A DNA stretch of 32,000 nucleotides. Origin: Pseudodesulfovibrio piezophilus C1TLV30 (lineage in GTDB: Bacteria; Desulfobacterota; Desulfovibrionia; Desulfovibrionales; Desulfovibrionaceae). Shown here in pieces: positions 1 to 32,000 of this stretch. Each line of letters opens with the position of its first letter. Within the stretch, counting starts at the first letter, position 1. The position numbers were made by a program, and so were the translations under genes. The DNA lies in assembly GCF_000341895.1 (NCBI RefSeq), contig NC_020409.1, forward strand, positions 2,850,001 to 2,882,000, read 5' to 3'. The notes beneath the pieces are model-generated. The model saw only the letters and a program-made list of their open reading frames with translations, was not told the DNA's origin and did not search any database.

Positions 1-1028
1 AGGGCCAGGGCATCCATGACCATGCCGCCGATAACATAAATCAGGCAAATGATCAGGATAATGACCATGGGCGGTATGGGGAGGGCCGCCACAGCACTGG
101 CCGCCTCGAAGGGGAGTCTGGTAATGGCCAGAAAACGGCCGAAGATGACTGCGCCGAAAATGATGACCATGATCATGCATGAAATCTTGAGGGAATCGTT
201 TACCGCCAGCCAGAATTTCCTGAATGTCATCTTTCCGGAAAGAGTGGCAATGATGAGAGCGAGTGCTGCTCCGGCCGCTCCTGCTTCGGTGGGGGTGAAA
301 AATCCGAGAAACAGGCCTCCCATGACCAGAATGAACAGAATGATCATTTCGATGGAGCCGGGCAGAGAGGCCAGCTTTTCCTTGAATGTGGTCTTGGGAC
401 CGGCCGGCCCCCAATCCGGATGTTTGCGGCACAGGAACCAGACTGTTCCCATGAAGAGTGCTGTGAGGAGGACGCCCGGAACAATACTGCCCATGAAGAG
501 TTGGGCGATGGATTGGCTTGTCTGCAATCCGATGATGATCAAGACGACCGATGGGGGGATGATGACGCCCAGCGTTGCACCTGCTGCCACAGCGCCTGTG
601 GACAGGATGGAATTGTACTTGAATTTTTTCATCTCCGGCAGAGCCACGGTGGACATGGTTGCCGCTGTCGCGGAATTGGACCCGCATATGGCGGCGAACC
701 CGGCGCAGGCGAGAATGGTGGTCATGGCCAGTCCGCCCCTGATTTCTCCCATCCATGCATAGGCAGATTTGTAGAGCCGTTCATTGACCCCGGAGTGAAA
801 GCATATCTGGCCCATGAGGATGAAGAGTGGAATGACTGTCAGGCCGTATCGGGAAAAGACATTCCAGAGTTCTGTACCGAGCATGCCGGTGGCGGCATTC
901 CAGTTGAGAACAGAGGCAAATCCGCCGAATCCGATGATGGCCATGGCAAAGGCAACCGGGATTCTGAACAGAAAAATGACCGCAAGGAGGAGAAGAGTGC
1001 CGACGATTCCGGAGGTAATCGGGTCCAT
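1..1028 (-). CDS. dctM: TRAP transporter large permease subunit (DctM family), 5' part only; gene continues beyond the left window edge
   Basis: Absent from the ORF track because it is open at the window edge. Hand translation of the minus strand from ATG 1028-1026 gives MDPITSGIVGTLLLLAVIFLFRIPVAFAMAIIGFGGFASVLNWNAATGMLGTELWNVFSRYGLTVIPLFILMGQICFHSGVNERLYKSAYAWMGEIRGGLAMTT..., a polytopic DctM-type N-terminus. The start overlaps the dctQ stop (TAATG, 1030-1026). It follows dctP-dctQ in canonical order. Confidence 0.85.
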   Translation of the reverse strand, partial: MDPITSGIVGTLLLLAVIFLFRIPVAFAMAIIGFGGFASVLNWNAATGMLGTELWNVFSRYGLTVIPLFILMGQICFHSGVNERLYKSAYAWMGEIRGGLAMTTILACAGFAAICGSNSATAATMSTVALPEMKKFKYNSILSTGAVAAGATLGVIIPPSVVLIIIGLQTSQSIAQLFMGSIVPGVLLTALFMGTVWFLCRKHPDWGPAGPKTTFKEKLASLPGSIEMIILFILVMGGLFLGFFTPTEAGAAGAALALIIATLSGKMTFRKFWLAVNDSLKISCMIMVIIFGAVIFGRFLAITRLPFEAASAVAALPIPPMVIILIICLIYVIGGMVMDALA

Positions 1029-1516
1029 TACTGTACCTTCCGTGCTGTCAGGATTTTGAGAGTGTCCACACACAGAACGAATGACAGGGCGAAGCATCCG
1101 GTCGCAGTGGCAAAAACAAAAGGATGATAAATGATCTGGAGTGTCTCGGAGAGTTCTCCTGTTTGTACCAAAAATGCCGCCCATTTTGTGGTTTCTAGTC
1201 CACAAAAGATGAAGAAAAGGCAGGAAATGAGACTGGTTAGGGCGTCAGTCATGCGTTGGACAGCCTGGGGAAAGCGATTCAGGAGCAGGCCGACCGCAAT
1301 ATGTGATTTTTGTCGTTGGGAAAAGGCGAGTGAAAAGGCAGCGACAACAGCACCCATGAAGCCCATGAGTTCAAATGTCCCTTGAATAGGTGCCCACATT
1401 GCACGAAAGACCATGTTGGCACATGCCAGAAGCATCATGCATACGAGGAAAACGCCTGCGAGAAAAGTCAGAGCCTTGGCAAGACACTCGCTCAGCCGGT
1501 CAAGTCTGTCTATCAT
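1028..1516 (-). CDS. dctQ: TRAP transporter small permease subunit (DctQ family)
   Basis: 162-aa ORF with about four hydrophobic helices (FLAGVFLVCMMLLACANMVF, MGFMGAVVAAFSLAF, LISCLFFIFCGL, ATATGCFALSFVLCV). Size and position between the binding protein and the large permease fit DctQ. Its stop is coupled to the dctM start. Confidence 0.8.
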   Translation of the reverse strand: MIDRLDRLSECLAKALTFLAGVFLVCMMLLACANMVFRAMWAPIQGTFELMGFMGAVVAAFSLAFSQRQKSHIAVGLLLNRFPQAVQRMTDALTSLISCLFFIFCGLETTKWAAFLVQTGELSETLQIIYHPFVFATATGCFALSFVLCVDTLKILTARKVQ

Positions 1517-1564
1517 GATATGAAGAAACGCCCCCCAGCAAGTGAGGGGCCTTGGATTGAATGG

Positions 1565-2581
1565 TTATTTGCCGATTTCGGCTTCATGCTTGGCCTTCAT
1601 CGCCAGCATGTCAGCCAGAATGGTTTCGGCATCAAGTCCAGCCTTGGCAGCAGCGGTTTTCCATGACTCGACAAGCCCGGCACTTTTGGTCTTGATTTCA
1701 TCGTGTTCAGCATCGGTGAGCGTGAAGACTTCAACCTGATACTTTTGTTTGCCCCATGCCAGGGCTTCGTTTGTATAGTTGTCCAGGTAGTGTCCGGTCC
1801 ATTGCGCCTGTTCCCGCCCCATATCGTCGAGAACCTTTTTGACATCAGTCGGGAGGGTTTCCCACCGGGCTTTGTTCATGATGATGGCAAAAGGATAGAC
1901 GGGCAGGTTGGTTATGGTTTCAAATCGGCAGGTTTCGGCAAAATTCATGTCCTTGAGAACATCGAACGAGGAAACCAATCCCTTGACCACGCCTTTTTGC
2001 AATGCTTCGGGTGTTTGGGACATCGGCATACCAACGCCCTGCGCGTCAAGTCCCCCAAGAATTTTGAGGATCGATCCCGAGGCGCGGAGTTCCACGCCCT
2101 TGAGGTCCGAAAGTTGCTTGATGGCGATCTTGCTCATGACTTGCGACGGAGCCGAAGTGAACATGGTCAGCACCTTGACATCGTCGAATTCGCTTGGCTG
2201 GTATTTGGTAAAAAGATCCCACATGGTCAGACTGGCGACTTCCGTAGAGGTAAAGGCCACAGGCAGATTGACTGCGGACATGGCCGGGAAGACTCCGGGA
2301 TAGTATGGAAGGCTGATACAGCCGATGTCCGCCTGACCGGTCTGGACTCCGCGCAGCATATTCTTGGGGCCAAGCAACGTGGAGCCGGGGAATGTCTGGA
2401 CAGAGATTTTTCCTTCCGTACGCTTCTCCACCTCGGCCTTCCAGTGTTCCATTTGAACACAGGGGAATGTTTGAGCAGGGGGGAAATTCGCATACGTCAA
2501 GGTGGTTCCGGCCAGGGCGGCAGAGACCAGTAAGGCTGTGGTCGTCATGGTCCAGACGATCACGGTCATAAGTTTCTTCAT
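1565..2581 (-). CDS. dctP: TRAP transporter periplasmic solute-binding protein (DctP family), substrate unknown
   Basis: 338-aa ORF with signal peptide MKKLMTVIVWTMTTTALLVSAALAG. Length and overall sequence character fit a DctP-type binding protein. It is the first gene of a P-Q-M operon. Confidence 0.85.
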   Translation of the reverse strand: MKKLMTVIVWTMTTTALLVSAALAGTTLTYANFPPAQTFPCVQMEHWKAEVEKRTEGKISVQTFPGSTLLGPKNMLRGVQTGQADIGCISLPYYPGVFPAMSAVNLPVAFTSTEVASLTMWDLFTKYQPSEFDDVKVLTMFTSAPSQVMSKIAIKQLSDLKGVELRASGSILKILGGLDAQGVGMPMSQTPEALQKGVVKGLVSSFDVLKDMNFAETCRFETITNLPVYPFAIIMNKARWETLPTDVKKVLDDMGREQAQWTGHYLDNYTNEALAWGKQKYQVEVFTLTDAEHDEIKTKSAGLVESWKTAAAKAGLDAETILADMLAMKAKHEAEIGK

Positions 2582-2610
2582 CGGATTCTCTCTCTTTTCT
2601 ATGATGAATC

Positions 2611-2642
2611 AAAAAGACGGGCGGCCTCTCCAACCGCCCGTC
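2611..2642 (-). terminator. Rho-independent terminator of the FG-GAP protein gene
   Basis: A 9-bp GC-rich stem GACGGGCGG (2616-2624) / CCGCCCGTC (2634-2642) with a 9-nt loop. On the minus strand it is followed by a TTTTT run (A-run 2611-2615 on plus). It lies 5 nt after the stop at 2647. Confidence 0.65.
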
Positions 2643-2646
2643 AGGA

Positions 2647-4314
2647 TTATTGTGCGTTCAGATCGTATGCGAGGACGACGGTCTTCCGTTTGGTAAAGCC
2701 CATGGAGCCGGGGAATGTATTGACGAGCACGCAGAGTTGTTTCTTGCCGTCATTGTTCAGGTCGGCCAGAGCTATATCGGAAACCTGCCCCCTGATGCGG
2801 CGGGTTTTCCATGCCAGGTTCATGCCTACACCATCCCAGGCCAGGGAGTGAATTTCACCCTGGGAGAAGTACTTGAAGCGTTCGAAAACCTGAGAGGCGA
2901 TGGACAGGTCCTTGTTTACCAGCAATTCGTATTTGTCCTTGGAGCTTAATCTTGCTGCTATCATGCGGATGGGAACATTATAGACGCTGACTTTTTCATC
3001 AACGGTTCCCGGTCCCATGCCCTGCTGCTTGTCACTGACCTCCAGACCAACGCCTGAACTGTTGTATGTGGCGTCGTCACTGGATGACAACCGTTCCATG
3101 GACTGGCTGTAGACCTTGAGTCTGTTGAAGTCGTCAAGAACAAGATATTTGTAGCCCAGCCCGTCAGGCAGGTAGAGCATGTTGAAGATGTTGCCGAATT
3201 CCGGGGTACTGATGGTTTCTCCCTCAACAAGTTCGCCGTTCTTGTAATAGGCTTCGTAGATTTTTCCTGCGAAGATATGTCTGCGGCCGATGCGCTGGAT
3301 CACCAAGGAAGGCTTGAAGAAAGGAGGCATGCGCAAGACGCCGAGGAATTGCTTGTAGTTTTTCAGCAAATATTTGAATTTTCCGTTTTCGAATGACAAA
3401 ATGTGGGATCGGGGCGTGCCTTCAGGAGCCTTGAGCGTAGAACGGTAGTATGCTTGATAGGATGCGACAACCAGTTCCGGGATTCCATCTTTGGTAACAT
3501 CCACGGCTTCAAGTCGCATGTAGGTGGTGCTGGGAGTCATTTCCATGGTATCCAGAAATTCCAGCTTTCCCTTATTGAAACGGTAGGCGGAAATACCCTT
3601 GGCCTGGAGAATGAATATTTCATTCTTGCCGTCATTATCGGCATCGGCCACCACCATGCTGGTGGAAAAGAAGCGGAATGTCTGGCTGCGCCAACGGCCT
3701 TGGTTTTCCGTGCCGCCTTCGTAGCGGAATTGCGGGTTCAGGGTGTCGGCATGAAATTCGTCGTTGTCAGCCTGAACGATTGAGGAATTGAGGGGGCTGC
3801 GAATCTGGTCTTCAATATCCGATCCTTTGCTTGCTTCTTCTGTCGTACTGTAACCGGGACGGTTAAACACGTCTCCCATGATGGCCTTGCTTTGTTCATC
3901 AAGCCATGGGGTAATTTCATCTATTCCCATCTGGCCTGATTTTTCCCATGTCTTTCCGTCACGGGTTGTGGCCGCCATATTCAAAGTGGCTTCTTTGCCA
4001 AGGATCGAAATAGTACCGCTGATGAGGTAATCCAGCTCGGAGCTGCGAAGAATGGAGATGGCTTCCGCTTTACCGGAAGGGACTTTGAGTCCCTGAACAA
4101 GTGCATCACCAGCCGGTTCGGCATATCCCGCCCATTCCAGATCATTATTGAGGCTGGCCTGAAAAGCCTTCGGGAAGTATGAGTATTTTTTTGGTCCGTT
4201 GTAGGTAAAGGGCATCACAGCATATTTTTTAGCCTGCTGGGCCATGGCCGGACCGGCCAACAACACAACAGCCAGCAAGGCGGTCATGGTGACGGCAAGA
4301 CGTCGATTCAACAT
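2647..4314 (-). CDS. Secreted FG-GAP/VCBS-repeat beta-propeller protein with an N-terminal alpha/beta domain; function unknown
   Basis: ORF track gives 2647..4326, but its first codon is TTG. GGAGGA sits 4 nt upstream of ATG 4314, giving MLNRRLAVTMTALLAVVLLAGPAMA|QQ, a signal peptide. Calcium-type FG-GAP/VCBS loops are repeated: ADADNDGKNEIF, DVTKDGIPELVV, DLNNDGKKQLCV. Confidence 0.8.
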   Translation of the reverse strand: MLNRRLAVTMTALLAVVLLAGPAMAQQAKKYAVMPFTYNGPKKYSYFPKAFQASLNNDLEWAGYAEPAGDALVQGLKVPSGKAEAISILRSSELDYLISGTISILGKEATLNMAATTRDGKTWEKSGQMGIDEITPWLDEQSKAIMGDVFNRPGYSTTEEASKGSDIEDQIRSPLNSSIVQADNDEFHADTLNPQFRYEGGTENQGRWRSQTFRFFSTSMVVADADNDGKNEIFILQAKGISAYRFNKGKLEFLDTMEMTPSTTYMRLEAVDVTKDGIPELVVASYQAYYRSTLKAPEGTPRSHILSFENGKFKYLLKNYKQFLGVLRMPPFFKPSLVIQRIGRRHIFAGKIYEAYYKNGELVEGETISTPEFGNIFNMLYLPDGLGYKYLVLDDFNRLKVYSQSMERLSSSDDATYNSSGVGLEVSDKQQGMGPGTVDEKVSVYNVPIRMIAARLSSKDKYELLVNKDLSIASQVFERFKYFSQGEIHSLAWDGVGMNLAWKTRRIRGQVSDIALADLNNDGKKQLCVLVNTFPGSMGFTKRKTVVLAYDLNAQ

Positions 4315-4462
4315 GTATTCCTCCAAAAAGGGGTGTTTTCAGGGTAAGCGTCGCGGGAAAATTCTGTACCACGCGGCAAAGTCTTGTAACAGTTTCCTCA
4401 CCGGGATGCAAAGACAGTTAAGCTGTTGCCTCCTTGGAGGCAAGGCTGTATTGGAGTTTCCT

Positions 4463-5740
4463 ATGAGTAATGAATACAGAACATTTCGACTTGTCTGTAC
4501 GGAAGAAGAGGTTCCTGTTGTCGAGGCCCTTCTTCATGCACAGGGATTTCGTTTCGAGCCGGAACCTTTTTATGCCATGGCCCGAAAATTGACGCATGAA
4601 CCCTTCCCTTTGGGTGAAAGCCTGGCCTCCCGGTTCGGTCGTATATACATACAAGATAGATCGTCCATGCTTCCGCCGCTCCTGCTCGCACCGCCTAACG
4701 GGGCTTCCGTGCTTGATATGTGCTCCGCTCCCGGCAGCAAGACGAGCCTGTTGTCAAAATTGGTTGGCAGGGAGGGATTTGTTTTTGCATCAGAGCCGTC
4801 GGCAGACCGTCTCGGAACACTGCGGGCCAATTTGAGGCGGACATCATCCGTCAATTCGGCAACAGCCAAATCAAAGGCGCAGGATCTGCCTTTCCCCGAT
4901 AATTCATGGGATTATATCCAGCTTGATCCGCCATGTAGTGGTTGGGGGACAGTCGACAAGAATCCTAAAGTCATGGAGCTGTGGTCAGAATCAAAAACAG
5001 CCCCTCTTATCGGGTTGCAGAAGACTCTTTTGGAAAAGGCCTCGGCCATGCTCAAGCCCGGTGGCACAGTTCTGTTCTCGACCTGTACGACAAATAAAGA
5101 AGAGAACGAGGAACAGGTGGCATGGGCCATTGATGCACTTGGTTTGGAGCTTGAGGCTCTTGAGCCGCCTCAGGGATTTGTCTTCGGCACACCCCAACTT
5201 CCCGGCATGGACGGAGTGCTCCGGGTCTCTGAAGACTCGGCAGGTCAGGGGTTCTTTTTGGCTCGGTTTCGCAAGCCTGGAGCCTCTTCAGAGGAAGAGG
5301 TGACTCTCGCGCCAGCGAAAGATCTTCCTGGGAAGCGGGTGGATTTGTCGCGTCTCAAAGGGGGGCGCTCCATGTCGCTGATCTCATTGCCCCCAGGTGA
5401 AACATTTGATTTCGGTGGGAAGGTTTATTTTCTGCATCAGGAGGCGCTCCGAAGGGTTCCCTCGTCACTTCGTTGGCAAGGGGCATTGCTCGGGAAGGTG
5501 TCCGGTCGTGGAGAGGGTGCGAAATTCCGACCGGATGGAATGGCCAAAGTGCTTTTACCGAAAGGAGGGGAGAGTGTGGATATCTTGAATGTGGAAGAAC
5601 CTCAGCCTATTGAGCAGTTGTTGACCGGACAAAGTCTTCCTTCCCCGGTAGGAAAGGCGAGCGTCGGCCTGTTTTTTCGAGGACTTTCTCTTGGTTGGCT
5701 TTCCCGAAAGGGGAGCAGGGTTATTCTCACTTCGAAATAG
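4463..5740 (+). CDS. RsmB/RsmF (NOL1/NOP2/Sun) family RNA cytosine-C5 methyltransferase
   Basis: ORF 4244..5740 trimmed to ATG 4463 (MSNEYRTFRL...), because the upstream extension overlaps the divergent gene. Motifs seen: DMCSAPGSKT (SAM motif I), DPPCSGWG (motif IV Cys), FSTCT (motif VI Cys). Confidence 0.85.
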   Translation: MSNEYRTFRLVCTEEEVPVVEALLHAQGFRFEPEPFYAMARKLTHEPFPLGESLASRFGRIYIQDRSSMLPPLLLAPPNGASVLDMCSAPGSKTSLLSKLVGREGFVFASEPSADRLGTLRANLRRTSSVNSATAKSKAQDLPFPDNSWDYIQLDPPCSGWGTVDKNPKVMELWSESKTAPLIGLQKTLLEKASAMLKPGGTVLFSTCTTNKEENEEQVAWAIDALGLELEALEPPQGFVFGTPQLPGMDGVLRVSEDSAGQGFFLARFRKPGASSEEEVTLAPAKDLPGKRVDLSRLKGGRSMSLISLPPGETFDFGGKVYFLHQEALRRVPSSLRWQGALLGKVSGRGEGAKFRPDGMAKVLLPKGGESVDILNVEEPQPIEQLLTGQSLPSPVGKASVGLFFRGLSLGWLSRKGSRVILTSK

Positions 5741-5790
5741 GTGTTATAAAACAGTATCTTGTGTGTGTTGAAAAATGTTAAGAAAAACCG

Positions 5791-5819
5791 TTGACAAAAG
5801 AAGAGACTGTGGGCAGTAT
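5791..5819 (+). promoter_or_regulatory. Candidate sigma70-type promoter P1 upstream of the tRNA operon
   Basis: Perfect -35 TTGACA (5791-5796), a 17-nt spacer, then CAGTAT (5814-5819). Confidence 0.35.
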
Positions 5820-5881
5820 CCCCTTCGCTGAACGCGGATGAGTTCCCCAGCAAATGGTTTGACTCCCCTGAAAAAAGAGGG

Positions 5882-5910
5882 TTGACAGAGTTGAACAGCC
5901 GGGATAAACA
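5882..5910 (+). promoter_or_regulatory. Candidate sigma70-type promoter P2 just upstream of tRNA-Val
   Basis: Second perfect TTGACA (5882-5887). The -10 is either GATAAA (5903-5908, 15-nt spacer) or TAAACA (5905-5910, 17-nt spacer). Transcription would start a few nt before the tRNA 5' end at 5923. Confidence 0.35.
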
Positions 5911-5922
5911 CACTCTTCCTGC

Positions 5923-5998
5923 GGGCGCGTAGCTCAGCTGGGAGAGCATCGGCCTTACAAGCCGAGGGTCACAGGTTCGAGCCCTGTCGCGCCTACCA
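5923..5998 (+). tRNA. tRNA-Val (anticodon TAC)
   Basis: Hand-folded cloverleaf. Acceptor GGGCGCG/CGCGCCT (G1-U72), D stem GCTC/GAGC, anticodon stem TCGGC/GCCGA with loop CTTACAA, T stem ACAGG/CCTGT with TTCGAGC loop, discriminator A, encoded CCA. Confidence 0.95.
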
Positions 5999-6041
5999 TA
6001 TTTGAAATAGAGCGTTTTAAAACGCTGTATTATACCAGTGC

Positions 6042-6118
<77 letters not shown>

Positions 6119-6127
6119 CTAAAGATC

Positions 6128-6165
6128 AAGGACATCAACTATTTAAGTTGGTGTCCTTTTTCTTT
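6128..6165 (+). terminator. Rho-independent terminator of the tRNA-Val/tRNA-Asp operon
   Basis: A 13-bp stem AAGGACATCAACT (6128-6140) / AGTTGGTGTCCTT (6146-6158, one G-U pair), loop ATTTA, then TTTCTTT. Confidence 0.8.
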
Positions 6166-6216
6166 GGATTATGTGTGGTCAAGGCGTGTGTAAAAAAATG
6201 TGTAAAAGGCACTTCA

Positions 6217-6256
6217 AAAGCCCCTGAAATTGAGTTTTCAGGGGCTTTCTTTTTTA
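6217..6256 (+). terminator. Second strong Rho-independent terminator
   Basis: Stem AAAGCCCCTGAAA (6217-6229) / TTTCAGGGGCTTT (6236-6248), loop TTGAGT, followed by CTTTTTTATTT. It lies inside the spurious N-terminal extension of ORF 6148..8052. Confidence 0.8.
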
Positions 6257-6480
6257 TTTCATCTATCATTTCAGGTGGATTCAGGCCTGTTTTCAAAACC
6301 TGTCAGGCACTATTTGCGGAAATCACCTTGTATTTGGCCGTCCCTGGCGTGCTTTTGACCGACATCGGACTGTATTTCACCGACACGCTGCGCGCATACC
6401 GCCATTTTCTTCAAAACCCCATGCTACGCTCTTCGCAAATACATGAAGGGCCGTCTGCTCAGTGGTCCGAAGGAGACTAT

Positions 6481-8052
6481 ATGAGCGTATATGAAGTGAA
6501 GTTGAAGCACGACCAGAGTGGTCGCATTGCGGAGAAAACAGAAACCGTCAAGGGCAAGTCCATCAAGTGGACCTACTCCTATGACAAAAAGGGCTGCCTG
6601 TTCGAGGCGCACCTGGACAACCGACTGGTCTGCCAGTGTCATTACGATAGGGACGGCAGGCGACAGCAGGATTACTTCCCCAGGACGCACGGAAGTCAGT
6701 TGCGGAACTACCACTACCGTATGGACAACCGACTGCAACAGGCCGGAAACAACGGCTACACCCATGACAAGCAGGGATTCAGGTCCATTTGGAATCATGA
6801 AGGCAAATACACGTTGTACAAGTATGCGCCGGATTACCGTCTGCTCAAAGTCGAGATACCGGACGACAAGGTCATATTCGAGTTTGCTCATGATGAAGAC
6901 GGCCAGCGTGAGTACAAGTATCGCAACGGCGAGGTTGTCGAGGCATACAAGTGGCTTGATTTCGTCCGGCTGGCTGGATTTCATGACGGCGAAGCTGGAT
7001 ATCGCTTCGCCTACGATGGTGATGAACGAACTCCCTATGCCATGCAGCGTGAGGACGGAGTCGTAGCCTACCTGTACTATGACCAGGTCGGCTCCCTGCG
7101 AGTGGTTGCCGACAAGTTAGGCAACGTGATAAAGGAGGTTCTGTATGATCCCTTCGGTGGCATCATCGAAGACTCCAATCCCGACTTGCGAATCCCCATC
7201 GGGTTTGCTGGTGGATTGCATGACCGAGACCTCGGCTTTGTCCGTTTCGGTTGGCGGGATTACGATACCTTTACCAGCCGTTGGACCGCTCCCGATCCCA
7301 TGGGGGATGCTGGTGGCGATGACGATTGGTATGGATACTGTCTTGATGATCCCGTAAACGGCAACGATCCACTTGGTCTGTTTTTGAATTGGTTGATTCA
7401 GCAAGGAACCAAGAAGGTACACAAGGTCATTAACCCCATGTCGCCTGAAAGGATCATCAAGGAAGAAGCAGATAAGGAAATCTCCCGCCTTGAAGAATAC
7501 GGAGATGACAATGCAACTGCTAAGCATCAGATTGAAAAGATGAAGCGGCTGAAAAAGAAAATGAACGAGGAAGGCCTGCCTTCAACATACGACTCCATTA
7601 AGAAGACTCTCAGGCTGAAACGTATATGGCCTACAACGAAGAGCCAATCAACGAGGACTACGGACGATGAAGAATGCACACCAGATCATAGGGGCAGGAA
7701 TTGTTTTCGGACTTGTATCACTGTGGTTTGGACTGACATCTGGAATCATTGCTGGCCTTGTTGTGTATTTGGGCCTGAGGGCTGCCACGAAGCAGGTCAA
7801 AACAGACTAGAAAAGGCCAACTGCCCATGTCGAGCAGTTGGCCGGAAAGGGTGCTCCCAACCATCTCGCTCCACCCCCGGACGATCGGATTTGCCGTGCG
7901 CGGCCATAAAAGATGAAAAAGGAGGAAAACGGATTCCGGTCCATCTGGTCGAACGGCGACATGTACCACCTGTACGAGTACGCGCCGGACTGCCGGCTGC
8001 TCAAAATGGAAGTGGAGAATCAAAATCGCGTCTTTACCTTTTGCCACGATGA
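6481..8052 (+). CDS. Short Rhs/YD-repeat core protein with a C-terminal variable (toxin-like) tip; the 3' end is uncertain and the credible coding part probably stops near 7670 after a frame change
   Basis: AAGGAG (6470-6475) lies 5 nt before ATG 6481 (MSVYEVKLKH...). YD repeats: YSYDKKG, HYDRDG, YTHDKQG, FAHDEDG, FAYDGDE, YYDQVGSLRVV. Core terminus: FGWRDYDTFTSRWTAPDP...WYGYCLDDPVNGNDPLGL (DPLGL = 7366..7380). The tip is FLNWLIQQGTKKVHKV...KMKRLKKKMNEEGLPSTYDSIKK. Beyond about 7600 the open frame becomes Cys/Arg/Trp-rich and runs through another conserved gene. Confidence 0.75.
   Translation: MSVYEVKLKHDQSGRIAEKTETVKGKSIKWTYSYDKKGCLFEAHLDNRLVCQCHYDRDGRRQQDYFPRTHGSQLRNYHYRMDNRLQQAGNNGYTHDKQGFRSIWNHEGKYTLYKYAPDYRLLKVEIPDDKVIFEFAHDEDGQREYKYRNGEVVEAYKWLDFVRLAGFHDGEAGYRFAYDGDERTPYAMQREDGVVAYLYYDQVGSLRVVADKLGNVIKEVLYDPFGGIIEDSNPDLRIPIGFAGGLHDRDLGFVRFGWRDYDTFTSRWTAPDPMGDAGGDDDWYGYCLDDPVNGNDPLGLFLNWLIQQGTKKVHKVINPMSPERIIKEEADKEISRLEEYGDDNATAKHQIEKMKRLKKKMNEEGLPSTYDSIKKTLRLKRIWPTTKSQSTRTTDDEECTPDHRGRNCFRTCITVVWTDIWNHCWPCCVFGPEGCHEAGQNRLEKANCPCRAVGRKGCSQPSRSTPGRSDLPCAAIKDEKGGKRIPVHLVERRHVPPVRVRAGLPAAQNGSGESKSRLYLLPR
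7667..7810 (+). CDS. 47-aa hydrophobic small protein, copy A (candidate immunity or accessory membrane protein)
   Basis: Hand-found; too short for the ORF track. Sequence: MKNAHQIIGAGIVFGLVSLWFGLTSGIIAGLVVYLGLRAATKQVKTD. A paralogue at 10011..10154 differs at 18 sense codons, 9 synonymous and 9 conservative aliphatic swaps. The ATG overlaps a TGA (ATGA, 7667-7670) that closes the alternative frame of the Rhs tip. Confidence 0.8.
   Translation: MKNAHQIIGAGIVFGLVSLWFGLTSGIIAGLVVYLGLRAATKQVKTD
7815..7843 (+). other. Stem-loop after small ORF copy A
   Basis: A 9-bp stem GGCCAACTG (7815-7823) / CAGTTGGCC (7835-7843) with an 11-nt loop. No U-run follows, so its role as a terminator is uncertain. 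Confidence 0.4.
7841..7929 (+). repeat. Cassette leader repeat, copy 1 (89 bp, includes the start codon and first codons of the downstream ORF)
   Basis: Aligns without gaps to 9545..9633, with 78 of 89 positions identical by hand count: GCCGGAAAGGGTGCTCCCAACCATCTCGCTCCACCCCCGGACGATCGGATTTGCCGTGCGCGGCCATAAAAGATGAAAAAGGAGGAAAA. Confidence 0.85.
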
Positions 8053-8620
8053 GCAGGGCCGGCGGGTCGCCAAGTATTTCAACGGCCAACTTGTCGAGGC
8101 CTATGGGTGGCTCGACTTCATCCGGCTCGGCGCGTTCCACGACGGGCGCATGAGATACGAGTTCGGCTACGCGGATAACGCACGCCTTCCCTCGGCCATG
8201 CGGCGCGAAGATGGGGCCGTCTTCCCCCTGCACTACGACCAGGTCGGTTCTCTGCGTGTGGTTGCCGACGCGGATGGCGACGTGATAAAGGAAATCCTGT
8301 ACGATCCCTTCGGCGGGACCATTGAGGACACCAACCCCGGTTTCCGCGTCCCCCTCGGCTTTGCGGGCGGTCTGCACGACTGGGATTTGGGCTTCGTCCG
8401 CTTCGGTTGGCGGGACTACGACACCTTCACCGGCCGGTGGACCGCGCCTGATCCCATCGGGGACAAGGGCGGCGATCCGGATTGGTATGGCTATTGCCTC
8501 GATGATCCGGTCAACGGGGTGGACCCGTTGGGGCTGGAAGGCGGATTTTGGGGAGGAATGAAAAAAAATCGGAGCTGGGTTCGGAGAATTGTGGGACAAG
8601 ACCCCTGCGGGTATAGGTGA
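7913..8620 (+). CDS. Second Rhs-core protein (last ~200 aa of the core only) with its own start codon; ends at an in-frame TGA
   Basis: MKKEEN then GFRSIWSNGDMYHLYEYAPDCRLLK...YDQVGSLRVVADADGDVIKEILYDPFGG...FGWRDYDTFTGRWTAPDP...WYGYCLDDPVNGVDPLGL (DPLGL = 8522..8536). It is collinear with residues from GFRSIW onward of the 6481 protein. Confidence 0.8.
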   Translation: MKKEENGFRSIWSNGDMYHLYEYAPDCRLLKMEVENQNRVFTFCHDEQGRRVAKYFNGQLVEAYGWLDFIRLGAFHDGRMRYEFGYADNARLPSAMRREDGAVFPLHYDQVGSLRVVADADGDVIKEILYDPFGGTIEDTNPGFRVPLGFAGGLHDWDLGFVRFGWRDYDTFTGRWTAPDPIGDKGGDPDWYGYCLDDPVNGVDPLGLEGGFWGGMKKNRSWVRRIVGQDPCGYR

Positions 8621-8956
8621 GGCGTTACCAAGGGGACGAAGGGTGCTGGAGAAGCACTGAGCAAGACGGCGGAGGCCTTTGCAACCAACAAGGATTTGCA
8701 AAAATATACGGCGATATCCTTGGTGGCAGGTGCGCTGCCCATTGTTGCAGCCGTCGGCACGGCAGCAACACCAGCCATAGCCGGTGCTGCCATGCAGCAC
8801 CCGGATAAGCTGGCTGCCGGTTCAAAGGCCATTGTAGATATAGCTTCTGGCTGGTTTGATCCGGGGCCGCCTCCGGCCTCGGTACCCGGTTATGCCGGGA
8901 GTGGTGCCAAATGGATGTACGACAAATATAAAGAAAAAAGTAGGGAGACTACATGA
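8621..8956 (+). pseudogene. In-frame continuation of the second Rhs tip beyond the TGA at 8618-8620 (Ala/Gly-rich hydrophobic toxin-like tip); either interrupted or recoded
   Basis: Same frame as 7913..8620. Hand translation after the TGA: GVTKGTKGAGEALSKTAEAFATNKDLQKYTAISLVAGALPIVAAVGTAATPAIAGAAMQHPDKLAAGSKAIVDIASGWFDPGPPPASVPGYAGSGAKWMYDKYKEKSRETT*. The ORF-track start at 8696 is TTG, and the first in-frame ATG lies well inside the hydrophobic segment (within AAMQHP). Confidence 0.5.
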
Positions 8957-9147
8957 AAATCAAGCCAGCAGAGATCGTCATGGGGATTATACTGGTCTCT
9001 ATGGGCGTGATGGGCATGGGCGAAAAGGAATTGTTTCATTACGATGTTTCTATTCCATACCCGGAAGTCTTCAGTGCCGCGTGCTTGGTTGCCGGGATTG
9101 TTTGGCTTGTTGTTCCTTGGTTTCTTACATCTCGGAAAAAGCAATAA
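8953..9147 (+). CDS. Small 2-TM membrane protein, candidate immunity protein for the preceding tip
   Basis: 64 aa: MKIKPAEIVMGIILVSMGVMGMG...AACLVAGIVWLVVPWFLTSRKKQ, with two hydrophobic helices. Its ATG overlaps the upstream stop (ATGA, 8953-8956). Confidence 0.65.
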   Translation: MKIKPAEIVMGIILVSMGVMGMGEKELFHYDVSIPYPEVFSAACLVAGIVWLVVPWFLTSRKKQ

Positions 9148-9213
9148 CAATTGCAAAGGCCTTTGACGGACTCGTTGTTGGGGCCTTTGACTTAGCTTAC
9201 TGGTTTATTTTGA

Positions 9214-9245
9214 AAGGGCTGCCTCGGCAGCCCTTGTCCGTTTTA
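9214..9245 (+). terminator. Candidate Rho-independent terminator after the immunity-like gene
   Basis: Stem AAGGGCTG (9214-9221) / CAGCCCTT (9228-9235), followed by GTCCGTTTTA. Confidence 0.5.
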
Positions 9246-9305
9246 TCCCTTGTCAGCATCGCCGAAATAAGGGCGGTTCCTGCAAATCGGTCGAATTTGG
9301 CCAAA

Positions 9306-9333
9306 CCGGACCGAAACATGGCTTTCGGTCCGG
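9306..9333. other. Perfect 11-bp stem-loop in the non-coding spacer
   Basis: CCGGACCGAAA (9306-9316) / TTTCGGTCCGG (9323-9333), loop CATGGC. Confidence 0.6.
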
Positions 9334-9363
9334 TTCCGGCAAACGTGTCAATTTCGTGGAACT

Positions 9364-9394
9364 GGTCGTTTTTGATCAAGAACGACCGTTTTTT
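9364..9394 (+). terminator. Candidate Rho-independent terminator inside the non-coding spacer
   Basis: Stem GGTCGTT (9364-9370) / AACGACC (9381-9387), followed by GTTTTTT (9388-9394). Confidence 0.55.
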
Positions 9395-9544
9395 CAATGT
9401 CCGATCCGGCGATCTGAAAGAGTTGTCAGCAAGCCCAAGAAAAGGATTCAAAGATTGTCATCAACTGTTCGGACGCCCCCGAGCTAATCGGTATCGCCAA
9501 AAACGGAAGTTGTTGGCGCGCAACGCGAGACAATCTTTCTCCTC

Positions 9545-9633
9545 GCCGGAAAGGGTACTCCTAACCATTTCGCCCCACCCCCGGACGATCAGATTTGTCG
9601 TGCGCGGCTAGAAAGAATGAAAAAGGATGAAAA
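9545..9633 (+). repeat. Cassette leader repeat, copy 2
   Basis: GCCGGAAAGGGTACTCCTAACCATTTCGCCCCACCCCCGGACGATCAGATTTGTCGTGCGCGGCTAGAAAGAATGAAAAAGGATGAAAA. 78/89 identical to 7841..7929. Contains ATG 9617. Confidence 0.85.
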
Positions 9634-9988
9634 AGAGAAGGTTGTACCAGGAAATCAGCAGAAAACGCAGGGCTCTCAAAAAAAGGGAAAAGGACTGTTG
9701 AGCTACCAATTCGTATCAGATGGGAAAGTGATTGCCGATGGGCTCACGCATCCTGTGACTCGTCGAGGATGGAGTGGAAGCGACGACTACTCGGTGCCAC
9801 TGATCATGGTCTTCGATCTGCCATTCCCCGGAGCATCAGACAGTCTGATGCTAGGTTTGGAAGTTGTTGAGCCATTTTCATTTATGGAGGAGTACAAGGG
9901 GCAAACGTCGATAGTAATCACACCAAATTATGAGCCAAAGGCTGGCAAATGTTATGACGAAGATCTGCGAATTAAGCAGTCAAAGTAG
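9617..9988 (+). CDS. Hypothetical 123-aa protein of the third cassette (Lys/Gln-rich N-terminus, then a compact domain); no recognisable family
   Basis: ORF track. It starts MKKDEK inside leader copy 2, paralleling MKKEEN of the 7913 ORF, then diverges completely. No TM segment and no YD repeats. Confidence 0.55.
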   Translation: MKKDEKEKVVPGNQQKTQGSQKKGKGLLSYQFVSDGKVIADGLTHPVTRRGWSGSDDYSVPLIMVFDLPFPGASDSLMLGLEVVEPFSFMEEYKGQTSIVITPNYEPKAGKCYDEDLRIKQSK

Positions 9989-10010
9989 ATAGTCTGTTAA
10001 GTTGCAGGCG

Positions 10011-10154
10011 ATGAAAAATGTACACCAGATCATAGGGGCAGGAGTTGTTTTCGGACTTGTATCGCTGTGGTTTGGGCTGACATCTGGAGTCGTTGTTGGC
10101 CTCGTTGCCTATCTAGGTCTGAGAGTTGCAACAAAGCAGATAAAAGCAGACTAA
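10011..10154 (+). CDS. 47-aa hydrophobic small protein, copy B
   Basis: Hand-found: MKNVHQIIGAGVVFGLVSLWFGLTSGVVVGLVAYLGLRVATKQIKAD. 38/47 aa identical to copy A (7667..7810). Half of the differing codons are synonymous. Confidence 0.8.
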   Translation: MKNVHQIIGAGVVFGLVSLWFGLTSGVVVGLVAYLGLRVATKQIKAD

Positions 10155-10158
10155 AAAA

Positions 10159-11441
10159 GGTTCATCCGGCTAAGGCATACTTCGCTTTGTGAATTTTCAT
10201 GATCCTGAGCTTGAAGCACTCGGTGTCCCGATAGCCATAGGCTTGCCGTTCTTCGATTGGGCCTGATGAGATGGGGGTATCGTAGTAAGCGAGAATGTCG
10301 AAATGGTATGCGGCAAGCGCCTTCGCCATACCCCGCAAAGGGCGTATCTCAGAGGCTTCGGCCCCGACGATCCAGTCATTGATGATCTTCTCTGCCGTCT
10401 CCTTGTCCGGCTGGGACCAGAGTTGACGCAAGTCCTCTTTCAGATAGTAGTCTGTCGCCAAAGGTTTGTTCAGCCGCAGCGCTTCATCCAAGCGTTCCTT
10501 TTCATCGCGGTTTTCATCCAGATTTTCCGGGTTTTTCAGAAGAATCCATCAAGTCCCTTTGACCGCCTTCCTTTCAAGTGGCGAGGTGAGTTCCCGGAAG
10601 AGCTGGCGACGTATCTGTGTAATCTTTTCATTCATCAGCTTGACCACATGAAACCGGTCAAACACGACAGCCGTGTTCGGTAGGTTCTCCATGACTGCGC
10701 TGATATAACCGGCGTTCATGTCCTTCGCTACAGCCGGAATTTTGGCTCTTGTCTTCTTGAGACGTTCCCGGAACGGGAGGAGTGTTTCACGGCTTTGACC
10801 TTCGCCAACAAAAACGACTGCGTCGTTTTCAAAGTCCATAACCAATGTTAAAGACTTTTGCCCCTTCCGGACACTGATTTTGTCGATGGCGATATACTTG
10901 AGCTCCCCCAGCTTGGGCTTTGAGAAGCGGTGAACCAGATATCGCTTGAAGATTGATTTGATGGTATCCCACCCAACACCGATCAGGTCAGCCACATCTT
11001 GTATTGTCATCATTTTTGCCAGGGCGAGAGCATATCACTCAAAAGCTTTCGTATACCAGTTCCTGGAGTCGGCGATCTGAATGTGATCAAGCGAATGATG
11101 CCGCAAGTGCGACATCCTACCGGTTAGACAGGAATAACCAGCCAGACAGGCTTGAAACCGATGGGCACAGTCTGAACCCATCGCTCAGCAAAGCCGTAGC
11201 GAATGATGTCTCTGGAATGGCAGCAAGGGCAACGAATCAAGTCGTCCTTGAGCTGTACTTTCAGGATAATGTTGCCTGCGATGAAATCCTGTCGAACATG
11301 GTCGTAGCCTCGCAGGCCGAACGCATGGCAGATGAAACTCGTGGACATGGCGATAACTCCCTCCGCTGGTCGGTGATGCTTCCAACGGTTGGAGGCCATG
11401 TCCTTTCATTTTGTCAAAAGTACGCTTGAACCGGATGTACC
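10159..11441 (-). mobile_element. Decayed ISL3-family insertion sequence
   Basis: Imperfect terminal inverted repeats: GGTTCATCCGGCTAAGGC (10159-10176) versus the reverse complement of 11424-11441, GGTACATCCGGTTCAAGC (14/18). AAAAGG is present on both flanks (10155-10160 / 11443-11448), so the exact ends are ambiguous by 2 nt. The interior carries a fragmented ISL3 transposase. Confidence 0.75.
10162..11399 (-). pseudogene. ISL3-family transposase, broken into at least three frames or segments
   Basis: The N-terminal zf-ISL3-like piece is 11124..11399 (...LIRCPCCHSRDIIRYGFAERWVQTVPIGFKPVWL). The DDE core is 10549..11013 (IAIDKISVRKGQKSLTLVMDFEND...AVAKDMNAGYISAV...VVFDRFHVVKLMNEKI). The C-terminal piece is 10162..10491 (...ISSGPIEERQAYGYRDTECFKLRIMKIHKAKYALAG). 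That last piece lacks the usual GxNNKIK segment. In-frame stops separate the pieces. Confidence 0.8.
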
Positions 11442-11470
11442 CAAAAGGGACGTAAACGTCCGTATTAGTC

Positions 11471-11797
11471 TCATACTGTTCTGATCTCTAATACTTTGAG
11501 ATGATCTCTTACTGAATCCATGCCGCGAACATATCGCTCGGTGATTTTCAGATTCTTATGTCTGAGCGTGTCCCGAATTGCGACCACAGGCACGTCATGC
11601 TTGGCGAGTCTTGAGGCTGTAAGTCCTCGGATGCCAGGACAACCAAACTTTTTCTCCTCTGCTTCGTCGCACAAGGCTTATGGTAATTTCCGGTTCTCAG
11701 TGTATGGCTTTCCTTGGTGTTGTCCTTTGGGTTGAATGAAGACCCATTTATTGACCGTTGTGGTGCGGTGCTTTTTGAGGGCTTCGGTCAACTCCAT
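11471..11797 (-). pseudogene. Tyrosine recombinase (phage-type integrase) C-terminal remnant with an in-frame stop
   Basis: Hand translation: MELTEALKKHRTTTVNKWVFIQPKGQHQGKPYTENRKLP*ALCDEAEEKKFGCPGIRGLTASRLAKHDVPVVAIRDTLRHKNLKITERYVRGMDSV.... It retains an LRH...ERY (His/Tyr) box, but the first HxxR His is replaced (PGIR). TAA at 11680-11678. No N-terminal SAM-like or core-binding domain. Confidence 0.6.
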
Positions 11798-11938
11798 GTC
11801 TTCTGTCCGAACAACTGGACCACCTTTCTGAGCTACTCAGATACTCAAGCCCCATTTTGGGGTGGGGGTATCTAATTATTCTTTCAGCAATATGTCCTCC
11901 AAAACAAGATTAGCTCAGTTGTAATTCGTTCAAAAAAA

Positions 11939-12478
11939 ATGTACGGGAAACCGATGCTATCAGAGTTATTCACATCAAAAACAAGAATAAAAGTGCTGCT
12001 TAAGCTTTTTTTGAACCCAGAAGTATCTTGTTATCTTAGGGGATTAGCTGCTGAGTTTTCTCAGTCTCCCAATGCGCTTAAGTGTGAATTGGATCGGTTG
12101 AGTGAAGCGGGGTATTTGGAACGAGAGAAAAAAGGGCGAAGCGTCTACTTCAAGGCAAATAAAGCTCATCCTTTCTTCCCGGAAATCAGCTCCATTGTTC
12201 GTAAGACTTGCGGTATAGATAAATTAGTTAATGAGGTTGTTTCTAGCTTAGGAGATGTTCATGCAGTTTATATTTTGGATGACTATGCTCAAGGAAATGA
12301 TTCTGGATTGATTGATGCTTTGATTGTCGGAAACATAGATAAAAGTCGTTTAGATGAGCTTCGTAGTATTGTGGAAAGTAAAGTGGGGAGAAAGGTGCGC
12401 ACCATGGATGTAAACCCAGAAGAATTTGAAGAGAGTCGGAGTGTGTTTTTGAGTAGGCCGAATTGGAAGGTTTTATAG
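11939..12478 (+). CDS. Winged-helix (ArsR-like) transcriptional regulator with a C-terminal nucleotidyltransferase-fold-like domain
   Basis: 179 aa. N-terminal part: TRIKVLLKLFLNPEVSCYLRGLAAEFSQSPNALKCELDRLSEAGYLEREKKGRSVYF (wHTH). C-terminal part: VHAVYILDDYAQGNDSGLIDALIVGNID, resembling a degenerate minimal NTase strand-loop-strand. Confidence 0.6.
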   Translation: MYGKPMLSELFTSKTRIKVLLKLFLNPEVSCYLRGLAAEFSQSPNALKCELDRLSEAGYLEREKKGRSVYFKANKAHPFFPEISSIVRKTCGIDKLVNEVVSSLGDVHAVYILDDYAQGNDSGLIDALIVGNIDKSRLDELRSIVESKVGRKVRTMDVNPEEFEESRSVFLSRPNWKVL

Positions 12479-14316
12479 CTGTGACCAGTCTTCAGGAAAA
12501 TGCGGTGGAGCAAAAAAACTTTCGGTTACTGTGGAATATTAAAAGGATTTTTTCTTTTTTACAGAGCAAAGATAGAAAACGTTTTTTTGTGTTGACGTTT
12601 GGCGGTGTTGGGGTTGCGATTGTAGATGCCATTTCAGTCGCTCTAGTAGCGCTAATGGTTACTGTTTTAAATGATCCATCGACGATAATGCAAAGCGAAA
12701 TTGGTGTTCGATTGTGCAGTATATTCCCAGTCTTTCTCTCCTTTGAGAACAGAGCAATCATCGTGGGCGTGGGAATGCTTGCTACATTTTTTATTATTAT
12801 CAAAAATAGTTGTCGCGCTTTATTCGAATATAGAGTTGTTCGATTTGCAGCTGGGATGGATAGGCTAATAGGTAAGCATCTTTTAGGGCGTTTTTTGAAT
12901 ATGCCATACGGTTGGCATATTGAACAGAATTCGTCTGATCTCTTACTTGCAATTAGCTGGCGGTCGCATTTTGGCTCAGTGATGCTTTTATCTTTGATAA
13001 ATTTATTTGTGGATTGCGCATTTATATTATTTGTTCTGGCCTCTCTTTTTGTTGTTGCGCCCGTAATTTCTTTTTTTGTCGTCTTTTTTGTGGGGGGAGG
13101 AGGCTGTTTTATATATCGAAAAACTCGTACAGTTCTTGATCAGGAGGTTGTATTGGGTCAAGAGTATAAAATGAAAATAAGCCAAATTTCACTGAAAATA
13201 ATACAAGGTGTCAAGGATGTCATAGTTTTTTCTAAAGAGAGAGAGTTTATTAACGAATATGATGCATCTGCACAGCGGCAAGAACGAATATTAGCACGTC
13301 AACGACTCTTTACAAATATACCTATGCAAGTCTTGGAAGCATTTGGTTTTACCATGCTTGTTTTTTCTATGTTTGCATTACTTTTTATTTTTCCAATGCC
13401 TAGAGGGAAGGTTATTGGTATTGTAGTGCTTCTCGCTGTAACAGCATGGAGAGTTCTTCCTGTAGCATCACGGTTATTGGTCTCCATCTCTTCTTTAAGA
13501 AGCTCTCTCCCTTATTTGTCTAAAATATTTGATTATTTAGAGATGCAAAAAGCTAACCCATTGCTTAATCCTGCATCTGGTACTTTACTGAATTGGAAGC
13601 AAGATATCGTTTTTGACAAGGTTGATTTCCGTTATAAAAAAGGGCTCCCTAAGGCGGTGCATTCTATTGATTTTCGGATACAAAAAGGGAGCGTCTTCGG
13701 TGTTGTGGGCCAGTCTGGAGCAGGGAAGAGTACTCTTATTGATCTTCTTGTGGGATTACTTACACCGGATTCCGGAGAAATCCTGTTAGATGGGAAAAGG
13801 ATTTCTGACCTTGATTTAGGCCGGTTGCGGAATCTGTTTGGGTATGTGTCTCAGCACCCCTACATAGTTGATGCATCTTTGGCGGAGAATGTTGCTTTTG
13901 GATTGAGTGGTCGAGCTATAGATATGGAGCGGGTCAAAACTTGCTGTCAGATGGCTGCCGTTGATTTTTTAGACGAACTTCCCGATGGTTTTAATACACG
14001 AATTGGTGAGCGGGGTGTGAGGCTTTCCGGTGGGCAGCGGCAGCGAATTTCCATCGCACGGGCTTTGTATCATAAACCGGAGCTACTGATCTTTGATGAG
14101 GCTACAAGCGCCCTTGATAAAGGGACAGAGTTAGCTATTCGTGAAACGATTTATTCACTGAAAGGGAATGTTACATTACTATTAGTAGCACATCGTATGA
14201 GTACTCTTGAAGGGTGCGATTCTATTCTTTGGTTGGATAAAGGGAAAGTTCATAAAATCGGAACACCTGAGGAAATATTGCCATTGCTTGATCGTTTATC
14301 AATAAAAAAACAGTAA
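12463..14316 (+). CDS. Fused TMD-NBD ABC exporter (MsbA/PglK-like type I exporter)
   Basis: Six hydrophobic helices followed by Walker A GQSGAGKST, signature LSGGQRQR and Walker B LLIFDEATSALD. There is no in-frame ATG near the 5' end. The start is TTG 12463 or, perhaps more likely, GTG 12481 just after the upstream stop. Confidence 0.85.
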   Translation: MEGFIAVTSLQENAVEQKNFRLLWNIKRIFSFLQSKDRKRFFVLTFGGVGVAIVDAISVALVALMVTVLNDPSTIMQSEIGVRLCSIFPVFLSFENRAIIVGVGMLATFFIIIKNSCRALFEYRVVRFAAGMDRLIGKHLLGRFLNMPYGWHIEQNSSDLLLAISWRSHFGSVMLLSLINLFVDCAFILFVLASLFVVAPVISFFVVFFVGGGGCFIYRKTRTVLDQEVVLGQEYKMKISQISLKIIQGVKDVIVFSKEREFINEYDASAQRQERILARQRLFTNIPMQVLEAFGFTMLVFSMFALLFIFPMPRGKVIGIVVLLAVTAWRVLPVASRLLVSISSLRSSLPYLSKIFDYLEMQKANPLLNPASGTLLNWKQDIVFDKVDFRYKKGLPKAVHSIDFRIQKGSVFGVVGQSGAGKSTLIDLLVGLLTPDSGEILLDGKRISDLDLGRLRNLFGYVSQHPYIVDASLAENVAFGLSGRAIDMERVKTCCQMAAVDFLDELPDGFNTRIGERGVRLSGGQRQRISIARALYHKPELLIFDEATSALDKGTELAIRETIYSLKGNVTLLLVAHRMSTLEGCDSILWLDKGKVHKIGTPEEILPLLDRLSIKKQ

Positions 14317-14439
14317 TTGTATTTACATAAATATGGTGGCTAATCGAATTTACCCACATTTTTTGGGATATATTACTCACATGAGCGAGTTACGGTTTTT
14401 TGAAGAGAATCTATGATGGTTTATGGAGAAAATTAAAGA

Positions 14440-15186
14440 ATGGGATCTTTTTTTATCGATAGAAAATACCGTTTGCCACGTAAATGGTCTAATAAAGAGT
14501 TGAGGAAGATTGCTCCTTTGATCAAAGGAGAGGTCGTCAATGTTAGTGCGTGGAAAGACTCTGATAAAGAAGGTGGTTTTTATTGCGATTATTTCCGCAA
14601 TGCTTCTCACTATAGCATCACTAATTACAAGGCTGAAGCGCGAGGATTTCAGGGGAAGGAAGGCGAGATCTTTTTGGATTTGGAACAAGTACTCTCGGGA
14701 GAATTGGTACAGAGGTTTGACGTTGCTTTTAATCATACAACTCTGGAGCACACGTTCGACGTCTTTACCGCATTTTCAAATTTATGTTCACTTTCCAAGG
14801 ATATGGTCATAGTTGTGGTGCCTCATCTACAACAGATGCACAGTACATTCGGAGATTTTTGGCGATTTACACCAGAAAGTGTGGAAAAATTGTTTTTGAT
14901 GAATGGGCTGAAATTAGTTTACCTAAGCTTTAATGAGCACTGTGACTCTTCTGTGTATATTTTTGCAGTGGGGTCACGGTTTCCTGAACGATGGCGAAAG
15001 ACCATAGGCAATGATTGTAGTTATATGTCCAAATATCAACCTCATGATGGAATGGAAGCCTTTATTGGTTGTCAGGCGGTGACTAATCTTGGGTACAGAG
15101 CAGGTCTTGTGCTGAAGTCCTTCCAATCTATTTTAACAAGGTTGTATAAAAAACTTGGTACATTGATGGGAAAGAGTTTCATATAA
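14440..15186 (+). CDS. Probable class I SAM-dependent methyltransferase (divergent motif I)
   Basis: 248 aa. FDVAFNHTTLEHTFDVFTAFSNLCSLSKDMVIVVVP...FWRFTPESVEKLFLMNGL matches the post-motif-II organisation of Methyltransf_11-like enzymes. The N-terminal glycine-rich motif is not canonical. Confidence 0.5.
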   Translation: MGSFFIDRKYRLPRKWSNKELRKIAPLIKGEVVNVSAWKDSDKEGGFYCDYFRNASHYSITNYKAEARGFQGKEGEIFLDLEQVLSGELVQRFDVAFNHTTLEHTFDVFTAFSNLCSLSKDMVIVVVPHLQQMHSTFGDFWRFTPESVEKLFLMNGLKLVYLSFNEHCDSSVYIFAVGSRFPERWRKTIGNDCSYMSKYQPHDGMEAFIGCQAVTNLGYRAGLVLKSFQSILTRLYKKLGTLMGKSFI

Positions 15187-15210
15187 AAAGATGTCTCTAC
15201 GGGGTAGAAA

Positions 15211-16266
15211 TTGTTGTCTGGAGAGGAGTTAAATGTGGCGAATATTTCAGGGGATATAATCAAAGTCCGTGGGTGGACCTTTGGTAAAGAAGATCATTGT
15301 TGGCTAGCCCAAAGCTGGCCTGATGAGTATTACGAGACCCCCTATTGTTGCGGTTGTGGGGCTTCCATGACTCCTTGTTTTCAGATTTCCAATTCCGCTG
15401 GAGCCTTAGGATGTGTCACTAGTATTTGCCAAAGGTGTGGTTTTGTAAAAAAAACCAGTCAGTTGGGTGGTCAGTATATATCGCAGCACTTTGCTAAAAG
15501 ATGGCTGATCAGAAGAGATGATGTTCTGAGAGAGTCGCTATATCCCTATACCAAATTAGCACCTTTAGTTAAAGCTGGAGGCCGAGTCTTGGATCTTGGT
15601 TGTGGTATCGGGGATCGCCTGCTGCCATTTCATAACAATGGTTTTGACGTATATGGCGTTGACCCTTCAGAGCATCGTACCCAAATAGCGACAACTCGAA
15701 TGCGCAATATCCTGGTAGGGGATGGTGAAACCTACCTTGCCAACAATCATGAAAAATTTGATCTTATATATCTTTTTAATGTGCTTCAATTCTTGGTTAA
15801 TCCCTTTGCGGTTATCCAAGCGGCTCTTGAGCACGTGGTTGATGGTGGCTTTCTGTTCTTTTCAGTGAGCAATTTTCAGGAGCATAATATGGTCCAGTTG
15901 GCTCATCTGGGAGTCATCGTTTCTTATCTTAGTCCTTATTCTGTCGGGCGTTTTTTACAAACTTCGAATTTAGATAGTTGTGTTGTTGAATACAGTCATT
16001 CTCCGTTTGAATGCATTATTCGCAAAGGGAAAGGGGCGCAAGGCAATCAAAATATGCATCAAGCATCTCCTTGTCAGTTGACTAATATTGTGGATTCAGC
16101 TCGAACAAGTTCTGTGTATTCTCGATTTCCTTACATGGTTCGGAGAAGTGTTGAGTTAAATTCACCTGGAAGGACAATTGAATTTCATCGGCGCTTTATT
16201 CGAAAAATAAAGGCTCCCCTAACATTCATGTATGACACAGAATATATTCCTGTGCTTCTGAAGTAG
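15211..16266 (+). CDS. Class I SAM-dependent methyltransferase with an N-terminal Cys-rich (zinc-ribbon-like) segment
   Basis: Motif I RVLDLGCGIGDRL, then FDVYGVDPS and FDLIYLFNVLQFLVNP. N-terminal cysteines at YCCGCG...CQRCG. The ORF-track start is TTG. GTG 15235 has a better SD (GGAGAGGAG). Confidence 0.75.
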   Translation: MLSGEELNVANISGDIIKVRGWTFGKEDHCWLAQSWPDEYYETPYCCGCGASMTPCFQISNSAGALGCVTSICQRCGFVKKTSQLGGQYISQHFAKRWLIRRDDVLRESLYPYTKLAPLVKAGGRVLDLGCGIGDRLLPFHNNGFDVYGVDPSEHRTQIATTRMRNILVGDGETYLANNHEKFDLIYLFNVLQFLVNPFAVIQAALEHVVDGGFLFFSVSNFQEHNMVQLAHLGVIVSYLSPYSVGRFLQTSNLDSCVVEYSHSPFECIIRKGKGAQGNQNMHQASPCQLTNIVDSARTSSVYSRFPYMVRRSVELNSPGRTIEFHRRFIRKIKAPLTFMYDTEYIPVLLK

Positions 16267-16275
16267 GTGTTGGTT

Positions 16276-17589
16276 ATGACTTTGGGAGCCGTGTTGCAAA
16301 AAGTTATTGGTTCTTATTTGACCTGTAAACTGTATGATCTAACATATGATTTTCGTATGCGTTTTCGCCATTTCTGTATGAATTGGAGGCAGGGAGGGAG
16401 TTCCCTCAAGACTGACCTTCCTTTTAAGCGTATAGGTTCTTCAAATTATCATGTTTTTTTTGGGTATTACGATTTTTCACCACTCAACTTTGTAAATGAT
16501 AAATGCCTAGCTCTTAGAGTTGCAGGTAAAAACACCCCTCCCACCGCAAATGAGATCGCTGAAGTAGGATACTACAATCTTGGTGTTGGAGTGTCTGACT
16601 TTGTAAAAATAGGGGAGACGCGCTCCTGGTGCTGGCAACAAGGCTGCCGGCTACAATGGTTTCCAGGCTTGGGTGGGAATGAAGATGATCATGTGCTGTA
16701 TAATACTCGGCAGAGGGGAGTCGGAAGTGTCATACAGAATATCAAAACATTTGAGATTGTGAAGAAATTCTCTCGCCCTGTGTATGCTTGCGATTCTAGA
16801 AATCACTATGCCTATAGTCTCGATTTTGGAAGATTGCACCGCCTTCGGCCCGGATATGGATACGCCAGCGAGTTGGAGTTGAGTCGTGATGAGAAGTGCC
16901 CTCATGATAACGGTATCTGGCGAATTGATCTGCGAACAGGGGAAGAAGTATTACTTTTTTCCATCAAGGAACTTGCCAGCATATCTCCTTTACCCGGTAT
17001 GGAGGGTGCAGACCACTACATTAATCATATTTTGGTGAATCCTTCAGGCACACGATTTTTATTCATACATCTTTGGACAAGTCATGGTGAAAAATTTGGG
17101 CGTATGTTTACTGCGGATTGTAATGGTGAAAATATACATTTAGTTATGAATTCAGGGCATGCGTCACATTATTGTTGGGATGGTGATGATGTTTTGTTTT
17201 GCTACAGTGACTTGCCACAAAGTGGAATGCATGTGCATCGTTTTCGCGACAAATCCGATAGTGTTGATGCCGTCTTGGTAGATCTTGTTAAAGAAGATTG
17301 TCATATGTCAATTTCCCCTACCCATGATCTTATGCTGATAGATTCCTATCCAACTCCTGAGAGAGTGCAATCTGTTGCAATTTGTTCCATGAAACCTGAA
17401 AGGCGAGTGGATATTGCTGGTTTTTATACGCCGAGTCATTTTACGGGAGAAGTTCGCTGTGACTTGCACCCCCGGTGGAGTCGAAATGGCTTGAAGGTGT
17501 CTGTGGATGCCGTTTATAAGGGGAAAAGATCGATATATATATTTGATGTTACTGGCTTCATTCGTGAACAAAAATTTTACGGGAAGTAA
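16276..17589 (+). CDS. Hypothetical protein, probable beta-propeller (TolB / oligogalacturonide-lyase-like C-terminal signature); function unknown
   Basis: ORF 16267..17589 trimmed to ATG 16276 (AGGTG 6 nt upstream). It has repeated beta-strand-rich blocks and a terminal CDLHPRWSRNG motif, reminiscent of the HPxFSxDG blades of TolB/Ogl-type propellers. Confidence 0.45.
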   Translation: MTLGAVLQKVIGSYLTCKLYDLTYDFRMRFRHFCMNWRQGGSSLKTDLPFKRIGSSNYHVFFGYYDFSPLNFVNDKCLALRVAGKNTPPTANEIAEVGYYNLGVGVSDFVKIGETRSWCWQQGCRLQWFPGLGGNEDDHVLYNTRQRGVGSVIQNIKTFEIVKKFSRPVYACDSRNHYAYSLDFGRLHRLRPGYGYASELELSRDEKCPHDNGIWRIDLRTGEEVLLFSIKELASISPLPGMEGADHYINHILVNPSGTRFLFIHLWTSHGEKFGRMFTADCNGENIHLVMNSGHASHYCWDGDDVLFCYSDLPQSGMHVHRFRDKSDSVDAVLVDLVKEDCHMSISPTHDLMLIDSYPTPERVQSVAICSMKPERRVDIAGFYTPSHFTGEVRCDLHPRWSRNGLKVSVDAVYKGKRSIYIFDVTGFIREQKFYGK

Positions 17590-17934
17590 TGATCGTAATT
17601 TGAGGATTTAACCAATTCATTTAGTTCGGGTGAGAATGGTTTTAGCCTGTGACTCTTAAATTGCATACACTACTTTGTGTGTACTTCTGATGAGATCATG
17701 TAACATTCATTTGATTTGGGAGTTTCTGTGAAAATATTCAGGATCACAGTGTTCGGCTAAAAATGAAAAGTTGCAATCAAAGACTTTTACATCACAATCA
17801 AAGCTTTATCGCTTCTTTCTGGTTGTGACTTTTATGTTGATAACGGTATGTCAGTCTTATTTCTCTTTATATTTTGGTCTGTTAGATTGGAGTAAGTCTT
17901 TTGGGCCGTTAAAACAACGGGTTTTGGAGGGATT

Positions 17935-18987
17935 TTGCGTACATTCTCTTTAGATGGGAAAAGTATTGGTAATGGGAAGAAAACTTTTATTATTGCCGAA
18001 ATTGGGCTGGCTCATGATGGTTCGCTGGGAATGGCTCATAGTTATGTTGACGCTGTTGCTGACGCAGGAGCAGATGCTATTAAATTCCAGACGCATATAG
18101 CAGAAGCTGAGAGCACAAGTAATGAGCAGTTTCGAATTAACTTTTCCTATGAAGACGCTACTCGGTTTGACTATTGGAAACGCACCGGGTTTACCTTTGA
18201 GCAATGGGATGGGCTGTTTGCGCATGCTCAAGAGAGAGGTTTGACTTTTTTAAGCACTCCTTTTTCCACTACTGCAGTTCACTGGCTTGACAAAATAGGT
18301 GTAAGAGGTTGGAAAGTCGGGTCTGGCGATCTGGGTAATTGGGAGTTGGCTGAAGCCTTGGCTCATACAGGTAAACCCGTTATTTTTAGTACAGGTATGT
18401 CTTCATGGGATGAGATTGAGGATGTCATTGCATTTTGTACTGAGCGGAAAATGGACATGGCTTTGCTGCAATGTACTTCGAAGTACCCTGCTCCTTTGAA
18501 AGATGTTGGGTTAAATGTCATTGACCGCCTTCAGAATGATTTTGGTATAATCTCTGGATTGTCGGACCATTCCGGGACCGTTTTCCCAAGTTTGGCAGTT
18601 ATGGCTCGTGGTGTTGCTATTGTTGAATTTCACGTAGTTTTTGATAAGCGAATGTTTGGGCTAGACACGAAAGCGTCACTGACGTTGGATGAACTGGCCT
18701 TTGTTGTGGAAGCGCGGAATGCTTTTCACAGCATGGGGAGCGAAGTAGATAAAAATACAACAGCTCAAGAAATGGGGAAGATGCGAAAATTATTTGGTAG
18801 AAGCTTGGCACTACGTCATGATCTAGCAAAAGGGGCTATCCTTACAGAAGAGGATCTTTGTCTAAAAAAACCTGGATCAGGTATTCCTCATAAAGAGTTG
18901 GTTAACCTTATAGGAAAACCCCTCACGCGAGCGGTTCCCGCCTCTCGTTTGTTGTGCATTGAAGATATTGGAAATGAATATGAATAA
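17935..18987 (+). CDS. neuB: Nonulosonic (sialic) acid synthase, NeuB family, with C-terminal SAF domain
   Basis: FIIAEIGLAHDGS...DAIKFQTH...LSTPFS...WKVGSGDL...VIFSTGMSSWDEIE...LLQCTSKYPAP...GLSDHSG...VEFHV is collinear with NeuB/LegI/PseI. The C-terminal RSLALRHDLAKGAILTEEDLCLKKPGSGI is the SAF domain. TTG start 17935 is preceded by GGAGGG. Confidence 0.9.
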   Translation: MRTFSLDGKSIGNGKKTFIIAEIGLAHDGSLGMAHSYVDAVADAGADAIKFQTHIAEAESTSNEQFRINFSYEDATRFDYWKRTGFTFEQWDGLFAHAQERGLTFLSTPFSTTAVHWLDKIGVRGWKVGSGDLGNWELAEALAHTGKPVIFSTGMSSWDEIEDVIAFCTERKMDMALLQCTSKYPAPLKDVGLNVIDRLQNDFGIISGLSDHSGTVFPSLAVMARGVAIVEFHVVFDKRMFGLDTKASLTLDELAFVVEARNAFHSMGSEVDKNTTAQEMGKMRKLFGRSLALRHDLAKGAILTEEDLCLKKPGSGIPHKELVNLIGKPLTRAVPASRLLCIEDIGNEYE

Positions 18988-20134
18988 AAGAAAAATATGT
19001 GTAATTGTTGCTAGTCGAGCAAATTATGGTCGTATAAAGAGCGTGTTGCAGGCAATTAGTGCTCATGATCGGCTTGAATTGCAACTTATAGTAGAAGCTT
19101 CTGCATTACTTTACAAGTATGGTAATGTAATTGAAACTATAGAGCAGGATGGTTTAAAGGTCACAGCGACAGCATATTCTGTTGTTGATGGAGAGAATCT
19201 TGTTACAATGGCTAAATCTACGGGGCTTGCGGTCATGGAACTTTCGACGCTTTTTGACCAATTGAAGCCGGATGTAGTTCTTACTGTTGCTGATCGCTTT
19301 GAAACCATGGCTACTGCTGTGACGGCATCCTATATGAATATCGCGGTCGCCCATACTCAAGGGGGTGAACTTACAGGATCAATAGACGAGAGCGTTCGGC
19401 ATGCGATTTCCAAATTATCACATATCCATTTCCCTTCTAATGATGAAGCCGCCAAGGTTCTGTATCAGTTAGGAGAGAATCCTGAGAGAGTCTATATCAC
19501 AGGGTGTCCTGCTATTGATCTGGCTGCAAATGCTGTCAGCCAAAAAACAGAAAATCTCTTTGAGCTTTATGGTGGGACCGGTTATCCTTTAAATTGGGAC
19601 AAGCCGTACATAGTTGTTTTACAACATCCAGTAACAACAGAATACACCCAAGGGGCGAAGCAAATAGAAGAAACTTTGGAAGCTGTTCGTCGTGTTGGTA
19701 TGCAAACTGTTTGGTTGTGGCCTAACGTGGACGCAGGCTCTGATGCGATTGCCAAAAGGTTGAGGATGTTTTTAGCAGCGGATGAGGGCTTTCCAGTTCA
19801 TTTTTATAGAAATTTTCGCCCTGAAGATTATGTGCATCTTATTAATAGAGCTGTTTGTCTAGTCGGTAATTCTTCAAGTGGAATCAGAGAAGGCGCATTT
19901 CTCGGAACCCCTGTTGTCAATATCGGAACTCGCCAAAATTGTCGGCAACGCGGGGAGAATGTGATGGATGTTCAGTATGATAGTAAAGCTATTTATGACG
20001 CAATACAGCTGCAACTGGCACATGGCAAGTATAACTCAGTAAGTCTTTATGGGGACGGGGGAGCTGGAGAGAGGATCGCCGATATTTTGAGTAGTTGTGA
20101 CTTGTCTATTACCAAAAGTTTTTTCCATGTCTAG
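18974..20134 (+). CDS. neuC: UDP-N-acetylglucosamine 2-epimerase (hydrolysing), NeuC family
   Basis: KICVIVASRANYGRIKSVL...VLTVADRFETMATAVTASYMNIAVAHTQGGELTGSIDESVRHAISKLSHIHFPS is collinear with NeuC/LegG-type hydrolysing epimerases. ATG 18974 overlaps the neuB stop by 14 nt. Confidence 0.88.
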   Translation: MNMNKRKICVIVASRANYGRIKSVLQAISAHDRLELQLIVEASALLYKYGNVIETIEQDGLKVTATAYSVVDGENLVTMAKSTGLAVMELSTLFDQLKPDVVLTVADRFETMATAVTASYMNIAVAHTQGGELTGSIDESVRHAISKLSHIHFPSNDEAAKVLYQLGENPERVYITGCPAIDLAANAVSQKTENLFELYGGTGYPLNWDKPYIVVLQHPVTTEYTQGAKQIEETLEAVRRVGMQTVWLWPNVDAGSDAIAKRLRMFLAADEGFPVHFYRNFRPEDYVHLINRAVCLVGNSSSGIREGAFLGTPVVNIGTRQNCRQRGENVMDVQYDSKAIYDAIQLQLAHGKYNSVSLYGDGGAGERIADILSSCDLSITKSFFHV

Positions 20135-21005
20135 TTCTACTAAATACTCTGGAAGTAAGAATGAGTTCCGGACCAATTGGGCTTCTCGCAAAGAGAGCAA
20201 GTATAACCATTGGACAGATGGAAAAACCACCAATCAGATTCAGTTTGCTTTTCGTAACCATTGGGAGATTTTTTCCGAGTTTATGAATTTTTCTGAGCCT
20301 GGTGATAGCTTGGAAGTTGGATGTGGGCGAGGCTCTTTATCCAGTTATTTTGCAGACAATGGGTGGCGGGTCTCCTTATTGGATAGCTCGTCAGAGGTCA
20401 TAGAGATAGCAAAAAGAATTTTTCAGATTAATGGACACAGTGGCCAGTTCTTTTCTGGCGATGCAAATAATTTACCTTTCGAGTCGGATTCTTTTGATGT
20501 GGTTTTTAGCATTGGATTGCTGGAACACTTTGAAGATGCCTCAACCTCTTTGAATGAGCAGTGGAGGGTTTTGAGACCTGGAGGGTGGGTGTTTTCGTAT
20601 ATCGTCCCTGAGCGTCCTCAAAATGTGCAAAAATATTTTAATTGGGTAAATATTCTTTTGCGGAAAACAGTGGGTAAATTCCTGAGCAAAAAAAGTGAAA
20701 TTTCAAAGCAGGACATCTATAGAAATGACTATTCTTCGGACGTCTACTTGCCAATGATTGAGACATTGAATCCAAGCAAGGTCGTGGTAACTGGGATGTA
20801 TCCAATGCCGATGATAAGTCATTCTCCAGAATTTCCGTTTTCATTGCTACCCTCGCCATTGGAACGCTTTTTAGTGATGCTTTTCAAAGGAGCGATTTTT
20901 CTCCGTAAGATTGTGACTGGCCGGCATGGCTGGCTATGCTCTGAACCCATGGGGCAGGCATTTCTTATTGCGGTACAAAAAGGGGATTTTGGTGAAAATA
21001 GTTAA
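20127..21005 (+). CDS. Class I SAM-dependent methyltransferase (Methyltransf_11-like)
   Basis: Motif I LEVGCGRGSLS, then VSLLDSS, GDANNLPFESDSFDVVFSIGLLEHF and LRPGGWVF. ATG 20127 overlaps the neuC stop (20132-20134). Confidence 0.8.
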   Translation: MSSSTKYSGSKNEFRTNWASRKESKYNHWTDGKTTNQIQFAFRNHWEIFSEFMNFSEPGDSLEVGCGRGSLSSYFADNGWRVSLLDSSSEVIEIAKRIFQINGHSGQFFSGDANNLPFESDSFDVVFSIGLLEHFEDASTSLNEQWRVLRPGGWVFSYIVPERPQNVQKYFNWVNILLRKTVGKFLSKKSEISKQDIYRNDYSSDVYLPMIETLNPSKVVVTGMYPMPMISHSPEFPFSLLPSPLERFLVMLFKGAIFLRKIVTGRHGWLCSEPMGQAFLIAVQKGDFGENS

Positions 21006-21951
21006 TGTAGAAGCTAAGGGGTATTCGCCAAAAGCTGAACAGGCATTGCGAGAATTGGGTGATGTGCATATGACTAATGCCGATTATTCTATGTTGCTCA
21101 CACTCGTTGAAGATGCTGATGTCCTTATTGTTCGACTGAAACACCTAATAGATGAAAAAATTTTGAAAAGGGCAAAACGCCTGAAAGTGATTGTGACGGC
21201 AACAACAGGACTTGATCATATCGATCTTGAAGCAGCAAGGATGCGCGGGATAACAGTTCTTTCATTGAAAGGGGAACAGGATTTTCTCCAAAATATTACA
21301 GCAACAGCTGAATTGACATGGGGCCTGTTATTGAGTTTGGTAAGGCGCTTACCTGCTGCTATGAGGCATGTGAACATGGGGGGATGGGATCGAGATGCCT
21401 TTAGAGGAAACGAGTTAAAAGGGAAGGTCCTTGGTGTGTTAGGGTTTGGGCGTCTTGGAAAAATGGTCGCAGAATATGGGCGAATCTTTCGTATGGAAGT
21501 CCTCACGCATGATCCATATGTTGACAGGCTTCCAGATTATGTCACTTCGTGCTCCCTGAACTCTTTATTAGAGAACTCCGATGTTGTTTCAGTCCATCTT
21601 CCTCTTAACAATGAAACTTGCGGGCTTCTAGGGAGTCGTGAGTTTGACAGTATGAAAAGAGGTGCTTTATTCATTAATACATCGCGTGGTGAGATAATGC
21701 AGGAAGAGGCGTTAAGGAATGCAATTCTAAATAAACACCTGGGTGGCGCAGGTCTTGATGTTTTGACTTCCGAACTGTCTGAATCTCCTGATTGGATAAA
21801 TCATTCGCCGCTTATCCAATTGGCCCGTGAGAATTATAATGTTGTCATAACGCCTCATATTGGGGGGGCCACCATGGAATCCATGGAAAGCACAGAATTA
21901 TTTATGGTCAATAAATTGAAGATGAAGTTGGAATCATTACATCATAGTTAA
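20992..21951 (+). CDS. D-isomer-specific 2-hydroxyacid dehydrogenase family protein (NAD-binding)
   Basis: GKVLGVLGFGRLGKMVA (GxGxxG), SDVVSVHLPLNNETCGL, FINTSRGEIM, GAGLDV and ITPHIGGAT (catalytic His). GTG 20992 (VKIVNVEAKG) overlaps the upstream stop 21003-21005. Confidence 0.85.
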   Translation: MKIVNVEAKGYSPKAEQALRELGDVHMTNADYSMLLTLVEDADVLIVRLKHLIDEKILKRAKRLKVIVTATTGLDHIDLEAARMRGITVLSLKGEQDFLQNITATAELTWGLLLSLVRRLPAAMRHVNMGGWDRDAFRGNELKGKVLGVLGFGRLGKMVAEYGRIFRMEVLTHDPYVDRLPDYVTSCSLNSLLENSDVVSVHLPLNNETCGLLGSREFDSMKRGALFINTSRGEIMQEEALRNAILNKHLGGAGLDVLTSELSESPDWINHSPLIQLARENYNVVITPHIGGATMESMESTELFMVNKLKMKLESLHHS

Positions 21952-21965
21952 TCTTCAGGAGTCTT

Positions 21966-22700
21966 ATGCGTTCGTTTTTACAAGAGATTATACTACAGTT
22001 GAAAACCAAATTCTATTATCATGGCATCGAAAAAGCTCATGCTAGAAATGCGATGGAGCATCCTGAAGAATATAATAATATCCGGCGTATTTTACAGGCA
22101 TATCATAAGGGGGGGGGGCTTCAGCATCTTTTTCAAGAATATAAGTTGTATCATTTGAAACAACTGTTGTGGTCTTGCAGACCAAGCTCAATACTGGAAT
22201 TGGGCTCAGGTTCAACTACCCCGGTCTTTGCTGAGTATGTGCGTAGTGCTGGTAAAGAGTGCGTTATGACCTCTGTTGATGAAAGTGAAAAATGGTTAGA
22301 GCATGCAAAAAAAATAGCTTGGGAAAACTCCGCTTTAGAAAGCGCTGCCGAATTTATAGTAGCTCCTTCCATTTGTGAAGATATGCGACAACCTCCCGAA
22401 GTTAAATACGATTTTACTGCTAAGAAAGAATATGATTTTGTTTTTATTGATGGCCCCTCTCTTCTTGTGAATGGAGAAAAAAATAAGACAGCTGTTAATA
22501 CTAACATCTTTGATCTACTCCAAACTCAGTCACCTGCAACGATTGTTGTGGATATACGGGAGAGTACTGTGAATGCTCTTAAGTCGAGACTCTATAATGA
22601 ATATGATGTAATTGTTTCTGACGTTATTTTAAGGAAGGCAAATCGACTTGGGTATGAATACTTCAGTATATTCCGTCTTAAGAGTACCGGAATAAATTAA
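21966..22700 (+). CDS. Class I SAM-dependent methyltransferase-like protein (O-methyltransferase / Methyltransf_24-like)
   Basis: SILELGSGSTTPVFA (motif I), VMTSVDES and YDFVFIDGP. The SD CAGGAG precedes ATG 21966. Confidence 0.6.
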   Translation: MRSFLQEIILQLKTKFYYHGIEKAHARNAMEHPEEYNNIRRILQAYHKGGGLQHLFQEYKLYHLKQLLWSCRPSSILELGSGSTTPVFAEYVRSAGKECVMTSVDESEKWLEHAKKIAWENSALESAAEFIVAPSICEDMRQPPEVKYDFTAKKEYDFVFIDGPSLLVNGEKNKTAVNTNIFDLLQTQSPATIVVDIRESTVNALKSRLYNEYDVIVSDVILRKANRLGYEYFSIFRLKSTGIN

Positions 22701-22909
22701 TTATATTAAGTAAAAGTCCCTCATTTTGATGTTTTCAATCTAAGGGAACTTTATCAAAGGCAGCTTATGTCAAAATTCGTAAATATCTTTCATTGTATAT
22801 GAAAGAGGCTTTTCTAGATTGGATTCATAAGATTGTTTAAGAAAAGTACAATCTATGTGTTTTATGACTCACATATTTTGCAAAGAGCCTTGCTTGTTGG
22901 GAGTGCCAG

Positions 22910-23635
22910 ATGGAAATATTAGGTTTATTAACTGCCCGGGGGGGGTCAAAAGGAATTCCTGGGAAAAACTATAAAGAAATAGCAGGTAAACCTTTAATAA
23001 CTTGGACTGCAAAAGAAGCGTTGAAGAGTTCATTACTTGGTCGAGTAGTTCTTAGTACTGACGATTTAAAAATCGCTGATATTGCTCGATCTTCCGGAGT
23101 TGAAGTCCCTTTTATGCGTCCAAAATATTTGGCTGAAGACGATTCTCCTCATATCGACTGTGTGCTGCACGCATTGGAGTGGCTTAAATTAGAGGAAAAT
23201 TATGTCCCCGATCTTGTCTGTTTGTTACAACCAACATCACCATTACGCTTAGCTTCTGATATAGATGGTGCTTTGGAAATGGCTATAACTTTATTCCATG
23301 AAAAAGGAATTGCATCGGTTGTGTCAGTAACTGATTGTGTTCACCATCCTTTTCTTGTGCGTAAACAAGAGGACGATGGGAGCCTTACCCCGTTCATTGA
23401 ACATAAAATTAGTTATGAGCGGAGACAAGATCTGCCAGTAGCATTGATGCGAAATGGCGCAGTGTATGTTAGCTCAACAAATTCGTTACTTCGGGATAAG
23501 ACATTTTTCCCGGATAAATACTACGGTTATTACATGCCTTATGAAAGGTCTCTAGTCATTGATACCCCCATAGAATTCTCATTTGTCGAGATGCTTTTGC
23601 AAAATCAAAAAGAGAAAATGGAGCGCGTCCCTTAG
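22910..23635 (+). CDS. neuA: N-acylneuraminate (nonulosonate) cytidylyltransferase, NeuA family
   Basis: LLTARGGSKGIPGKNYK, LQPTSPLR, ERRQDLP and NGAVYV, which are hallmark CMP-sialic acid synthetase motifs. 241 aa; no C-terminal esterase domain. Confidence 0.9.
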   Translation: MEILGLLTARGGSKGIPGKNYKEIAGKPLITWTAKEALKSSLLGRVVLSTDDLKIADIARSSGVEVPFMRPKYLAEDDSPHIDCVLHALEWLKLEENYVPDLVCLLQPTSPLRLASDIDGALEMAITLFHEKGIASVVSVTDCVHHPFLVRKQEDDGSLTPFIEHKISYERRQDLPVALMRNGAVYVSSTNSLLRDKTFFPDKYYGYYMPYERSLVIDTPIEFSFVEMLLQNQKEKMERVP

Positions 23636-23739
23636 TCATTCTTTTAGATGGCATGTAGGGGGATACCCTATAGTTGATGAATGACTATAGAAGAATCCTC
23701 ATCTCTAGTTATGCAAATCTTGGTCTATTTGGAGATAAT

Positions 23740-25278
23740 ATGAAATTACTGGGTGTTACTATGGGGGGCTTCCTGCAGGTTTTTGTAGAGTTGCACAAAC
23801 ATATTTCCTCATTTCTACCATTAAATTCCCCTGCTATATTTGTATCAGATGCAAATAATTATAAAAATGCAAAGCAAGAGTTTCCGGAGTTATCTCAATA
23901 TAAGACTTTGACTGAATGGGACTTCATTGAAAGAGGCCGGAAAAATAGTGTTAATGTCGAGATTTTAAAAGAATACCAGCAACGGTTTCCTGTCAGTCTT
24001 TGGAGAACAATTCTTGCTGACCGACGACTGTATTTCGGAAAACATTGTAAGTTTTGCCAAGATTATTCTTCACGTTTCAGTGAGACCGAACTCTTAGGAA
24101 TTCTGTGCGCTGCTGTAAGAGATATTGATGCTTTTGTAGATAACTATAGGCCAGATGCTATAATCGGTTTTAGCTCTGTAACCCTCGCCGATTGTCTTTT
24201 TGAGCTTGTAGCAAAAGAAAAAAATATTCCATATTTCCAACTTAAATCTGCAAAAGTGCAAAATAGGATGATCATAAGTGAAACAGGAATGGGTAATTGT
24301 CCCATTTTTGCCCATCGGTATGAGTCTGGAAAGCCTGCATCCAGTGCATCAACCAAATTAGCAAAGCATATAATTGAAGAAATTCGAGGGCAAGGTCTTC
24401 AATATGAGGGAGTGATAGATTTCAATGTGTCGAGACTTATTGCTCTTTTCCATACTGCTTTTGGAAAACTTATTGATGGTTTTCAGACCGATTTGAAGAG
24501 TTGGCGTGACCCTGTTCTTCGCAAGGATAACCATAGGGAATCGGCTTTGGCCAAAGCTTATTTTACCACTGTCGTACATCCTATACGAATGATCTCTTCC
24601 CAGAAACGAATTCCTTTTTTGAGTGCGCAGCAAGTAAAATCACAAGGTGAATACTTATTTTATCCTATGCACTTTGAGCCTGAGGTGGCTCTTCAAGTCT
24701 TCGGGAGACCATACCAGAATCAAATTGAGGTTGTAAGAAATTTGGCCCTGAGTGTTCCCGTTGGAATGAAAGTTGTTGTCAAAGAGCATCCACGCTCTGT
24801 CGGGTTTCGCAGTTTAGATTATTATAAAAAACTATTGGAAATTCCAAATGTTCGTTTGGTTGATCCGTTTCTTCCTGCCTTTGAGATCGTGAAATATGCA
24901 TCTGTTGTTGCCGTTGTATCAGGGACTATAGGGCTTGAGGCTGCTATATGCGGCAAGCCCGTTGTTGTATTGGGAGAAGTTCCATATCAAGTACTTCCGA
25001 ATTCTATGGTTATTGTTTGTAGGGATCTATTTAACCTTGATTGTGACATTGCTGAACTCATTAAGAATTATAACTACAACGAAGAGGCGGTAGAAAGGCT
25101 TTTGGGGTTGATCGTTGATGATTCCGTGGCAGTAAATTTTTATTCAAAGATATTGGGCAAAACAGAGCGAGTAGCCGAGGCTGGGGATAGCCGAAGTCGG
25201 CACGAAGAATTTTTAGCGCTGGCAGGCTACGTTGCGAGCAAACTTTTCACTTTAAAAAAGTCGCCTACTAAGAGTTAA
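23740..25278 (+). CDS. Capsule_synth family protein (KpsS/KpsC/LipB-like capsular polysaccharide biosynthesis glycosyltransferase)
   Basis: YLFYPMHFEPEVALQVFGRPYQNQIEVVRNLALSVPVGMKVVVKEHPRSVG...NVRLVDP...VVAVVSGTIGLEAAICGKPVVVLG is the typical Capsule_synth core. The start is set at ATG 23740 (GGAG 5 nt upstream); the ORF-track maximum starts at 23674. Confidence 0.7.
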   Translation: MKLLGVTMGGFLQVFVELHKHISSFLPLNSPAIFVSDANNYKNAKQEFPELSQYKTLTEWDFIERGRKNSVNVEILKEYQQRFPVSLWRTILADRRLYFGKHCKFCQDYSSRFSETELLGILCAAVRDIDAFVDNYRPDAIIGFSSVTLADCLFELVAKEKNIPYFQLKSAKVQNRMIISETGMGNCPIFAHRYESGKPASSASTKLAKHIIEEIRGQGLQYEGVIDFNVSRLIALFHTAFGKLIDGFQTDLKSWRDPVLRKDNHRESALAKAYFTTVVHPIRMISSQKRIPFLSAQQVKSQGEYLFYPMHFEPEVALQVFGRPYQNQIEVVRNLALSVPVGMKVVVKEHPRSVGFRSLDYYKKLLEIPNVRLVDPFLPAFEIVKYASVVAVVSGTIGLEAAICGKPVVVLGEVPYQVLPNSMVIVCRDLFNLDCDIAELIKNYNYNEEAVERLLGLIVDDSVAVNFYSKILGKTERVAEAGDSRSRHEEFLALAGYVASKLFTLKKSPTKS

Positions 25279-25284
25279 AGTAAA

Positions 25285-26445
25285 GTGAAAATAGTCTATA
25301 TCAGTTCGTCATTTTTGCCCTCTTCTACAGCAAATAGTGTCCATGTTATGCGGATGTGTGATGCTTTTGTGAGTAATGGGCATGAAGTTTTATTGTTGGC
25401 GAGAAAACCGTCCAAGGCAGATGAGGTCGCTTGTTCTGATATTTATGAATTTTATGGTGTTAAGTCTAGATTTCCGATTGAATTCTATTGGTACAACGAG
25501 AGTCGGCAGAGTAGATGTCGCCACTTGGGTGGAACTGTTGCGTCTGCGGCGAGCATTGCTTTTAAGCTTTTTCGCTCCAGGCCTGATCTAGTCTTTGGCC
25601 GTGATCCGTATGGTTGCCATGTGGCAGCGACTTTAGGATATCCTGTTATTTATGAGACTCATTGGGTTCTTCATTCTGATTCGATCATTGATCGATATAT
25701 TATGAATCGTTTGGCTAACCACAAGAATATTAAACGTTTTGTTGTGATTTCTGAAGCTCTCGCTACACAGGTTGTCAAGGGAGATCATCCCGTGAGCAGG
25801 GAGAAACTGTTAGTGGCCCCCGATGGCGCGGATATAGTCCAAGATGATCGATTGCCGGAGTTTTGGCCAGGACGTCGATCAGCTTTGCAGGTTGGATATG
25901 TGGGGGGGCTCTATCGGGGGCGTGGGATTTCAATGATGCTGGAAATGGCTCGGCGATTACCTGATTACGATTTTCATTTCGTGGGTGGTTCCCAGGATGA
26001 CATTGCCAAGCATACTGTTCGGGGCATGAAAAATGTTTTTTTTCATGGGTATGTCGCGCCTGGGGAAGTGTATTCTTATCGTAATAAATGCGACATATTG
26101 TTGGCTCCATATCAGAAAAAAGTCTCAGTTGCTGGTGGCTTAGGAGATACTAGTGGAGTTATGTCACCCCTTAAAGTCTTTGAGTATATGTCAAGCGGTC
26201 GGGCTATGCTTGTCTCAGATATGCCTGTCTTGCATGAGGTGCTCACTTCAGGAGTCAATTGCCTTATGGCTTCTCCTGATTCGTTAGATGCATGGGTTGA
26301 GGCTTTAGAACAATTACGTGATCCTATACTTCGTGCTAATTTGGCTTCTGCCGCCAAAAAAGAATTTCTTGCTAAATATACATGGCAAAAACGGGCAGAA
26401 ACAGTTGTTTCGGCTTGTCCTGATACTGTATTGTTGGGCAGTTAA
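25285..26445 (+). CDS. GT4-family (GT-B) glycosyltransferase
   Basis: GTG start giving VKIVYISSSFLPSSTANSVHV.... C-terminal SPLKVFEYMSSGRAMLVSD is an EX7E-like motif. Confidence 0.8.
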   Translation: MKIVYISSSFLPSSTANSVHVMRMCDAFVSNGHEVLLLARKPSKADEVACSDIYEFYGVKSRFPIEFYWYNESRQSRCRHLGGTVASAASIAFKLFRSRPDLVFGRDPYGCHVAATLGYPVIYETHWVLHSDSIIDRYIMNRLANHKNIKRFVVISEALATQVVKGDHPVSREKLLVAPDGADIVQDDRLPEFWPGRRSALQVGYVGGLYRGRGISMMLEMARRLPDYDFHFVGGSQDDIAKHTVRGMKNVFFHGYVAPGEVYSYRNKCDILLAPYQKKVSVAGGLGDTSGVMSPLKVFEYMSSGRAMLVSDMPVLHEVLTSGVNCLMASPDSLDAWVEALEQLRDPILRANLASAAKKEFLAKYTWQKRAETVVSACPDTVLLGS

Positions 26446-26703
26446 ATAGACTCCCCATTCGTCTCAGCAAGTATTTGTTTTGATAGGCTTCTAAGTGTCC
26501 AAGAATTAGGAAGTTTAAGGAACCTCTCTCTCCTGGATTGAACAGGTGTGTTTTAATTCTGAGTGACTGTTTGGTCTCATTTTGTATATTTTGCTAATGT
26601 AGTCTAAATACTCTCATTCATACCTTGAGTAGTGGTATGGTTTACATGTACGAAATTTGCCGTCTCCCCTTGGGAAATATTGATATGTTTATGACCGAAT
26701 ATT

Positions 26704-26732
26704 TTGTCCCACAGTCTCAACTGCGATATAAT
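26704..26732 (+). promoter_or_regulatory. Candidate sigma70-type promoter in the 370-bp AT-rich gap
   Basis: TTGTCC (26704-26709), a 17-nt spacer, then a perfect TATAAT (26727-26732), about 90 nt upstream of the next gene. Confidence 0.4.
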
Positions 26733-26823
26733 ATTAACTAAAAATATTATTATATGGTAGAGGTGTAATGATTTTTAGTGGATGTATTATGGCTTCTCAT
26801 AGAATGCAGTAAGGATGGGTGGC

Positions 26824-27918
26824 ATGCATATCGTTTTGATTATAGGATCTCTTCAAGGTGGTGGGGCAGAACGAGTGGCGTGTACGTTAGCTAATGCTTG
26901 GTCAGCCGAAGGGAATAAAGTTACTATTTTGACGTTTGAGGCTTATGGTGCCTTGTCTGCATATCCCCTTTCTCATTTAATTGAAGTTAAACGTCTTAAT
27001 TTACTCAATCCTGTTAAGAATAAAATAGGTGCTTTTAAGCGATTTTTAGACAGTGTTCTGATTATTCGAGCTAATATACGTGACCTACAACCGACTGTCG
27101 TTGTGTCTTTTATTGATGAGGTTAACGTCCGAACTATCATTGCCTGCAAAGGGCTAAATGTGCCTGTTTTTATTTCGGAACGAGTTCACCCTGGGTATTT
27201 TCGGATTAGTTGGTTTTGGAATTTGCTAAGGCGGTTGGTCTATCGTTATGCTGACGCCCTTATTGTGCAGACAAAGTCTATAGAGCTTTGGTGCAAAGAG
27301 CGATTTAGCACAACCACATATATAATTCCTAATCCTATTACCCCCACGAAGCAAAGGTTGTCGTGCGATTCGCGCGAGAGACGAACAATAGCTGCAGCCG
27401 GAAGACTTATGCATCAAAAGGGGTTTGATCTTCTTATTGACGCATTCGCTCAGTTGGCTTCTTCATTCCTTCTGTGGGATTTGGTTATATATGGCGAAGG
27501 AGAAGAACTCCATACTCTAGAGACTTTAATAAGAGTCAGAGGGTTGGAAGGACGTGTGAGGCTTCTTGGTTGGCAGAGCCAATTGGATGAAGCTCTCGCT
27601 GAGGTCGATATTTTTTGTCTTTCTTCTCGTTTTGAGGGGTTCCCTAATGTTCTGTGTGAGGCAATGAGACTTGGTTTGGCTGTTGTGGCTACAGATTGTC
27701 CAAGCGGTCCCGCTGATATTATAACCAATGGGAAAGATGGTATATTAGTTGAGGTTGGGAGCGATACTGAACTGGCTCAGGGGCTACGTCAGGTCATGGA
27801 AAATGAGTCATTGAGGTGTGCGCTTGGGAGTAATGCCAAAATGATAGGGCAAAGATATAGTACCGAAAAAATATTGATTTTGTGGAAAGAATGTTTTGAT
27901 AATACTTTGAGGGTCTAG
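26824..27918 (+). CDS. GT4-family glycosyltransferase
   Basis: MHIVLIIGSLQGGGAERVA... and SSRFEGFPNVLCEAMRLGLAVVATDCPSGPADII (EX7E). ATG 26824 lies 9 nt after AAGGA. The ORF-track maximum starts at 26815. Confidence 0.85.
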   Translation: MHIVLIIGSLQGGGAERVACTLANAWSAEGNKVTILTFEAYGALSAYPLSHLIEVKRLNLLNPVKNKIGAFKRFLDSVLIIRANIRDLQPTVVVSFIDEVNVRTIIACKGLNVPVFISERVHPGYFRISWFWNLLRRLVYRYADALIVQTKSIELWCKERFSTTTYIIPNPITPTKQRLSCDSRERRTIAAAGRLMHQKGFDLLIDAFAQLASSFLLWDLVIYGEGEELHTLETLIRVRGLEGRVRLLGWQSQLDEALAEVDIFCLSSRFEGFPNVLCEAMRLGLAVVATDCPSGPADIITNGKDGILVEVGSDTELAQGLRQVMENESLRCALGSNAKMIGQRYSTEKILILWKECFDNTLRV

Positions 27919-28158
27919 CCTTTCAATATGAAAGAGACTTACGAGGGGCTTTTTTTACTAAGTTATTAGAGAACTTAAAAATGGTATTTTACAGATTGGA
28001 TAAAATATATAGCAAGCCATCAGTTAAATACTATACCTGAAAATCCTTTTAGAGATGCTCTACCGCTTATGAAGGTTACATTCTTAAATTGAATGTTTAT
28101 AAAATTTCAAATAGTTGCGTTGCAAAAAATAGGTCTTAGAATACAGGAGTTGAGTATT

Positions 28159-30030
28159 ATGTGTGGGGTCGTTGGAATTTACTCCCCTGGATTGTTACCT
28201 GATAGGGAGATACTTCGATCCATGATCGACGCAATGGTCCATCGGGGACCAGATGATTCAGGGCTATGGCTTAATGAGGAGGAATGTGTCGCTTTTGGGC
28301 ATCGTCGGCTTTCCATCTTAGATGTTTCATCGTTTGGTCATCAACCTATGGAATCCTTATGTGGACGCTATATTATTTCCTACAACGGAGAGATCTATAA
28401 TCACTTAGAACTTCGTTCTGAGTTGTCTGATTATCCTTTTAAATCAATGTCAGATACGGAAACCATTCTAGCAGCCGTTAGTGCATGGGGGCTGGAGCCT
28501 GCATTAAGGCGTTTTGTAGGCATGTTCGCCTTTGCTCTCTGGGATCGTCGAGAGAGGCAACTTTTTCTCATACGTGACCGTATGGGCATCAAACCAATCT
28601 ACTACAGCAAACTTGGGAGCGGTTGGCTATTTGGCTCGGAACTCAAATCATTAAAGGCGCACCCTCATTTCAGGCCAGCTCTTAATAGAGAAGCATTAAA
28701 CTTGTATTTTAGGCATAATTATATTCCTGCGCCATTTTCTGTTTATATGGACACTTGGAAACTTGAGCCTGGTTCTATGGCTATTATCAACAGTTCAGGT
28801 TTAAAGTTGCGGCAATGGTGGGATACAGATAGCGTGTGGCGCGCAGGTCAGAGAAGTCAATTTTCCGGAAGTGATGATGAGGCCGTGAACAGTCTTGAGA
28901 GTGTTCTACTAAAGGCTATTTCAGCGCGCATGTTAAGTGATGTCCCTCTCGGGGCTTTCCTTTCGGGAGGTATAGATTCATCAACTGTTGTGGCGCTGAT
29001 GCAAACAATTTCATCGAAGCCTGTCCGCACTTATTCCATTGGATTTCGTGAGGATAAATATAATGAAGCAACTTATGCAAAAGCCGTTGCAACTCATTTG
29101 GCCACAGACCATACTGAATTCTATGTTAGCCCTCGTGATATGCTGGATGTGTTGCCGGCCATGGCTCAATATTGGGATGAACCATTTGCCGATTCATCTC
29201 AGGTGCCTACGTACTTACTGAGTCGTCTGGCAAGTGAACATGTAACGGTCTCTCTTTCCGGCGATGGGGGAGATGAACTCTTCTCTGGGTATGAGCGTTA
29301 TTTTTGGGCAACAAGGATGTGGAATAATGTGCAGCGTCTTCCGGCTTCAGTACGGAGCTTTCTTGGAGGGGCTAATAAAGTTATTCCTGATGCTCTCCTC
29401 GATTTGCTGGGGGCAAATGGTTTTAAGATTCGTTGGAGACTCGATGCCATTGCGATGAAGGATTTTTCTTCATTTTATAAGTATTTTACTTCAGTTTTTA
29501 AAAAAAATGAGATTGTGCTTGGTGTAGAAGAGCCAGAATCTTGTTTAAGTAACTTGCCGCCCACAGGGAACTTGTGGGGTTGGATGGAGCTCTATGATTT
29601 GTTGGCTTACCTCCCTGATGATATTTTGACGAAAGTTGACCGAGCCTCAATGGCTGCCTCTCTTGAGGCTCGAGTTCCTTTGCTTGACCATCGGGTAGTA
29701 GAATTTGCAGCGAGTCTGCCGATGAGCATGAAGGTTAGAGATGGGAAAGGCAAGTGGCTCCTTCGGCAAGTTTTGCATCGGTATGTTCCTCAGACCATCG
29801 TGGAGCGTCCGAAGATGGGCTTTGGCATTCCAATGCAGGAGTGGTTGCAAACTCAGTTAAAGAAGTGGTGTTGTGACATGTTGGACAGTTCACGTATTAA
29901 GCAACAAGGATATCTGGATGCTTCGCGTGTCGAACTGATGTTGAATCGGTTTATGAGAGGAGAAATACTGTGGGGGCAACACCTATGGAGTATACTGATG
30001 TTTCAGTCTTGGCTTGAGGAGTGGGAATAG
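28159..30030 (+). CDS. Asparagine synthase (glutamine-hydrolysing) family amidotransferase, AsnB-like, glycan-locus paralogue
   Basis: MCGVVGIY (Ntn Cys2), HRGPDD, SYNGEIYN, and the PP-loop FLSGGIDSSTVVALM. CAGGAG lies 9 nt before ATG 28159. Confidence 0.88.
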   Translation: MCGVVGIYSPGLLPDREILRSMIDAMVHRGPDDSGLWLNEEECVAFGHRRLSILDVSSFGHQPMESLCGRYIISYNGEIYNHLELRSELSDYPFKSMSDTETILAAVSAWGLEPALRRFVGMFAFALWDRRERQLFLIRDRMGIKPIYYSKLGSGWLFGSELKSLKAHPHFRPALNREALNLYFRHNYIPAPFSVYMDTWKLEPGSMAIINSSGLKLRQWWDTDSVWRAGQRSQFSGSDDEAVNSLESVLLKAISARMLSDVPLGAFLSGGIDSSTVVALMQTISSKPVRTYSIGFREDKYNEATYAKAVATHLATDHTEFYVSPRDMLDVLPAMAQYWDEPFADSSQVPTYLLSRLASEHVTVSLSGDGGDELFSGYERYFWATRMWNNVQRLPASVRSFLGGANKVIPDALLDLLGANGFKIRWRLDAIAMKDFSSFYKYFTSVFKKNEIVLGVEEPESCLSNLPPTGNLWGWMELYDLLAYLPDDILTKVDRASMAASLEARVPLLDHRVVEFAASLPMSMKVRDGKGKWLLRQVLHRYVPQTIVERPKMGFGIPMQEWLQTQLKKWCCDMLDSSRIKQQGYLDASRVELMLNRFMRGEILWGQHLWSILMFQSWLEEWE

Positions 30031-30911
30031 TGCTTTGGAGTGGCTTGAAGAGTTTTTTTCGTCGTTATTGTCTTTGTTTTGACAGTATCAGGTTACTTGA
30101 TTGGATGCATCGAAAGAACATTCAATTGTTTTTTTTCTTTTTCATGCGCTATCGGGTTTCTCCTTTGATTCTTGAAGATGTGTATAAGCATGGTTTCGAT
30201 GATGAAGAGATGGGAAGACTCTTTGCTCTGGGAACATCCTCTCTAAAAATTGGAAAAATATTTAAGACAACAGGCTTGATGCGCACTCGCATGGCTGATG
30301 GCATGCTTTTAAAGAGAGCAGAAGAAAAGAAAAAACCATCACTAATGGAAATTGGTGTTTCTGACGGTAGTTCCTCTCTCGGACTTTTCGATCATTTTGA
30401 GATGTTTGAGCGTATTGTTCTCACTGATCGATTTAGTCGATTCTATGTGCGGAAACATTTTTTCTGGAAGCTCATTTTGGACGCTGAAAAAAGAATGTAT
30501 GGCTTAAAAATTCTGTGTTTTTTTATATTCTTATCTCCTAAGAAAGTAAAAGATAGTACCGAGTGTGTCCCCATTGAAGTTATCAATCCTATTCTTCGGA
30601 AGAAGTACGGTATACAGGCCATAACTCGTTTCGATATGTTTGAGGATGTTCTTGATGAACCTGTCGATCTGATCAAGTGTTCAAATATTTTAAATAAGGC
30701 ATACTTTTCTGATAGAGAAATTTGCCTTGCAGTTGCAAAACTTTGCCAAAGTCTCCGCGAGGGAGGCCATATTCTTATTTCCCAGAATAATAAACAATAT
30801 AAAGACGGTGAAGCCGGGTTTATTTTACGAAAAGAAGGCGACGATGTTTACCTTGAAGAAGCCTTTAATAATCATGACTGTTTAAATCTTTTCAAAACTT
30901 ATATTGGATAA
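30021..30911 (+). CDS. Hypothetical protein, possibly a CheR-like SAM methyltransferase fold; start uncertain
   Basis: SLMEIGVSDGSSSL (motif-I-like) and DLIKCSNILNKAYFSDREICLAVAKLCQSLREGGHILIS (CheR-type NVLIYF-like block). The first ~40 codons are T-rich and may be non-coding. Alternative starts are ATG 30105 and ATG 30144. Confidence 0.45.
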   Translation: MGIVLWSGLKSFFRRYCLCFDSIRLLDWMHRKNIQLFFFFFMRYRVSPLILEDVYKHGFDDEEMGRLFALGTSSLKIGKIFKTTGLMRTRMADGMLLKRAEEKKKPSLMEIGVSDGSSSLGLFDHFEMFERIVLTDRFSRFYVRKHFFWKLILDAEKRMYGLKILCFFIFLSPKKVKDSTECVPIEVINPILRKKYGIQAITRFDMFEDVLDEPVDLIKCSNILNKAYFSDREICLAVAKLCQSLREGGHILISQNNKQYKDGEAGFILRKEGDDVYLEEAFNNHDCLNLFKTYIG

Positions 30912-30920
30912 ATTGGTTTC

Positions 30921-32000
30921 ATGAAGGGCTCTCTGAAAATTATGCTGCTTGCTCCTTCCTTGGATGTTGGAGGGGCTGAACGACAATTGAGTTTTTTGGC
31001 AAATGGGCTAAGTCAGCGAGGCCACGATGTCCATGTTGCTCTTTTTTACAAACAGGGGGCATTGCTTGCAGACTTGGCCAAGGGAGTTTGTACGCATGAC
31101 TTAAAAAAACAAGGGCGATTAGATCTTTTCGGTTTTATTTGGCGTTTTCGTCGATTGGTTCAATGTAAACGGCCTGATATAATTTACTCTTTCTTAGGCG
31201 TACCTAATCTCACGTCGGTTTTTTTAAAAATGACAGGTATTCGGGTTCCTATTGTTTGGTCGGTACGTGCTTCTGATGTGGATTTGAGTCAATATGGCAT
31301 ACTATCTCGTCTTTGTTATGCTTTGGAATCAAAGTTGTCCAAGTTTGCCGACCACATCATTGTTAACTCTAGTGCCGGGCAAAAATATTCTATGGCCCAA
31401 GGTTATTCTGGAAAAAAAATGTCAGTTATTTTCAACGGAATAGAGACTGATCTTTTCAAGCCAGACAAGGCAGGTGCTGCCCTTTTACGACAGCAATGGT
31501 CTCTACAACGAGACGATATTCTGATAGGGATCGTTGCCCGGCTTGATCCTATGAAGAATCACGAGACTTTTCTTGAGGCCGCGAAATTGGTTTTAGTCGA
31601 AAATCCGAAAATCCGCTTTGCTTGCATAGGTGATGGGCCGCAATATAAGCAGCTGAAAGCTCTGAGCGAGAGACTTGGGCTTTCAGAAAATCTTATTTGG
31701 GTTGGAGCTCGTTCGGATATGCCCAATATCTATAATGCTCTAGATATTTTGTGCCTTTCGTCTGTTACTGAAGGTTTCCCAAATGCTCTTGGGGAGGCGA
31801 TGAGTTGTAGTGTGCCATGTATCACGACAGATGTTGGGGATGCTGCATATGAAGTGGGTGAAACCGGCATTGTCGTGCCTAAATTGAACCCTGAAGCGAT
31901 GGCGATGGCGATGTTAAAAATGATAGAAAACGTGCGCCGTGGCAAAACATTTGCAACTCGGGCGAGGGTAAAAAAACTGTTTTCAGTGGAGCGTATGGTG
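30921..32000 (+). CDS. GT4-family glycosyltransferase, 3' end beyond the window
   Basis: Not in the ORF track because it is open at the right edge. Hand translation: MKGSLKIMLLAPSLDVGGAERQLSFLANGLSQRGHDVHVALFY...IVARLDPMKNHETFLEAAK...LSSVTEGFPNALGEAMSCSVPCITTDVGD... It stays in frame to position 32000. Confidence 0.85.
   Translation, partial: MKGSLKIMLLAPSLDVGGAERQLSFLANGLSQRGHDVHVALFYKQGALLADLAKGVCTHDLKKQGRLDLFGFIWRFRRLVQCKRPDIIYSFLGVPNLTSVFLKMTGIRVPIVWSVRASDVDLSQYGILSRLCYALESKLSKFADHIIVNSSAGQKYSMAQGYSGKKMSVIFNGIETDLFKPDKAGAALLRQQWSLQRDDILIGIVARLDPMKNHETFLEAAKLVLVENPKIRFACIGDGPQYKQLKALSERLGLSENLIWVGARSDMPNIYNALDILCLSSVTEGFPNALGEAMSCSVPCITTDVGDAAYEVGETGIVVPKLNPEAMAMAMLKMIENVRRGKTFATRARVKKLFSVERMV

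Follow-up and report, generated by a model that had tools for sequence, protein, structure and literature searches.

Bacterial teneurin-like proteins (TLPs; PDB 9IFO/9PT5) are, by sequence, the closest solved relatives of the short Rhs proteins described in this article. TLPs comprise ~2100-2200 residues and have, unlike the short family, an N-terminus of the signal or lipoprotein kind, a TIP domain, a propeller and a shell that is complete and closed. The match (E-value 7e-35, ~30% identity) is confined to the final 290 residues of this shell, running as far as DPSGL. As in the family, the tips of TLPs (~15 kDa) are polymorphic and accompanied by immunity genes (PMC13018210). The T6SS Rhs effectors used for comparison (P. 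protegens RhsA, 7Q97; P. laumondii Rhs1/Tre23, 7PQ5; A. baumannii Tse15, 8UXT) have in common with the family the YD hairpins, an aspartyl-protease plug (DPxG...DPxGL), a variable tip behind this motif, an immunity gene further downstream and orphan tips carrying homology to the 3' core. However, their shells of ~700-1100 residues are sealed by two plugs and enclose the toxin, whereas the family core has 300 residues and lacks an N-terminal plug, a PAAR, VgrG-binding or clade domain, an N-terminal cleavage motif and any T6SS linkage. By Foldseek, the family core is closer to teneurins than to these effectors.

TcC proteins (TccC3; 4O9X, 6H6E) share with the family a partial YD shell, a protease plug, a hypervariable tip and the presence of several paralogues per genome, and match the family core at an E-value of 1e-4. 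Their core is larger (~680 residues) and requires TcB, encoded alongside, and TcA; such partners were not found for the family. In Enterobacteria, orphan rhs-CT/immunity modules and C-terminal displacement were reportedly described by Jackson et al. in 2009.

The locus examined here lies in Pseudodesulfovibrio piezophilus C1TLV30, within a window (the whole stretch of DNA analysed) of 32,000 nucleotides. It is read, with a probability of roughly 60%, as a rearrangement-prone toxin/immunity island adjoining tRNA-Asp and built on a family of short, stand-alone Rhs proteins. This family is large, so far undescribed and carried by Desulfovibrio-like bacteria; its importance lies in a 300-residue core too small for toxin enclosure, against every studied Rhs protein.

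Setting of the Locus

On its left the locus has a conserved border formed by a pair of tRNA genes (5923..6118), tRNA-Val(TAC) at 5923-5998 and tRNA-Asp(GTC) at 6042-6118, both on the plus strand and detected by ARAGORN and Rfam, so that the array lies directly downstream of tRNA-Asp, as a preliminary description of this DNA had stated. Two terminator-like hairpins (6128-6158 and 6217-6248, plus strand) follow 3' of the tRNAs; because of them the stretch 6148-6480, in frame with gene 1, is considered non-coding, which fits the family N-terminus and ribosome-binding site that place the start at 6481. On the opposite side are an ISL3-family transposase split in three ORFs (10162-10491, 10549-11013 and 11124-11399, spanning 10162..11399 of the minus strand; Pfam DDE_Tnp_ISL3, HTH_Tnp_ISL3, Zn_ribbon_ISL3) and a C-terminal fragment of a tyrosine recombinase (11471..11674, minus strand; Pfam Phage_integrase, E-value 5e-4, below cut-off). 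The recombinase fragment marks the right edge of the island, beyond which a polysaccharide cluster of 40% GC begins with a step in composition; the short-Rhs genes of a related locus, L001, are likewise flanked by integrase fragments. The other genes of the window, ~20 kb, are intact. The absence of PAAR and VgrG noted in the preliminary description holds for the main ORFs of the window (~180 aa or more) and extends to T6SS domains.

The tRNA-adjacent position and the insertion-sequence and integrase debris would suit a local accident, in which this strain deleted the 5' two-thirds of a normal long rhs at the tRNA-Asp site. This account is given hardly any weight, and a local 5' deletion is ruled out by relatives with the same short start and by the recurrence of the N-terminus in dozens of unlinked loci. 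In the nearest relative (L034, 99.5% identical) the gene at the tRNA-Asp locus starts equally short. In another species, Pseudodesulfovibrio sp. L014, the same tRNA pair and an RsmB/F gene flank a short-Rhs array (68% nucleotide identity between the flanks), and this syntenic locus contains short Rhs copies only, no long one.

Gene 1 and Its Partner

Gene 1 starts with the ATG at 6481, behind the ribosome-binding site AAGGAG (6470-6475). Its core (6481..7380, plus strand) constitutes the entire conserved portion of the short-Rhs family according to profile matches, the family alignment, AlphaFold2, Foldseek and the PDB sequence match, and comprises 300 aa of YD beta-hairpins and an aspartyl-protease plug (DPMGD ... 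DPLGL). The terminal DPLGL is encoded at 7366-7380, the whole motif being WYGYCLDDPVNGNDPLGL (7327-7380). The core scores 55.8 bits against TIGR03696 (RHS repeat-associated core; cut-off 32.5) and 57.7 bits against PF25023 (TEN_YD-shell; cut-off 50), the latter over model positions 597-866 of 909; further Pfam or NCBIfam matches are absent. The YD/RHS repeats are thus represented in gene 1 by PF25023, and by PF05593 in many family members. In gene 1, no N-terminal trafficking module (PAAR, VgrG-binding, signal peptide, LXG etc.) was found, and the first beta-strand of the AlphaFold2 model begins at residue 4. These results agree with the preliminary description, which recognized ~300 aa of YD/Rhs repeats ending at 7366..7380 before a Lys/Glu-rich tip; it missed the frameshifts carried by both toxin genes of the locus.

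The tip of gene 1 (7381..7670, plus strand) is Lys/Glu-rich and helical, belongs to the P0001 type and, like most family tips, matches no known toxin domain. Its intact end was taken from P0001 and L034; mapped against them, a single C has dropped out at 7630-7631 (ancestral tgg ccc tac), 13 codons ahead of the ancestral stop. The ancestral tip would end in ...IWPYNEEPINEDYGR and the stop TGA at 7668-7670, while frame 1 as sequenced is open until 8052. The protein has ~395 residues. The ATG of the following gene overlaps the ancestral stop (ATGA) and begins a 47-aa membrane protein (7667..7810, plus strand), which probably confers immunity to the P0001-type tip and recurs behind it in L001, L003, L034 and the window. 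A GC-rich hairpin (7815..7843) ends this unit.

A Family of Short Rhs Proteins

The family comprises over 1000 proteins of Pseudodesulfovibrio and related Desulfovibrionaceae. The best 120 of these homologues all measure 311-593 aa and share a fixed start, a core formed by residues 1-300 and interchangeable tips, and the short architecture is also found at 44-53% identity in Salidesulfovibrio, Humidesulfovibrio and Desulfovibrio. One transcriptome assembly made with Trinity contains a complete family ORF (P0119). The two DPxG motifs hardly vary, D296, P297, G299 and L300 being at least 90% conserved in the family alignment, and at least 20 tip classes occur on one core. Family loci are 2-5 kb insertions amid housekeeping genes or next to tRNAs and integrases, made up of one full gene and truncated core ends; within 10 kb of them there is no conserved neighbour and no linked secretion gene.

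According to the usual view of short Rhs proteins (bioRxiv 10.1101/2024.02.26.582050), every short copy, gene 1 included, would be silent and serve as a cassette for recombination with a full-length rhs or teneurin-like gene elsewhere in the genome. Truncated cores are indeed plentiful at these loci and both local toxin genes are broken. However, no long protein is among the 120 best matches (down to 55% identity) in databases which include complete Pseudodesulfovibrio genomes. Long relatives of the core are at most 46% identical, a divergence that makes them unfit for homologous exchange, and the three that can be named (a Pseudomonadota MAG, a Desulfobacteraceae MAG and an unplaced repeat protein) fall outside Desulfovibrionaceae. 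Moreover, all 29 full copies that were examined keep the 300-aa boundary and have the ATG and ribosome-binding site at matching positions, and residues 1-97, the part missing from orphans, are under purifying selection (dN/dS 0.26, compared to 0.16 for residues 98-300). The cassette view is therefore held to be very unlikely: gene 1 and the family are not orphans because they have their own start, their own ribosome-binding site and a record of selection. Of the two options in the preliminary description, a stand-alone short class is retained for gene 1 on the strength of its homologues, fixed start, 29 copies and selection, and an all-orphan array is disfavoured. Gene 1 is a complete yet frameshifted member of the family and not a deletion remnant.

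Predicted Structure of the Core

The core of gene 1 was modelled as a monomer with AlphaFold2 (mean pLDDT ~90 for residues 1-270; means of 10-residue blocks 74-98) and resembles a teneurin shell, with which it superposes in Foldseek at 2.5 A over 280 columns. The model aligns to ~15% of the solved shells (target-normalised TM-score 0.14-0.20). The family core corresponds to the final third of a YD shell together with the protease plug: the proteins consist of ~200 residues of YD beta-hairpins (about one shell turn), a plug of ~95 residues ending in DPxGL and a tip of 40-290 residues. The two DPxG motifs match a two-motif protease signature (PMC8636562).

A closed, toxin-enclosing beta-cocoon is not formed by these 300 residues, given the portion of PF25023 that they span, and the preliminary claim that 200-300 aa cannot build one is borne out. 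In the model, this piece leaves sheet edges exposed. To our knowledge, all Rhs, TcC and teneurin-like toxins of solved structure have closed shells.

The free edges and the way the model superposes on the equivalent region of closed shells would suit a split shell, in which the short protein supplies the C-terminal third and the plug of a cocoon whose remainder comes from a separate conserved protein (cf. TcB/TcC) or from self-association. The several paralogues per genome, with differing tips and up to 6 loci in D. caledoniensis, would also fit one shared partner. Nevertheless, no YD-repeat partner was found within 10 kb of any locus, and the named long relatives belong to other taxa; a split shell is considered unlikely.

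Orphan Modules Downstream of Gene 1

The tandem array of toxin cassettes proposed in the preliminary description resolves into one complete gene, one 5'-truncated orphan and one truncated immunity gene. The latter two are preceded by copies of an 89-nt leader containing ATGAAAAAGGA, at 7841..7929 and 9545..9633 (both plus strand, 88% identical); copy 1 comprises 72 untranslated nt, an ATG and five further codons (MKKEEN). It joins the truncated core at 7930, and L034 is identical as far as 7929 and differs beyond.

In gene 2 (7913..8536, plus strand) the leader start codon is joined to core residues 98-300 (7931-8536), with 71-76% nucleotide identity to gene 1. It scores 65.7 bits against TIGR03696, so that both genes pass the RHS-core profile, and 43.7 bits against PF25023, under the cut-off of 50. 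Its start, the ATG at 7913, has no good ribosome-binding site. With a 5'-truncated core, a foreign leader and a position downstream of a complete gene, features which gene 1 does not show, gene 2 is a 5'-truncated orphan of the short gene; comparable truncated cores with different break points occur in at least 20 related loci. Gene 2 and these related core ends are of the enterobacterial orphan rhs-CT type (3' core fragment, alternative tip and immunity gene behind a main gene), with the difference that the main gene served here has merely 300 residues plus the tip.

The earlier reading of gene 2 as the last ~200 core residues with a different tip stands, except that this tip extends to 8956 and contains two indels. 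It is glycine/alanine-rich and membrane-like (8537..8956, plus strand; P0059 type, 84% identity to P0059). Relative to P0059 it has one extra base in the A8 run at 8561-8568 and lacks one at about 8624, with a stop arising at 8618-8620; ORF 8696-8956 is the remainder of the tip. A 64-aa membrane protein (8953..9147, plus strand; ribosome-binding site AGGGAG), whose start overlaps the tip stop (ATGA), is the probable immunity partner of P0059-type tips and recurs behind them in L003, L009, L016, L026 and the window.

A 400-nt spacer with two terminator-like hairpins (9214-9235 and 9363-9388, plus strand) leads to gene 3 (9617..9988, plus strand), in which the leader start and ~20 codons precede the C-terminal 96 residues of a P0004-tip immunity protein (49% identity to residues 81-176 of L001:12095-12631). 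This third cassette does share the leader, as described before, but it is no toxin: it is a truncated orphan immunity gene from which the N-terminal membrane anchor is missing. Its homologues stand behind P0004-type tips in six places, and no such tip is present at this locus. A second copy of the 47-aa immunity gene, without a toxin, follows at 10011..10154 (plus strand; 81% aa identity).

Possible Mode of Action

Variable tips with putative toxicity are followed by genes with a putative protective role, and the tip/downstream-gene pairs are conserved between loci, three of them recurring in 4-6 loci each; the preliminary description had missed the small membrane ORFs as conserved partners of particular tips. 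Autocleavage, a chaperone role, toxicity, immunity and export are inferred. The plug would cut after DPLGL and release the tip, and the open partial shell, unable to enclose the tip, may act as a built-in chaperone that keeps hold of it or, alternatively, dock onto a partner. The small gene behind each tip would shield sister cells. Tips could be exchanged when the conserved 3' core recombines with the 5'-truncated orphan copies downstream. Envelope-acting tips suggest delivery between cells, by a route that would be encoded away from the locus.

Instead of being delivered, the short Rhs protein might stay in its producer as an intracellular toxin-antitoxin or abortive infection system, e.g., during phage attack or for island addiction. 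The lack of a signal peptide or trafficking domain, with the core beginning at residue 4, the lack of linked secretion genes and the location of certain loci in integrase-flanked islands near BREX-like genes are compatible with this role. However, one tip class is a Tlde1/YkuD domain, whose target, peptidoglycan, is out of reach for a cytoplasmic protein, and some partners are small membrane proteins or, as for P0004-type tips, carry an N-terminal membrane anchor. In addition, orphan-tip arrays and surplus immunity genes are a hallmark of cell-cell competition, and phage records contain no family match; an intracellular role is thus judged improbable, and the toxin/immunity island remains the preferred reading.

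As a tentative extension of that reading, an open 300-residue fragment of a YD shell with a protease plug might be a self-sufficient carrier of polymorphic toxins, exported by Desulfovibrionaceae without PAAR, VgrG, signal peptide or linked apparatus, or such fragments might assemble with each other or with a partner into a modular shell. If this were true, encapsulation would not be needed for Rhs-type toxins.

State of the Island

The local island appears to be decaying: the tip of gene 1 carries one frameshift and the orphan tip two, an immunity gene is truncated, and the insertion sequence and integrase are fragmentary. Each of the three local indels falls within a homopolymer run, which makes sequencing error a possible source of them. 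The three small membrane immunity genes at the locus are intact.

Short Rhs cores and their family

The two cores that the preliminary description had placed in this array are real and far above chance. Gene 1 lies 3' of a tRNA pair (tRNA-Val, 5923-5998; tRNA-Asp, 6042-6118) that is followed by two terminator-like hairpins; it has an AAGGAG ribosome-binding site at 6470-6475 and an ATG at 6481, and its 6481-7380 part encodes 300 residues of YD hairpins with the terminus WYGYCLDDPVNGNDPLGL. It scores 55.8 bits with TIGR03696 (RHS-associated core; cut-off 32.5) and 57.7 bits with PF25023 (teneurin YD shell; cut-off 50), in the latter case covering only model positions 597-866 of 909. The gene 2 ORF (7913-8620) also passes the TIGR03696 profile, with 65.7 bits.

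A search of 5.8 billion proteins returned 1032 matches, the best 120 of which were analysed. These 120 proteins all fall between 311 and 593 aa and are 55-97% identical across the core; most come from Pseudodesulfovibrio, a genome having several paralogues, and the databases give them generic labels. In nearly all aligned sequences the core corresponds to residues 1-300, the consensus start being M-x-x-Y-x-x-x-L-x-H-D-x-x-G-R-I-V-E-K, and past DPxGL the sequences split into tips of 40-290 residues, with at least 20 unrelated types. In a second, filter-free search against 1.8 billion cluster representatives, Salidesulfovibrio, Humidesulfovibrio and Desulfovibrio yielded proteins of this short architecture with 44-53% identity, and long Rhs/teneurin-like proteins (1100-3700 aa) were matched only at 33-46% identity; the three long relatives that carry a name are a Pseudomonadota MAG protein, a Desulfobacteraceae MAG protein and an unplaced repeat protein.

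Short Rhs proteins are usually regarded as unexpressed spare cassettes (bioRxiv 10.1101/2024.02.26.582050). This view fits the present family poorly because 29 full-length copies from ~20 loci keep the start codon in register with a GGAG-type ribosome-binding site 5-9 nt upstream, pairwise comparison of 24 copies gives a dN/dS of 0.26 for residues 1-97 (exactly the part absent from the orphan cassettes, i.e., 5'-truncated core ends with alternative tips) and 0.16 for residues 98-300, and one complete family ORF (P0119) occurs within a Trinity transcriptome assembly. Literature searches on short Rhs proteins or T6SS in Pseudodesulfovibrio gave nothing specific; no published description of a stand-alone short Rhs family was found, short Rhs proteins being mentioned only as unexpressed cassettes.

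A sister group of ~50% identity (P0125, P0129 and P0130; loci L029/L030) has an additional N-terminal region of 80-105 residues with the conserved pattern (K/N)WI(Q/R)Y(A/E)DG(T/V)(F/Y)EPVR ... WW.V..P..W.P. This extension, which had no significant Pfam match in the three proteins, might be a trafficking domain; no secretion genes were found at the two loci.

Structural features of the short core

An AlphaFold2 model built with a 120-sequence alignment has a mean pLDDT of 79.6, and over residues 1-270 the means of 10-residue blocks range from 74 to 98 (average ~90). It contains ~25 beta-strands from residue 4 onward and, in the tip, three helices; confidence is low near the cleavage motif. With Foldseek, the model superimposed on teneurin YD shells at their C-terminal part (2.5 A rmsd across 280 columns; E-value 1e-22). 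The bacterial teneurin-like protein 9IFO was among the ten top matches with 30% identity, T6SS Rhs and TcC shells matched more weakly, and in each case only 13-24% of the target is covered. Sequence comparison with solved structures gave the bacterial teneurin-like protein as the best relative, the match (E-value 7e-35) lying in its last 290 shell residues.

In the family alignment, D272-P-x-G and D296-P-x-G-L are nearly invariant and correspond to the two-motif aspartyl-protease signature of Rhs1, where the second aspartate is required for C-terminal cleavage (PMC8636562). From the fold matches and the DPxG motifs, the family protein consists of ~200 residues of shell wall, a protease plug and a tip, a make-up that is unable to close a cocoon.

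Tips, partner genes and delivery

Some of the tips suggest action at the cell envelope: in one class the tip is a Tlde1/YkuD L,D-transpeptidase-like domain whose score exceeds the Pfam cut-offs, and many are glycine/alanine-rich segments of the membrane type. Together with the partners encoded next to the tips, which are membrane or anchored proteins, this argues for delivery between cells. Pfam searches with the gene 1 tip, the P0059-type tip of gene 2 and the membrane partners gave nothing significant. The pairing of tip and partner is kept across loci, with the P0001-type tip followed by a 47-aa protein in four loci, the P0059-type tip by a 64-aa protein in five loci and the P0004-type tip by a ~178-aa anchored protein in six places. 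Downstream of the main gene lie truncated core ends that bear other tips; these cores are broken at residues 83, 105, 133, 152, 218, 254, 262 and 270. Judged from sequence, the family probably behaves as a polymorphic toxin system, with a constant 5' part, many tips, orphans and tip-specific partners; self-cleavage would take place at DPLGL, and tips would be exchanged through recombination.

The preliminary description had also stated that no trafficking domain occurs in the window, and PAAR, VgrG and T6SS domains were indeed absent from its main ORFs (~180 aa or more); a linked secretion gene was found neither here nor within 10 kb at any examined locus. Elsewhere, the P0059-type tip was detected only in short Rhs proteins and orphans of Desulfovibrionaceae and on no other delivery platform.

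Structural studies of Rhs toxins, Tc toxins and teneurin-like toxins take the closed cocoon, which shields the producer and carries the unfolded toxin, as the central element of the system. Here, a family that retains only the last third of a shell is under selection and in its population genetics behaves like a working polymorphic toxin system. If functional, it would represent a minimal Rhs unit and point to a further export route in sulfate reducers, and it poses the question of what the YD wall does when nothing can be enclosed; the point of interest is what use one third of a shell is to a toxin. For annotation purposes, ~400-aa proteins of Desulfovibrionaceae that are labeled "RHS repeat-associated core" are not to be treated as fragments.

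A C-terminus of the form [W/Y/F]-G-[R/K] (WYGR, GYGR, FWGR, DYGR) was observed in 15 of ~118 tips belonging to at least seven unrelated classes, including P0001, P0011, P0024, P0038, P0069, P0073, P0096, P0097 and P0101, as well as in sister-clade P0129 and the restored gene 1 tip of the window (7632-7667). Either a C-terminal signal common to these tips or a constraint at the junction to the overlapping downstream gene could account for it.

Probable decay of the array in the window

In the window the locus is probably in decay, with the small membrane-type immunity genes preserved. The gene 1 tip is of the P0001 type, which ends intact in P0001 itself and in L034 (a metagenome contig that matches window 4664-7929 at 99.5% identity and has the same tRNA flank and gene start) as ...IWPYN(D/E)...EDYGR, its TGA overlapping the ATG of the 47-aa membrane protein. 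One C is missing from the window tip at 7630-7631 (GGCCCTAC to GGCCTAC), and the frame therefore stays open until 8052. L034 is intact at this site and lacks an A at window position 7273, within the core; independent, apparently inactivating indels are present in both nearest relatives, the window copy and L034.

The core part of gene 2 (7931-8536) corresponds to gene 1 residues 98-300 with 71-76% nucleotide identity, and between residue 98 and the tip end at 8938 gene 2 shares 84% identity with P0059, except for 19 out-of-frame codons. Its tip frame is broken by an extra A in the A8 run at 8561-8568 and a missing base at ~8624, hence the stop at 8618-8620; ORF 8696-8956 encodes the rest of the P0059-type tip, and a 64-aa membrane ORF (8953-9147) overlaps its stop. 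Gene 3 (9617-9988), previously listed as a third toxin cassette, turned out to be homologous to the partner of the P0004-type tip: the leader is joined here to the C-terminal 96 residues of that partner (49% identity), which makes gene 3 a truncated orphan immunity gene and not a toxin. It is followed by a second copy of the 47-aa gene (10011-10154) and, 3' of this, by an ISL3 transposase split into three parts and a fragment of an integrase. All three local indels sit in homopolymer runs; since ~20 kb of other window genes are undamaged, real decay is more likely than sequencing error.

The 89-nt leader, which includes the ATG and five more codons, is present twice (7841-7929 and 9545-9633) and joins the Rhs core after codon 6 and the immunity fragment after about codon 20. 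L034, 99.5% identical to the window as far as the leader, carries it at 3178-3310, joined after about codon 20 to unrelated sequence; taking window and L034 together, the leader with its start codon breaks off at two points and continues into three different sequences. No copy was found in 27 genome loci and no exact 30-mer match in metagenome contigs, and comparison with Rfam offered no explanation. The leader may be the 5' end of another gene or a recombination hot spot.

Related loci and genomic context

The array could have been derived from a long rhs gene by 5' deletion, a possibility addressed at locus L014, a complete Pseudodesulfovibrio genome whose RsmB/tRNA flank shares 68% nucleotide identity with the window. 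There, the tRNA-Val/tRNA-Asp pair precedes two inserts with partial tRNA-Asp copies at their borders; the array comes next and has three full short genes, of which one is frameshifted, and two truncated genes. Since no long rhs gene exists at this syntenic locus, gene 1 as a 5' deletion of a long rhs gene is ruled out; the stand-alone reading put forward in the preliminary description survived this comparison, L014 having only short copies there. In L014 (NZ_CP182342, 3692-9103) partial tRNA-Asp 3' ends recur at 7636-7689 and 9029-9103, which suggests a tandem integration of two elements, the tRNA lying on one side and the Rhs array on the other. In the window, no second tRNA-Asp 3' end marks an island border.

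When ORFs from 28 loci were clustered all against all, only the core, antisense artefacts and immunity genes were recovered, and no conserved neighbour; among called genes, the contexts are housekeeping genes or integrases. Phage records gave no family match, and plasmid records only distant Gram-positive or Streptomyces YD proteins. At L001 (17733-21383) the short-Rhs island adjoins DUF4007 and BrxC/PglY-like genes, suggesting a defence-island neighbourhood.

A conserved region ~150 nt upstream of each full short-Rhs gene in L001, L003-L016, L027 and L006 comprises, in order, a CTGTCAAG box, AAAACCGGGGTTATGCTG..CGGATT, a hairpin (UUCCCGGGG-loop-CCCUGGGAA), CGAAAC, GGAG and ATG; RNAalifold predicts 12 pairs, 8 with compensatory changes. 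It may be a shared regulatory 5' leader. The upstream sequences of window gene 1 and of the P0011 loci are different, and a relationship between this region and the leader/spacer of the window was rejected, as nhmmer gave no window match.

At the left end of the window, two overlapping plus-strand ORFs of 235-237 aa (49-762 and 420-1127) had no Pfam match and lie opposite the probable DctM gene of a TRAP transporter encoded on the minus strand (DctQ, 1028-1516; DctP, 1565-2581), so that they are likely antisense artefacts. At the other end, after the island, 12400-31000 has 38-44% GC, compared with 50-58% upstream, and every ORF is intact. This block encodes an ABC exporter, methyltransferases, NeuB, UDP-GlcNAc 2-epimerase, a cytidylyltransferase, a capsule-synthesis protein, GT4 glycosyltransferases and asparagine synthase, and is probably an acquired nonulosonic-acid/capsule cluster.

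What the first reader, a model, noticed from the sequence alone, without database searches (positions are those of the whole stretch)
7667..10154. Unannotated, duplicated 47-aa hydrophobic protein gene flanking two different cassettes
Seen: two ORFs below the ORF-track size cutoff, at 7667..7810 and 10011..10154. They encode MKNAHQIIGAGIVFGLVSLWFGLTSGIIAGLVVYLGLRAATKQVKTD and MKNVHQIIGAGVVFGLVSLWFGLTSGVVVGLVAYLGLRVATKQIKAD. Of 18 differing sense codons, 9 are synonymous and 9 are I/V/A/T swaps. There are no indels. Flanking DNA is unrelated apart from AAAAGG after the stop. Copy A starts in an ATGA overlap with a stop codon in the alternative frame of the upstream tip.

Inference: this is a genuine small membrane protein, with one long or two short TM helices. 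It is conserved although the upstream partners (Rhs tip 1 and the 123-aa protein) are unrelated. That is unusual for a toxin-specific immunity protein. It hints at a shared accessory role, for example membrane insertion or export, holin-like release, or immunity to a shared activity.
Basis: partly seen in the sequence, partly recalled or inferred. Interest (0 to 1): 0.72.

Follow-up and report, generated by a model that had tools for sequence, protein, structure and literature searches.

The report
Rhs toxin immunity gene plus orphan copy
The duplicated 47-residue membrane protein is most likely the immunity protein for one particular Rhs toxin tip, and the second copy is a stray "orphan" immunity gene beside a truncated, unrelated immunity gene; this arrangement is common in bacterial toxin loci.

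Summary
Two 47-codon ORFs (7667..7810 and 10011..10154) are 85% identical in DNA, have no indels and lie in unrelated flanks. They are clearly coding: dN/dS is 0.09-0.27 across seven pairs of homologues, and there is no sign of RNA structure.

The window is Pseudodesulfovibrio piezophilus C1TLV30. Copy B is already annotated (CCH49904.1). Copy A is hidden because a 1-nt deletion makes the upstream Rhs ORF read through it.

The "shared accessory factor" reading is not supported.
- In four independent lineages the small ORF sits directly after the same 96-aa Rhs tip family ("tip1"), overlapping it by ATGA.
- Other tips in the same arrays each have their own, different small membrane ORF.
- The 123-aa "partner" of copy B is not a toxin. 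It is a 5'-truncated member of a ~177-aa family that follows a different Rhs tip elsewhere, so it is itself an immunity-gene remnant.

Copy A is therefore the cognate immunity gene of tip1. Copy B is an orphan immunity gene in a decaying array that ends at an ISL3 remnant.

Both tip1 and the 47-aa family are absent from Pfam, NCBIfam and PHROGs. The one unusual feature is a very hydrophilic toxin paired with a tiny membrane immunity protein. I rate this a new member of a known kind, of modest interest.

The parts
6478..7670 (+). Short Rhs/YD-repeat protein ('mini-Rhs', about 397 aa in its ancestral frame) ending in the tip1 toxin domain. In this window a 1-nt deletion (CC instead of CCC at about 7628-7630) shifts the frame, so the literal ORF (6148..8052) reads through copy A.
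   Evidence: Pfam TEN_YD-shell, E = 3.4e-16, profile positions 597-866 of 909. The start is conserved with L011, L015 and L017 homologues. The indel was located against L001 and is shared by L003.
7381..7670 (+). tip1: a 96-aa C-terminal domain after the DPLGL motif and the presumed toxin. It is very hydrophilic (GRAVY -1.16; 20 K/R, 18 D/E). Its last 12 codons (YNEEPINEDYGR*) are out of frame here.
   Evidence: Homologous tips occur in L001, L002/L017, L011-13 and L014 at 67-82% identity, all ending ...WPYN...ED[YF]GR*. No Pfam, NCBIfam or PDB match.
7667..7810 (+). Copy A of the 47-aa membrane protein. I interpret it as the cognate immunity gene of tip1, coupled to the ancestral tip1 stop by ATGA.
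   Evidence: Its exact sequence is not in the protein collection, so it is unannotated.
7815..7843 (.). 13-bp GC-rich hairpin immediately after copy A (GGCCAACTGC...GCAGTTGGCC). It is a possible transcript end or stabiliser. The T-run lies only on the minus strand.
7841..7929 (+). 89-nt 'leader' repeat, copy 1. It supplies the ATGAAAAAGGA... start of the orphan Rhs fragment.
   Evidence: Repeat family D4, 88% identical to 9545-9633. Also present after copy A in L001.
7913..8956 (+). Orphan Rhs C-terminal fragment with a different, Gly/Ala-rich hydrophobic tip (tip2). It is disrupted by a local double frameshift and an in-frame stop at 8618-8620.
   Evidence: the last compares it with L017 homologues.
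8953..9147 (+). 64-aa membrane protein, overlapping tip2 by ATGA. Presumed immunity protein for tip2 (CCH49902.1).
   Evidence: It is 73% identical to the 65-aa ORF that follows the homologous tip in L017.
9545..9633 (+). 89-nt 'leader' repeat, copy 2. It supplies the start codon and first residues of the 123-aa ORF.
9617..9988 (+). 123-aa ORF (CCH49903.1). It is a 5'-truncated orphan member of a ~177-aa membrane-anchored family that is the downstream (immunity-position) partner of another Rhs tip family (tip-X, FRFGKRPL...NNCQDYADRLR). It lacks the N-terminal anchor.
10011..10154 (+). Copy B of the 47-aa membrane protein (CCH49904.1). It is an orphan immunity gene with no tip1 sequence upstream.
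10162..11399 (-). Broken ISL3-family transposase (three ORF pieces). Its stop codon lies 8 nt from the stop of copy B, which marks the 3' edge of the A/B homology.
   Evidence: Pfam DDE_Tnp_ISL3 and HTH_Tnp_ISL3. L003 gene calls add Zn_ribbon_ISL3.

Best explanation
The 47-aa protein is the toxin-specific immunity protein of one Rhs C-terminal toxin family, tip1, a 96-aa, highly charged, probably all-helical domain.

Copy A is the in-place cognate gene. Ancestrally it was translationally coupled to the end of tip1 through an ATGA overlap.

Copy B is an orphan immunity gene. It is a diverged homologue (dS about 0.4, so not a recent in-genome duplication) whose own toxin has been lost. It now sits behind another orphan, 5'-truncated immunity gene (the 123-aa ORF) and in front of a dead ISL3 element, at the tail of a decaying Rhs array.

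Inferred mechanism: the protein inserts into the inner membrane through its 31-residue apolar core, as one long helix or a tight hairpin. The lysine/arginine-rich C-terminal tail faces the cytoplasm. The protein neutralises tip1 at the membrane in one of two ways. Its conserved juxtamembrane motif (Y34-x-G-L-x-x-A-x-K42) may capture the toxin, or the protein may shield a membrane target or entry route.

What is shown: the gene is real and under purifying selection; it pairs with tip1; the partner of copy B is an immunity-type gene.

What is inferred: immunity itself, the topology, and the mode of neutralisation.
For: (1) The pairing is specific. The small ORF follows a tip1 homologue with a 4-nt ATGA overlap in the window/L001/L003 lineage, in L002/L017, in L011-13 and in L014.

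(2) In L017 five toxin tips lie in a row (one on the main gene, four in orphan modules), and each is followed by a different small membrane ORF of 118, 65, 44, 59 or 77 aa. Only tip1 has the 44-aa homologue.

(3) Toxin and small protein both diverge between lineages, and the small protein faster: tips are 67-82% identical and small proteins 38-68%.

(4) Purifying selection acts on the small ORF. dN/dS is 0.09-0.27 and synonymous sites are saturated in distant pairs.

(5) The 123-aa ORF belongs to a family placed directly after tip-X in L007, L008-10 and L011. That family also occurs as an orphan in immunity arrays in L004-6, where a 20-aa tip-X remnant precedes it.

(6) A second orphan case exists. 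The L015/L016 homologue lies among other membrane ORFs downstream of an Rhs with a different tip.

(7) Both toxin tips in this locus are disrupted while the small ORFs are intact. The tip1 frameshift is shared by the independent assembly L003, L001 carries a different frameshift, and tip2 is broken.

(8) There is published precedent. Immunity genes lie immediately downstream of Rhs C-terminal toxin domains, and orphan immunity genes, including homologues of the in-use one, are common just downstream (PMC10539506). Tsi5 is a two-TM inner-membrane immunity protein to the Rhs toxin Tse5 (PMC9637101).
Against: - No experiment shows toxicity of tip1 or protection by the 47-aa protein.
- tip1 has no hydrophobic segment, so the usual logic of a membrane immunity protein for a membrane-inserting toxin does not obviously apply. 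A 47-aa protein has only about 6 N-terminal and 10 C-terminal residues outside the apolar core (residues 7-37) to contact a soluble toxin.
- The A/B homology starts exactly at the ORF (2 nt upstream). That requires a recombination breakpoint right at the gene start, and no tip1 remnant is detectable before copy B.
- Only five distinct tip1/small-ORF pairs are known, so the co-variation is anecdotal.
Confidence: 0.8

Rival explanations
1. This is the first reader's idea: a shared accessory factor, not specific to any toxin. The small membrane protein would help membrane insertion, export or holin-like release of whatever cassette product lies upstream.
For: Two copies sit behind unrelated upstream ORFs in this window. 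In L015 the homologue follows a polytopic membrane ORF rather than tip1.
Against: - The upstream ORF of copy B is a truncated immunity-type gene, not a cargo toxin.
- In every case with a toxin directly upstream, that toxin is tip1.
- Other tips in the same loci lack the 47-aa protein and have their own small ORFs.
- No endolysin or lysis-cassette context was seen.
- There is no significant holin profile match: the best is E = 0.23 for 1 of 7 members.
- tblastn finds no match in phage or plasmid records.
Confidence: 0.05
2. The small protein provides immunity, but indirectly. It does not bind tip1. Instead it occupies or modifies an inner-membrane protein or lipid that tip1 needs as a target or as an entry route into the cytoplasm.
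For: tip1 is strongly hydrophilic, and the small protein is almost entirely buried in the membrane. The invariant residues F14, L16 and W20 lie within the apolar core (residues 7-37) and Y34, G36 and L37 at its C-terminal edge.
Against: Nothing was tested. The conserved C-terminal juxtamembrane motif (Y-x-G-L-x-x-A-x-K) could equally be a direct toxin-binding site. Immunity proteins whose mechanism is known mostly bind their toxin (general knowledge, and PMC10539506).
Confidence: 0.2
3. The small hydrophobic peptide is itself a toxic or membrane-active product, like a type I toxin or a bacteriocin. The charged tip1 would then be its partner or antidote.
For: Its size and hydrophobicity resemble small membrane toxins (my own recollection, not a test). 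It also carries small-xxx-small motifs.
Against: - Intact orphan copies persist where both toxin tips are decaying.
- It occupies the canonical immunity position downstream of a DPxGL-delimited Rhs tip.
- It sits among other immunity-type genes in L015.
- No RNA family match overlaps either copy.
Confidence: 0.03
4. The repeat is not a protein-coding gene. It would be a conserved structured RNA or a recombination site that happens to be open in one frame.
For: The -1 frame is also open across both copies. The shared unit has sharp edges.
Against: - The substitutions are codon-phased, with dN/dS 0.09-0.27 down to 52% nucleotide identity.
- The alignment fold has an energy of -7.2 kcal/mol with an unfavourable covariation term of +1.59.
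- The single-sequence fold has z = +0.40.
- There is no Rfam match.
Confidence: 0.01

Closest known systems
Rhs effector / RhsI immunity pairs with downstream orphan immunity genes (for example the Serratia marcescens Rhs1 locus, PMC10539506; orphan CDI/Rhs modules, PMC3150448)
   Same: [quoted passage not shown]
- Further orphan Rhs fragments and stand-alone immunity genes follow downstream.
- One orphan is a diverged homologue of the in-use immunity gene.
   Different: - The Rhs proteins here are only about 390-400 aa (the last third of a YD shell), and no trafficking domain or T6SS genes are visible in the window.
- The immunity protein is a 44-55-aa membrane protein, not a soluble protein.
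- Both the toxin and the immunity family are undescribed.
Tse5 (Rhs) / Tsi5 of Pseudomonas aeruginosa (PMC9637101)
   Same: An Rhs C-terminal toxin is neutralised by a small integral inner-membrane immunity protein encoded next to it.
   Different: - Tse5-CT inserts into membranes and forms ion-selective pores (PMC9637101), whereas tip1 is strongly hydrophilic with no apolar segment. The neighbouring tip2 / 64-aa pair resembles Tse5/Tsi5 more closely.
- Sequence relatedness to Tsi5 was not tested.
- Tsi5 has two predicted TM regions. The topology of the 47-aa protein is unresolved: AF2 predicts one helix, and distant homologues have D22 in the middle of the apolar stretch.
Phage holins and other small lysis or membrane peptides
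   Same: Small size, one or two TM segments, and a charged C-terminal tail.
   Different: There is no lysis-cassette context and no significant holin profile match. Phage records give no tblastn match. The gene is consistently linked to an Rhs tip.

Membership tests
Cognate immunity protein of an Rhs/polymorphic toxin (functional class) | Encoded immediately 3' of the toxin C-terminal domain on the same strand, typically overlapping or coupled | tested here: met
   ATGA overlap with the (ancestral) tip1 stop in the window, L001, L002, L017, L011-13 and L014.
Cognate immunity protein of an Rhs/polymorphic toxin (functional class) | One immunity family pairs with one toxin family; other toxins have other immunity genes | tested here: met
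   Whenever a toxin lies directly upstream, it is tip1. In L017 the other four tips have different small ORFs. tip-X pairs with the 177-aa family.
Cognate immunity protein of an Rhs/polymorphic toxin (functional class) | Toxin and immunity protein diverge together between lineages | tested here: inconclusive
   Tips are 67-82% identical and small proteins 38-68%, with roughly the same ranking, but only five distinct pairs exist.
Cognate immunity protein of an Rhs/polymorphic toxin (functional class) | Neutralises the cognate toxin and not others | not testable with these tools
   Needs co-expression or competition assays.
Orphan immunity gene (copy B) | Homologue of an immunity gene with no cognate toxin sequence upstream, located downstream of an effector-immunity pair | tested here: met
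   There is no tip1 similarity before 10009. Copy B lies 2.2 kb downstream of the tip1/copy A pair, within the array.
Orphan immunity gene (copy B) | ORF kept intact under purifying selection | tested here: met
   dN/dS for A versus B is 0.19, with no indels and no stop; the random-substitution test gives P = 0.004.
Tsi5-type immunity (partner of the pore-forming Rhs toxin Tse5) | Partner toxin is hydrophobic and inserts into the membrane to form pores | tested here: not met
   tip1 has GRAVY -1.16, and its best 19-residue window scores -0.25. Properties of Tse5-CT are from PMC9637101.
Tsi5-type immunity (partner of the pore-forming Rhs toxin Tse5) | Two transmembrane segments, located in the inner membrane | tested here: inconclusive
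   The apolar stretch is 31 residues with a K/R-rich C-terminal flank. AF2 gives a single helix 2-46 at pLDDT 88. D22 in P0024 and P0025 suggests a hairpin turn.
Tsi5-type immunity (partner of the pore-forming Rhs toxin Tse5) | Sequence homology to Tsi5 | not tested
No curated family matched the 47-aa protein.
Phage holin | Lysis-cassette context and a match to holin profiles | tested here: not met
   The best holin PHROG match is E = 0.23 for 1 of 7 members. Phage records give no tblastn match. All eight genomic contexts are Rhs arrays.
Structured RNA element | Compensatory changes that maintain base pairs; stable fold | tested here: not met
   The covariation term is +1.59 (unfavourable) and many pairs are broken. 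The fold z-score is 0.40. There is no Rfam match.

The most novel reading that the evidence does not exclude
tip1 and the 47-aa protein could be a new kind of toxin-immunity pair. A small, fully hydrophilic helical Rhs tip would be neutralised by a microprotein that is almost entirely buried in the membrane. That would imply either a toxin acting on the cytoplasmic face of the membrane or on a membrane protein, or immunity by blocking a membrane entry route or target rather than by sequestering the toxin. The pair is carried on unusually short (~390-aa) Rhs proteins so far seen only in Pseudodesulfovibrio piezophilus, one Desulfovibrionaceae MAG and unclassified metagenome contigs; their means of delivery is unknown.
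Probability: 0.2. Interest if true: 0.55.

Novelty: new member of a known kind. Interest (0 to 1): 0.3.

Why it matters
The main value is corrective. An apparent "shared accessory factor" turns out to be ordinary Rhs-locus architecture: a cognate immunity gene plus an orphan one.

The analysis also shows why copy A escaped annotation. A frameshift makes the toxin ORF read through it.

It defines two undescribed families: a 96-aa hydrophilic Rhs tip and a 44-55-aa membrane immunity microprotein. It also assigns the 123-aa hypothetical protein to a second immunity family.

If the pairing of a hydrophilic toxin with a membrane microprotein is confirmed, it would be a compact system for studying how a minimal membrane protein confers toxin immunity. 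It would also show that toxin loci hide functional microproteins below the usual gene-calling cutoffs.

Tried and rejected
- Word-indexed homologue search with tip1 returned only the L002 protein, so tip1 homologues had to be collected from the contexts of the small ORF.
- Genome and metagenome DNA-pattern scans with the small-protein alignment each returned one locus. The family is rare, or the pattern was too narrow.
- Look-up of P0006 failed.
- P0022 and P0026 from the exhaustive search are repetitive, unrelated proteins and were discarded.
The permitted two-sequence alignment gave pLDDT 52, too poor for a fold search, so none was run.
- AF2 of the 47-aa protein gave one continuous helix. 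This does not settle one versus two TM segments.
- Pfam, NCBIfam, PHROGs and PDB sequence searches gave only sub-threshold noise for the 47-aa protein and tip1.
- I looked for tip-X or tip1 remnants upstream of the 123-aa ORF and of copy B and found none.
- I considered programmed frameshifting at the tip1/copy A junction and rejected it. The site (TGGCCTAC) is not slippery, and L001 has the unshifted sequence.
- The structured-RNA alternative was rejected.

Full report
**1. The observation**

They differ at 22 of 144 nt. Nine sense codons differ synonymously and nine non-synonymously, all of the latter being I/V/A/T exchanges. The stop codons are TAG and TAA, and there are no indels. Differences fall 6/4/12 on codon positions 1/2/3.

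The flanks are 21-37% identical, which is random. The repeat finder bounds the shared unit at 7665-7816 and 10009-10160, 152 nt at 86% identity. The ATGA overlap at the start of copy A with a stop in another frame is real.

**2. It is a protein-coding gene**

dN/dS is 0.19 for A versus B. It is 0.09-0.27 for six further pairs that reach down to 52% nucleotide identity, with synonymous sites saturated. Random placement of the same number of substitutions reproduced 9 or fewer amino-acid changes with no stop in 0.4% of trials.

The structured-RNA alternative fails. The consensus fold of six homologues has -7.2 kcal/mol with an unfavourable covariation term. The single sequence folds no better than shuffles, z = 0.40. 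There is no Rfam match in the region other than two tRNAs.

**3. Where the window comes from, and annotation**

Copy B is identical to CCH49904.1, 'exported protein of unknown function', of Pseudodesulfovibrio piezophilus C1TLV30. The 123-aa and 64-aa neighbours are CCH49903.1 and CCH49902.1. The exact sequence of copy A is not in the 15-billion-protein collection. So only copy A is unannotated.

The reason is visible in the sequence. The Rhs ORF upstream (literal ORF 6148..8052) reads straight through copy A in another frame. Compared with a 99.5%-identical metagenome contig (L001), the window has CC instead of CCC at about 7628-7630. In L001 and in the more distant L002, the tip ends ...IWPYNEEPINEDYGR* with its TGA overlapping the ATG of the small ORF.

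The deletion is also present in an independent 45-kb metagenome contig, L003, which is 99.8% identical with no gaps over 11.4 kb. It is therefore probably a real mutation rather than a read error. L001 has a different 1-nt deletion further upstream, at window position 7273.

**4. Homologues and their neighbourhoods**

The family is small. The word-indexed search gave three proteins. An exhaustive profile search of 1.84 billion cluster representatives gave three more (P0023, P0024, P0025) plus two spurious repetitive hits. Scans of genome and metagenome contigs each added one locus.

Every context is an Rhs array.

| Locus | What precedes the small ORF |
|---|---|
| L002 and L017 | orphan Rhs fragment carrying a tip1 homologue, ATGA-coupled to a 44-aa homologue |
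| L011, L012, L013 | Rhs with a tip1 homologue, ATGA-coupled to a 55-aa homologue |
| L014 | tip1 homologue, ATGA-coupled to a 47-aa homologue |
| L015/L016 (a Desulfovibrionaceae MAG) | no tip1; the 44-aa homologue sits among other membrane ORFs downstream of an Rhs with a glycine-rich tip, so this is another orphan |

In L017 five different tips are each followed by a different small membrane ORF, of 118, 65, 44, 59 and 77 aa. So the 47-aa family is specific to tip1 and is not a general accessory. Across lineages the tips are 67-82% identical and the small proteins 38-68%.

**5. The 'unrelated upstream partner' of copy B**

The 123-aa ORF has 17 homologues. Fifteen of them are 176-193 aa, and those whose sequences were read (P0006, P0008, P0013, P0014, P0020) carry an N-terminal hydrophobic anchor. 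They align to residues 10-123 of the window protein.

These full-length proteins sit directly downstream of one particular Rhs tip family, tip-X (FRFGKRPL...HEQGFYEDG...NNCQDYADRLR), in L007, L008-L010 and L011. In L004-L006 they occur in immunity arrays behind a 20-aa remnant of tip-X.

The 123-aa ORF is therefore a 5'-truncated orphan immunity-type gene. Its first nine codons come from an 89-nt leader repeat that is also found in front of the orphan Rhs fragment at 7841-7929. No tip-X or anchor sequence remains in the window. This removes the premise that the 47-aa protein serves two unrelated toxins.

**6. Structure of the locus**

The elements lie in this order:

| Coordinates | Element |
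|---|---|
| 5923-6118 | tRNA-Val and tRNA-Asp |
| 6478-7670 | short Rhs with tip1, frameshifted |
| 7667-7810 | copy A |
| 7815-7843 | hairpin |
| 7841-7929 | leader repeat, copy 1 |
| 7913-8956 | orphan Rhs fragment with hydrophobic tip2, broken by a local double frameshift and a stop |
| 8953-9147 | 64-aa membrane ORF, ATGA-coupled |
| 9545-9633 | leader repeat, copy 2 |
| 9617-9988 | truncated 123-aa immunity gene |
| 10011-10154 | copy B |
| from 10162, minus strand | broken ISL3 transposase, its stop 8 nt from the stop of copy B |

The IS explains the sharp 3' edge of the A/B homology. The 5' edge requires a recombination junction at the start of the gene. Both toxin tips here are damaged, while the three small membrane ORFs are intact.

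**7. Properties of the protein and of tip1**

The small protein has a 31-residue apolar core (residues 7-37). One K lies at the N-terminus and three K/R in the C-terminal flank. It has several small-xxx-small motifs. Nine columns are invariant across seven sequences: M1, F14, L16, W20, Y34, G36, L37, A40 and K42.

AF2 predicts a single helix from residue 2 to 46 with pLDDT 88. The two most distant homologues have Asp at position 22, which hints at a hairpin turn. The topology is therefore unresolved.

tip1 is 96 aa, with GRAVY -1.16, 20 K/R and 18 D/E, and no apolar segment. It is predicted to be all-helical, but at pLDDT 52, so no fold search was made.

Neither protein matches Pfam, NCBIfam, PHROGs or PDB sequences above noise. 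tblastn of the small protein finds nothing in phage or plasmid records.

**8. Interpretation**

The best-supported reading has two parts:
- Copy A is the cognate immunity gene of tip1.
- Copy B is an orphan immunity gene, probably matching a variant tip1 carried by other strains. It has been kept while the toxins decay.

This is the standard architecture of Rhs loci. The immunity gene lies immediately downstream of the C-terminal toxin domain. Orphan immunity genes, sometimes homologues of the in-use one, are common just downstream, and one has been shown to protect against a non-self toxin (PMC10539506). A small integral inner-membrane immunity protein for an Rhs toxin has a precedent in Tse5/Tsi5 (PMC9637101).

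How a protein that is almost entirely buried in the membrane neutralises a hydrophilic toxin is not known. I infer one of two routes:
- capture at the cytoplasmic face through the conserved Y-x-G-L-x-x-A-x-K juxtamembrane motif; or
- protection of a membrane target or entry route.

**9. Verdict**

The inference of a genuine small membrane protein is confirmed. The inference of a shared accessory, export or holin role is not supported. This is a new, uncharacterised toxin-immunity family pair within a well-known kind of system, and it is of modest interest.

Noticed in passing
window 6478-7670; L011 337-1530; L015 3762-4964; L017 1940-3106: The 'main' Rhs proteins of these loci are only about 390-400 aa. 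They match only positions ~597-866 of the 909-position TEN_YD-shell profile, yet they start at the same conserved N-terminus (M..Y..KLKHD..GRI.EK.ETV.G) in four diverged lineages. No PAAR, signal or other trafficking domain and no T6SS genes are visible nearby. How such a partial shell would be delivered, or whether it acts inside the cell, is unclear.
   Followed up: partly
window 7273, 7628-7630, 8560-8625: Both toxin tips in the locus are disrupted. tip1 has a 1-nt deletion shared with L003. The near-identical L001 carries a different 1-nt deletion. tip2 has a local double frameshift plus an in-frame stop. All small membrane ORFs stay intact. This looks like toxin loss with immunity retained.
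   Followed up: yes
window 7841-7929 and 9545-9633; L001 3178-3310: An 89-nt repeat (88% identical) precedes both orphan modules and provides their ATGAAAAAGGA... start codon and first residues. In L001 the same element leads into yet another, unrelated 100-aa ORF. It may be a portable promoter/RBS/start or a recombination joint for orphan cassettes. The simple sigma-70 scan found no promoter in it.
   Followed up: partly
window 9617-9988; L007 5586-6534; L011 1823-2887: A second undescribed toxin-immunity family pair. It consists of Rhs tip-X (FRFGKRPL...HEQGFYEDG...NNCQDYADRLR, about 120 aa) and a ~177-aa protein with an N-terminal membrane anchor. The window's 123-aa 'hypothetical protein' CCH49903.1 is a truncated member.
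   Followed up: yes
window 10162-11399 (minus strand): An ISL3-family transposase is broken into three ORF pieces (109, 154 and 91 aa). Its stop codon is 8 nt from the stop of copy B, so either the IS end overlaps the tail of the small gene or the IS is truncated there.
   Followed up: partly
window 5923-6118: tRNA-Val(TAC) and tRNA-Asp(GTC) lie immediately upstream of the Rhs array, a typical insertion site for islands. Two hairpin-plus-T-run sites follow at 6128-6158 and 6217-6248.
   Followed up: no
window 7667-7810 and 10011-10154, -1 frame: The frame used by the read-through Rhs ORF is also free of stops across copy B (VAGDEKCTPDHRGRSCF...). This is probably a by-product of the Gly/Val/Leu-rich codon content, not a second gene.
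   Followed up: no
window 12463-31000: Judged from the ORF translations alone, the downstream half of the window looks like a surface-polysaccharide or nonulosonic-acid biosynthesis cluster: an ABC exporter, methyltransferases, NeuB-, NeuC- and cytidylyltransferase-like ORFs, glycosyltransferases and an asparagine synthase-like ORF. No profile searches were run on them.
   Followed up: no

What the first reader, a model, noticed from the sequence alone, without database searches (positions are those of the whole stretch)
7841..9633. 89-bp conserved leader that includes the start codon, repeated in front of two unrelated cassettes
Seen: 7841..7929 and 9545..9633 align without gaps, with 78/89 positions identical by hand count. 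Each ends with ATGAAAAAGGA(G/T)GAAAA, so both downstream ORFs begin MKK(E/D)E. Homology stops abruptly a few codons into each ORF. One continues as an Rhs core at GFRSIW and the other as an unrelated 123-aa protein. Sequence upstream of each copy is unrelated. No good SD precedes the ATG, although AAGGAGG lies just after it in copy 1.

Inference: this is a modular cassette boundary. It may be a shared 5' UTR and translation-initiation or regulatory element, or a recombination joint used to shuffle cassettes. I do not recognise it as any described element.
Basis: seen in the sequence. Interest (0 to 1): 0.65.

Follow-up and report, generated by a model that had tools for sequence, protein, structure and literature searches.

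The report
Spacer remnant in Rhs toxin array
The 89-base repeat is real, but it is a leftover piece of a longer non-coding spacer that separates toxin and immunity gene cassettes in a decaying Rhs island, and nothing shows that it works as a shared translation leader.

Summary
The repeat is confirmed: 7841-7929 and 9545-9633 match at 78/89 positions with no gaps. It is not a self-contained 89-bp element. Copy 2 lies inside a ~400-bp non-coding module (9276-9677) that is 90% identical to one in a Desulfovibrionaceae MAG (L001). A 220-bp core of that module (9360-9578) also sits between xis/int and an Rhs-fragment gene in three relatives. Copy 1 is an 89-bp stump.

Both downstream "genes" are 5'-truncated remnants:
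- An Rhs fragment that has lost its own 5'UTR, Shine-Dalgarno (SD) site and ~130 codons. It is joined to the stump at a 5-nt GAAAA microhomology, and its toxin part is frameshifted.
- The last ~98 codons of a 177-aa membrane-anchored beta-sandwich protein.

The shared ATG has no SD. The peptide it encodes differs from its L001 counterpart only by nonsynonymous changes. There is no RNA-structure signal and no Rfam match. More distant relatives that keep the same Rhs cassettes lack the sequence.

Best reading: an inter-cassette spacer and homology tract in an orphan Rhs toxin/immunity array next to tRNA-Asp, with junctions made by illegitimate recombination. The "cassette boundary / recombination joint" idea is partly right. 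The "translation leader" idea is unsupported. Interest is low.

The parts
7841..7929 (+). Copy 1: an 89-bp stump of the inter-cassette module, equivalent to 9545-9633. Its 3' 77 nt are 97% identical to L001 5710-5786.
9545..9633 (+). Copy 2 of the 89-mer, lying inside the complete module.
9276..9677 (+). Complete 'B-type' inter-cassette module, ~400 bp and non-coding. 90% identical to L001 5428-5830.
9360..9578 (+). 220-bp core shared with the 'A-type' copies in L001, L007 and L008, where it lies between xis/int and the Rhs-fragment gene. All A-type copies end at ...CCCCAC. The core holds blocks invariant in all five long copies: 9430-9474 (45 nt) and 9512-9539 (28 nt).
9363..9394 (+). Terminator-like palindromic hairpin plus T-run at the 5' edge of the shared core.
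9306..9333 (+). Hairpin CCGGACCGAAA...TTTCGGTCCGG in the 5' part of the B-type module.
9214..9235 (+). Intrinsic-terminator-like hairpin after the 64-aa gene. The same hairpin (93%) lies at the end of contig L007, after a different CT/immunity pair.
7815..7843 (.). 10-bp-stem hairpin directly after the 47-aa gene. Its 3' arm overlaps the first 3 nt of copy 1, so it marks that copy's 5' junction.
6481..7670 (+). Rhs fragment 1 (starts MSVYE; SD GAAGGAG at 6469-6475; conserved 5'UTR from ~6240) plus toxin CT1. The stop codon appears to be lost, because the frame stays open to 8052.
7667..7810 (+). 47-aa membrane protein, the presumed immunity partner of CT1. A paralogue lies at 10011-10154.
7913..8956 (+). 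Rhs fragment 2. Homology to the Rhs core starts at 7922-7930 (ENGFRSIW), 90-92% identical to L001/L008. The toxin part CT2 is disrupted: a +1 shift at the A8 run 8561-8568, an in-frame TGA at 8618-8620, and a return to frame after that.
8953..9147 (+). 64-aa membrane protein, the presumed immunity partner of CT2. Its start overlaps the CT2 stop.
9617..9988 (+). 123-aa ORF: 21-23 codons from the module fused to the last ~98 codons (from 9686) of a 177-aa family made of a TM helix plus a beta-sandwich. It is a truncated remnant.
10011..10154 (+). Second copy of the 47-aa membrane protein gene.
10160..11440 (-). ISL3-family insertion sequence with its transposase split into three ORFs (coordinates approximate). 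It is followed by a tyrosine-integrase remnant at 11471-11797.
6042..6118 (+). tRNA-Asp, the left border of the island. tRNA-Val lies at 5923-5998.

Best explanation
The 89-bp repeat is the overlap between two unequal copies of one lineage-specific, non-coding inter-cassette module. The module belongs to a tRNA-linked island that carries short Rhs C-terminal fragments, their toxin tips (CT) and small immunity genes, in a narrow clade of Pseudodesulfovibrio-like Desulfovibrionaceae.

The complete module (9276-9677) opens with hairpins and a terminator that close the preceding toxin-immunity cassette. It then has a 220-bp core with two invariant blocks, and a ~100-bp tail that happens to contain an ATG.

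Copy 1 is a stump of that module left downstream of the first cassette (Rhs fragment 1, CT1, 47-aa gene). A microhomology-mediated deletion at GAAAA joined it to the middle of the next Rhs-fragment gene. That deletion removed the gene's own 5'UTR, SD and ~130 codons. Copy 2's tail is likewise joined to the last ~98 codons of a 177-aa membrane-anchored protein gene.

So the shared 'start codon' is an incidental ORF start in spacer DNA, placed in front of two gene remnants.

What the module does (inferred): it terminates the upstream cassette and may promote transcription of the next one. Because copies flank Rhs-CT-immunity modules as direct repeats, it also gives homologous recombination a tract for gaining, losing or swapping cassettes.

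Shown here: the repeat, the longer unit, its distribution, the truncations, the frameshift, the microhomology, and the absence of coding or structural constraint. Inferred: the order of events, any promoter activity, and any role in recombination.
For: - Longer unit: window 9276-9677 matches L001 5428-5830 at 90% over 403 bp. The 220-bp core also occurs in L001 3184-3403, L007 and L008, always between xis/int and an Rhs-fragment gene.
- Direct repeats flank an Rhs-CT-immunity module in the window (copy 1 and copy 2) and in L001 (3157-3403 and 5485-5731).
- Copy 1's 3' junction: the leader reads ...GGAGGAAAA|AGAG and the L001 Rhs reads ...GACGAAAAC|GGGTTCCGG, so they share GAAAA. The native Rhs start MSVYE/MSVFE has a good SD and a conserved 5'UTR, and fragment 2 lacks both.
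- CT2 is frameshifted compared with the intact homologue P0035.
- The 123-aa ORF keeps only residues ~79-176 of a 177-aa family. It has lost the TM helix and three of the eight beta-strands.
- All 6 codon differences in the leader peptide between the window and L001 are nonsynonymous. The near-identical contig L002 differs by one further nonsynonymous change, G12R.
- No RNA fold signal, no covariation, no Rfam match.
- None of 157 Rhs homologues starts with MKKEE, and the genome's own annotation starts at MEVENQ.
- The sequence is absent from L009-L015, which keep homologous Rhs cassettes. One genome hit, two metagenome hits, and no viral or plasmid hits.
- The module is about as diverged between genomes (90-94%) as the neighbouring Rhs coding sequence (90-92%), so it shows no special conservation.
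Against: - Both window junctions leave the downstream remnant in frame with the ATG, which has roughly a 1/9 chance of happening by accident.
- In L001 the AAGGAGG inside the leader sits 8 nt before another ATG, which opens a 123-aa ORF in frame with a downstream TM protein.
- Blocks of 45 and 28 nt are invariant in five copies that are otherwise 90-94% identical, which hints at some constraint such as a promoter or operator.
- Copy 1 is 97% identical to L001's copy over 77 nt, while the neighbouring DNA is ~90%. This could mean recent transfer or selection.
- No transcript data exist.
- The rest of the 3.65-Mb source genome could not be scanned, so the total copy number is unknown.
Confidence: 0.6

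Rival explanations
1. Portable expression leader. The module carries a promoter, a 5'UTR and a start codon that re-activate 5'-truncated toxin or immunity fragments captured in the array, by in-frame fusion.
For: Both window fusions are in frame. In L001 an SD-like AAGGAGG followed by an ATG opens an ORF into the next gene. Invariant blocks lie upstream. Rhs orphans are known to be expressed from internal promoters and start sites (PMC7043789).
Against: No SD lies before the shared ATG. The peptide evolves only by nonsynonymous changes. No sigma-70-like promoter was found on the + strand. The fused toxin is frameshifted, and the fused 177-aa family member lacks its TM helix and three strands. 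Only three copies of the leader part are known, and each has a different junction point.
Confidence: 0.13
2. Site-specific recombination site. The module would act like an integron attC/attI site, or like the repetitive intergenic sequences of rAID-1 arrays, and the island's tyrosine recombinase would use it to insert or excise Rhs-CT-immunity cassettes.
For: In L001, L007 and L008 the core lies next to xis/int. Copies flank cassettes as direct repeats. All three A-type copies end at the same base...CCCCAC. The rAID-1 precedent is described in bioRxiv 10.1101/471110.
Against: The junction points differ: 9578, 9633 and 9677 on the 3' side, and 9276, 9360 and 9545 on the 5' side. Copy 1's junction shows microhomology, which is typical of illegitimate recombination. 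There are no RYYYAAC/GTTRRRY motifs and no stable hairpin. The integrase is a generic tRNA-site type, scoring 26 bits against the integron-integrase cut-off of 265. No empty site or circular form is known.
Confidence: 0.1
3. Remnant 5' end of a once intact gene. The module tail would be the native upstream region and first ~21 codons of a real gene (for example a full-length rhs or another toxin gene), and large internal deletions left only the start fused to distal fragments.
For: The tail contains an ATG plus an open 21-codon stretch that the window and L001 share. Deletion junctions are evident.
Against: There is no purifying selection on the 21 codons and no SD. None of 157 Rhs homologues, and none of the 18 homologues of the 123-aa ORF, starts with this peptide. 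All of the best 120 Rhs relatives are short fragments.
Confidence: 0.1
4. Structured cis-regulatory RNA or small RNA, such as a riboswitch, a leader or an antisense regulator.
For: Sequence is conserved across three copies, and a few G-U-compatible changes occur in short stems.
Against: The MFE is no better than shuffled sequence on either strand, with z-scores from -0.29 to +1.35. The covariation term is +0.12, with one compensatory pair among 19. Rfam gives no match at E <= 5.
Confidence: 0.03

Closest known systems
Orphan Rhs / CdiA-CT toxin-immunity cassette arrays (Poole et al. 2011, PMC3150448; Koskiniemi et al. 2014, PMC3967940)
   Same: Both have tandem 5'-truncated Rhs core fragments, each ending in DPxGL and followed by a different toxin tip and a small immunity gene. 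Repeated sequence at the cassette borders provides homology for rearrangement. A more distant array here (L003) shows the classical 76-nt core remnants in front of successive CTs.
   Different: Here an additional non-coding 220-400-bp module is repeated between cassettes. No full-length rhs gene is present in the window or among the best 120 homologues. The array sits beside a tRNA gene with integrase remnants.
rAID-1 recombinase-associated orphan-immunity arrays of Bacteroidales (Ross et al. 2019, bioRxiv 10.1101/471110)
   Same: Both are arrays of orphan immunity genes and toxin fragments linked to a tyrosine recombinase, with repetitive intergenic sequences.
   Different: The phylum differs. 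GC is ~50%, not <=41%. Only two copies are present, and they have ragged ends. In the window the recombinase is only a remnant, and in relatives it is a tRNA-site integrase, not shown to be XerD-like.
Integron attC/attI cassette sites
   Same: Both are repeated sequences at the borders of promoterless or truncated cassettes, next to a tyrosine recombinase.
   Different: There are no RYYYAAC/GTTRRRY core sites, no attC-like hairpin and no integron integrase, and the junction positions vary.
Internal P2 promoter and start sites of Salmonella rhs orphans (PMC7043789)
   Same: Both involve a conserved sequence upstream of different Rhs toxin tips that could allow a truncated product to be expressed.
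   Different: P2 lies inside the rhs core coding sequence, 89 nt upstream of the PxxxxDPxGL motif. The sequence here is non-coding spacer fused ~590 bp upstream of that motif, and no promoter or start activity has been shown.

Membership tests
Rhs orphan toxin/immunity cassette array | A C-terminal YD-shell/core segment ending in the PxxxxDPxGL motif, followed by a variable toxin tip. | tested here: met
   Both fragments hit PF25023 and end ...DPVNG(N/V)DPLGL before unrelated tips. Fragment 2 scores 43.7 bits, below Pfam's 50-bit cut-off, because it is shorter.
Rhs orphan toxin/immunity cassette array | A small immunity ORF directly downstream of, or overlapping, the end of the toxin gene. | tested here: inconclusive
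   A 47-aa and a 64-aa membrane-protein ORF follow CT1 and CT2 with overlapping stop/start codons. Neither matches any family, and function was not tested.
Rhs orphan toxin/immunity cassette array | A full-length 'main' rhs gene upstream with which the orphans can recombine. | tested here: not met
   No long Rhs ORF exists in the window. The best 120 homologues are all 117-361 aa. The rest of the genome was not available.
Integron (attC/attI plus IntI) | RYYYAAC ... GTTRRRY core sites bounding an imperfect palindrome. | tested here: not met
   Neither motif occurs in 7780-7960 or 9200-9700, and no suitable pair occurs in the island. The fold is no better than shuffled sequence.
Integron (attC/attI plus IntI) | An integron-type integrase adjacent to the array. 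| tested here: not met
   The L001 integrase scores 26 bits against TIGR02249, whose cut-off is 265. The window holds only a 67-aa integrase remnant.
rAID-1 | A 5' XerD-like recombinase at least 44% identical to BF9343_RS08045. | not tested
   The reference sequence was not at hand. The window has only an integrase remnant, at the far end of the array and on the opposite strand.
rAID-1 | A co-directional array with GC <= 41% and repetitive intergenic motifs between most ORFs. | tested here: not met
   The array's GC is 46-62%. The repeat occurs at only two of about six intergenic positions.
Known structured RNA family (Rfam 15) | A match to a covariance model. | tested here: not met
   No match in 7700-9700 involves the repeat at E <= 5.
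Insertion sequence end / MITE | Terminal inverted repeats with target-site duplication, and multiple dispersed copies. | tested here: not met
   No inverted repeat bounds either copy. There is one stretch in 185,579 species genomes, two metagenome contigs, and no viral or plasmid hits.

The most novel reading that the evidence does not exclude
The 220-400-bp module could be the docking site of a cassette platform that has not been described. In this reading, tRNA-integrating islands of Desulfovibrionaceae gain and shed self-contained 'short Rhs, toxin, immunity' modules by recombination at this sequence. That would leave it as direct repeats around each module (as in the window and in L001) and place its ATG/SD-bearing tail in front of whatever lies downstream. 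It would be an integron-like system for polymorphic-toxin cassettes outside Bacteroidales.
Probability: 0.12. Interest if true: 0.6.

Novelty: new member of a known kind. Interest (0 to 1): 0.25.

Why it matters
Taken at face value, a conserved leader that supplies the start codon to unrelated cassettes would be an unusual expression device. The evidence points to something more ordinary. Polymorphic-toxin orphan arrays are mosaics, and spacer DNA, core remnants and truncated genes get stitched together in them by homologous and illegitimate recombination.

The practical value is for annotation:
- ORFs 7913-8620 and 9617-9988 should be treated as gene remnants.
- The 634-aa ORF 6148-8052 should be treated as a chimeric read-through.

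The wider context may deserve its own look. Short Rhs-fragment genes with their own SD lie beside tRNA genes and integrases across Pseudodesulfovibrio, and no full-length rhs appears among the close relatives.

Tried and rejected
- **RNA structure.** Single-sequence folds on both strands, an alignment fold of three copies and Rfam all gave no signal.
- **tRNA-derived att site.** Local alignment of tRNA-Ala, tRNA-Asp and tRNA-Val to all element copies found nothing. No second copy of the tRNA 3' ends occurs in the loci.
- **Integron attC motifs.** Absent.
- **Sigma-70 promoter scan.** Nothing on the + strand of the module. I also looked by eye for a sigma-54-type GG-N10-GC arrangement and did not see one.
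- **Six-frame peptide search.** I concatenated the six-frame translation of the module into one query to fish for mis-called ORFs in the 5.8-billion-protein set. It found nothing, probably because 8000 low-complexity word candidates saturated the search. That search was wasted.
- **Exact-pattern scans.** The leader 22-mer gave 1 genome hit, 0 metagenome hits and 0 viral hits. The core 23-mer gave 2 metagenome hits and 0 viral hits. blastn of the module against plasmids found nothing.
- **Context look-ups of Rhs homologues.** I hoped for further leader copies in P0060, P0021, P0030, P0027, P0022 and P0039 and found none. P0003 and P0035 were not on record.
- **Similarity between A-type and B-type flanks.** Not above shuffled controls.
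- **177-aa family.** Structure prediction and fold search gave a TM helix plus a beta-sandwich. The best PDB match is 3nkg, of unknown function, so its immunity role remains an inference from context.

Full report
**1. The observation.**
Windows 7841-7929 and 9545-9633 align without gaps at 78/89 identical positions. The window self-blastn gives E = 3e-25. Two sub-patterns of the repeat each match exactly twice, against none in 100 shuffles. Each copy ends in ATGAAAAAGGA(G/T)GAAAA and opens an ORF. One is 7913-8620 (MKKEEN, then GFRSIW... of an Rhs core). The other is 9617-9988 (123 aa). The upstream flanks are unrelated. The description is therefore correct.

**2. The surroundings.**
tRNA-Val (5923-5998) and tRNA-Asp (6042-6118) are followed by a ~5.3-kb array, in this order:
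- Rhs fragment 1 plus toxin tip CT1
- a 47-aa membrane-protein gene (7667-7810)
- a hairpin (7815-7843)
- copy 1
- Rhs fragment 2 plus CT2
- a 64-aa membrane-protein gene (8953-9147)
- a terminator-like hairpin (9214-9235)
- more hairpins
- copy 2
- the 123-aa ORF
- a second copy of the 47-aa gene (10011-10154, 86% nt identity to the first)
- a decayed ISL3 element
- a tyrosine-integrase remnant (11471-11797, minus strand)

Beyond ~12 kb the GC content falls from ~50% to ~40%, in a polysaccharide/ABC-transporter cluster. This layout is that of an orphan Rhs toxin/immunity array beside a tRNA gene.

**3. The repeat is part of a larger unit.**
A scan of 185,579 species genomes with a 22-mer from the repeat found one locus, L001, a Desulfovibrionaceae MAG. 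blastn shows window 9276-9677 matching L001 5428-5830 at 90% over 403 bp. I call this the complete 'B-type' module.

A 220-bp core (equivalent to 9360-9578) occurs again in L001 at 3184-3403. It also occurs in two metagenome contigs, L007 and L008, found with a 23-mer from the core. In these 'A-type' copies the core always lies between a tRNA-Ala-linked integrase/excisionase pair and an Rhs-fragment gene that starts MSVFE(M/L)RLKHD. All three copies end at the same base...CCCCAC.

Copy 1 of the window holds the last 34 nt of the core plus 55 nt of the B-type tail. The 89 bp is therefore the overlap of two unequal pieces, not a discrete element.

Pairwise identity among the five long copies is 89.5-97.7%. 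That is about the same as for the neighbouring Rhs coding DNA between the same genomes (90-92%). Two blocks are invariant in all five copies, 9430-9474 and 9512-9539, and both lie upstream of the 89-mer.

**4. What lies downstream of each copy is a gene remnant.**

(a) Rhs fragment 2 is 90-92% identical to the L001/L008 Rhs gene, but only from ENGFRSIW onward (7922-8535). The intact version starts ~130 codons earlier, has a GAAGGAG Shine-Dalgarno site and has a conserved 5'UTR. Window fragment 1 (ATG at 6481), L001, L012 and L013 all show this.

At the junction the leader reads ...GGAGGAAAA|AGAG and the Rhs gene reads ...GACGAAAAC|GGGTTCC. Copy 1 reads GGAGGAAAACGGATTCC, which is a 5-nt GAAAA microhomology join.

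The toxin tip of fragment 2 is also broken. Compared with the intact homologue P0035, it shifts frame at the A8 run 8561-8568, meets an in-frame TGA at 8618-8620, and then returns to frame.

(b) The 123-aa ORF has 17 homologues of ~151-193 aa. Homology starts at 9686, around codon 24-27. The family model (pLDDT 82) is an N-terminal membrane helix followed by an eight-strand beta-sandwich. The window copy keeps only residues ~79-176, so it has lost the helix and three strands.

Members of this family sit in arrays of small ORFs downstream of Rhs fragments in other genomes. That suggests orphan immunity genes, although no family or structure match confirms it.

**5. Is the ATG a real, shared translation start?**
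- No SD precedes it.
- Between the window and L001, the 21 codons carried by the module differ at six codons, and all six changes are nonsynonymous. The near-identical contig L002 adds one more nonsynonymous change, G12R.
- In L001 the ATG-ORF runs out of frame into a membrane-protein gene that has its own SD.
- None of 157 Rhs homologues begins with MKKEE. The source genome's own annotation (P0019) starts fragment 2 at MEVENQ.
- RNA folding is no better than shuffled sequence (z from -0.29 to +1.35). Three-copy alignment folding gives a covariation term of +0.12. Rfam gives no match.
- No sigma-70-like promoter is predicted on the + strand.

Some points go the other way:
- Both window fusions are in frame, which has about a 1/9 chance of being accidental.
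- In L001, AAGGAGG inside the leader precedes an alternative ATG that opens an ORF into the next gene.
- The invariant blocks hint at some constraint.

**6. Distribution.**
The leader part is known in only three places: window copy 1, window copy 2, and L001. The core is known in five.

Loci that keep homologous Rhs cassettes lack the sequence. These are L009, L010, L011 (from the same metagenome as the near-identical contig L002), L012 (Paucidesulfovibrio gracilis, where tRNA genes are followed directly by the Rhs 5'UTR, as in the window), L013, L014 and L015.

No viral or plasmid copies were found. It is not a dispersed high-copy repeat.

**7. Mechanism.**
I read the module as an inter-cassette spacer. 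Its hairpins and terminator close the preceding toxin-immunity pair. The conserved core may carry a promoter or operator for what follows, but that is unproven.

Copies flank an Rhs-CT-immunity module as direct repeats, both in the window (copy 1 and copy 2, 1704 bp apart) and in L001 (247-nt repeats, 2328 bp apart). The module is therefore a ready homology tract for cassette gain, loss and swapping.

L007 carries the window's 9207-9235 terminator after a different CT/immunity pair. This fits a picture of conserved flanks around a variable toxin-immunity core.

The ragged ends point to illegitimate and homologous recombination rather than a site-specific crossover. Those ends are at 9276, 9360 and 9545 on the 5' side, and at 9578, 9633 and 9677 on the 3' side. 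The GAAAA microhomology points the same way.

Integron features are absent, and no tRNA-derived att sequence is present in the module.

**8. Comparison with known systems.**
The locus works like the orphan Rhs/CdiA-CT arrays (PMC3150448, PMC3967940). A more distant array here, L003, shows the classical 76-nt core remnants before successive toxin tips.

The repeated non-coding module recalls the 'repetitive intergenic sequences reminiscent of integrons' of Bacteroidales rAID-1 arrays (bioRxiv 10.1101/471110). However, the GC criterion and the repeat density are not met, and the recombinase criterion was not tested.

Expression of truncated Rhs products from internal promoters is known in Salmonella (PMC7043789). 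That keeps the leader idea alive as a minority reading.

**9. Verdict.**
The feature is real, but it is an ordinary product of mosaic evolution in a decaying toxin/immunity array. The 'shared translation-initiation leader' idea is unsupported. The feature is a new member of a known kind, and interest is low (0.25).

The most novel reading still open is an integron-like docking site for short-Rhs cassettes in tRNA-linked islands. I put its probability at about 0.12.

Noticed in passing
window 7665-7816 and 10009-10160: A 47-aa membrane-protein gene is duplicated at 86% nt identity, with 9 conservative amino-acid changes. Homology starts 2 nt before the ATG and ends 6 nt after the stop. Each copy is followed by a different hairpin.
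   Followed up: partly
window 6148-8052: This 634-aa ORF is called as one gene in the near-identical JGI contig L002, but it is chimeric. It covers Rhs fragment 1 and CT1, then stays open through the 47-aa gene (in another frame), through leader copy 1, and into fragment 2. A short frame-0 ORF (7602-7670) ends in an ATGA overlap with the 47-aa gene's start, which suggests CT1 has lost its stop or suffered a frameshift.
   Followed up: partly
window 8561-8625: The toxin tip of Rhs fragment 2 is out of frame between an A8 homopolymer (8561-8568) and ~8621, with an in-frame TGA at 8618-8620. The alternative frame reads IGAGFGELWDKTPAGIGEA, which matches the intact homologue P0035. This is either a pseudogene or two homopolymer-type sequence errors.
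   Followed up: yes
window 6240-6500; L012 9761-10010; L001 3500-3690: The short Rhs-fragment genes (~430 aa, starting MSV(Y/F)E) have their own strong SD and a ~240-nt conserved 5'UTR. They lie directly beside tRNA genes in several Desulfovibrionaceae, with or without an integrase. All of the best 120 homologues are 117-361 aa, and no full-length Rhs appears.
   Followed up: partly
window ~10160-11440 and 11471-11797: An ISL3-family element with ~28-nt inverted ends has its transposase split into three ORFs. It is inserted just after the second 47-aa gene. A tyrosine-integrase remnant follows on the minus strand, with its C-terminal end facing the array.
   Followed up: partly
window ~12000-31600: GC drops from ~50% to ~40% across a cluster of ABC-transporter, glycosyltransferase-like and other + strand genes. 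A weak look-alike of the tRNA-Asp 3' end (72% over 25 nt) lies at 31575-31599. It could mark the far end of an older island at the same tRNA.
   Followed up: no
window 9686-9988; proteins P0002-P0017: A ~177-aa protein family with no Pfam or NCBIfam match is predicted as a TM helix plus an eight-strand beta-sandwich. Its best PDB match is 3nkg, of unknown function. Members occur in arrays of small ORFs downstream of Rhs fragments in marine and other metagenomes.
   Followed up: partly
L001 1946-3067; L008 12270-12744: L001 carries an IS630-family insertion between xis/int and the module that L007 and L008 lack. The L008 Rhs tip has an HGG...GS.GC motif like YkuD (L,D-transpeptidase-type) effectors, and homologue P0124 carries PF03734.
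   Followed up: no
L005 1-7017; L003 6558-8554: Distant arrays that hold the 177-aa family also have boundary repeats. L005 has three copies each of 100-280-nt segments at ~1.6-2.1-kb spacing. L003 has 76-77-nt Rhs-core remnants before successive toxin tips.
   Followed up: no
window 6120-6254: The weak Rfam Phe/His-leader hits here (far below gathering score) are only the hairpin plus T-run terminator after tRNA-Asp.
   Followed up: yes

Follow-up and report, generated by a model that had tools for sequence, protein, structure and literature searches.

The window, by which we mean the whole analysed stretch of 32,000 nucleotides from the deep-sea sulfate reducer Pseudodesulfovibrio piezophilus, changes its composition at about 11.9 kb, where the GC fraction, about 0.52 up to that point, falls to about 0.40 (taken interval by interval, 0.47–0.58 in positions 1–12000 and 0.37–0.46 in positions 12001–32000). 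Downstream of the drop lie 17 co-oriented glycan genes, neuB, neuC and neuA among them, and all open reading frames of this island are on the plus strand. Upstream, the genes for tRNA-Val and tRNA-Asp (5923..6118, plus strand; ARAGORN, Rfam) are a likely landmark for the insertion of foreign DNA. Two RHS/YD-repeat shell fragments (6148..8620, plus strand; PF25023 TEN_YD-shell, 57 and 44 bits), orphan remnants of a toxin module, follow the tRNA genes before the island is reached. The edge of the island is marked by a broken ISL3-family transposase (10162..11399, minus strand), a pseudogene split into three ORFs with DDE_Tnp_ISL3, HTH_Tnp_ISL3 and Zn_ribbon_ISL3 in separate ORFs. The nearest relative of the island NeuB is only 73% identical. 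Because of the GC drop, the tRNA, RHS and ISL3 features at the edge and this distance of NeuB, we consider the region from 11.9 to 32 kb to be a low-GC surface-glycan locus that was probably acquired horizontally, a reading graded below jointly with that of the cassette. The measured GC fall and the uniform strand bear out the low-GC glycan island of the preliminary description. The island extends past the end of the window at 32000.

At the core of the island a cassette runs in the order NeuB, NeuC, methyltransferase, D-isomer-specific 2-hydroxyacid dehydrogenase (2HADH), NeuA and KpsC/KpsS-like transferase. The three nonulosonate genes reported earlier are all there: neuB (17935..18987; PF03102 209 bits and a SAF domain) for a nonulosonate synthase family member, neuC (18959/18974..20134; TIGR03568 389 bits, cut-off 236) for a hydrolysing UDP-HexNAc 2-epimerase, and neuA (22910..23635; PF02348 80.6 bits) for a CMP-nonulosonate synthetase. 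The methyltransferase (20097/20127..21005; Methyltransf_11) starts within the end of neuC. Its family comprises 840 clusters, with an Oceanidesulfovibrio protein among the homologues, and has a specific C-terminal region that carries the motifs PMISHSPEFPFSLLP and GRHGWLCSE.MGQAFL; its fold neighbours include carboxyl methyltransferases and leave O-, C- and carboxyl methylation undistinguished. The 2HADH (20992..21951; both Pfam domains) probably starts at the GTG at 20992, resembles PGDH and glycerate dehydrogenase (1WWK 232 bits) and retains the Arg-Glu-His triad. Apart from the anomeric C2, no nonulosonate that we know of has an evident alpha-hydroxy or alpha-keto acid group on which such an enzyme could act, which counts against the pathway proposed below. 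Both junctions, from neuC to the methyltransferase and from the methyltransferase to the dehydrogenase, have overlapping stop and start codons. The last member (23674..25278) is a Capsule_synth protein of the GT-B type (PF05159 34 bits, cut-off 20; E = 4e-5 against KpsC 6MGD) and, at these weak scores, a putative CMP-nonulosonate transferase; CMP-ulosonic acids are the substrates of KpsC, KpsS and KpsS1 (PMC12887879).

The cassette was found in genomes of Proteobacteria and Desulfobacterota and on many metagenome contigs. The same order recurs in the related loci L001, L003-L005, L009-L011, L016, L017, L019, L026, L027, L031, L035 and L057, and some loci have an extra member, which is either a DHDPS-like gene or another methyltransferase. 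Genes were counted in 27 non-redundant related loci covering at least 6 kb on either side of the cassette methyltransferase: NeuC, 2HADH and NeuA are each present in 26, NeuB in 24 and the Capsule_synth gene in 19, and the latter adjoins NeuA in 19 of the 27. Rosetta-stone fusions of the types CTP_transf_3-2HADH, 2HADH-CTP_transf_3 and 2HADH-Methyltransf_11 also occur, and a NeuB with a PGDH domain has been reported from Leptospira santarosai (PMC4758666). Since the methyltransferase and the dehydrogenase are coupled to neuC, are found in 26 of 27 loci and are fused to cytidylyltransferases in some genomes, the data point to chemistry at the level of the nucleotide sugar. Judged by gene order and overlaps, the methyltransferase at 20127 and the 2HADH at 20992 belong to the conserved cassette; being core, translationally coupled members, they do not fit the ad hoc set of tailoring genes that had been pictured before. 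The earlier claim that the combination is unusual for a sulfate reducer is not supported either: a Desulfobacterales MAG, Candidatus Electrothrix and numerous further environmental bacteria carry the same locus type. The cassette is conserved, widespread and previously unstudied.

Against the Neu/Leg equivalog TIGR03569 the island NeuB scores 279 bits, about 120 bits short of the cut-off of 399.65, and against the PseI equivalog 232 bits (cut-off 340). The cassette NeuBs reach 262–297 bits with TIGR03569, compared with 418 bits for the Leg-context NeuB of L001. In this related locus the cassette is adjoined by the full gene set of a Leg-type pathway, which is separate from it and to which that NeuB belongs. 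The clade shares about 32% identity with NmNeuB, CjPseI and the Leg-context NeuB, and those three share about 33% with one another. By these identities and HMM scores, taken against few references that do not include curated LegI, NANS or Kdn-9-P synthase, the cassette NeuB is placed in a clade of its own, apart from the Neu5Ac, Pse and Leg-context synthases. Many members of the clade are annotated by JGI as legionaminate synthase. The similarity scores speak strongly against an SpsE-type locus, which had been named as the alternative (SpsE 109 bits, NmNeuB 159 bits, CjPseI 156 bits); together with the intact catalytic residues they uphold the assignment to the nonulosonate type.

All residues of the PEP, metal and sugar sites are kept except Arg314 of NmNeuB, which is replaced by Lys in 120 of 120 homologues. 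Arg314 touches the N-acetyl group of ManNAc and is completely conserved in those neuraminic acid synthases of bacteria that have an AFPL domain (PMC11339185); Joseph et al. (2013) name it in their title as essential in NmNeuB. The clade also has invariant Arg at Nm positions 69 and 79, in the same loop as Asn74, which in NmNeuB touches O6 of ManNAc (PMC11339185). With scores below both cut-offs and a Lys at the position of Arg314, the earlier proposal of Neu5Ac as the simplest product is not supported.

The other two enzymes of the pathway are closer to those for sialic acid. NeuC is nearer to the human GNE epimerase domain (4ZHT, 250 bits) than to the LegG-type enzyme (5XVS, 200 bits), and NeuA resembles CMP-Neu5Ac synthetases, which are its best solved relatives (6IFD 137 bits, 1EYR 118 bits). 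Pfam and NCBIfam domain searches found no LegB/C/H-type and no PseB/C/H/G-type genes in 11939–32000, which confirms for this region what had been stated about LegB/C/H and PseB/C/H; a DegT-type aminotransferase lies within 10 kb in at most 5 of the 27 related loci. Because NeuC is GNE-like, NeuA is like the CMP-Neu5Ac synthetases and DegT genes are so rare, the backbone of the sugar is probably mono-amino and ManNAc-derived.

The remaining genes of the island lie on both sides of the cassette. Three code for GT4 glycosyltransferases: 25285..26445 (53% identity to a GT4 in L003), the PglH-like 26815..27918 (Glycos_transf_1 132 bits; PglH model 180 bits, below cut-off) and the stp2-like 30921..32000, which runs off the window (TIGR03088 143 bits, below cut-off). 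The AsnB-type glutamine amidotransferase (28093/28159..30030, likely start 28159, MCG...; Asn_synthase 374 bits; XrtA/PEP-CTERM amidotransferase model 562 bits, below the cut-off of 817) would probably amidate a sugar carboxylate. A fused TMD-NBD ABC exporter (12463..14316; ABC_tran 107 bits), putatively a flippase for lipid-linked glycan, has PglK (281 bits) and MsbA (266 bits) as best NCBIfam families, both below the equivalog cut-offs; it is present in 13 of the 27 loci, in which this gene and a MurJ/Wzx-like one are nearly mutually exclusive. The protein encoded at 16267..17589 has no Pfam match; its AlphaFold model (pLDDT 91.5) predicts an N-terminal helical hairpin and a beta-propeller of PL22-lyase-like/TolB-like fold, and a Foldseek comparison with solved structures gave 3C5M and 3PE7 as best matches (TM 0.55–0.64; PL22 oligogalacturonate lyase). 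Its family has 971 clusters and appears as an accessory gene in 8 of the 27 loci.

These assignments, as well as those of the 2HADH and the Capsule_synth enzyme, agree with the preliminary description, while its regulator and its five methyltransferases stood only in part. The putative regulator (11939..12478, 179 aa) matches an ArsR-like winged-helix model weakly (NF033788 23 bits), but homologues with 41–68% identity adjoin the cassette in L001, L002, L005, L015 and L102. Two methyltransferases are solid, that of the cassette and a class I SAM enzyme of 351 aa (15211..16266; Methyltransf_23 66.5 bits) with homologues in L004 and L013 (27–33% identity) and a tblastn match in L093. The gene at 21966..22700, probably a second methyltransferase, has a weak Methyltransf_24 match (E = 2e-4, below the gathering score) and recurs at that position as an accessory gene, with homologues of 38–46% identity in L004, L009, L013, L014, L026, L035 and L057. 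The other two could not be confirmed. The 248-aa protein at 14440..15186 has only a methyltransferase-like motif, FDVVF..LEH, with no Pfam or NCBIfam match and a probability of 5% in hhalign against the methyltransferase family; L003, L004, L013 and L031 have, at the same position, proteins of some 230 aa with 54–56% identity to it. The 296-aa protein at 30021..30911 gave only CheR and PMT2_N hints (E about 0.1) and has no homologue among the related loci. As accessory parts, the propeller, the 248-aa protein and the additional methyltransferases recur from locus to locus.

From these data we propose the following pathway. The GNE-like NeuC would hydrolyse and 2-epimerise a UDP-HexNAc to a ManNAc-type aldose, which the clade-specific NeuB, presumed active from its conserved catalytic residues, would condense with PEP. 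The cassette methyltransferase and the PGDH-like 2HADH would then act on the free acid or the CMP-sugar, adding a methyl group and carrying out one redox step; NeuA would form the CMP-sugar and the KpsC/KpsS/KpsS1-like Capsule_synth transferase would pass it to an acceptor. The three GT4 enzymes would build the rest of the glycan, AsnB would amidate a carboxyl group, the PglK/MsbA-type ABC protein would flip or export the lipid-linked product, and the winged-helix protein may regulate the locus. The product would most likely be a nonulosonic acid that derives from ManNAc, is activated with CMP and is altered by methylation and a redox step; the cassette probably serves to make and attach a nine-carbon sugar that is new, modified and sialic-acid-like. 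The product would therefore be other than plain Neu5Ac, Leg or Pse. Methylated CMP-nonulosonates do occur naturally (preprint 10.64898/2026.04.20.719630). We give a probability of about 0.6 to the whole reading, namely a horizontally acquired island whose core is a conserved six-gene cassette making, activating and transferring a nonulosonic acid of an uncharacterised type.

The cassette could instead make ordinary CMP-Neu5Ac, as first assumed, with the methyltransferases, 2HADH, AsnB and the propeller acting on residues other than this one or on the polymer once it is complete. A GNE-like NeuC that passes the hydrolysing UDP-GlcNAc 2-epimerase equivalog, a NeuA nearest to CMP-Neu5Ac synthetases, the intact catalytic residues of NeuB and a window without dehydratase or aminotransferase would all fit. 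We nevertheless regard this as unlikely in view of the gap of NeuB to the curated Neu/Leg cut-off, the Lys in place of Arg314 in every clade member and the coupling and fusions of the methyltransferase and the dehydrogenase. Another candidate is a dicarboxylic non-2-ulosaric acid derived from UDP-GlcNAcA or UDP-GalNAcA, in which a TviB-type dehydrogenase would lead to a HexNAc-uronate for NeuC and for condensation with PEP by NeuB, and the alpha-hydroxy-acid end at C8–C9 would serve the PGDH-like 2HADH, the methyltransferase (methyl ester) and AsnB (amide). In this reading the 2HADH would have a glycerate-like substrate that makes chemical sense. A TviB-type UDP-GlcNAc 6-dehydrogenase gene is indeed present in 13 of the 27 loci, often immediately ahead of NeuB and in part of the cases accompanied by a TviC-like epimerase; it is absent, however, from the window and from about half of the related loci, and polysaccharide loci commonly contain TviB and TviC as the source of GalNAcA residues. 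The invariant Arg69 and Arg79, assumed to be oriented towards the substrate in the loop contacting ManNAc O6, would suit such a sugar, as would the carboxyl methyltransferases among the fold neighbours and the DHDPS-like genes of related loci with their weak KdgD matches, DHDPS-family enzymes acting on keto-deoxy-aldarates. We know of no precedent for a sugar of this kind and the nearest solved NeuC relative works on UDP-GlcNAc, so that we consider it quite improbable.

We consider a legionaminic-type sugar, or another of the 5,7-diamino kind, very unlikely. Its LegB/C/H-like early genes would have to lie beyond 32000, where the island continues, or elsewhere in the genome, and the NeuC family model does cover LegG-type enzymes, just as the JGI labels speak for legionaminate; against this stand the closer likeness of NeuC to GNE, the rarity of DegT-type aminotransferases and, in L001, the separation of the Leg-type set from the adjoining cassette. 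We give hardly any credence to the absence of a nonulosonate system, with the NeuB-like and cytidylyltransferase-like enzymes acting on a different acid in SpsE- or phosphonate-type chemistry. NeuB does lie outside the curated equivalogs, and the CTP_transf_3 family, which also holds non-sugar cytidylyltransferases, would be compatible with a non-sugar substrate. Genes for PEP mutase or phosphonates were not encountered, which counts against phosphonate-type chemistry, and NeuB, much nearer to NmNeuB and CjPseI than to SpsE and with its site residues kept except Arg314, is always paired with an equivalog-passing NeuC and a KpsC-like transferase.

Around the nearest relatives of the NeuB protein, on unrelated metagenome contigs as well as in genomes, the gene order NeuB, NeuC, Methyltransf_11, 2-hydroxyacid dehydrogenase, cytidylyltransferase and Capsule_synth is conserved. 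An insertion is often found after the dehydrogenase gene, either a second small methyltransferase, which in the window starts at 21966, or a gene of the DHDPS/NanA family. The metagenome locus L031 contains genes for a TviB-like protein, the ABC protein, the propeller protein, the 248-aa protein, NeuB and NeuC, followed by methyltransferase, dehydrogenase, NeuA, Capsule_synth, two GT4 enzymes and AsnB. Since L031 carries nearly all genes of the island, what the preliminary description called an "unusual set of tailoring enzymes" is a recurrent locus type and not an idiosyncratic mix.

The cassette methyltransferase with its family-specific C-terminal region was used as locus marker (840 database clusters at E ≤ 1e-10). 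It retrieved 19 loci from species-representative genomes, one locus in Aliamphritea ceti and 80 metagenome loci. Among the 19 carriers are a Desulfobacterales MAG, Candidatus Electrothrix gigas, Rhodocyclaceae, Hyphomicrobium, SAR116, Ahrensia marina, Peteryoungia aggregata and a Rhizobium sp. The gene counts come from 27 non-redundant loci in which the marker is flanked by at least 6 kb in both directions. NeuC, the 2-hydroxyacid dehydrogenase and the cytidylyltransferase are each present in 26 of the 27 loci, NeuB in 24 and the Capsule_synth protein in 19. An SDR epimerase/dehydratase was counted in 14 loci, a TviB-type UDP-GlcNAc 6-dehydrogenase and an ABC exporter in 13 each, a DHDPS-like protein in 12, a MurJ/Wzx-like protein in nine, the propeller and the second methyltransferase in eight each, and a DegT-type aminotransferase in at most five. 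In several unrelated lineages the TviB-type gene is situated immediately upstream of the cassette (loci L027, 5487–7829; L016, 5464–7745; L011, 4465–5913; L026, 2951–4210), in two of these cases together with a TviC-like 4-epimerase; in A. ceti a TviC-like epimerase gene overlaps the start of neuB. Upstream GFO/IDH-hexapeptide and DegT genes, as found in locus L005, and the TviC-like epimerases were considered as nonulosonate feeders and discarded because these genes are not universal.

Family searches of the island itself bore out almost all earlier gene calls, the methyltransferases apart. NeuB (gene start 17935), NeuC (18959 or 18974), a CTP_transf_3 cytidylyltransferase (NeuA, 22910), a D-2-hydroxyacid dehydrogenase, AsnB, three GT4 enzymes and a PglK/MsbA-like ABC exporter are supported; the Capsule_synth protein (23674) and an ArsR-like winged-helix protein gave weak matches. 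Five methyltransferases had been called, two of which are solid and one weak, the remaining two being unconfirmed. The 248-aa protein encoded at 14440 reached an hhalign probability of 5% against the methyltransferase family. Alignment with homologues relocates the start codon of the cassette methyltransferase to 20127 and, for the dehydrogenase, to a GTG at 20992, so that each gene overlaps the preceding one. The island genes are co-oriented and tightly packed except for three long gaps (17590–17934, 345 bp; 22701–22909, 209 bp; 26446–26814, 369 bp), which may be internal transcription starts or module junctions. The gaps are without Rfam match, and neither their promoter-like sites nor the number of sites in the promoter and terminator scan exceeded shuffled sequence.

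The NeuB protein, 100% identical to the NCBI entry for P. piezophilus, has the architecture of the NeuB superfamily (PF03102, 209 bits; SAF, 22.5 bits) and keeps the catalytic, metal and PEP-site residues E25, K53, Q55, K129, S132, S154, Y186, S213, H215, E234, H236 and D247. It scores 159 bits with the N. meningitidis Neu5Ac synthase (NmNeuB, the reference for residue numbering), 156 bits with C. jejuni PseI and 109 bits with SpsE. An SpsE-like placement, which the preliminary description had named as evidence against a sialic-like sugar, was therefore not seen. On the N-acetylneuraminate/legionaminate synthase profile TIGR03569 the protein reaches 279.3 bits, below the cut-off of 399.65, and four other cassette NeuBs reach 262–297 bits. 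The second NeuB of the metagenome contig L001, which stands in a legionaminic context next to genes for a dehydratase and an aminotransferase and has a NeuC and a cytidylyltransferase of its own, scores 418.4 bits. The score of the window protein on the PseI profile TIGR03586 (231.6 bits) is likewise below the cut-off of 340.25. The cassette NeuBs are 26–35% identical to NmNeuB (the window protein about 32%), PseI and the L001 legionaminic-context NeuB, which are about 33% identical to each other; the placement as a separate clade is based on a small reference set. Automated labels such as "N-acetylneuraminate synthase" and "legionaminate synthase" thus prove unreliable for this clade.

In NmNeuB, Arg314 of the antifreeze-like (AFPL) domain binds the carbonyl of the N-acetyl group of ManNAc; it is conserved without exception among the bacterial neuraminic acid synthases with this domain, and Asn74 contacts O6 (PMC11339185). 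Arginine is found at the 314 position in NmNeuB, PseI and the L001 legionaminic-context NeuB, whereas the window NeuB, the NeuBs of 14 other cassette loci and 120 of 120 database homologues have lysine there, making this lysine a diagnostic signature of the cassette NeuB. Moreover, arginines at the NmNeuB positions 69 and 79, in the loop with Asn74, are invariant in the cassette NeuBs. These residue patterns point to a sugar pocket that probably differs from those of all characterised synthases.

NeuC scores 389.1 bits on TIGR03568, the profile of the hydrolysing UDP-GlcNAc 2-epimerase NeuC/NnaA (cut-off 235.9). Among solved structures it is closest to the human GNE epimerase domain (4ZHT, 250 bits), a LegG-type enzyme following with 200 bits; N. 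meningitidis SiaA (6VLB/6VLC) is absent among its solved matches at E ≤ 1e-10. NeuA matches CTP_transf_3 with 80.6 bits (cut-off 22.6) and is closest to CMP-Neu5Ac synthetases (6IFD, 137 bits; 1EYR, 118 bits), and with 141 bits it stays below the PseF equivalog cut-off of 205.7. Taken together, the family results for NeuB, NeuC and NeuA favour a mono-amino precursor of the ManNAc type.

We compared the cassette with the known nonulosonate pathways. The bacterial Neu5Ac pathway (NeuC–NeuB–NeuA of E. coli K1; SiaA, SiaC and SiaB of N. meningitidis) likewise combines these three enzyme families in a single operon, and the PEP, metal and catalytic residues of its NeuB are kept in the cassette. The cassette NeuB differs, however, by the lysine in place of Arg314 and by a different O6-contacting loop, and the cassette has two further obligatory members, the methyltransferase and the 2-hydroxyacid dehydrogenase. 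With the animal GNE–NANS–CMAS pathway the cassette shares the GNE-like NeuC, and the mammalian Neu5Ac-9-P synthase is likewise without an equivalent of Arg314 (PMC11339185). These two features were the reason to consider a phospho-sugar route via ManNAc-6-P. It was rejected, as ManNAc kinase and Neu5Ac-9-P phosphatase were not seen among the family matches of the window, and the Pfam listings of the related loci that were examined showed no kinase or phosphatase for this route either. The legionaminic pathway (LegB/C/H/G/I/F of C. jejuni and L. pneumophila) also has a NeuC-like epimerase, a NeuB-like synthase and a cytidylyltransferase, but the L001 legionaminic-context NeuB belongs to a different clade (418 versus 262–297 bits), and family searches found no LegB dehydratase, LegC aminotransferase or LegH N-acetyltransferase in 11939–32000. 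Nor did they find PseB/C/H/G-type genes in the window, in agreement with the earlier remark that LegB/C/H- and PseB/C/H-type genes are missing there. The pseudaminic route does without a NeuC-type epimerase.

The dehydrogenase is a D-isomer-specific 2-hydroxyacid dehydrogenase (PF02826, 168.6 bits; PF00389, 64.4 bits) with the GxGxxG NAD site, and its triad R254, E283 and H311 is invariant in the cassette family. It scores 230 bits on the phosphoglycerate dehydrogenase equivalog TIGR01327, below the cut-off of 454; its nearest relatives are short phosphoglycerate dehydrogenases (1WWK, 232 bits). Given this relationship and the intact triad, the dehydrogenase should act on an alpha-hydroxy or alpha-keto acid. 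To our knowledge an ordinary sialic acid has no such site except at the anomeric carbon. Among the relatives of the dehydrogenase in a 50%-identity representative library are three fusion proteins: P0421 (CTP_transf_3–dehydrogenase), P0470 (dehydrogenase–CTP_transf_3) and P0502 (dehydrogenase–Methyltransf_11). A comparative Leptospira paper describes an L. santarosai NeuB with a phosphoglycerate dehydrogenase domain (PMC4758666). These fusions argue that dehydrogenase and methyltransferase share their small-molecule target with NeuB and NeuA. A fold search with the predicted structure of the methyltransferase yielded generic class I neighbours, among them sugar O-methyltransferases, carboxyl methyltransferases and the methyltransferase-fold terpene cyclase TleD, and does not discriminate among these chemistries.

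From gene content, conservation, coupling, fusions and residue patterns we infer the following pathway. NeuC would supply a 2-acetamido-mannose-type aldose, which NeuB would condense with PEP. Methyltransferase and dehydrogenase would modify the product at the level of the free acid or of the CMP-sugar, and NeuA would activate the sugar. The Capsule_synth protein, given its weak similarity to KpsC, may transfer the sugar, the GT4 enzymes would complete the glycan, AsnB could amidate a carboxylate, and the ABC protein would flip the lipid-linked product. The locus would work like a NeuCBA pathway combined with a KpsS/KpsC-type transferase and a PglK-type flippase.

The cassette could represent a fourth nonulosonate class, separated at the depth of Neu, Leg and Pse and with an undescribed product, in its most specific version a HexNAc-uronate-derived non-2-ulosaric (C1, C9-dicarboxylic) acid; we consider this unlikely, with a probability of about one in eight. 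Here a TviB-type dehydrogenase, whose gene directly precedes the cassette in about half of the loci, would supply the HexNAc-uronate precursor. The 2-hydroxyacid dehydrogenase would oxidise the glycerate-like C8–C9 end of the product, which would then be converted into a methyl ester or an amide. Such a product would explain both the obligatory 2-hydroxyacid dehydrogenase and the frequent TviB directly upstream, as well as the arginines that the clade keeps throughout in the loop with which NeuB reads the far end of the aldose. Having a glycerate-like end, it would also remove the difficulty of the dehydrogenase substrate. The window itself contains no TviB gene. The dicarboxylic product is an attractive hypothesis.

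The Capsule_synth protein encoded beside neuA (534 aa) is a weak match to its Pfam family (34 bits, cut-off 20), and its very weak similarity to KpsC (6MGD, E = 4e-5) covers residues 328–438; both matches lie in the C-terminal half. The families compared were KpsS/KpsC (GT107), WbbB (GT99) and KpsS1 (GT118), which are retaining CMP-ulosonic acid transferases with CMP-Kdo or CMP-Pse as donors (PMC12887879). GT107 and GT118 enzymes are further recognised by motifs with a catalytic Asp nucleophile and a Glu base. In comparison with the KpsC module the protein is about 200 aa longer. The export genes for KpsM/KpsT and KpsD/KpsE were not found in the window by family searches; a single weak Capsule_synth protein and an ABC protein of the fused PglK/MsbA type do not make a group 2 capsule locus, as had been noted from the sequence. 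Neither the Neu/Leg nor the Pse synthase equivalog accommodates the cassette, and the gene set does not qualify as a Leg or Pse pathway or as a kps locus. The ABC protein is a half-transporter with the fused TMD–NBD layout of the PglK/MsbA flippases, and although PglK is its best NCBIfam match, it remains with 281 bits far below the equivalog cut-off of 1000. Across the loci its gene alternates with the MurJ/Wzx-like gene; the two are almost mutually exclusive, which fits alternative flippases.

The 440-aa propeller protein is without family match, but its AlphaFold model (pLDDT 91.5) is a beta-propeller. The best solved match of the model is the PL22 oligogalacturonate lyase (3C5M, 3PE7; TM 0.55–0.64; 12–14% identity), followed by TolB; searching the PDB with the family profile gave no match at the sequence level. 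In contrast to the PL22 and TolB propellers the protein has an additional N-terminal helical hairpin, and unlike PL22 it stands in a biosynthetic and not a catabolic context. PL22 enzymes are recognised by a seven-bladed propeller, an Mn-binding His/Gln site and catalytic His and Arg; the window family has many His and Arg residues that are invariant in sequence.

Nonulosonic acids such as sialic, legionaminic and pseudaminic acid shape the recognition of the cell surface by phages, hosts and neighbouring cells, and we know of few biosynthetic routes to them. Mass-spectrometry surveys keep finding CMP-ulosonic acids without a pathway in environmental bacteria. According to the accessible part of a 2026 preprint (10.64898/2026.04.20.719630), these include methylated and still unassigned compounds; the unassigned C10 CMP-ulosonic acids of Magnetospirillum are described there as diamino sugars with no gene cluster assigned, and a link to the cassette was looked for in that part and not found. 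In the searchable literature we found no description of a neuB or nonulosonate cassette with a 2-hydroxyacid or phosphoglycerate dehydrogenase and a methyltransferase. The cassette, with the lysine for Arg314 in NeuB and the obligatory methyltransferase–dehydrogenase pair as hallmark, is a testable candidate pathway for a new sialic acid-like sugar and contains a new putative transferase family. It occurs in cultured, tractable organisms, namely P. piezophilus and the aerobic bacteria Ahrensia marina, Aliamphritea ceti and Peteryoungia aggregata.

In the window, the GC content in 1-kb windows is 0.47–0.58 up to 12000 versus 0.37–0.46 over 12001–32000, and the 17 open reading frames from 11939 to the window end are all on the plus strand. 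Upstream of the low-GC block are genes for tRNA-Val and tRNA-Asp (5923–6118); an Rfam search of the window yielded these two tRNAs and no other match. Directly after them lie two RHS/YD-shell fragments (open reading frames 6148–8052 and 7913–8620). With their C-terminal shell segments both align to one and the same region of the YD-shell profile, and they look like orphan toxin-tip cassettes left over from recombination. A decayed ISL3-family insertion sequence sits exactly at the GC transition into the island; its transposase is distributed over three open reading frames on the minus strand (10162–11399) comprising a zinc ribbon, an HTH with the N-terminal DDE part, and the C-terminal DDE part. 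Near the window start the TRAP transporter genes dctQ and dctP are found on the minus strand (near 1028–2581), dctM probably running off the window. A minus-strand gene (2647–4326), flanked by the TRAP transporter and a gene for an RsmB/F-type RNA methyltransferase, encodes an FG-GAP/VCBS-repeat protein of 559 aa whose N terminus resembles a signal peptide; it is unrelated to the island. The plus-strand open reading frames 49–762 and 420–1127 have odd low-complexity translations and are probably spurious.

Three of the related loci deserve mention on their own. On the metagenome contig L001 (1–17007) two nonulosonate pathways are arranged back to back: a Leg-type set (dehydratase, DegT, methyltransferase, cytidylyltransferase, CapK-like ligase, NeuC and NeuB) and the cassette, with winged-helix and ABC genes in between. 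A 2168-bp contig of a Geoglobus sp. MAG (L014) carries methyltransferase, dehydrogenase and second methyltransferase genes with 40–60% identity to the window genes; the archaeal assignment reflects either inter-domain transfer or a binning error. In a Thermodesulfobacteriota MAG (L020, 5226–10858) a 45%-identical homologue of the methyltransferase is located beside a cytidylyltransferase, a polysaccharide deacetylase and a formyltransferase, NeuB and the dehydrogenase being absent within 10 kb. This gene combination recalls the deacetylase–formyltransferase legionaminic cluster and the O-methylated CMP-sugars of Ca. Kuenenia (10.64898/2026.04.20.719630).
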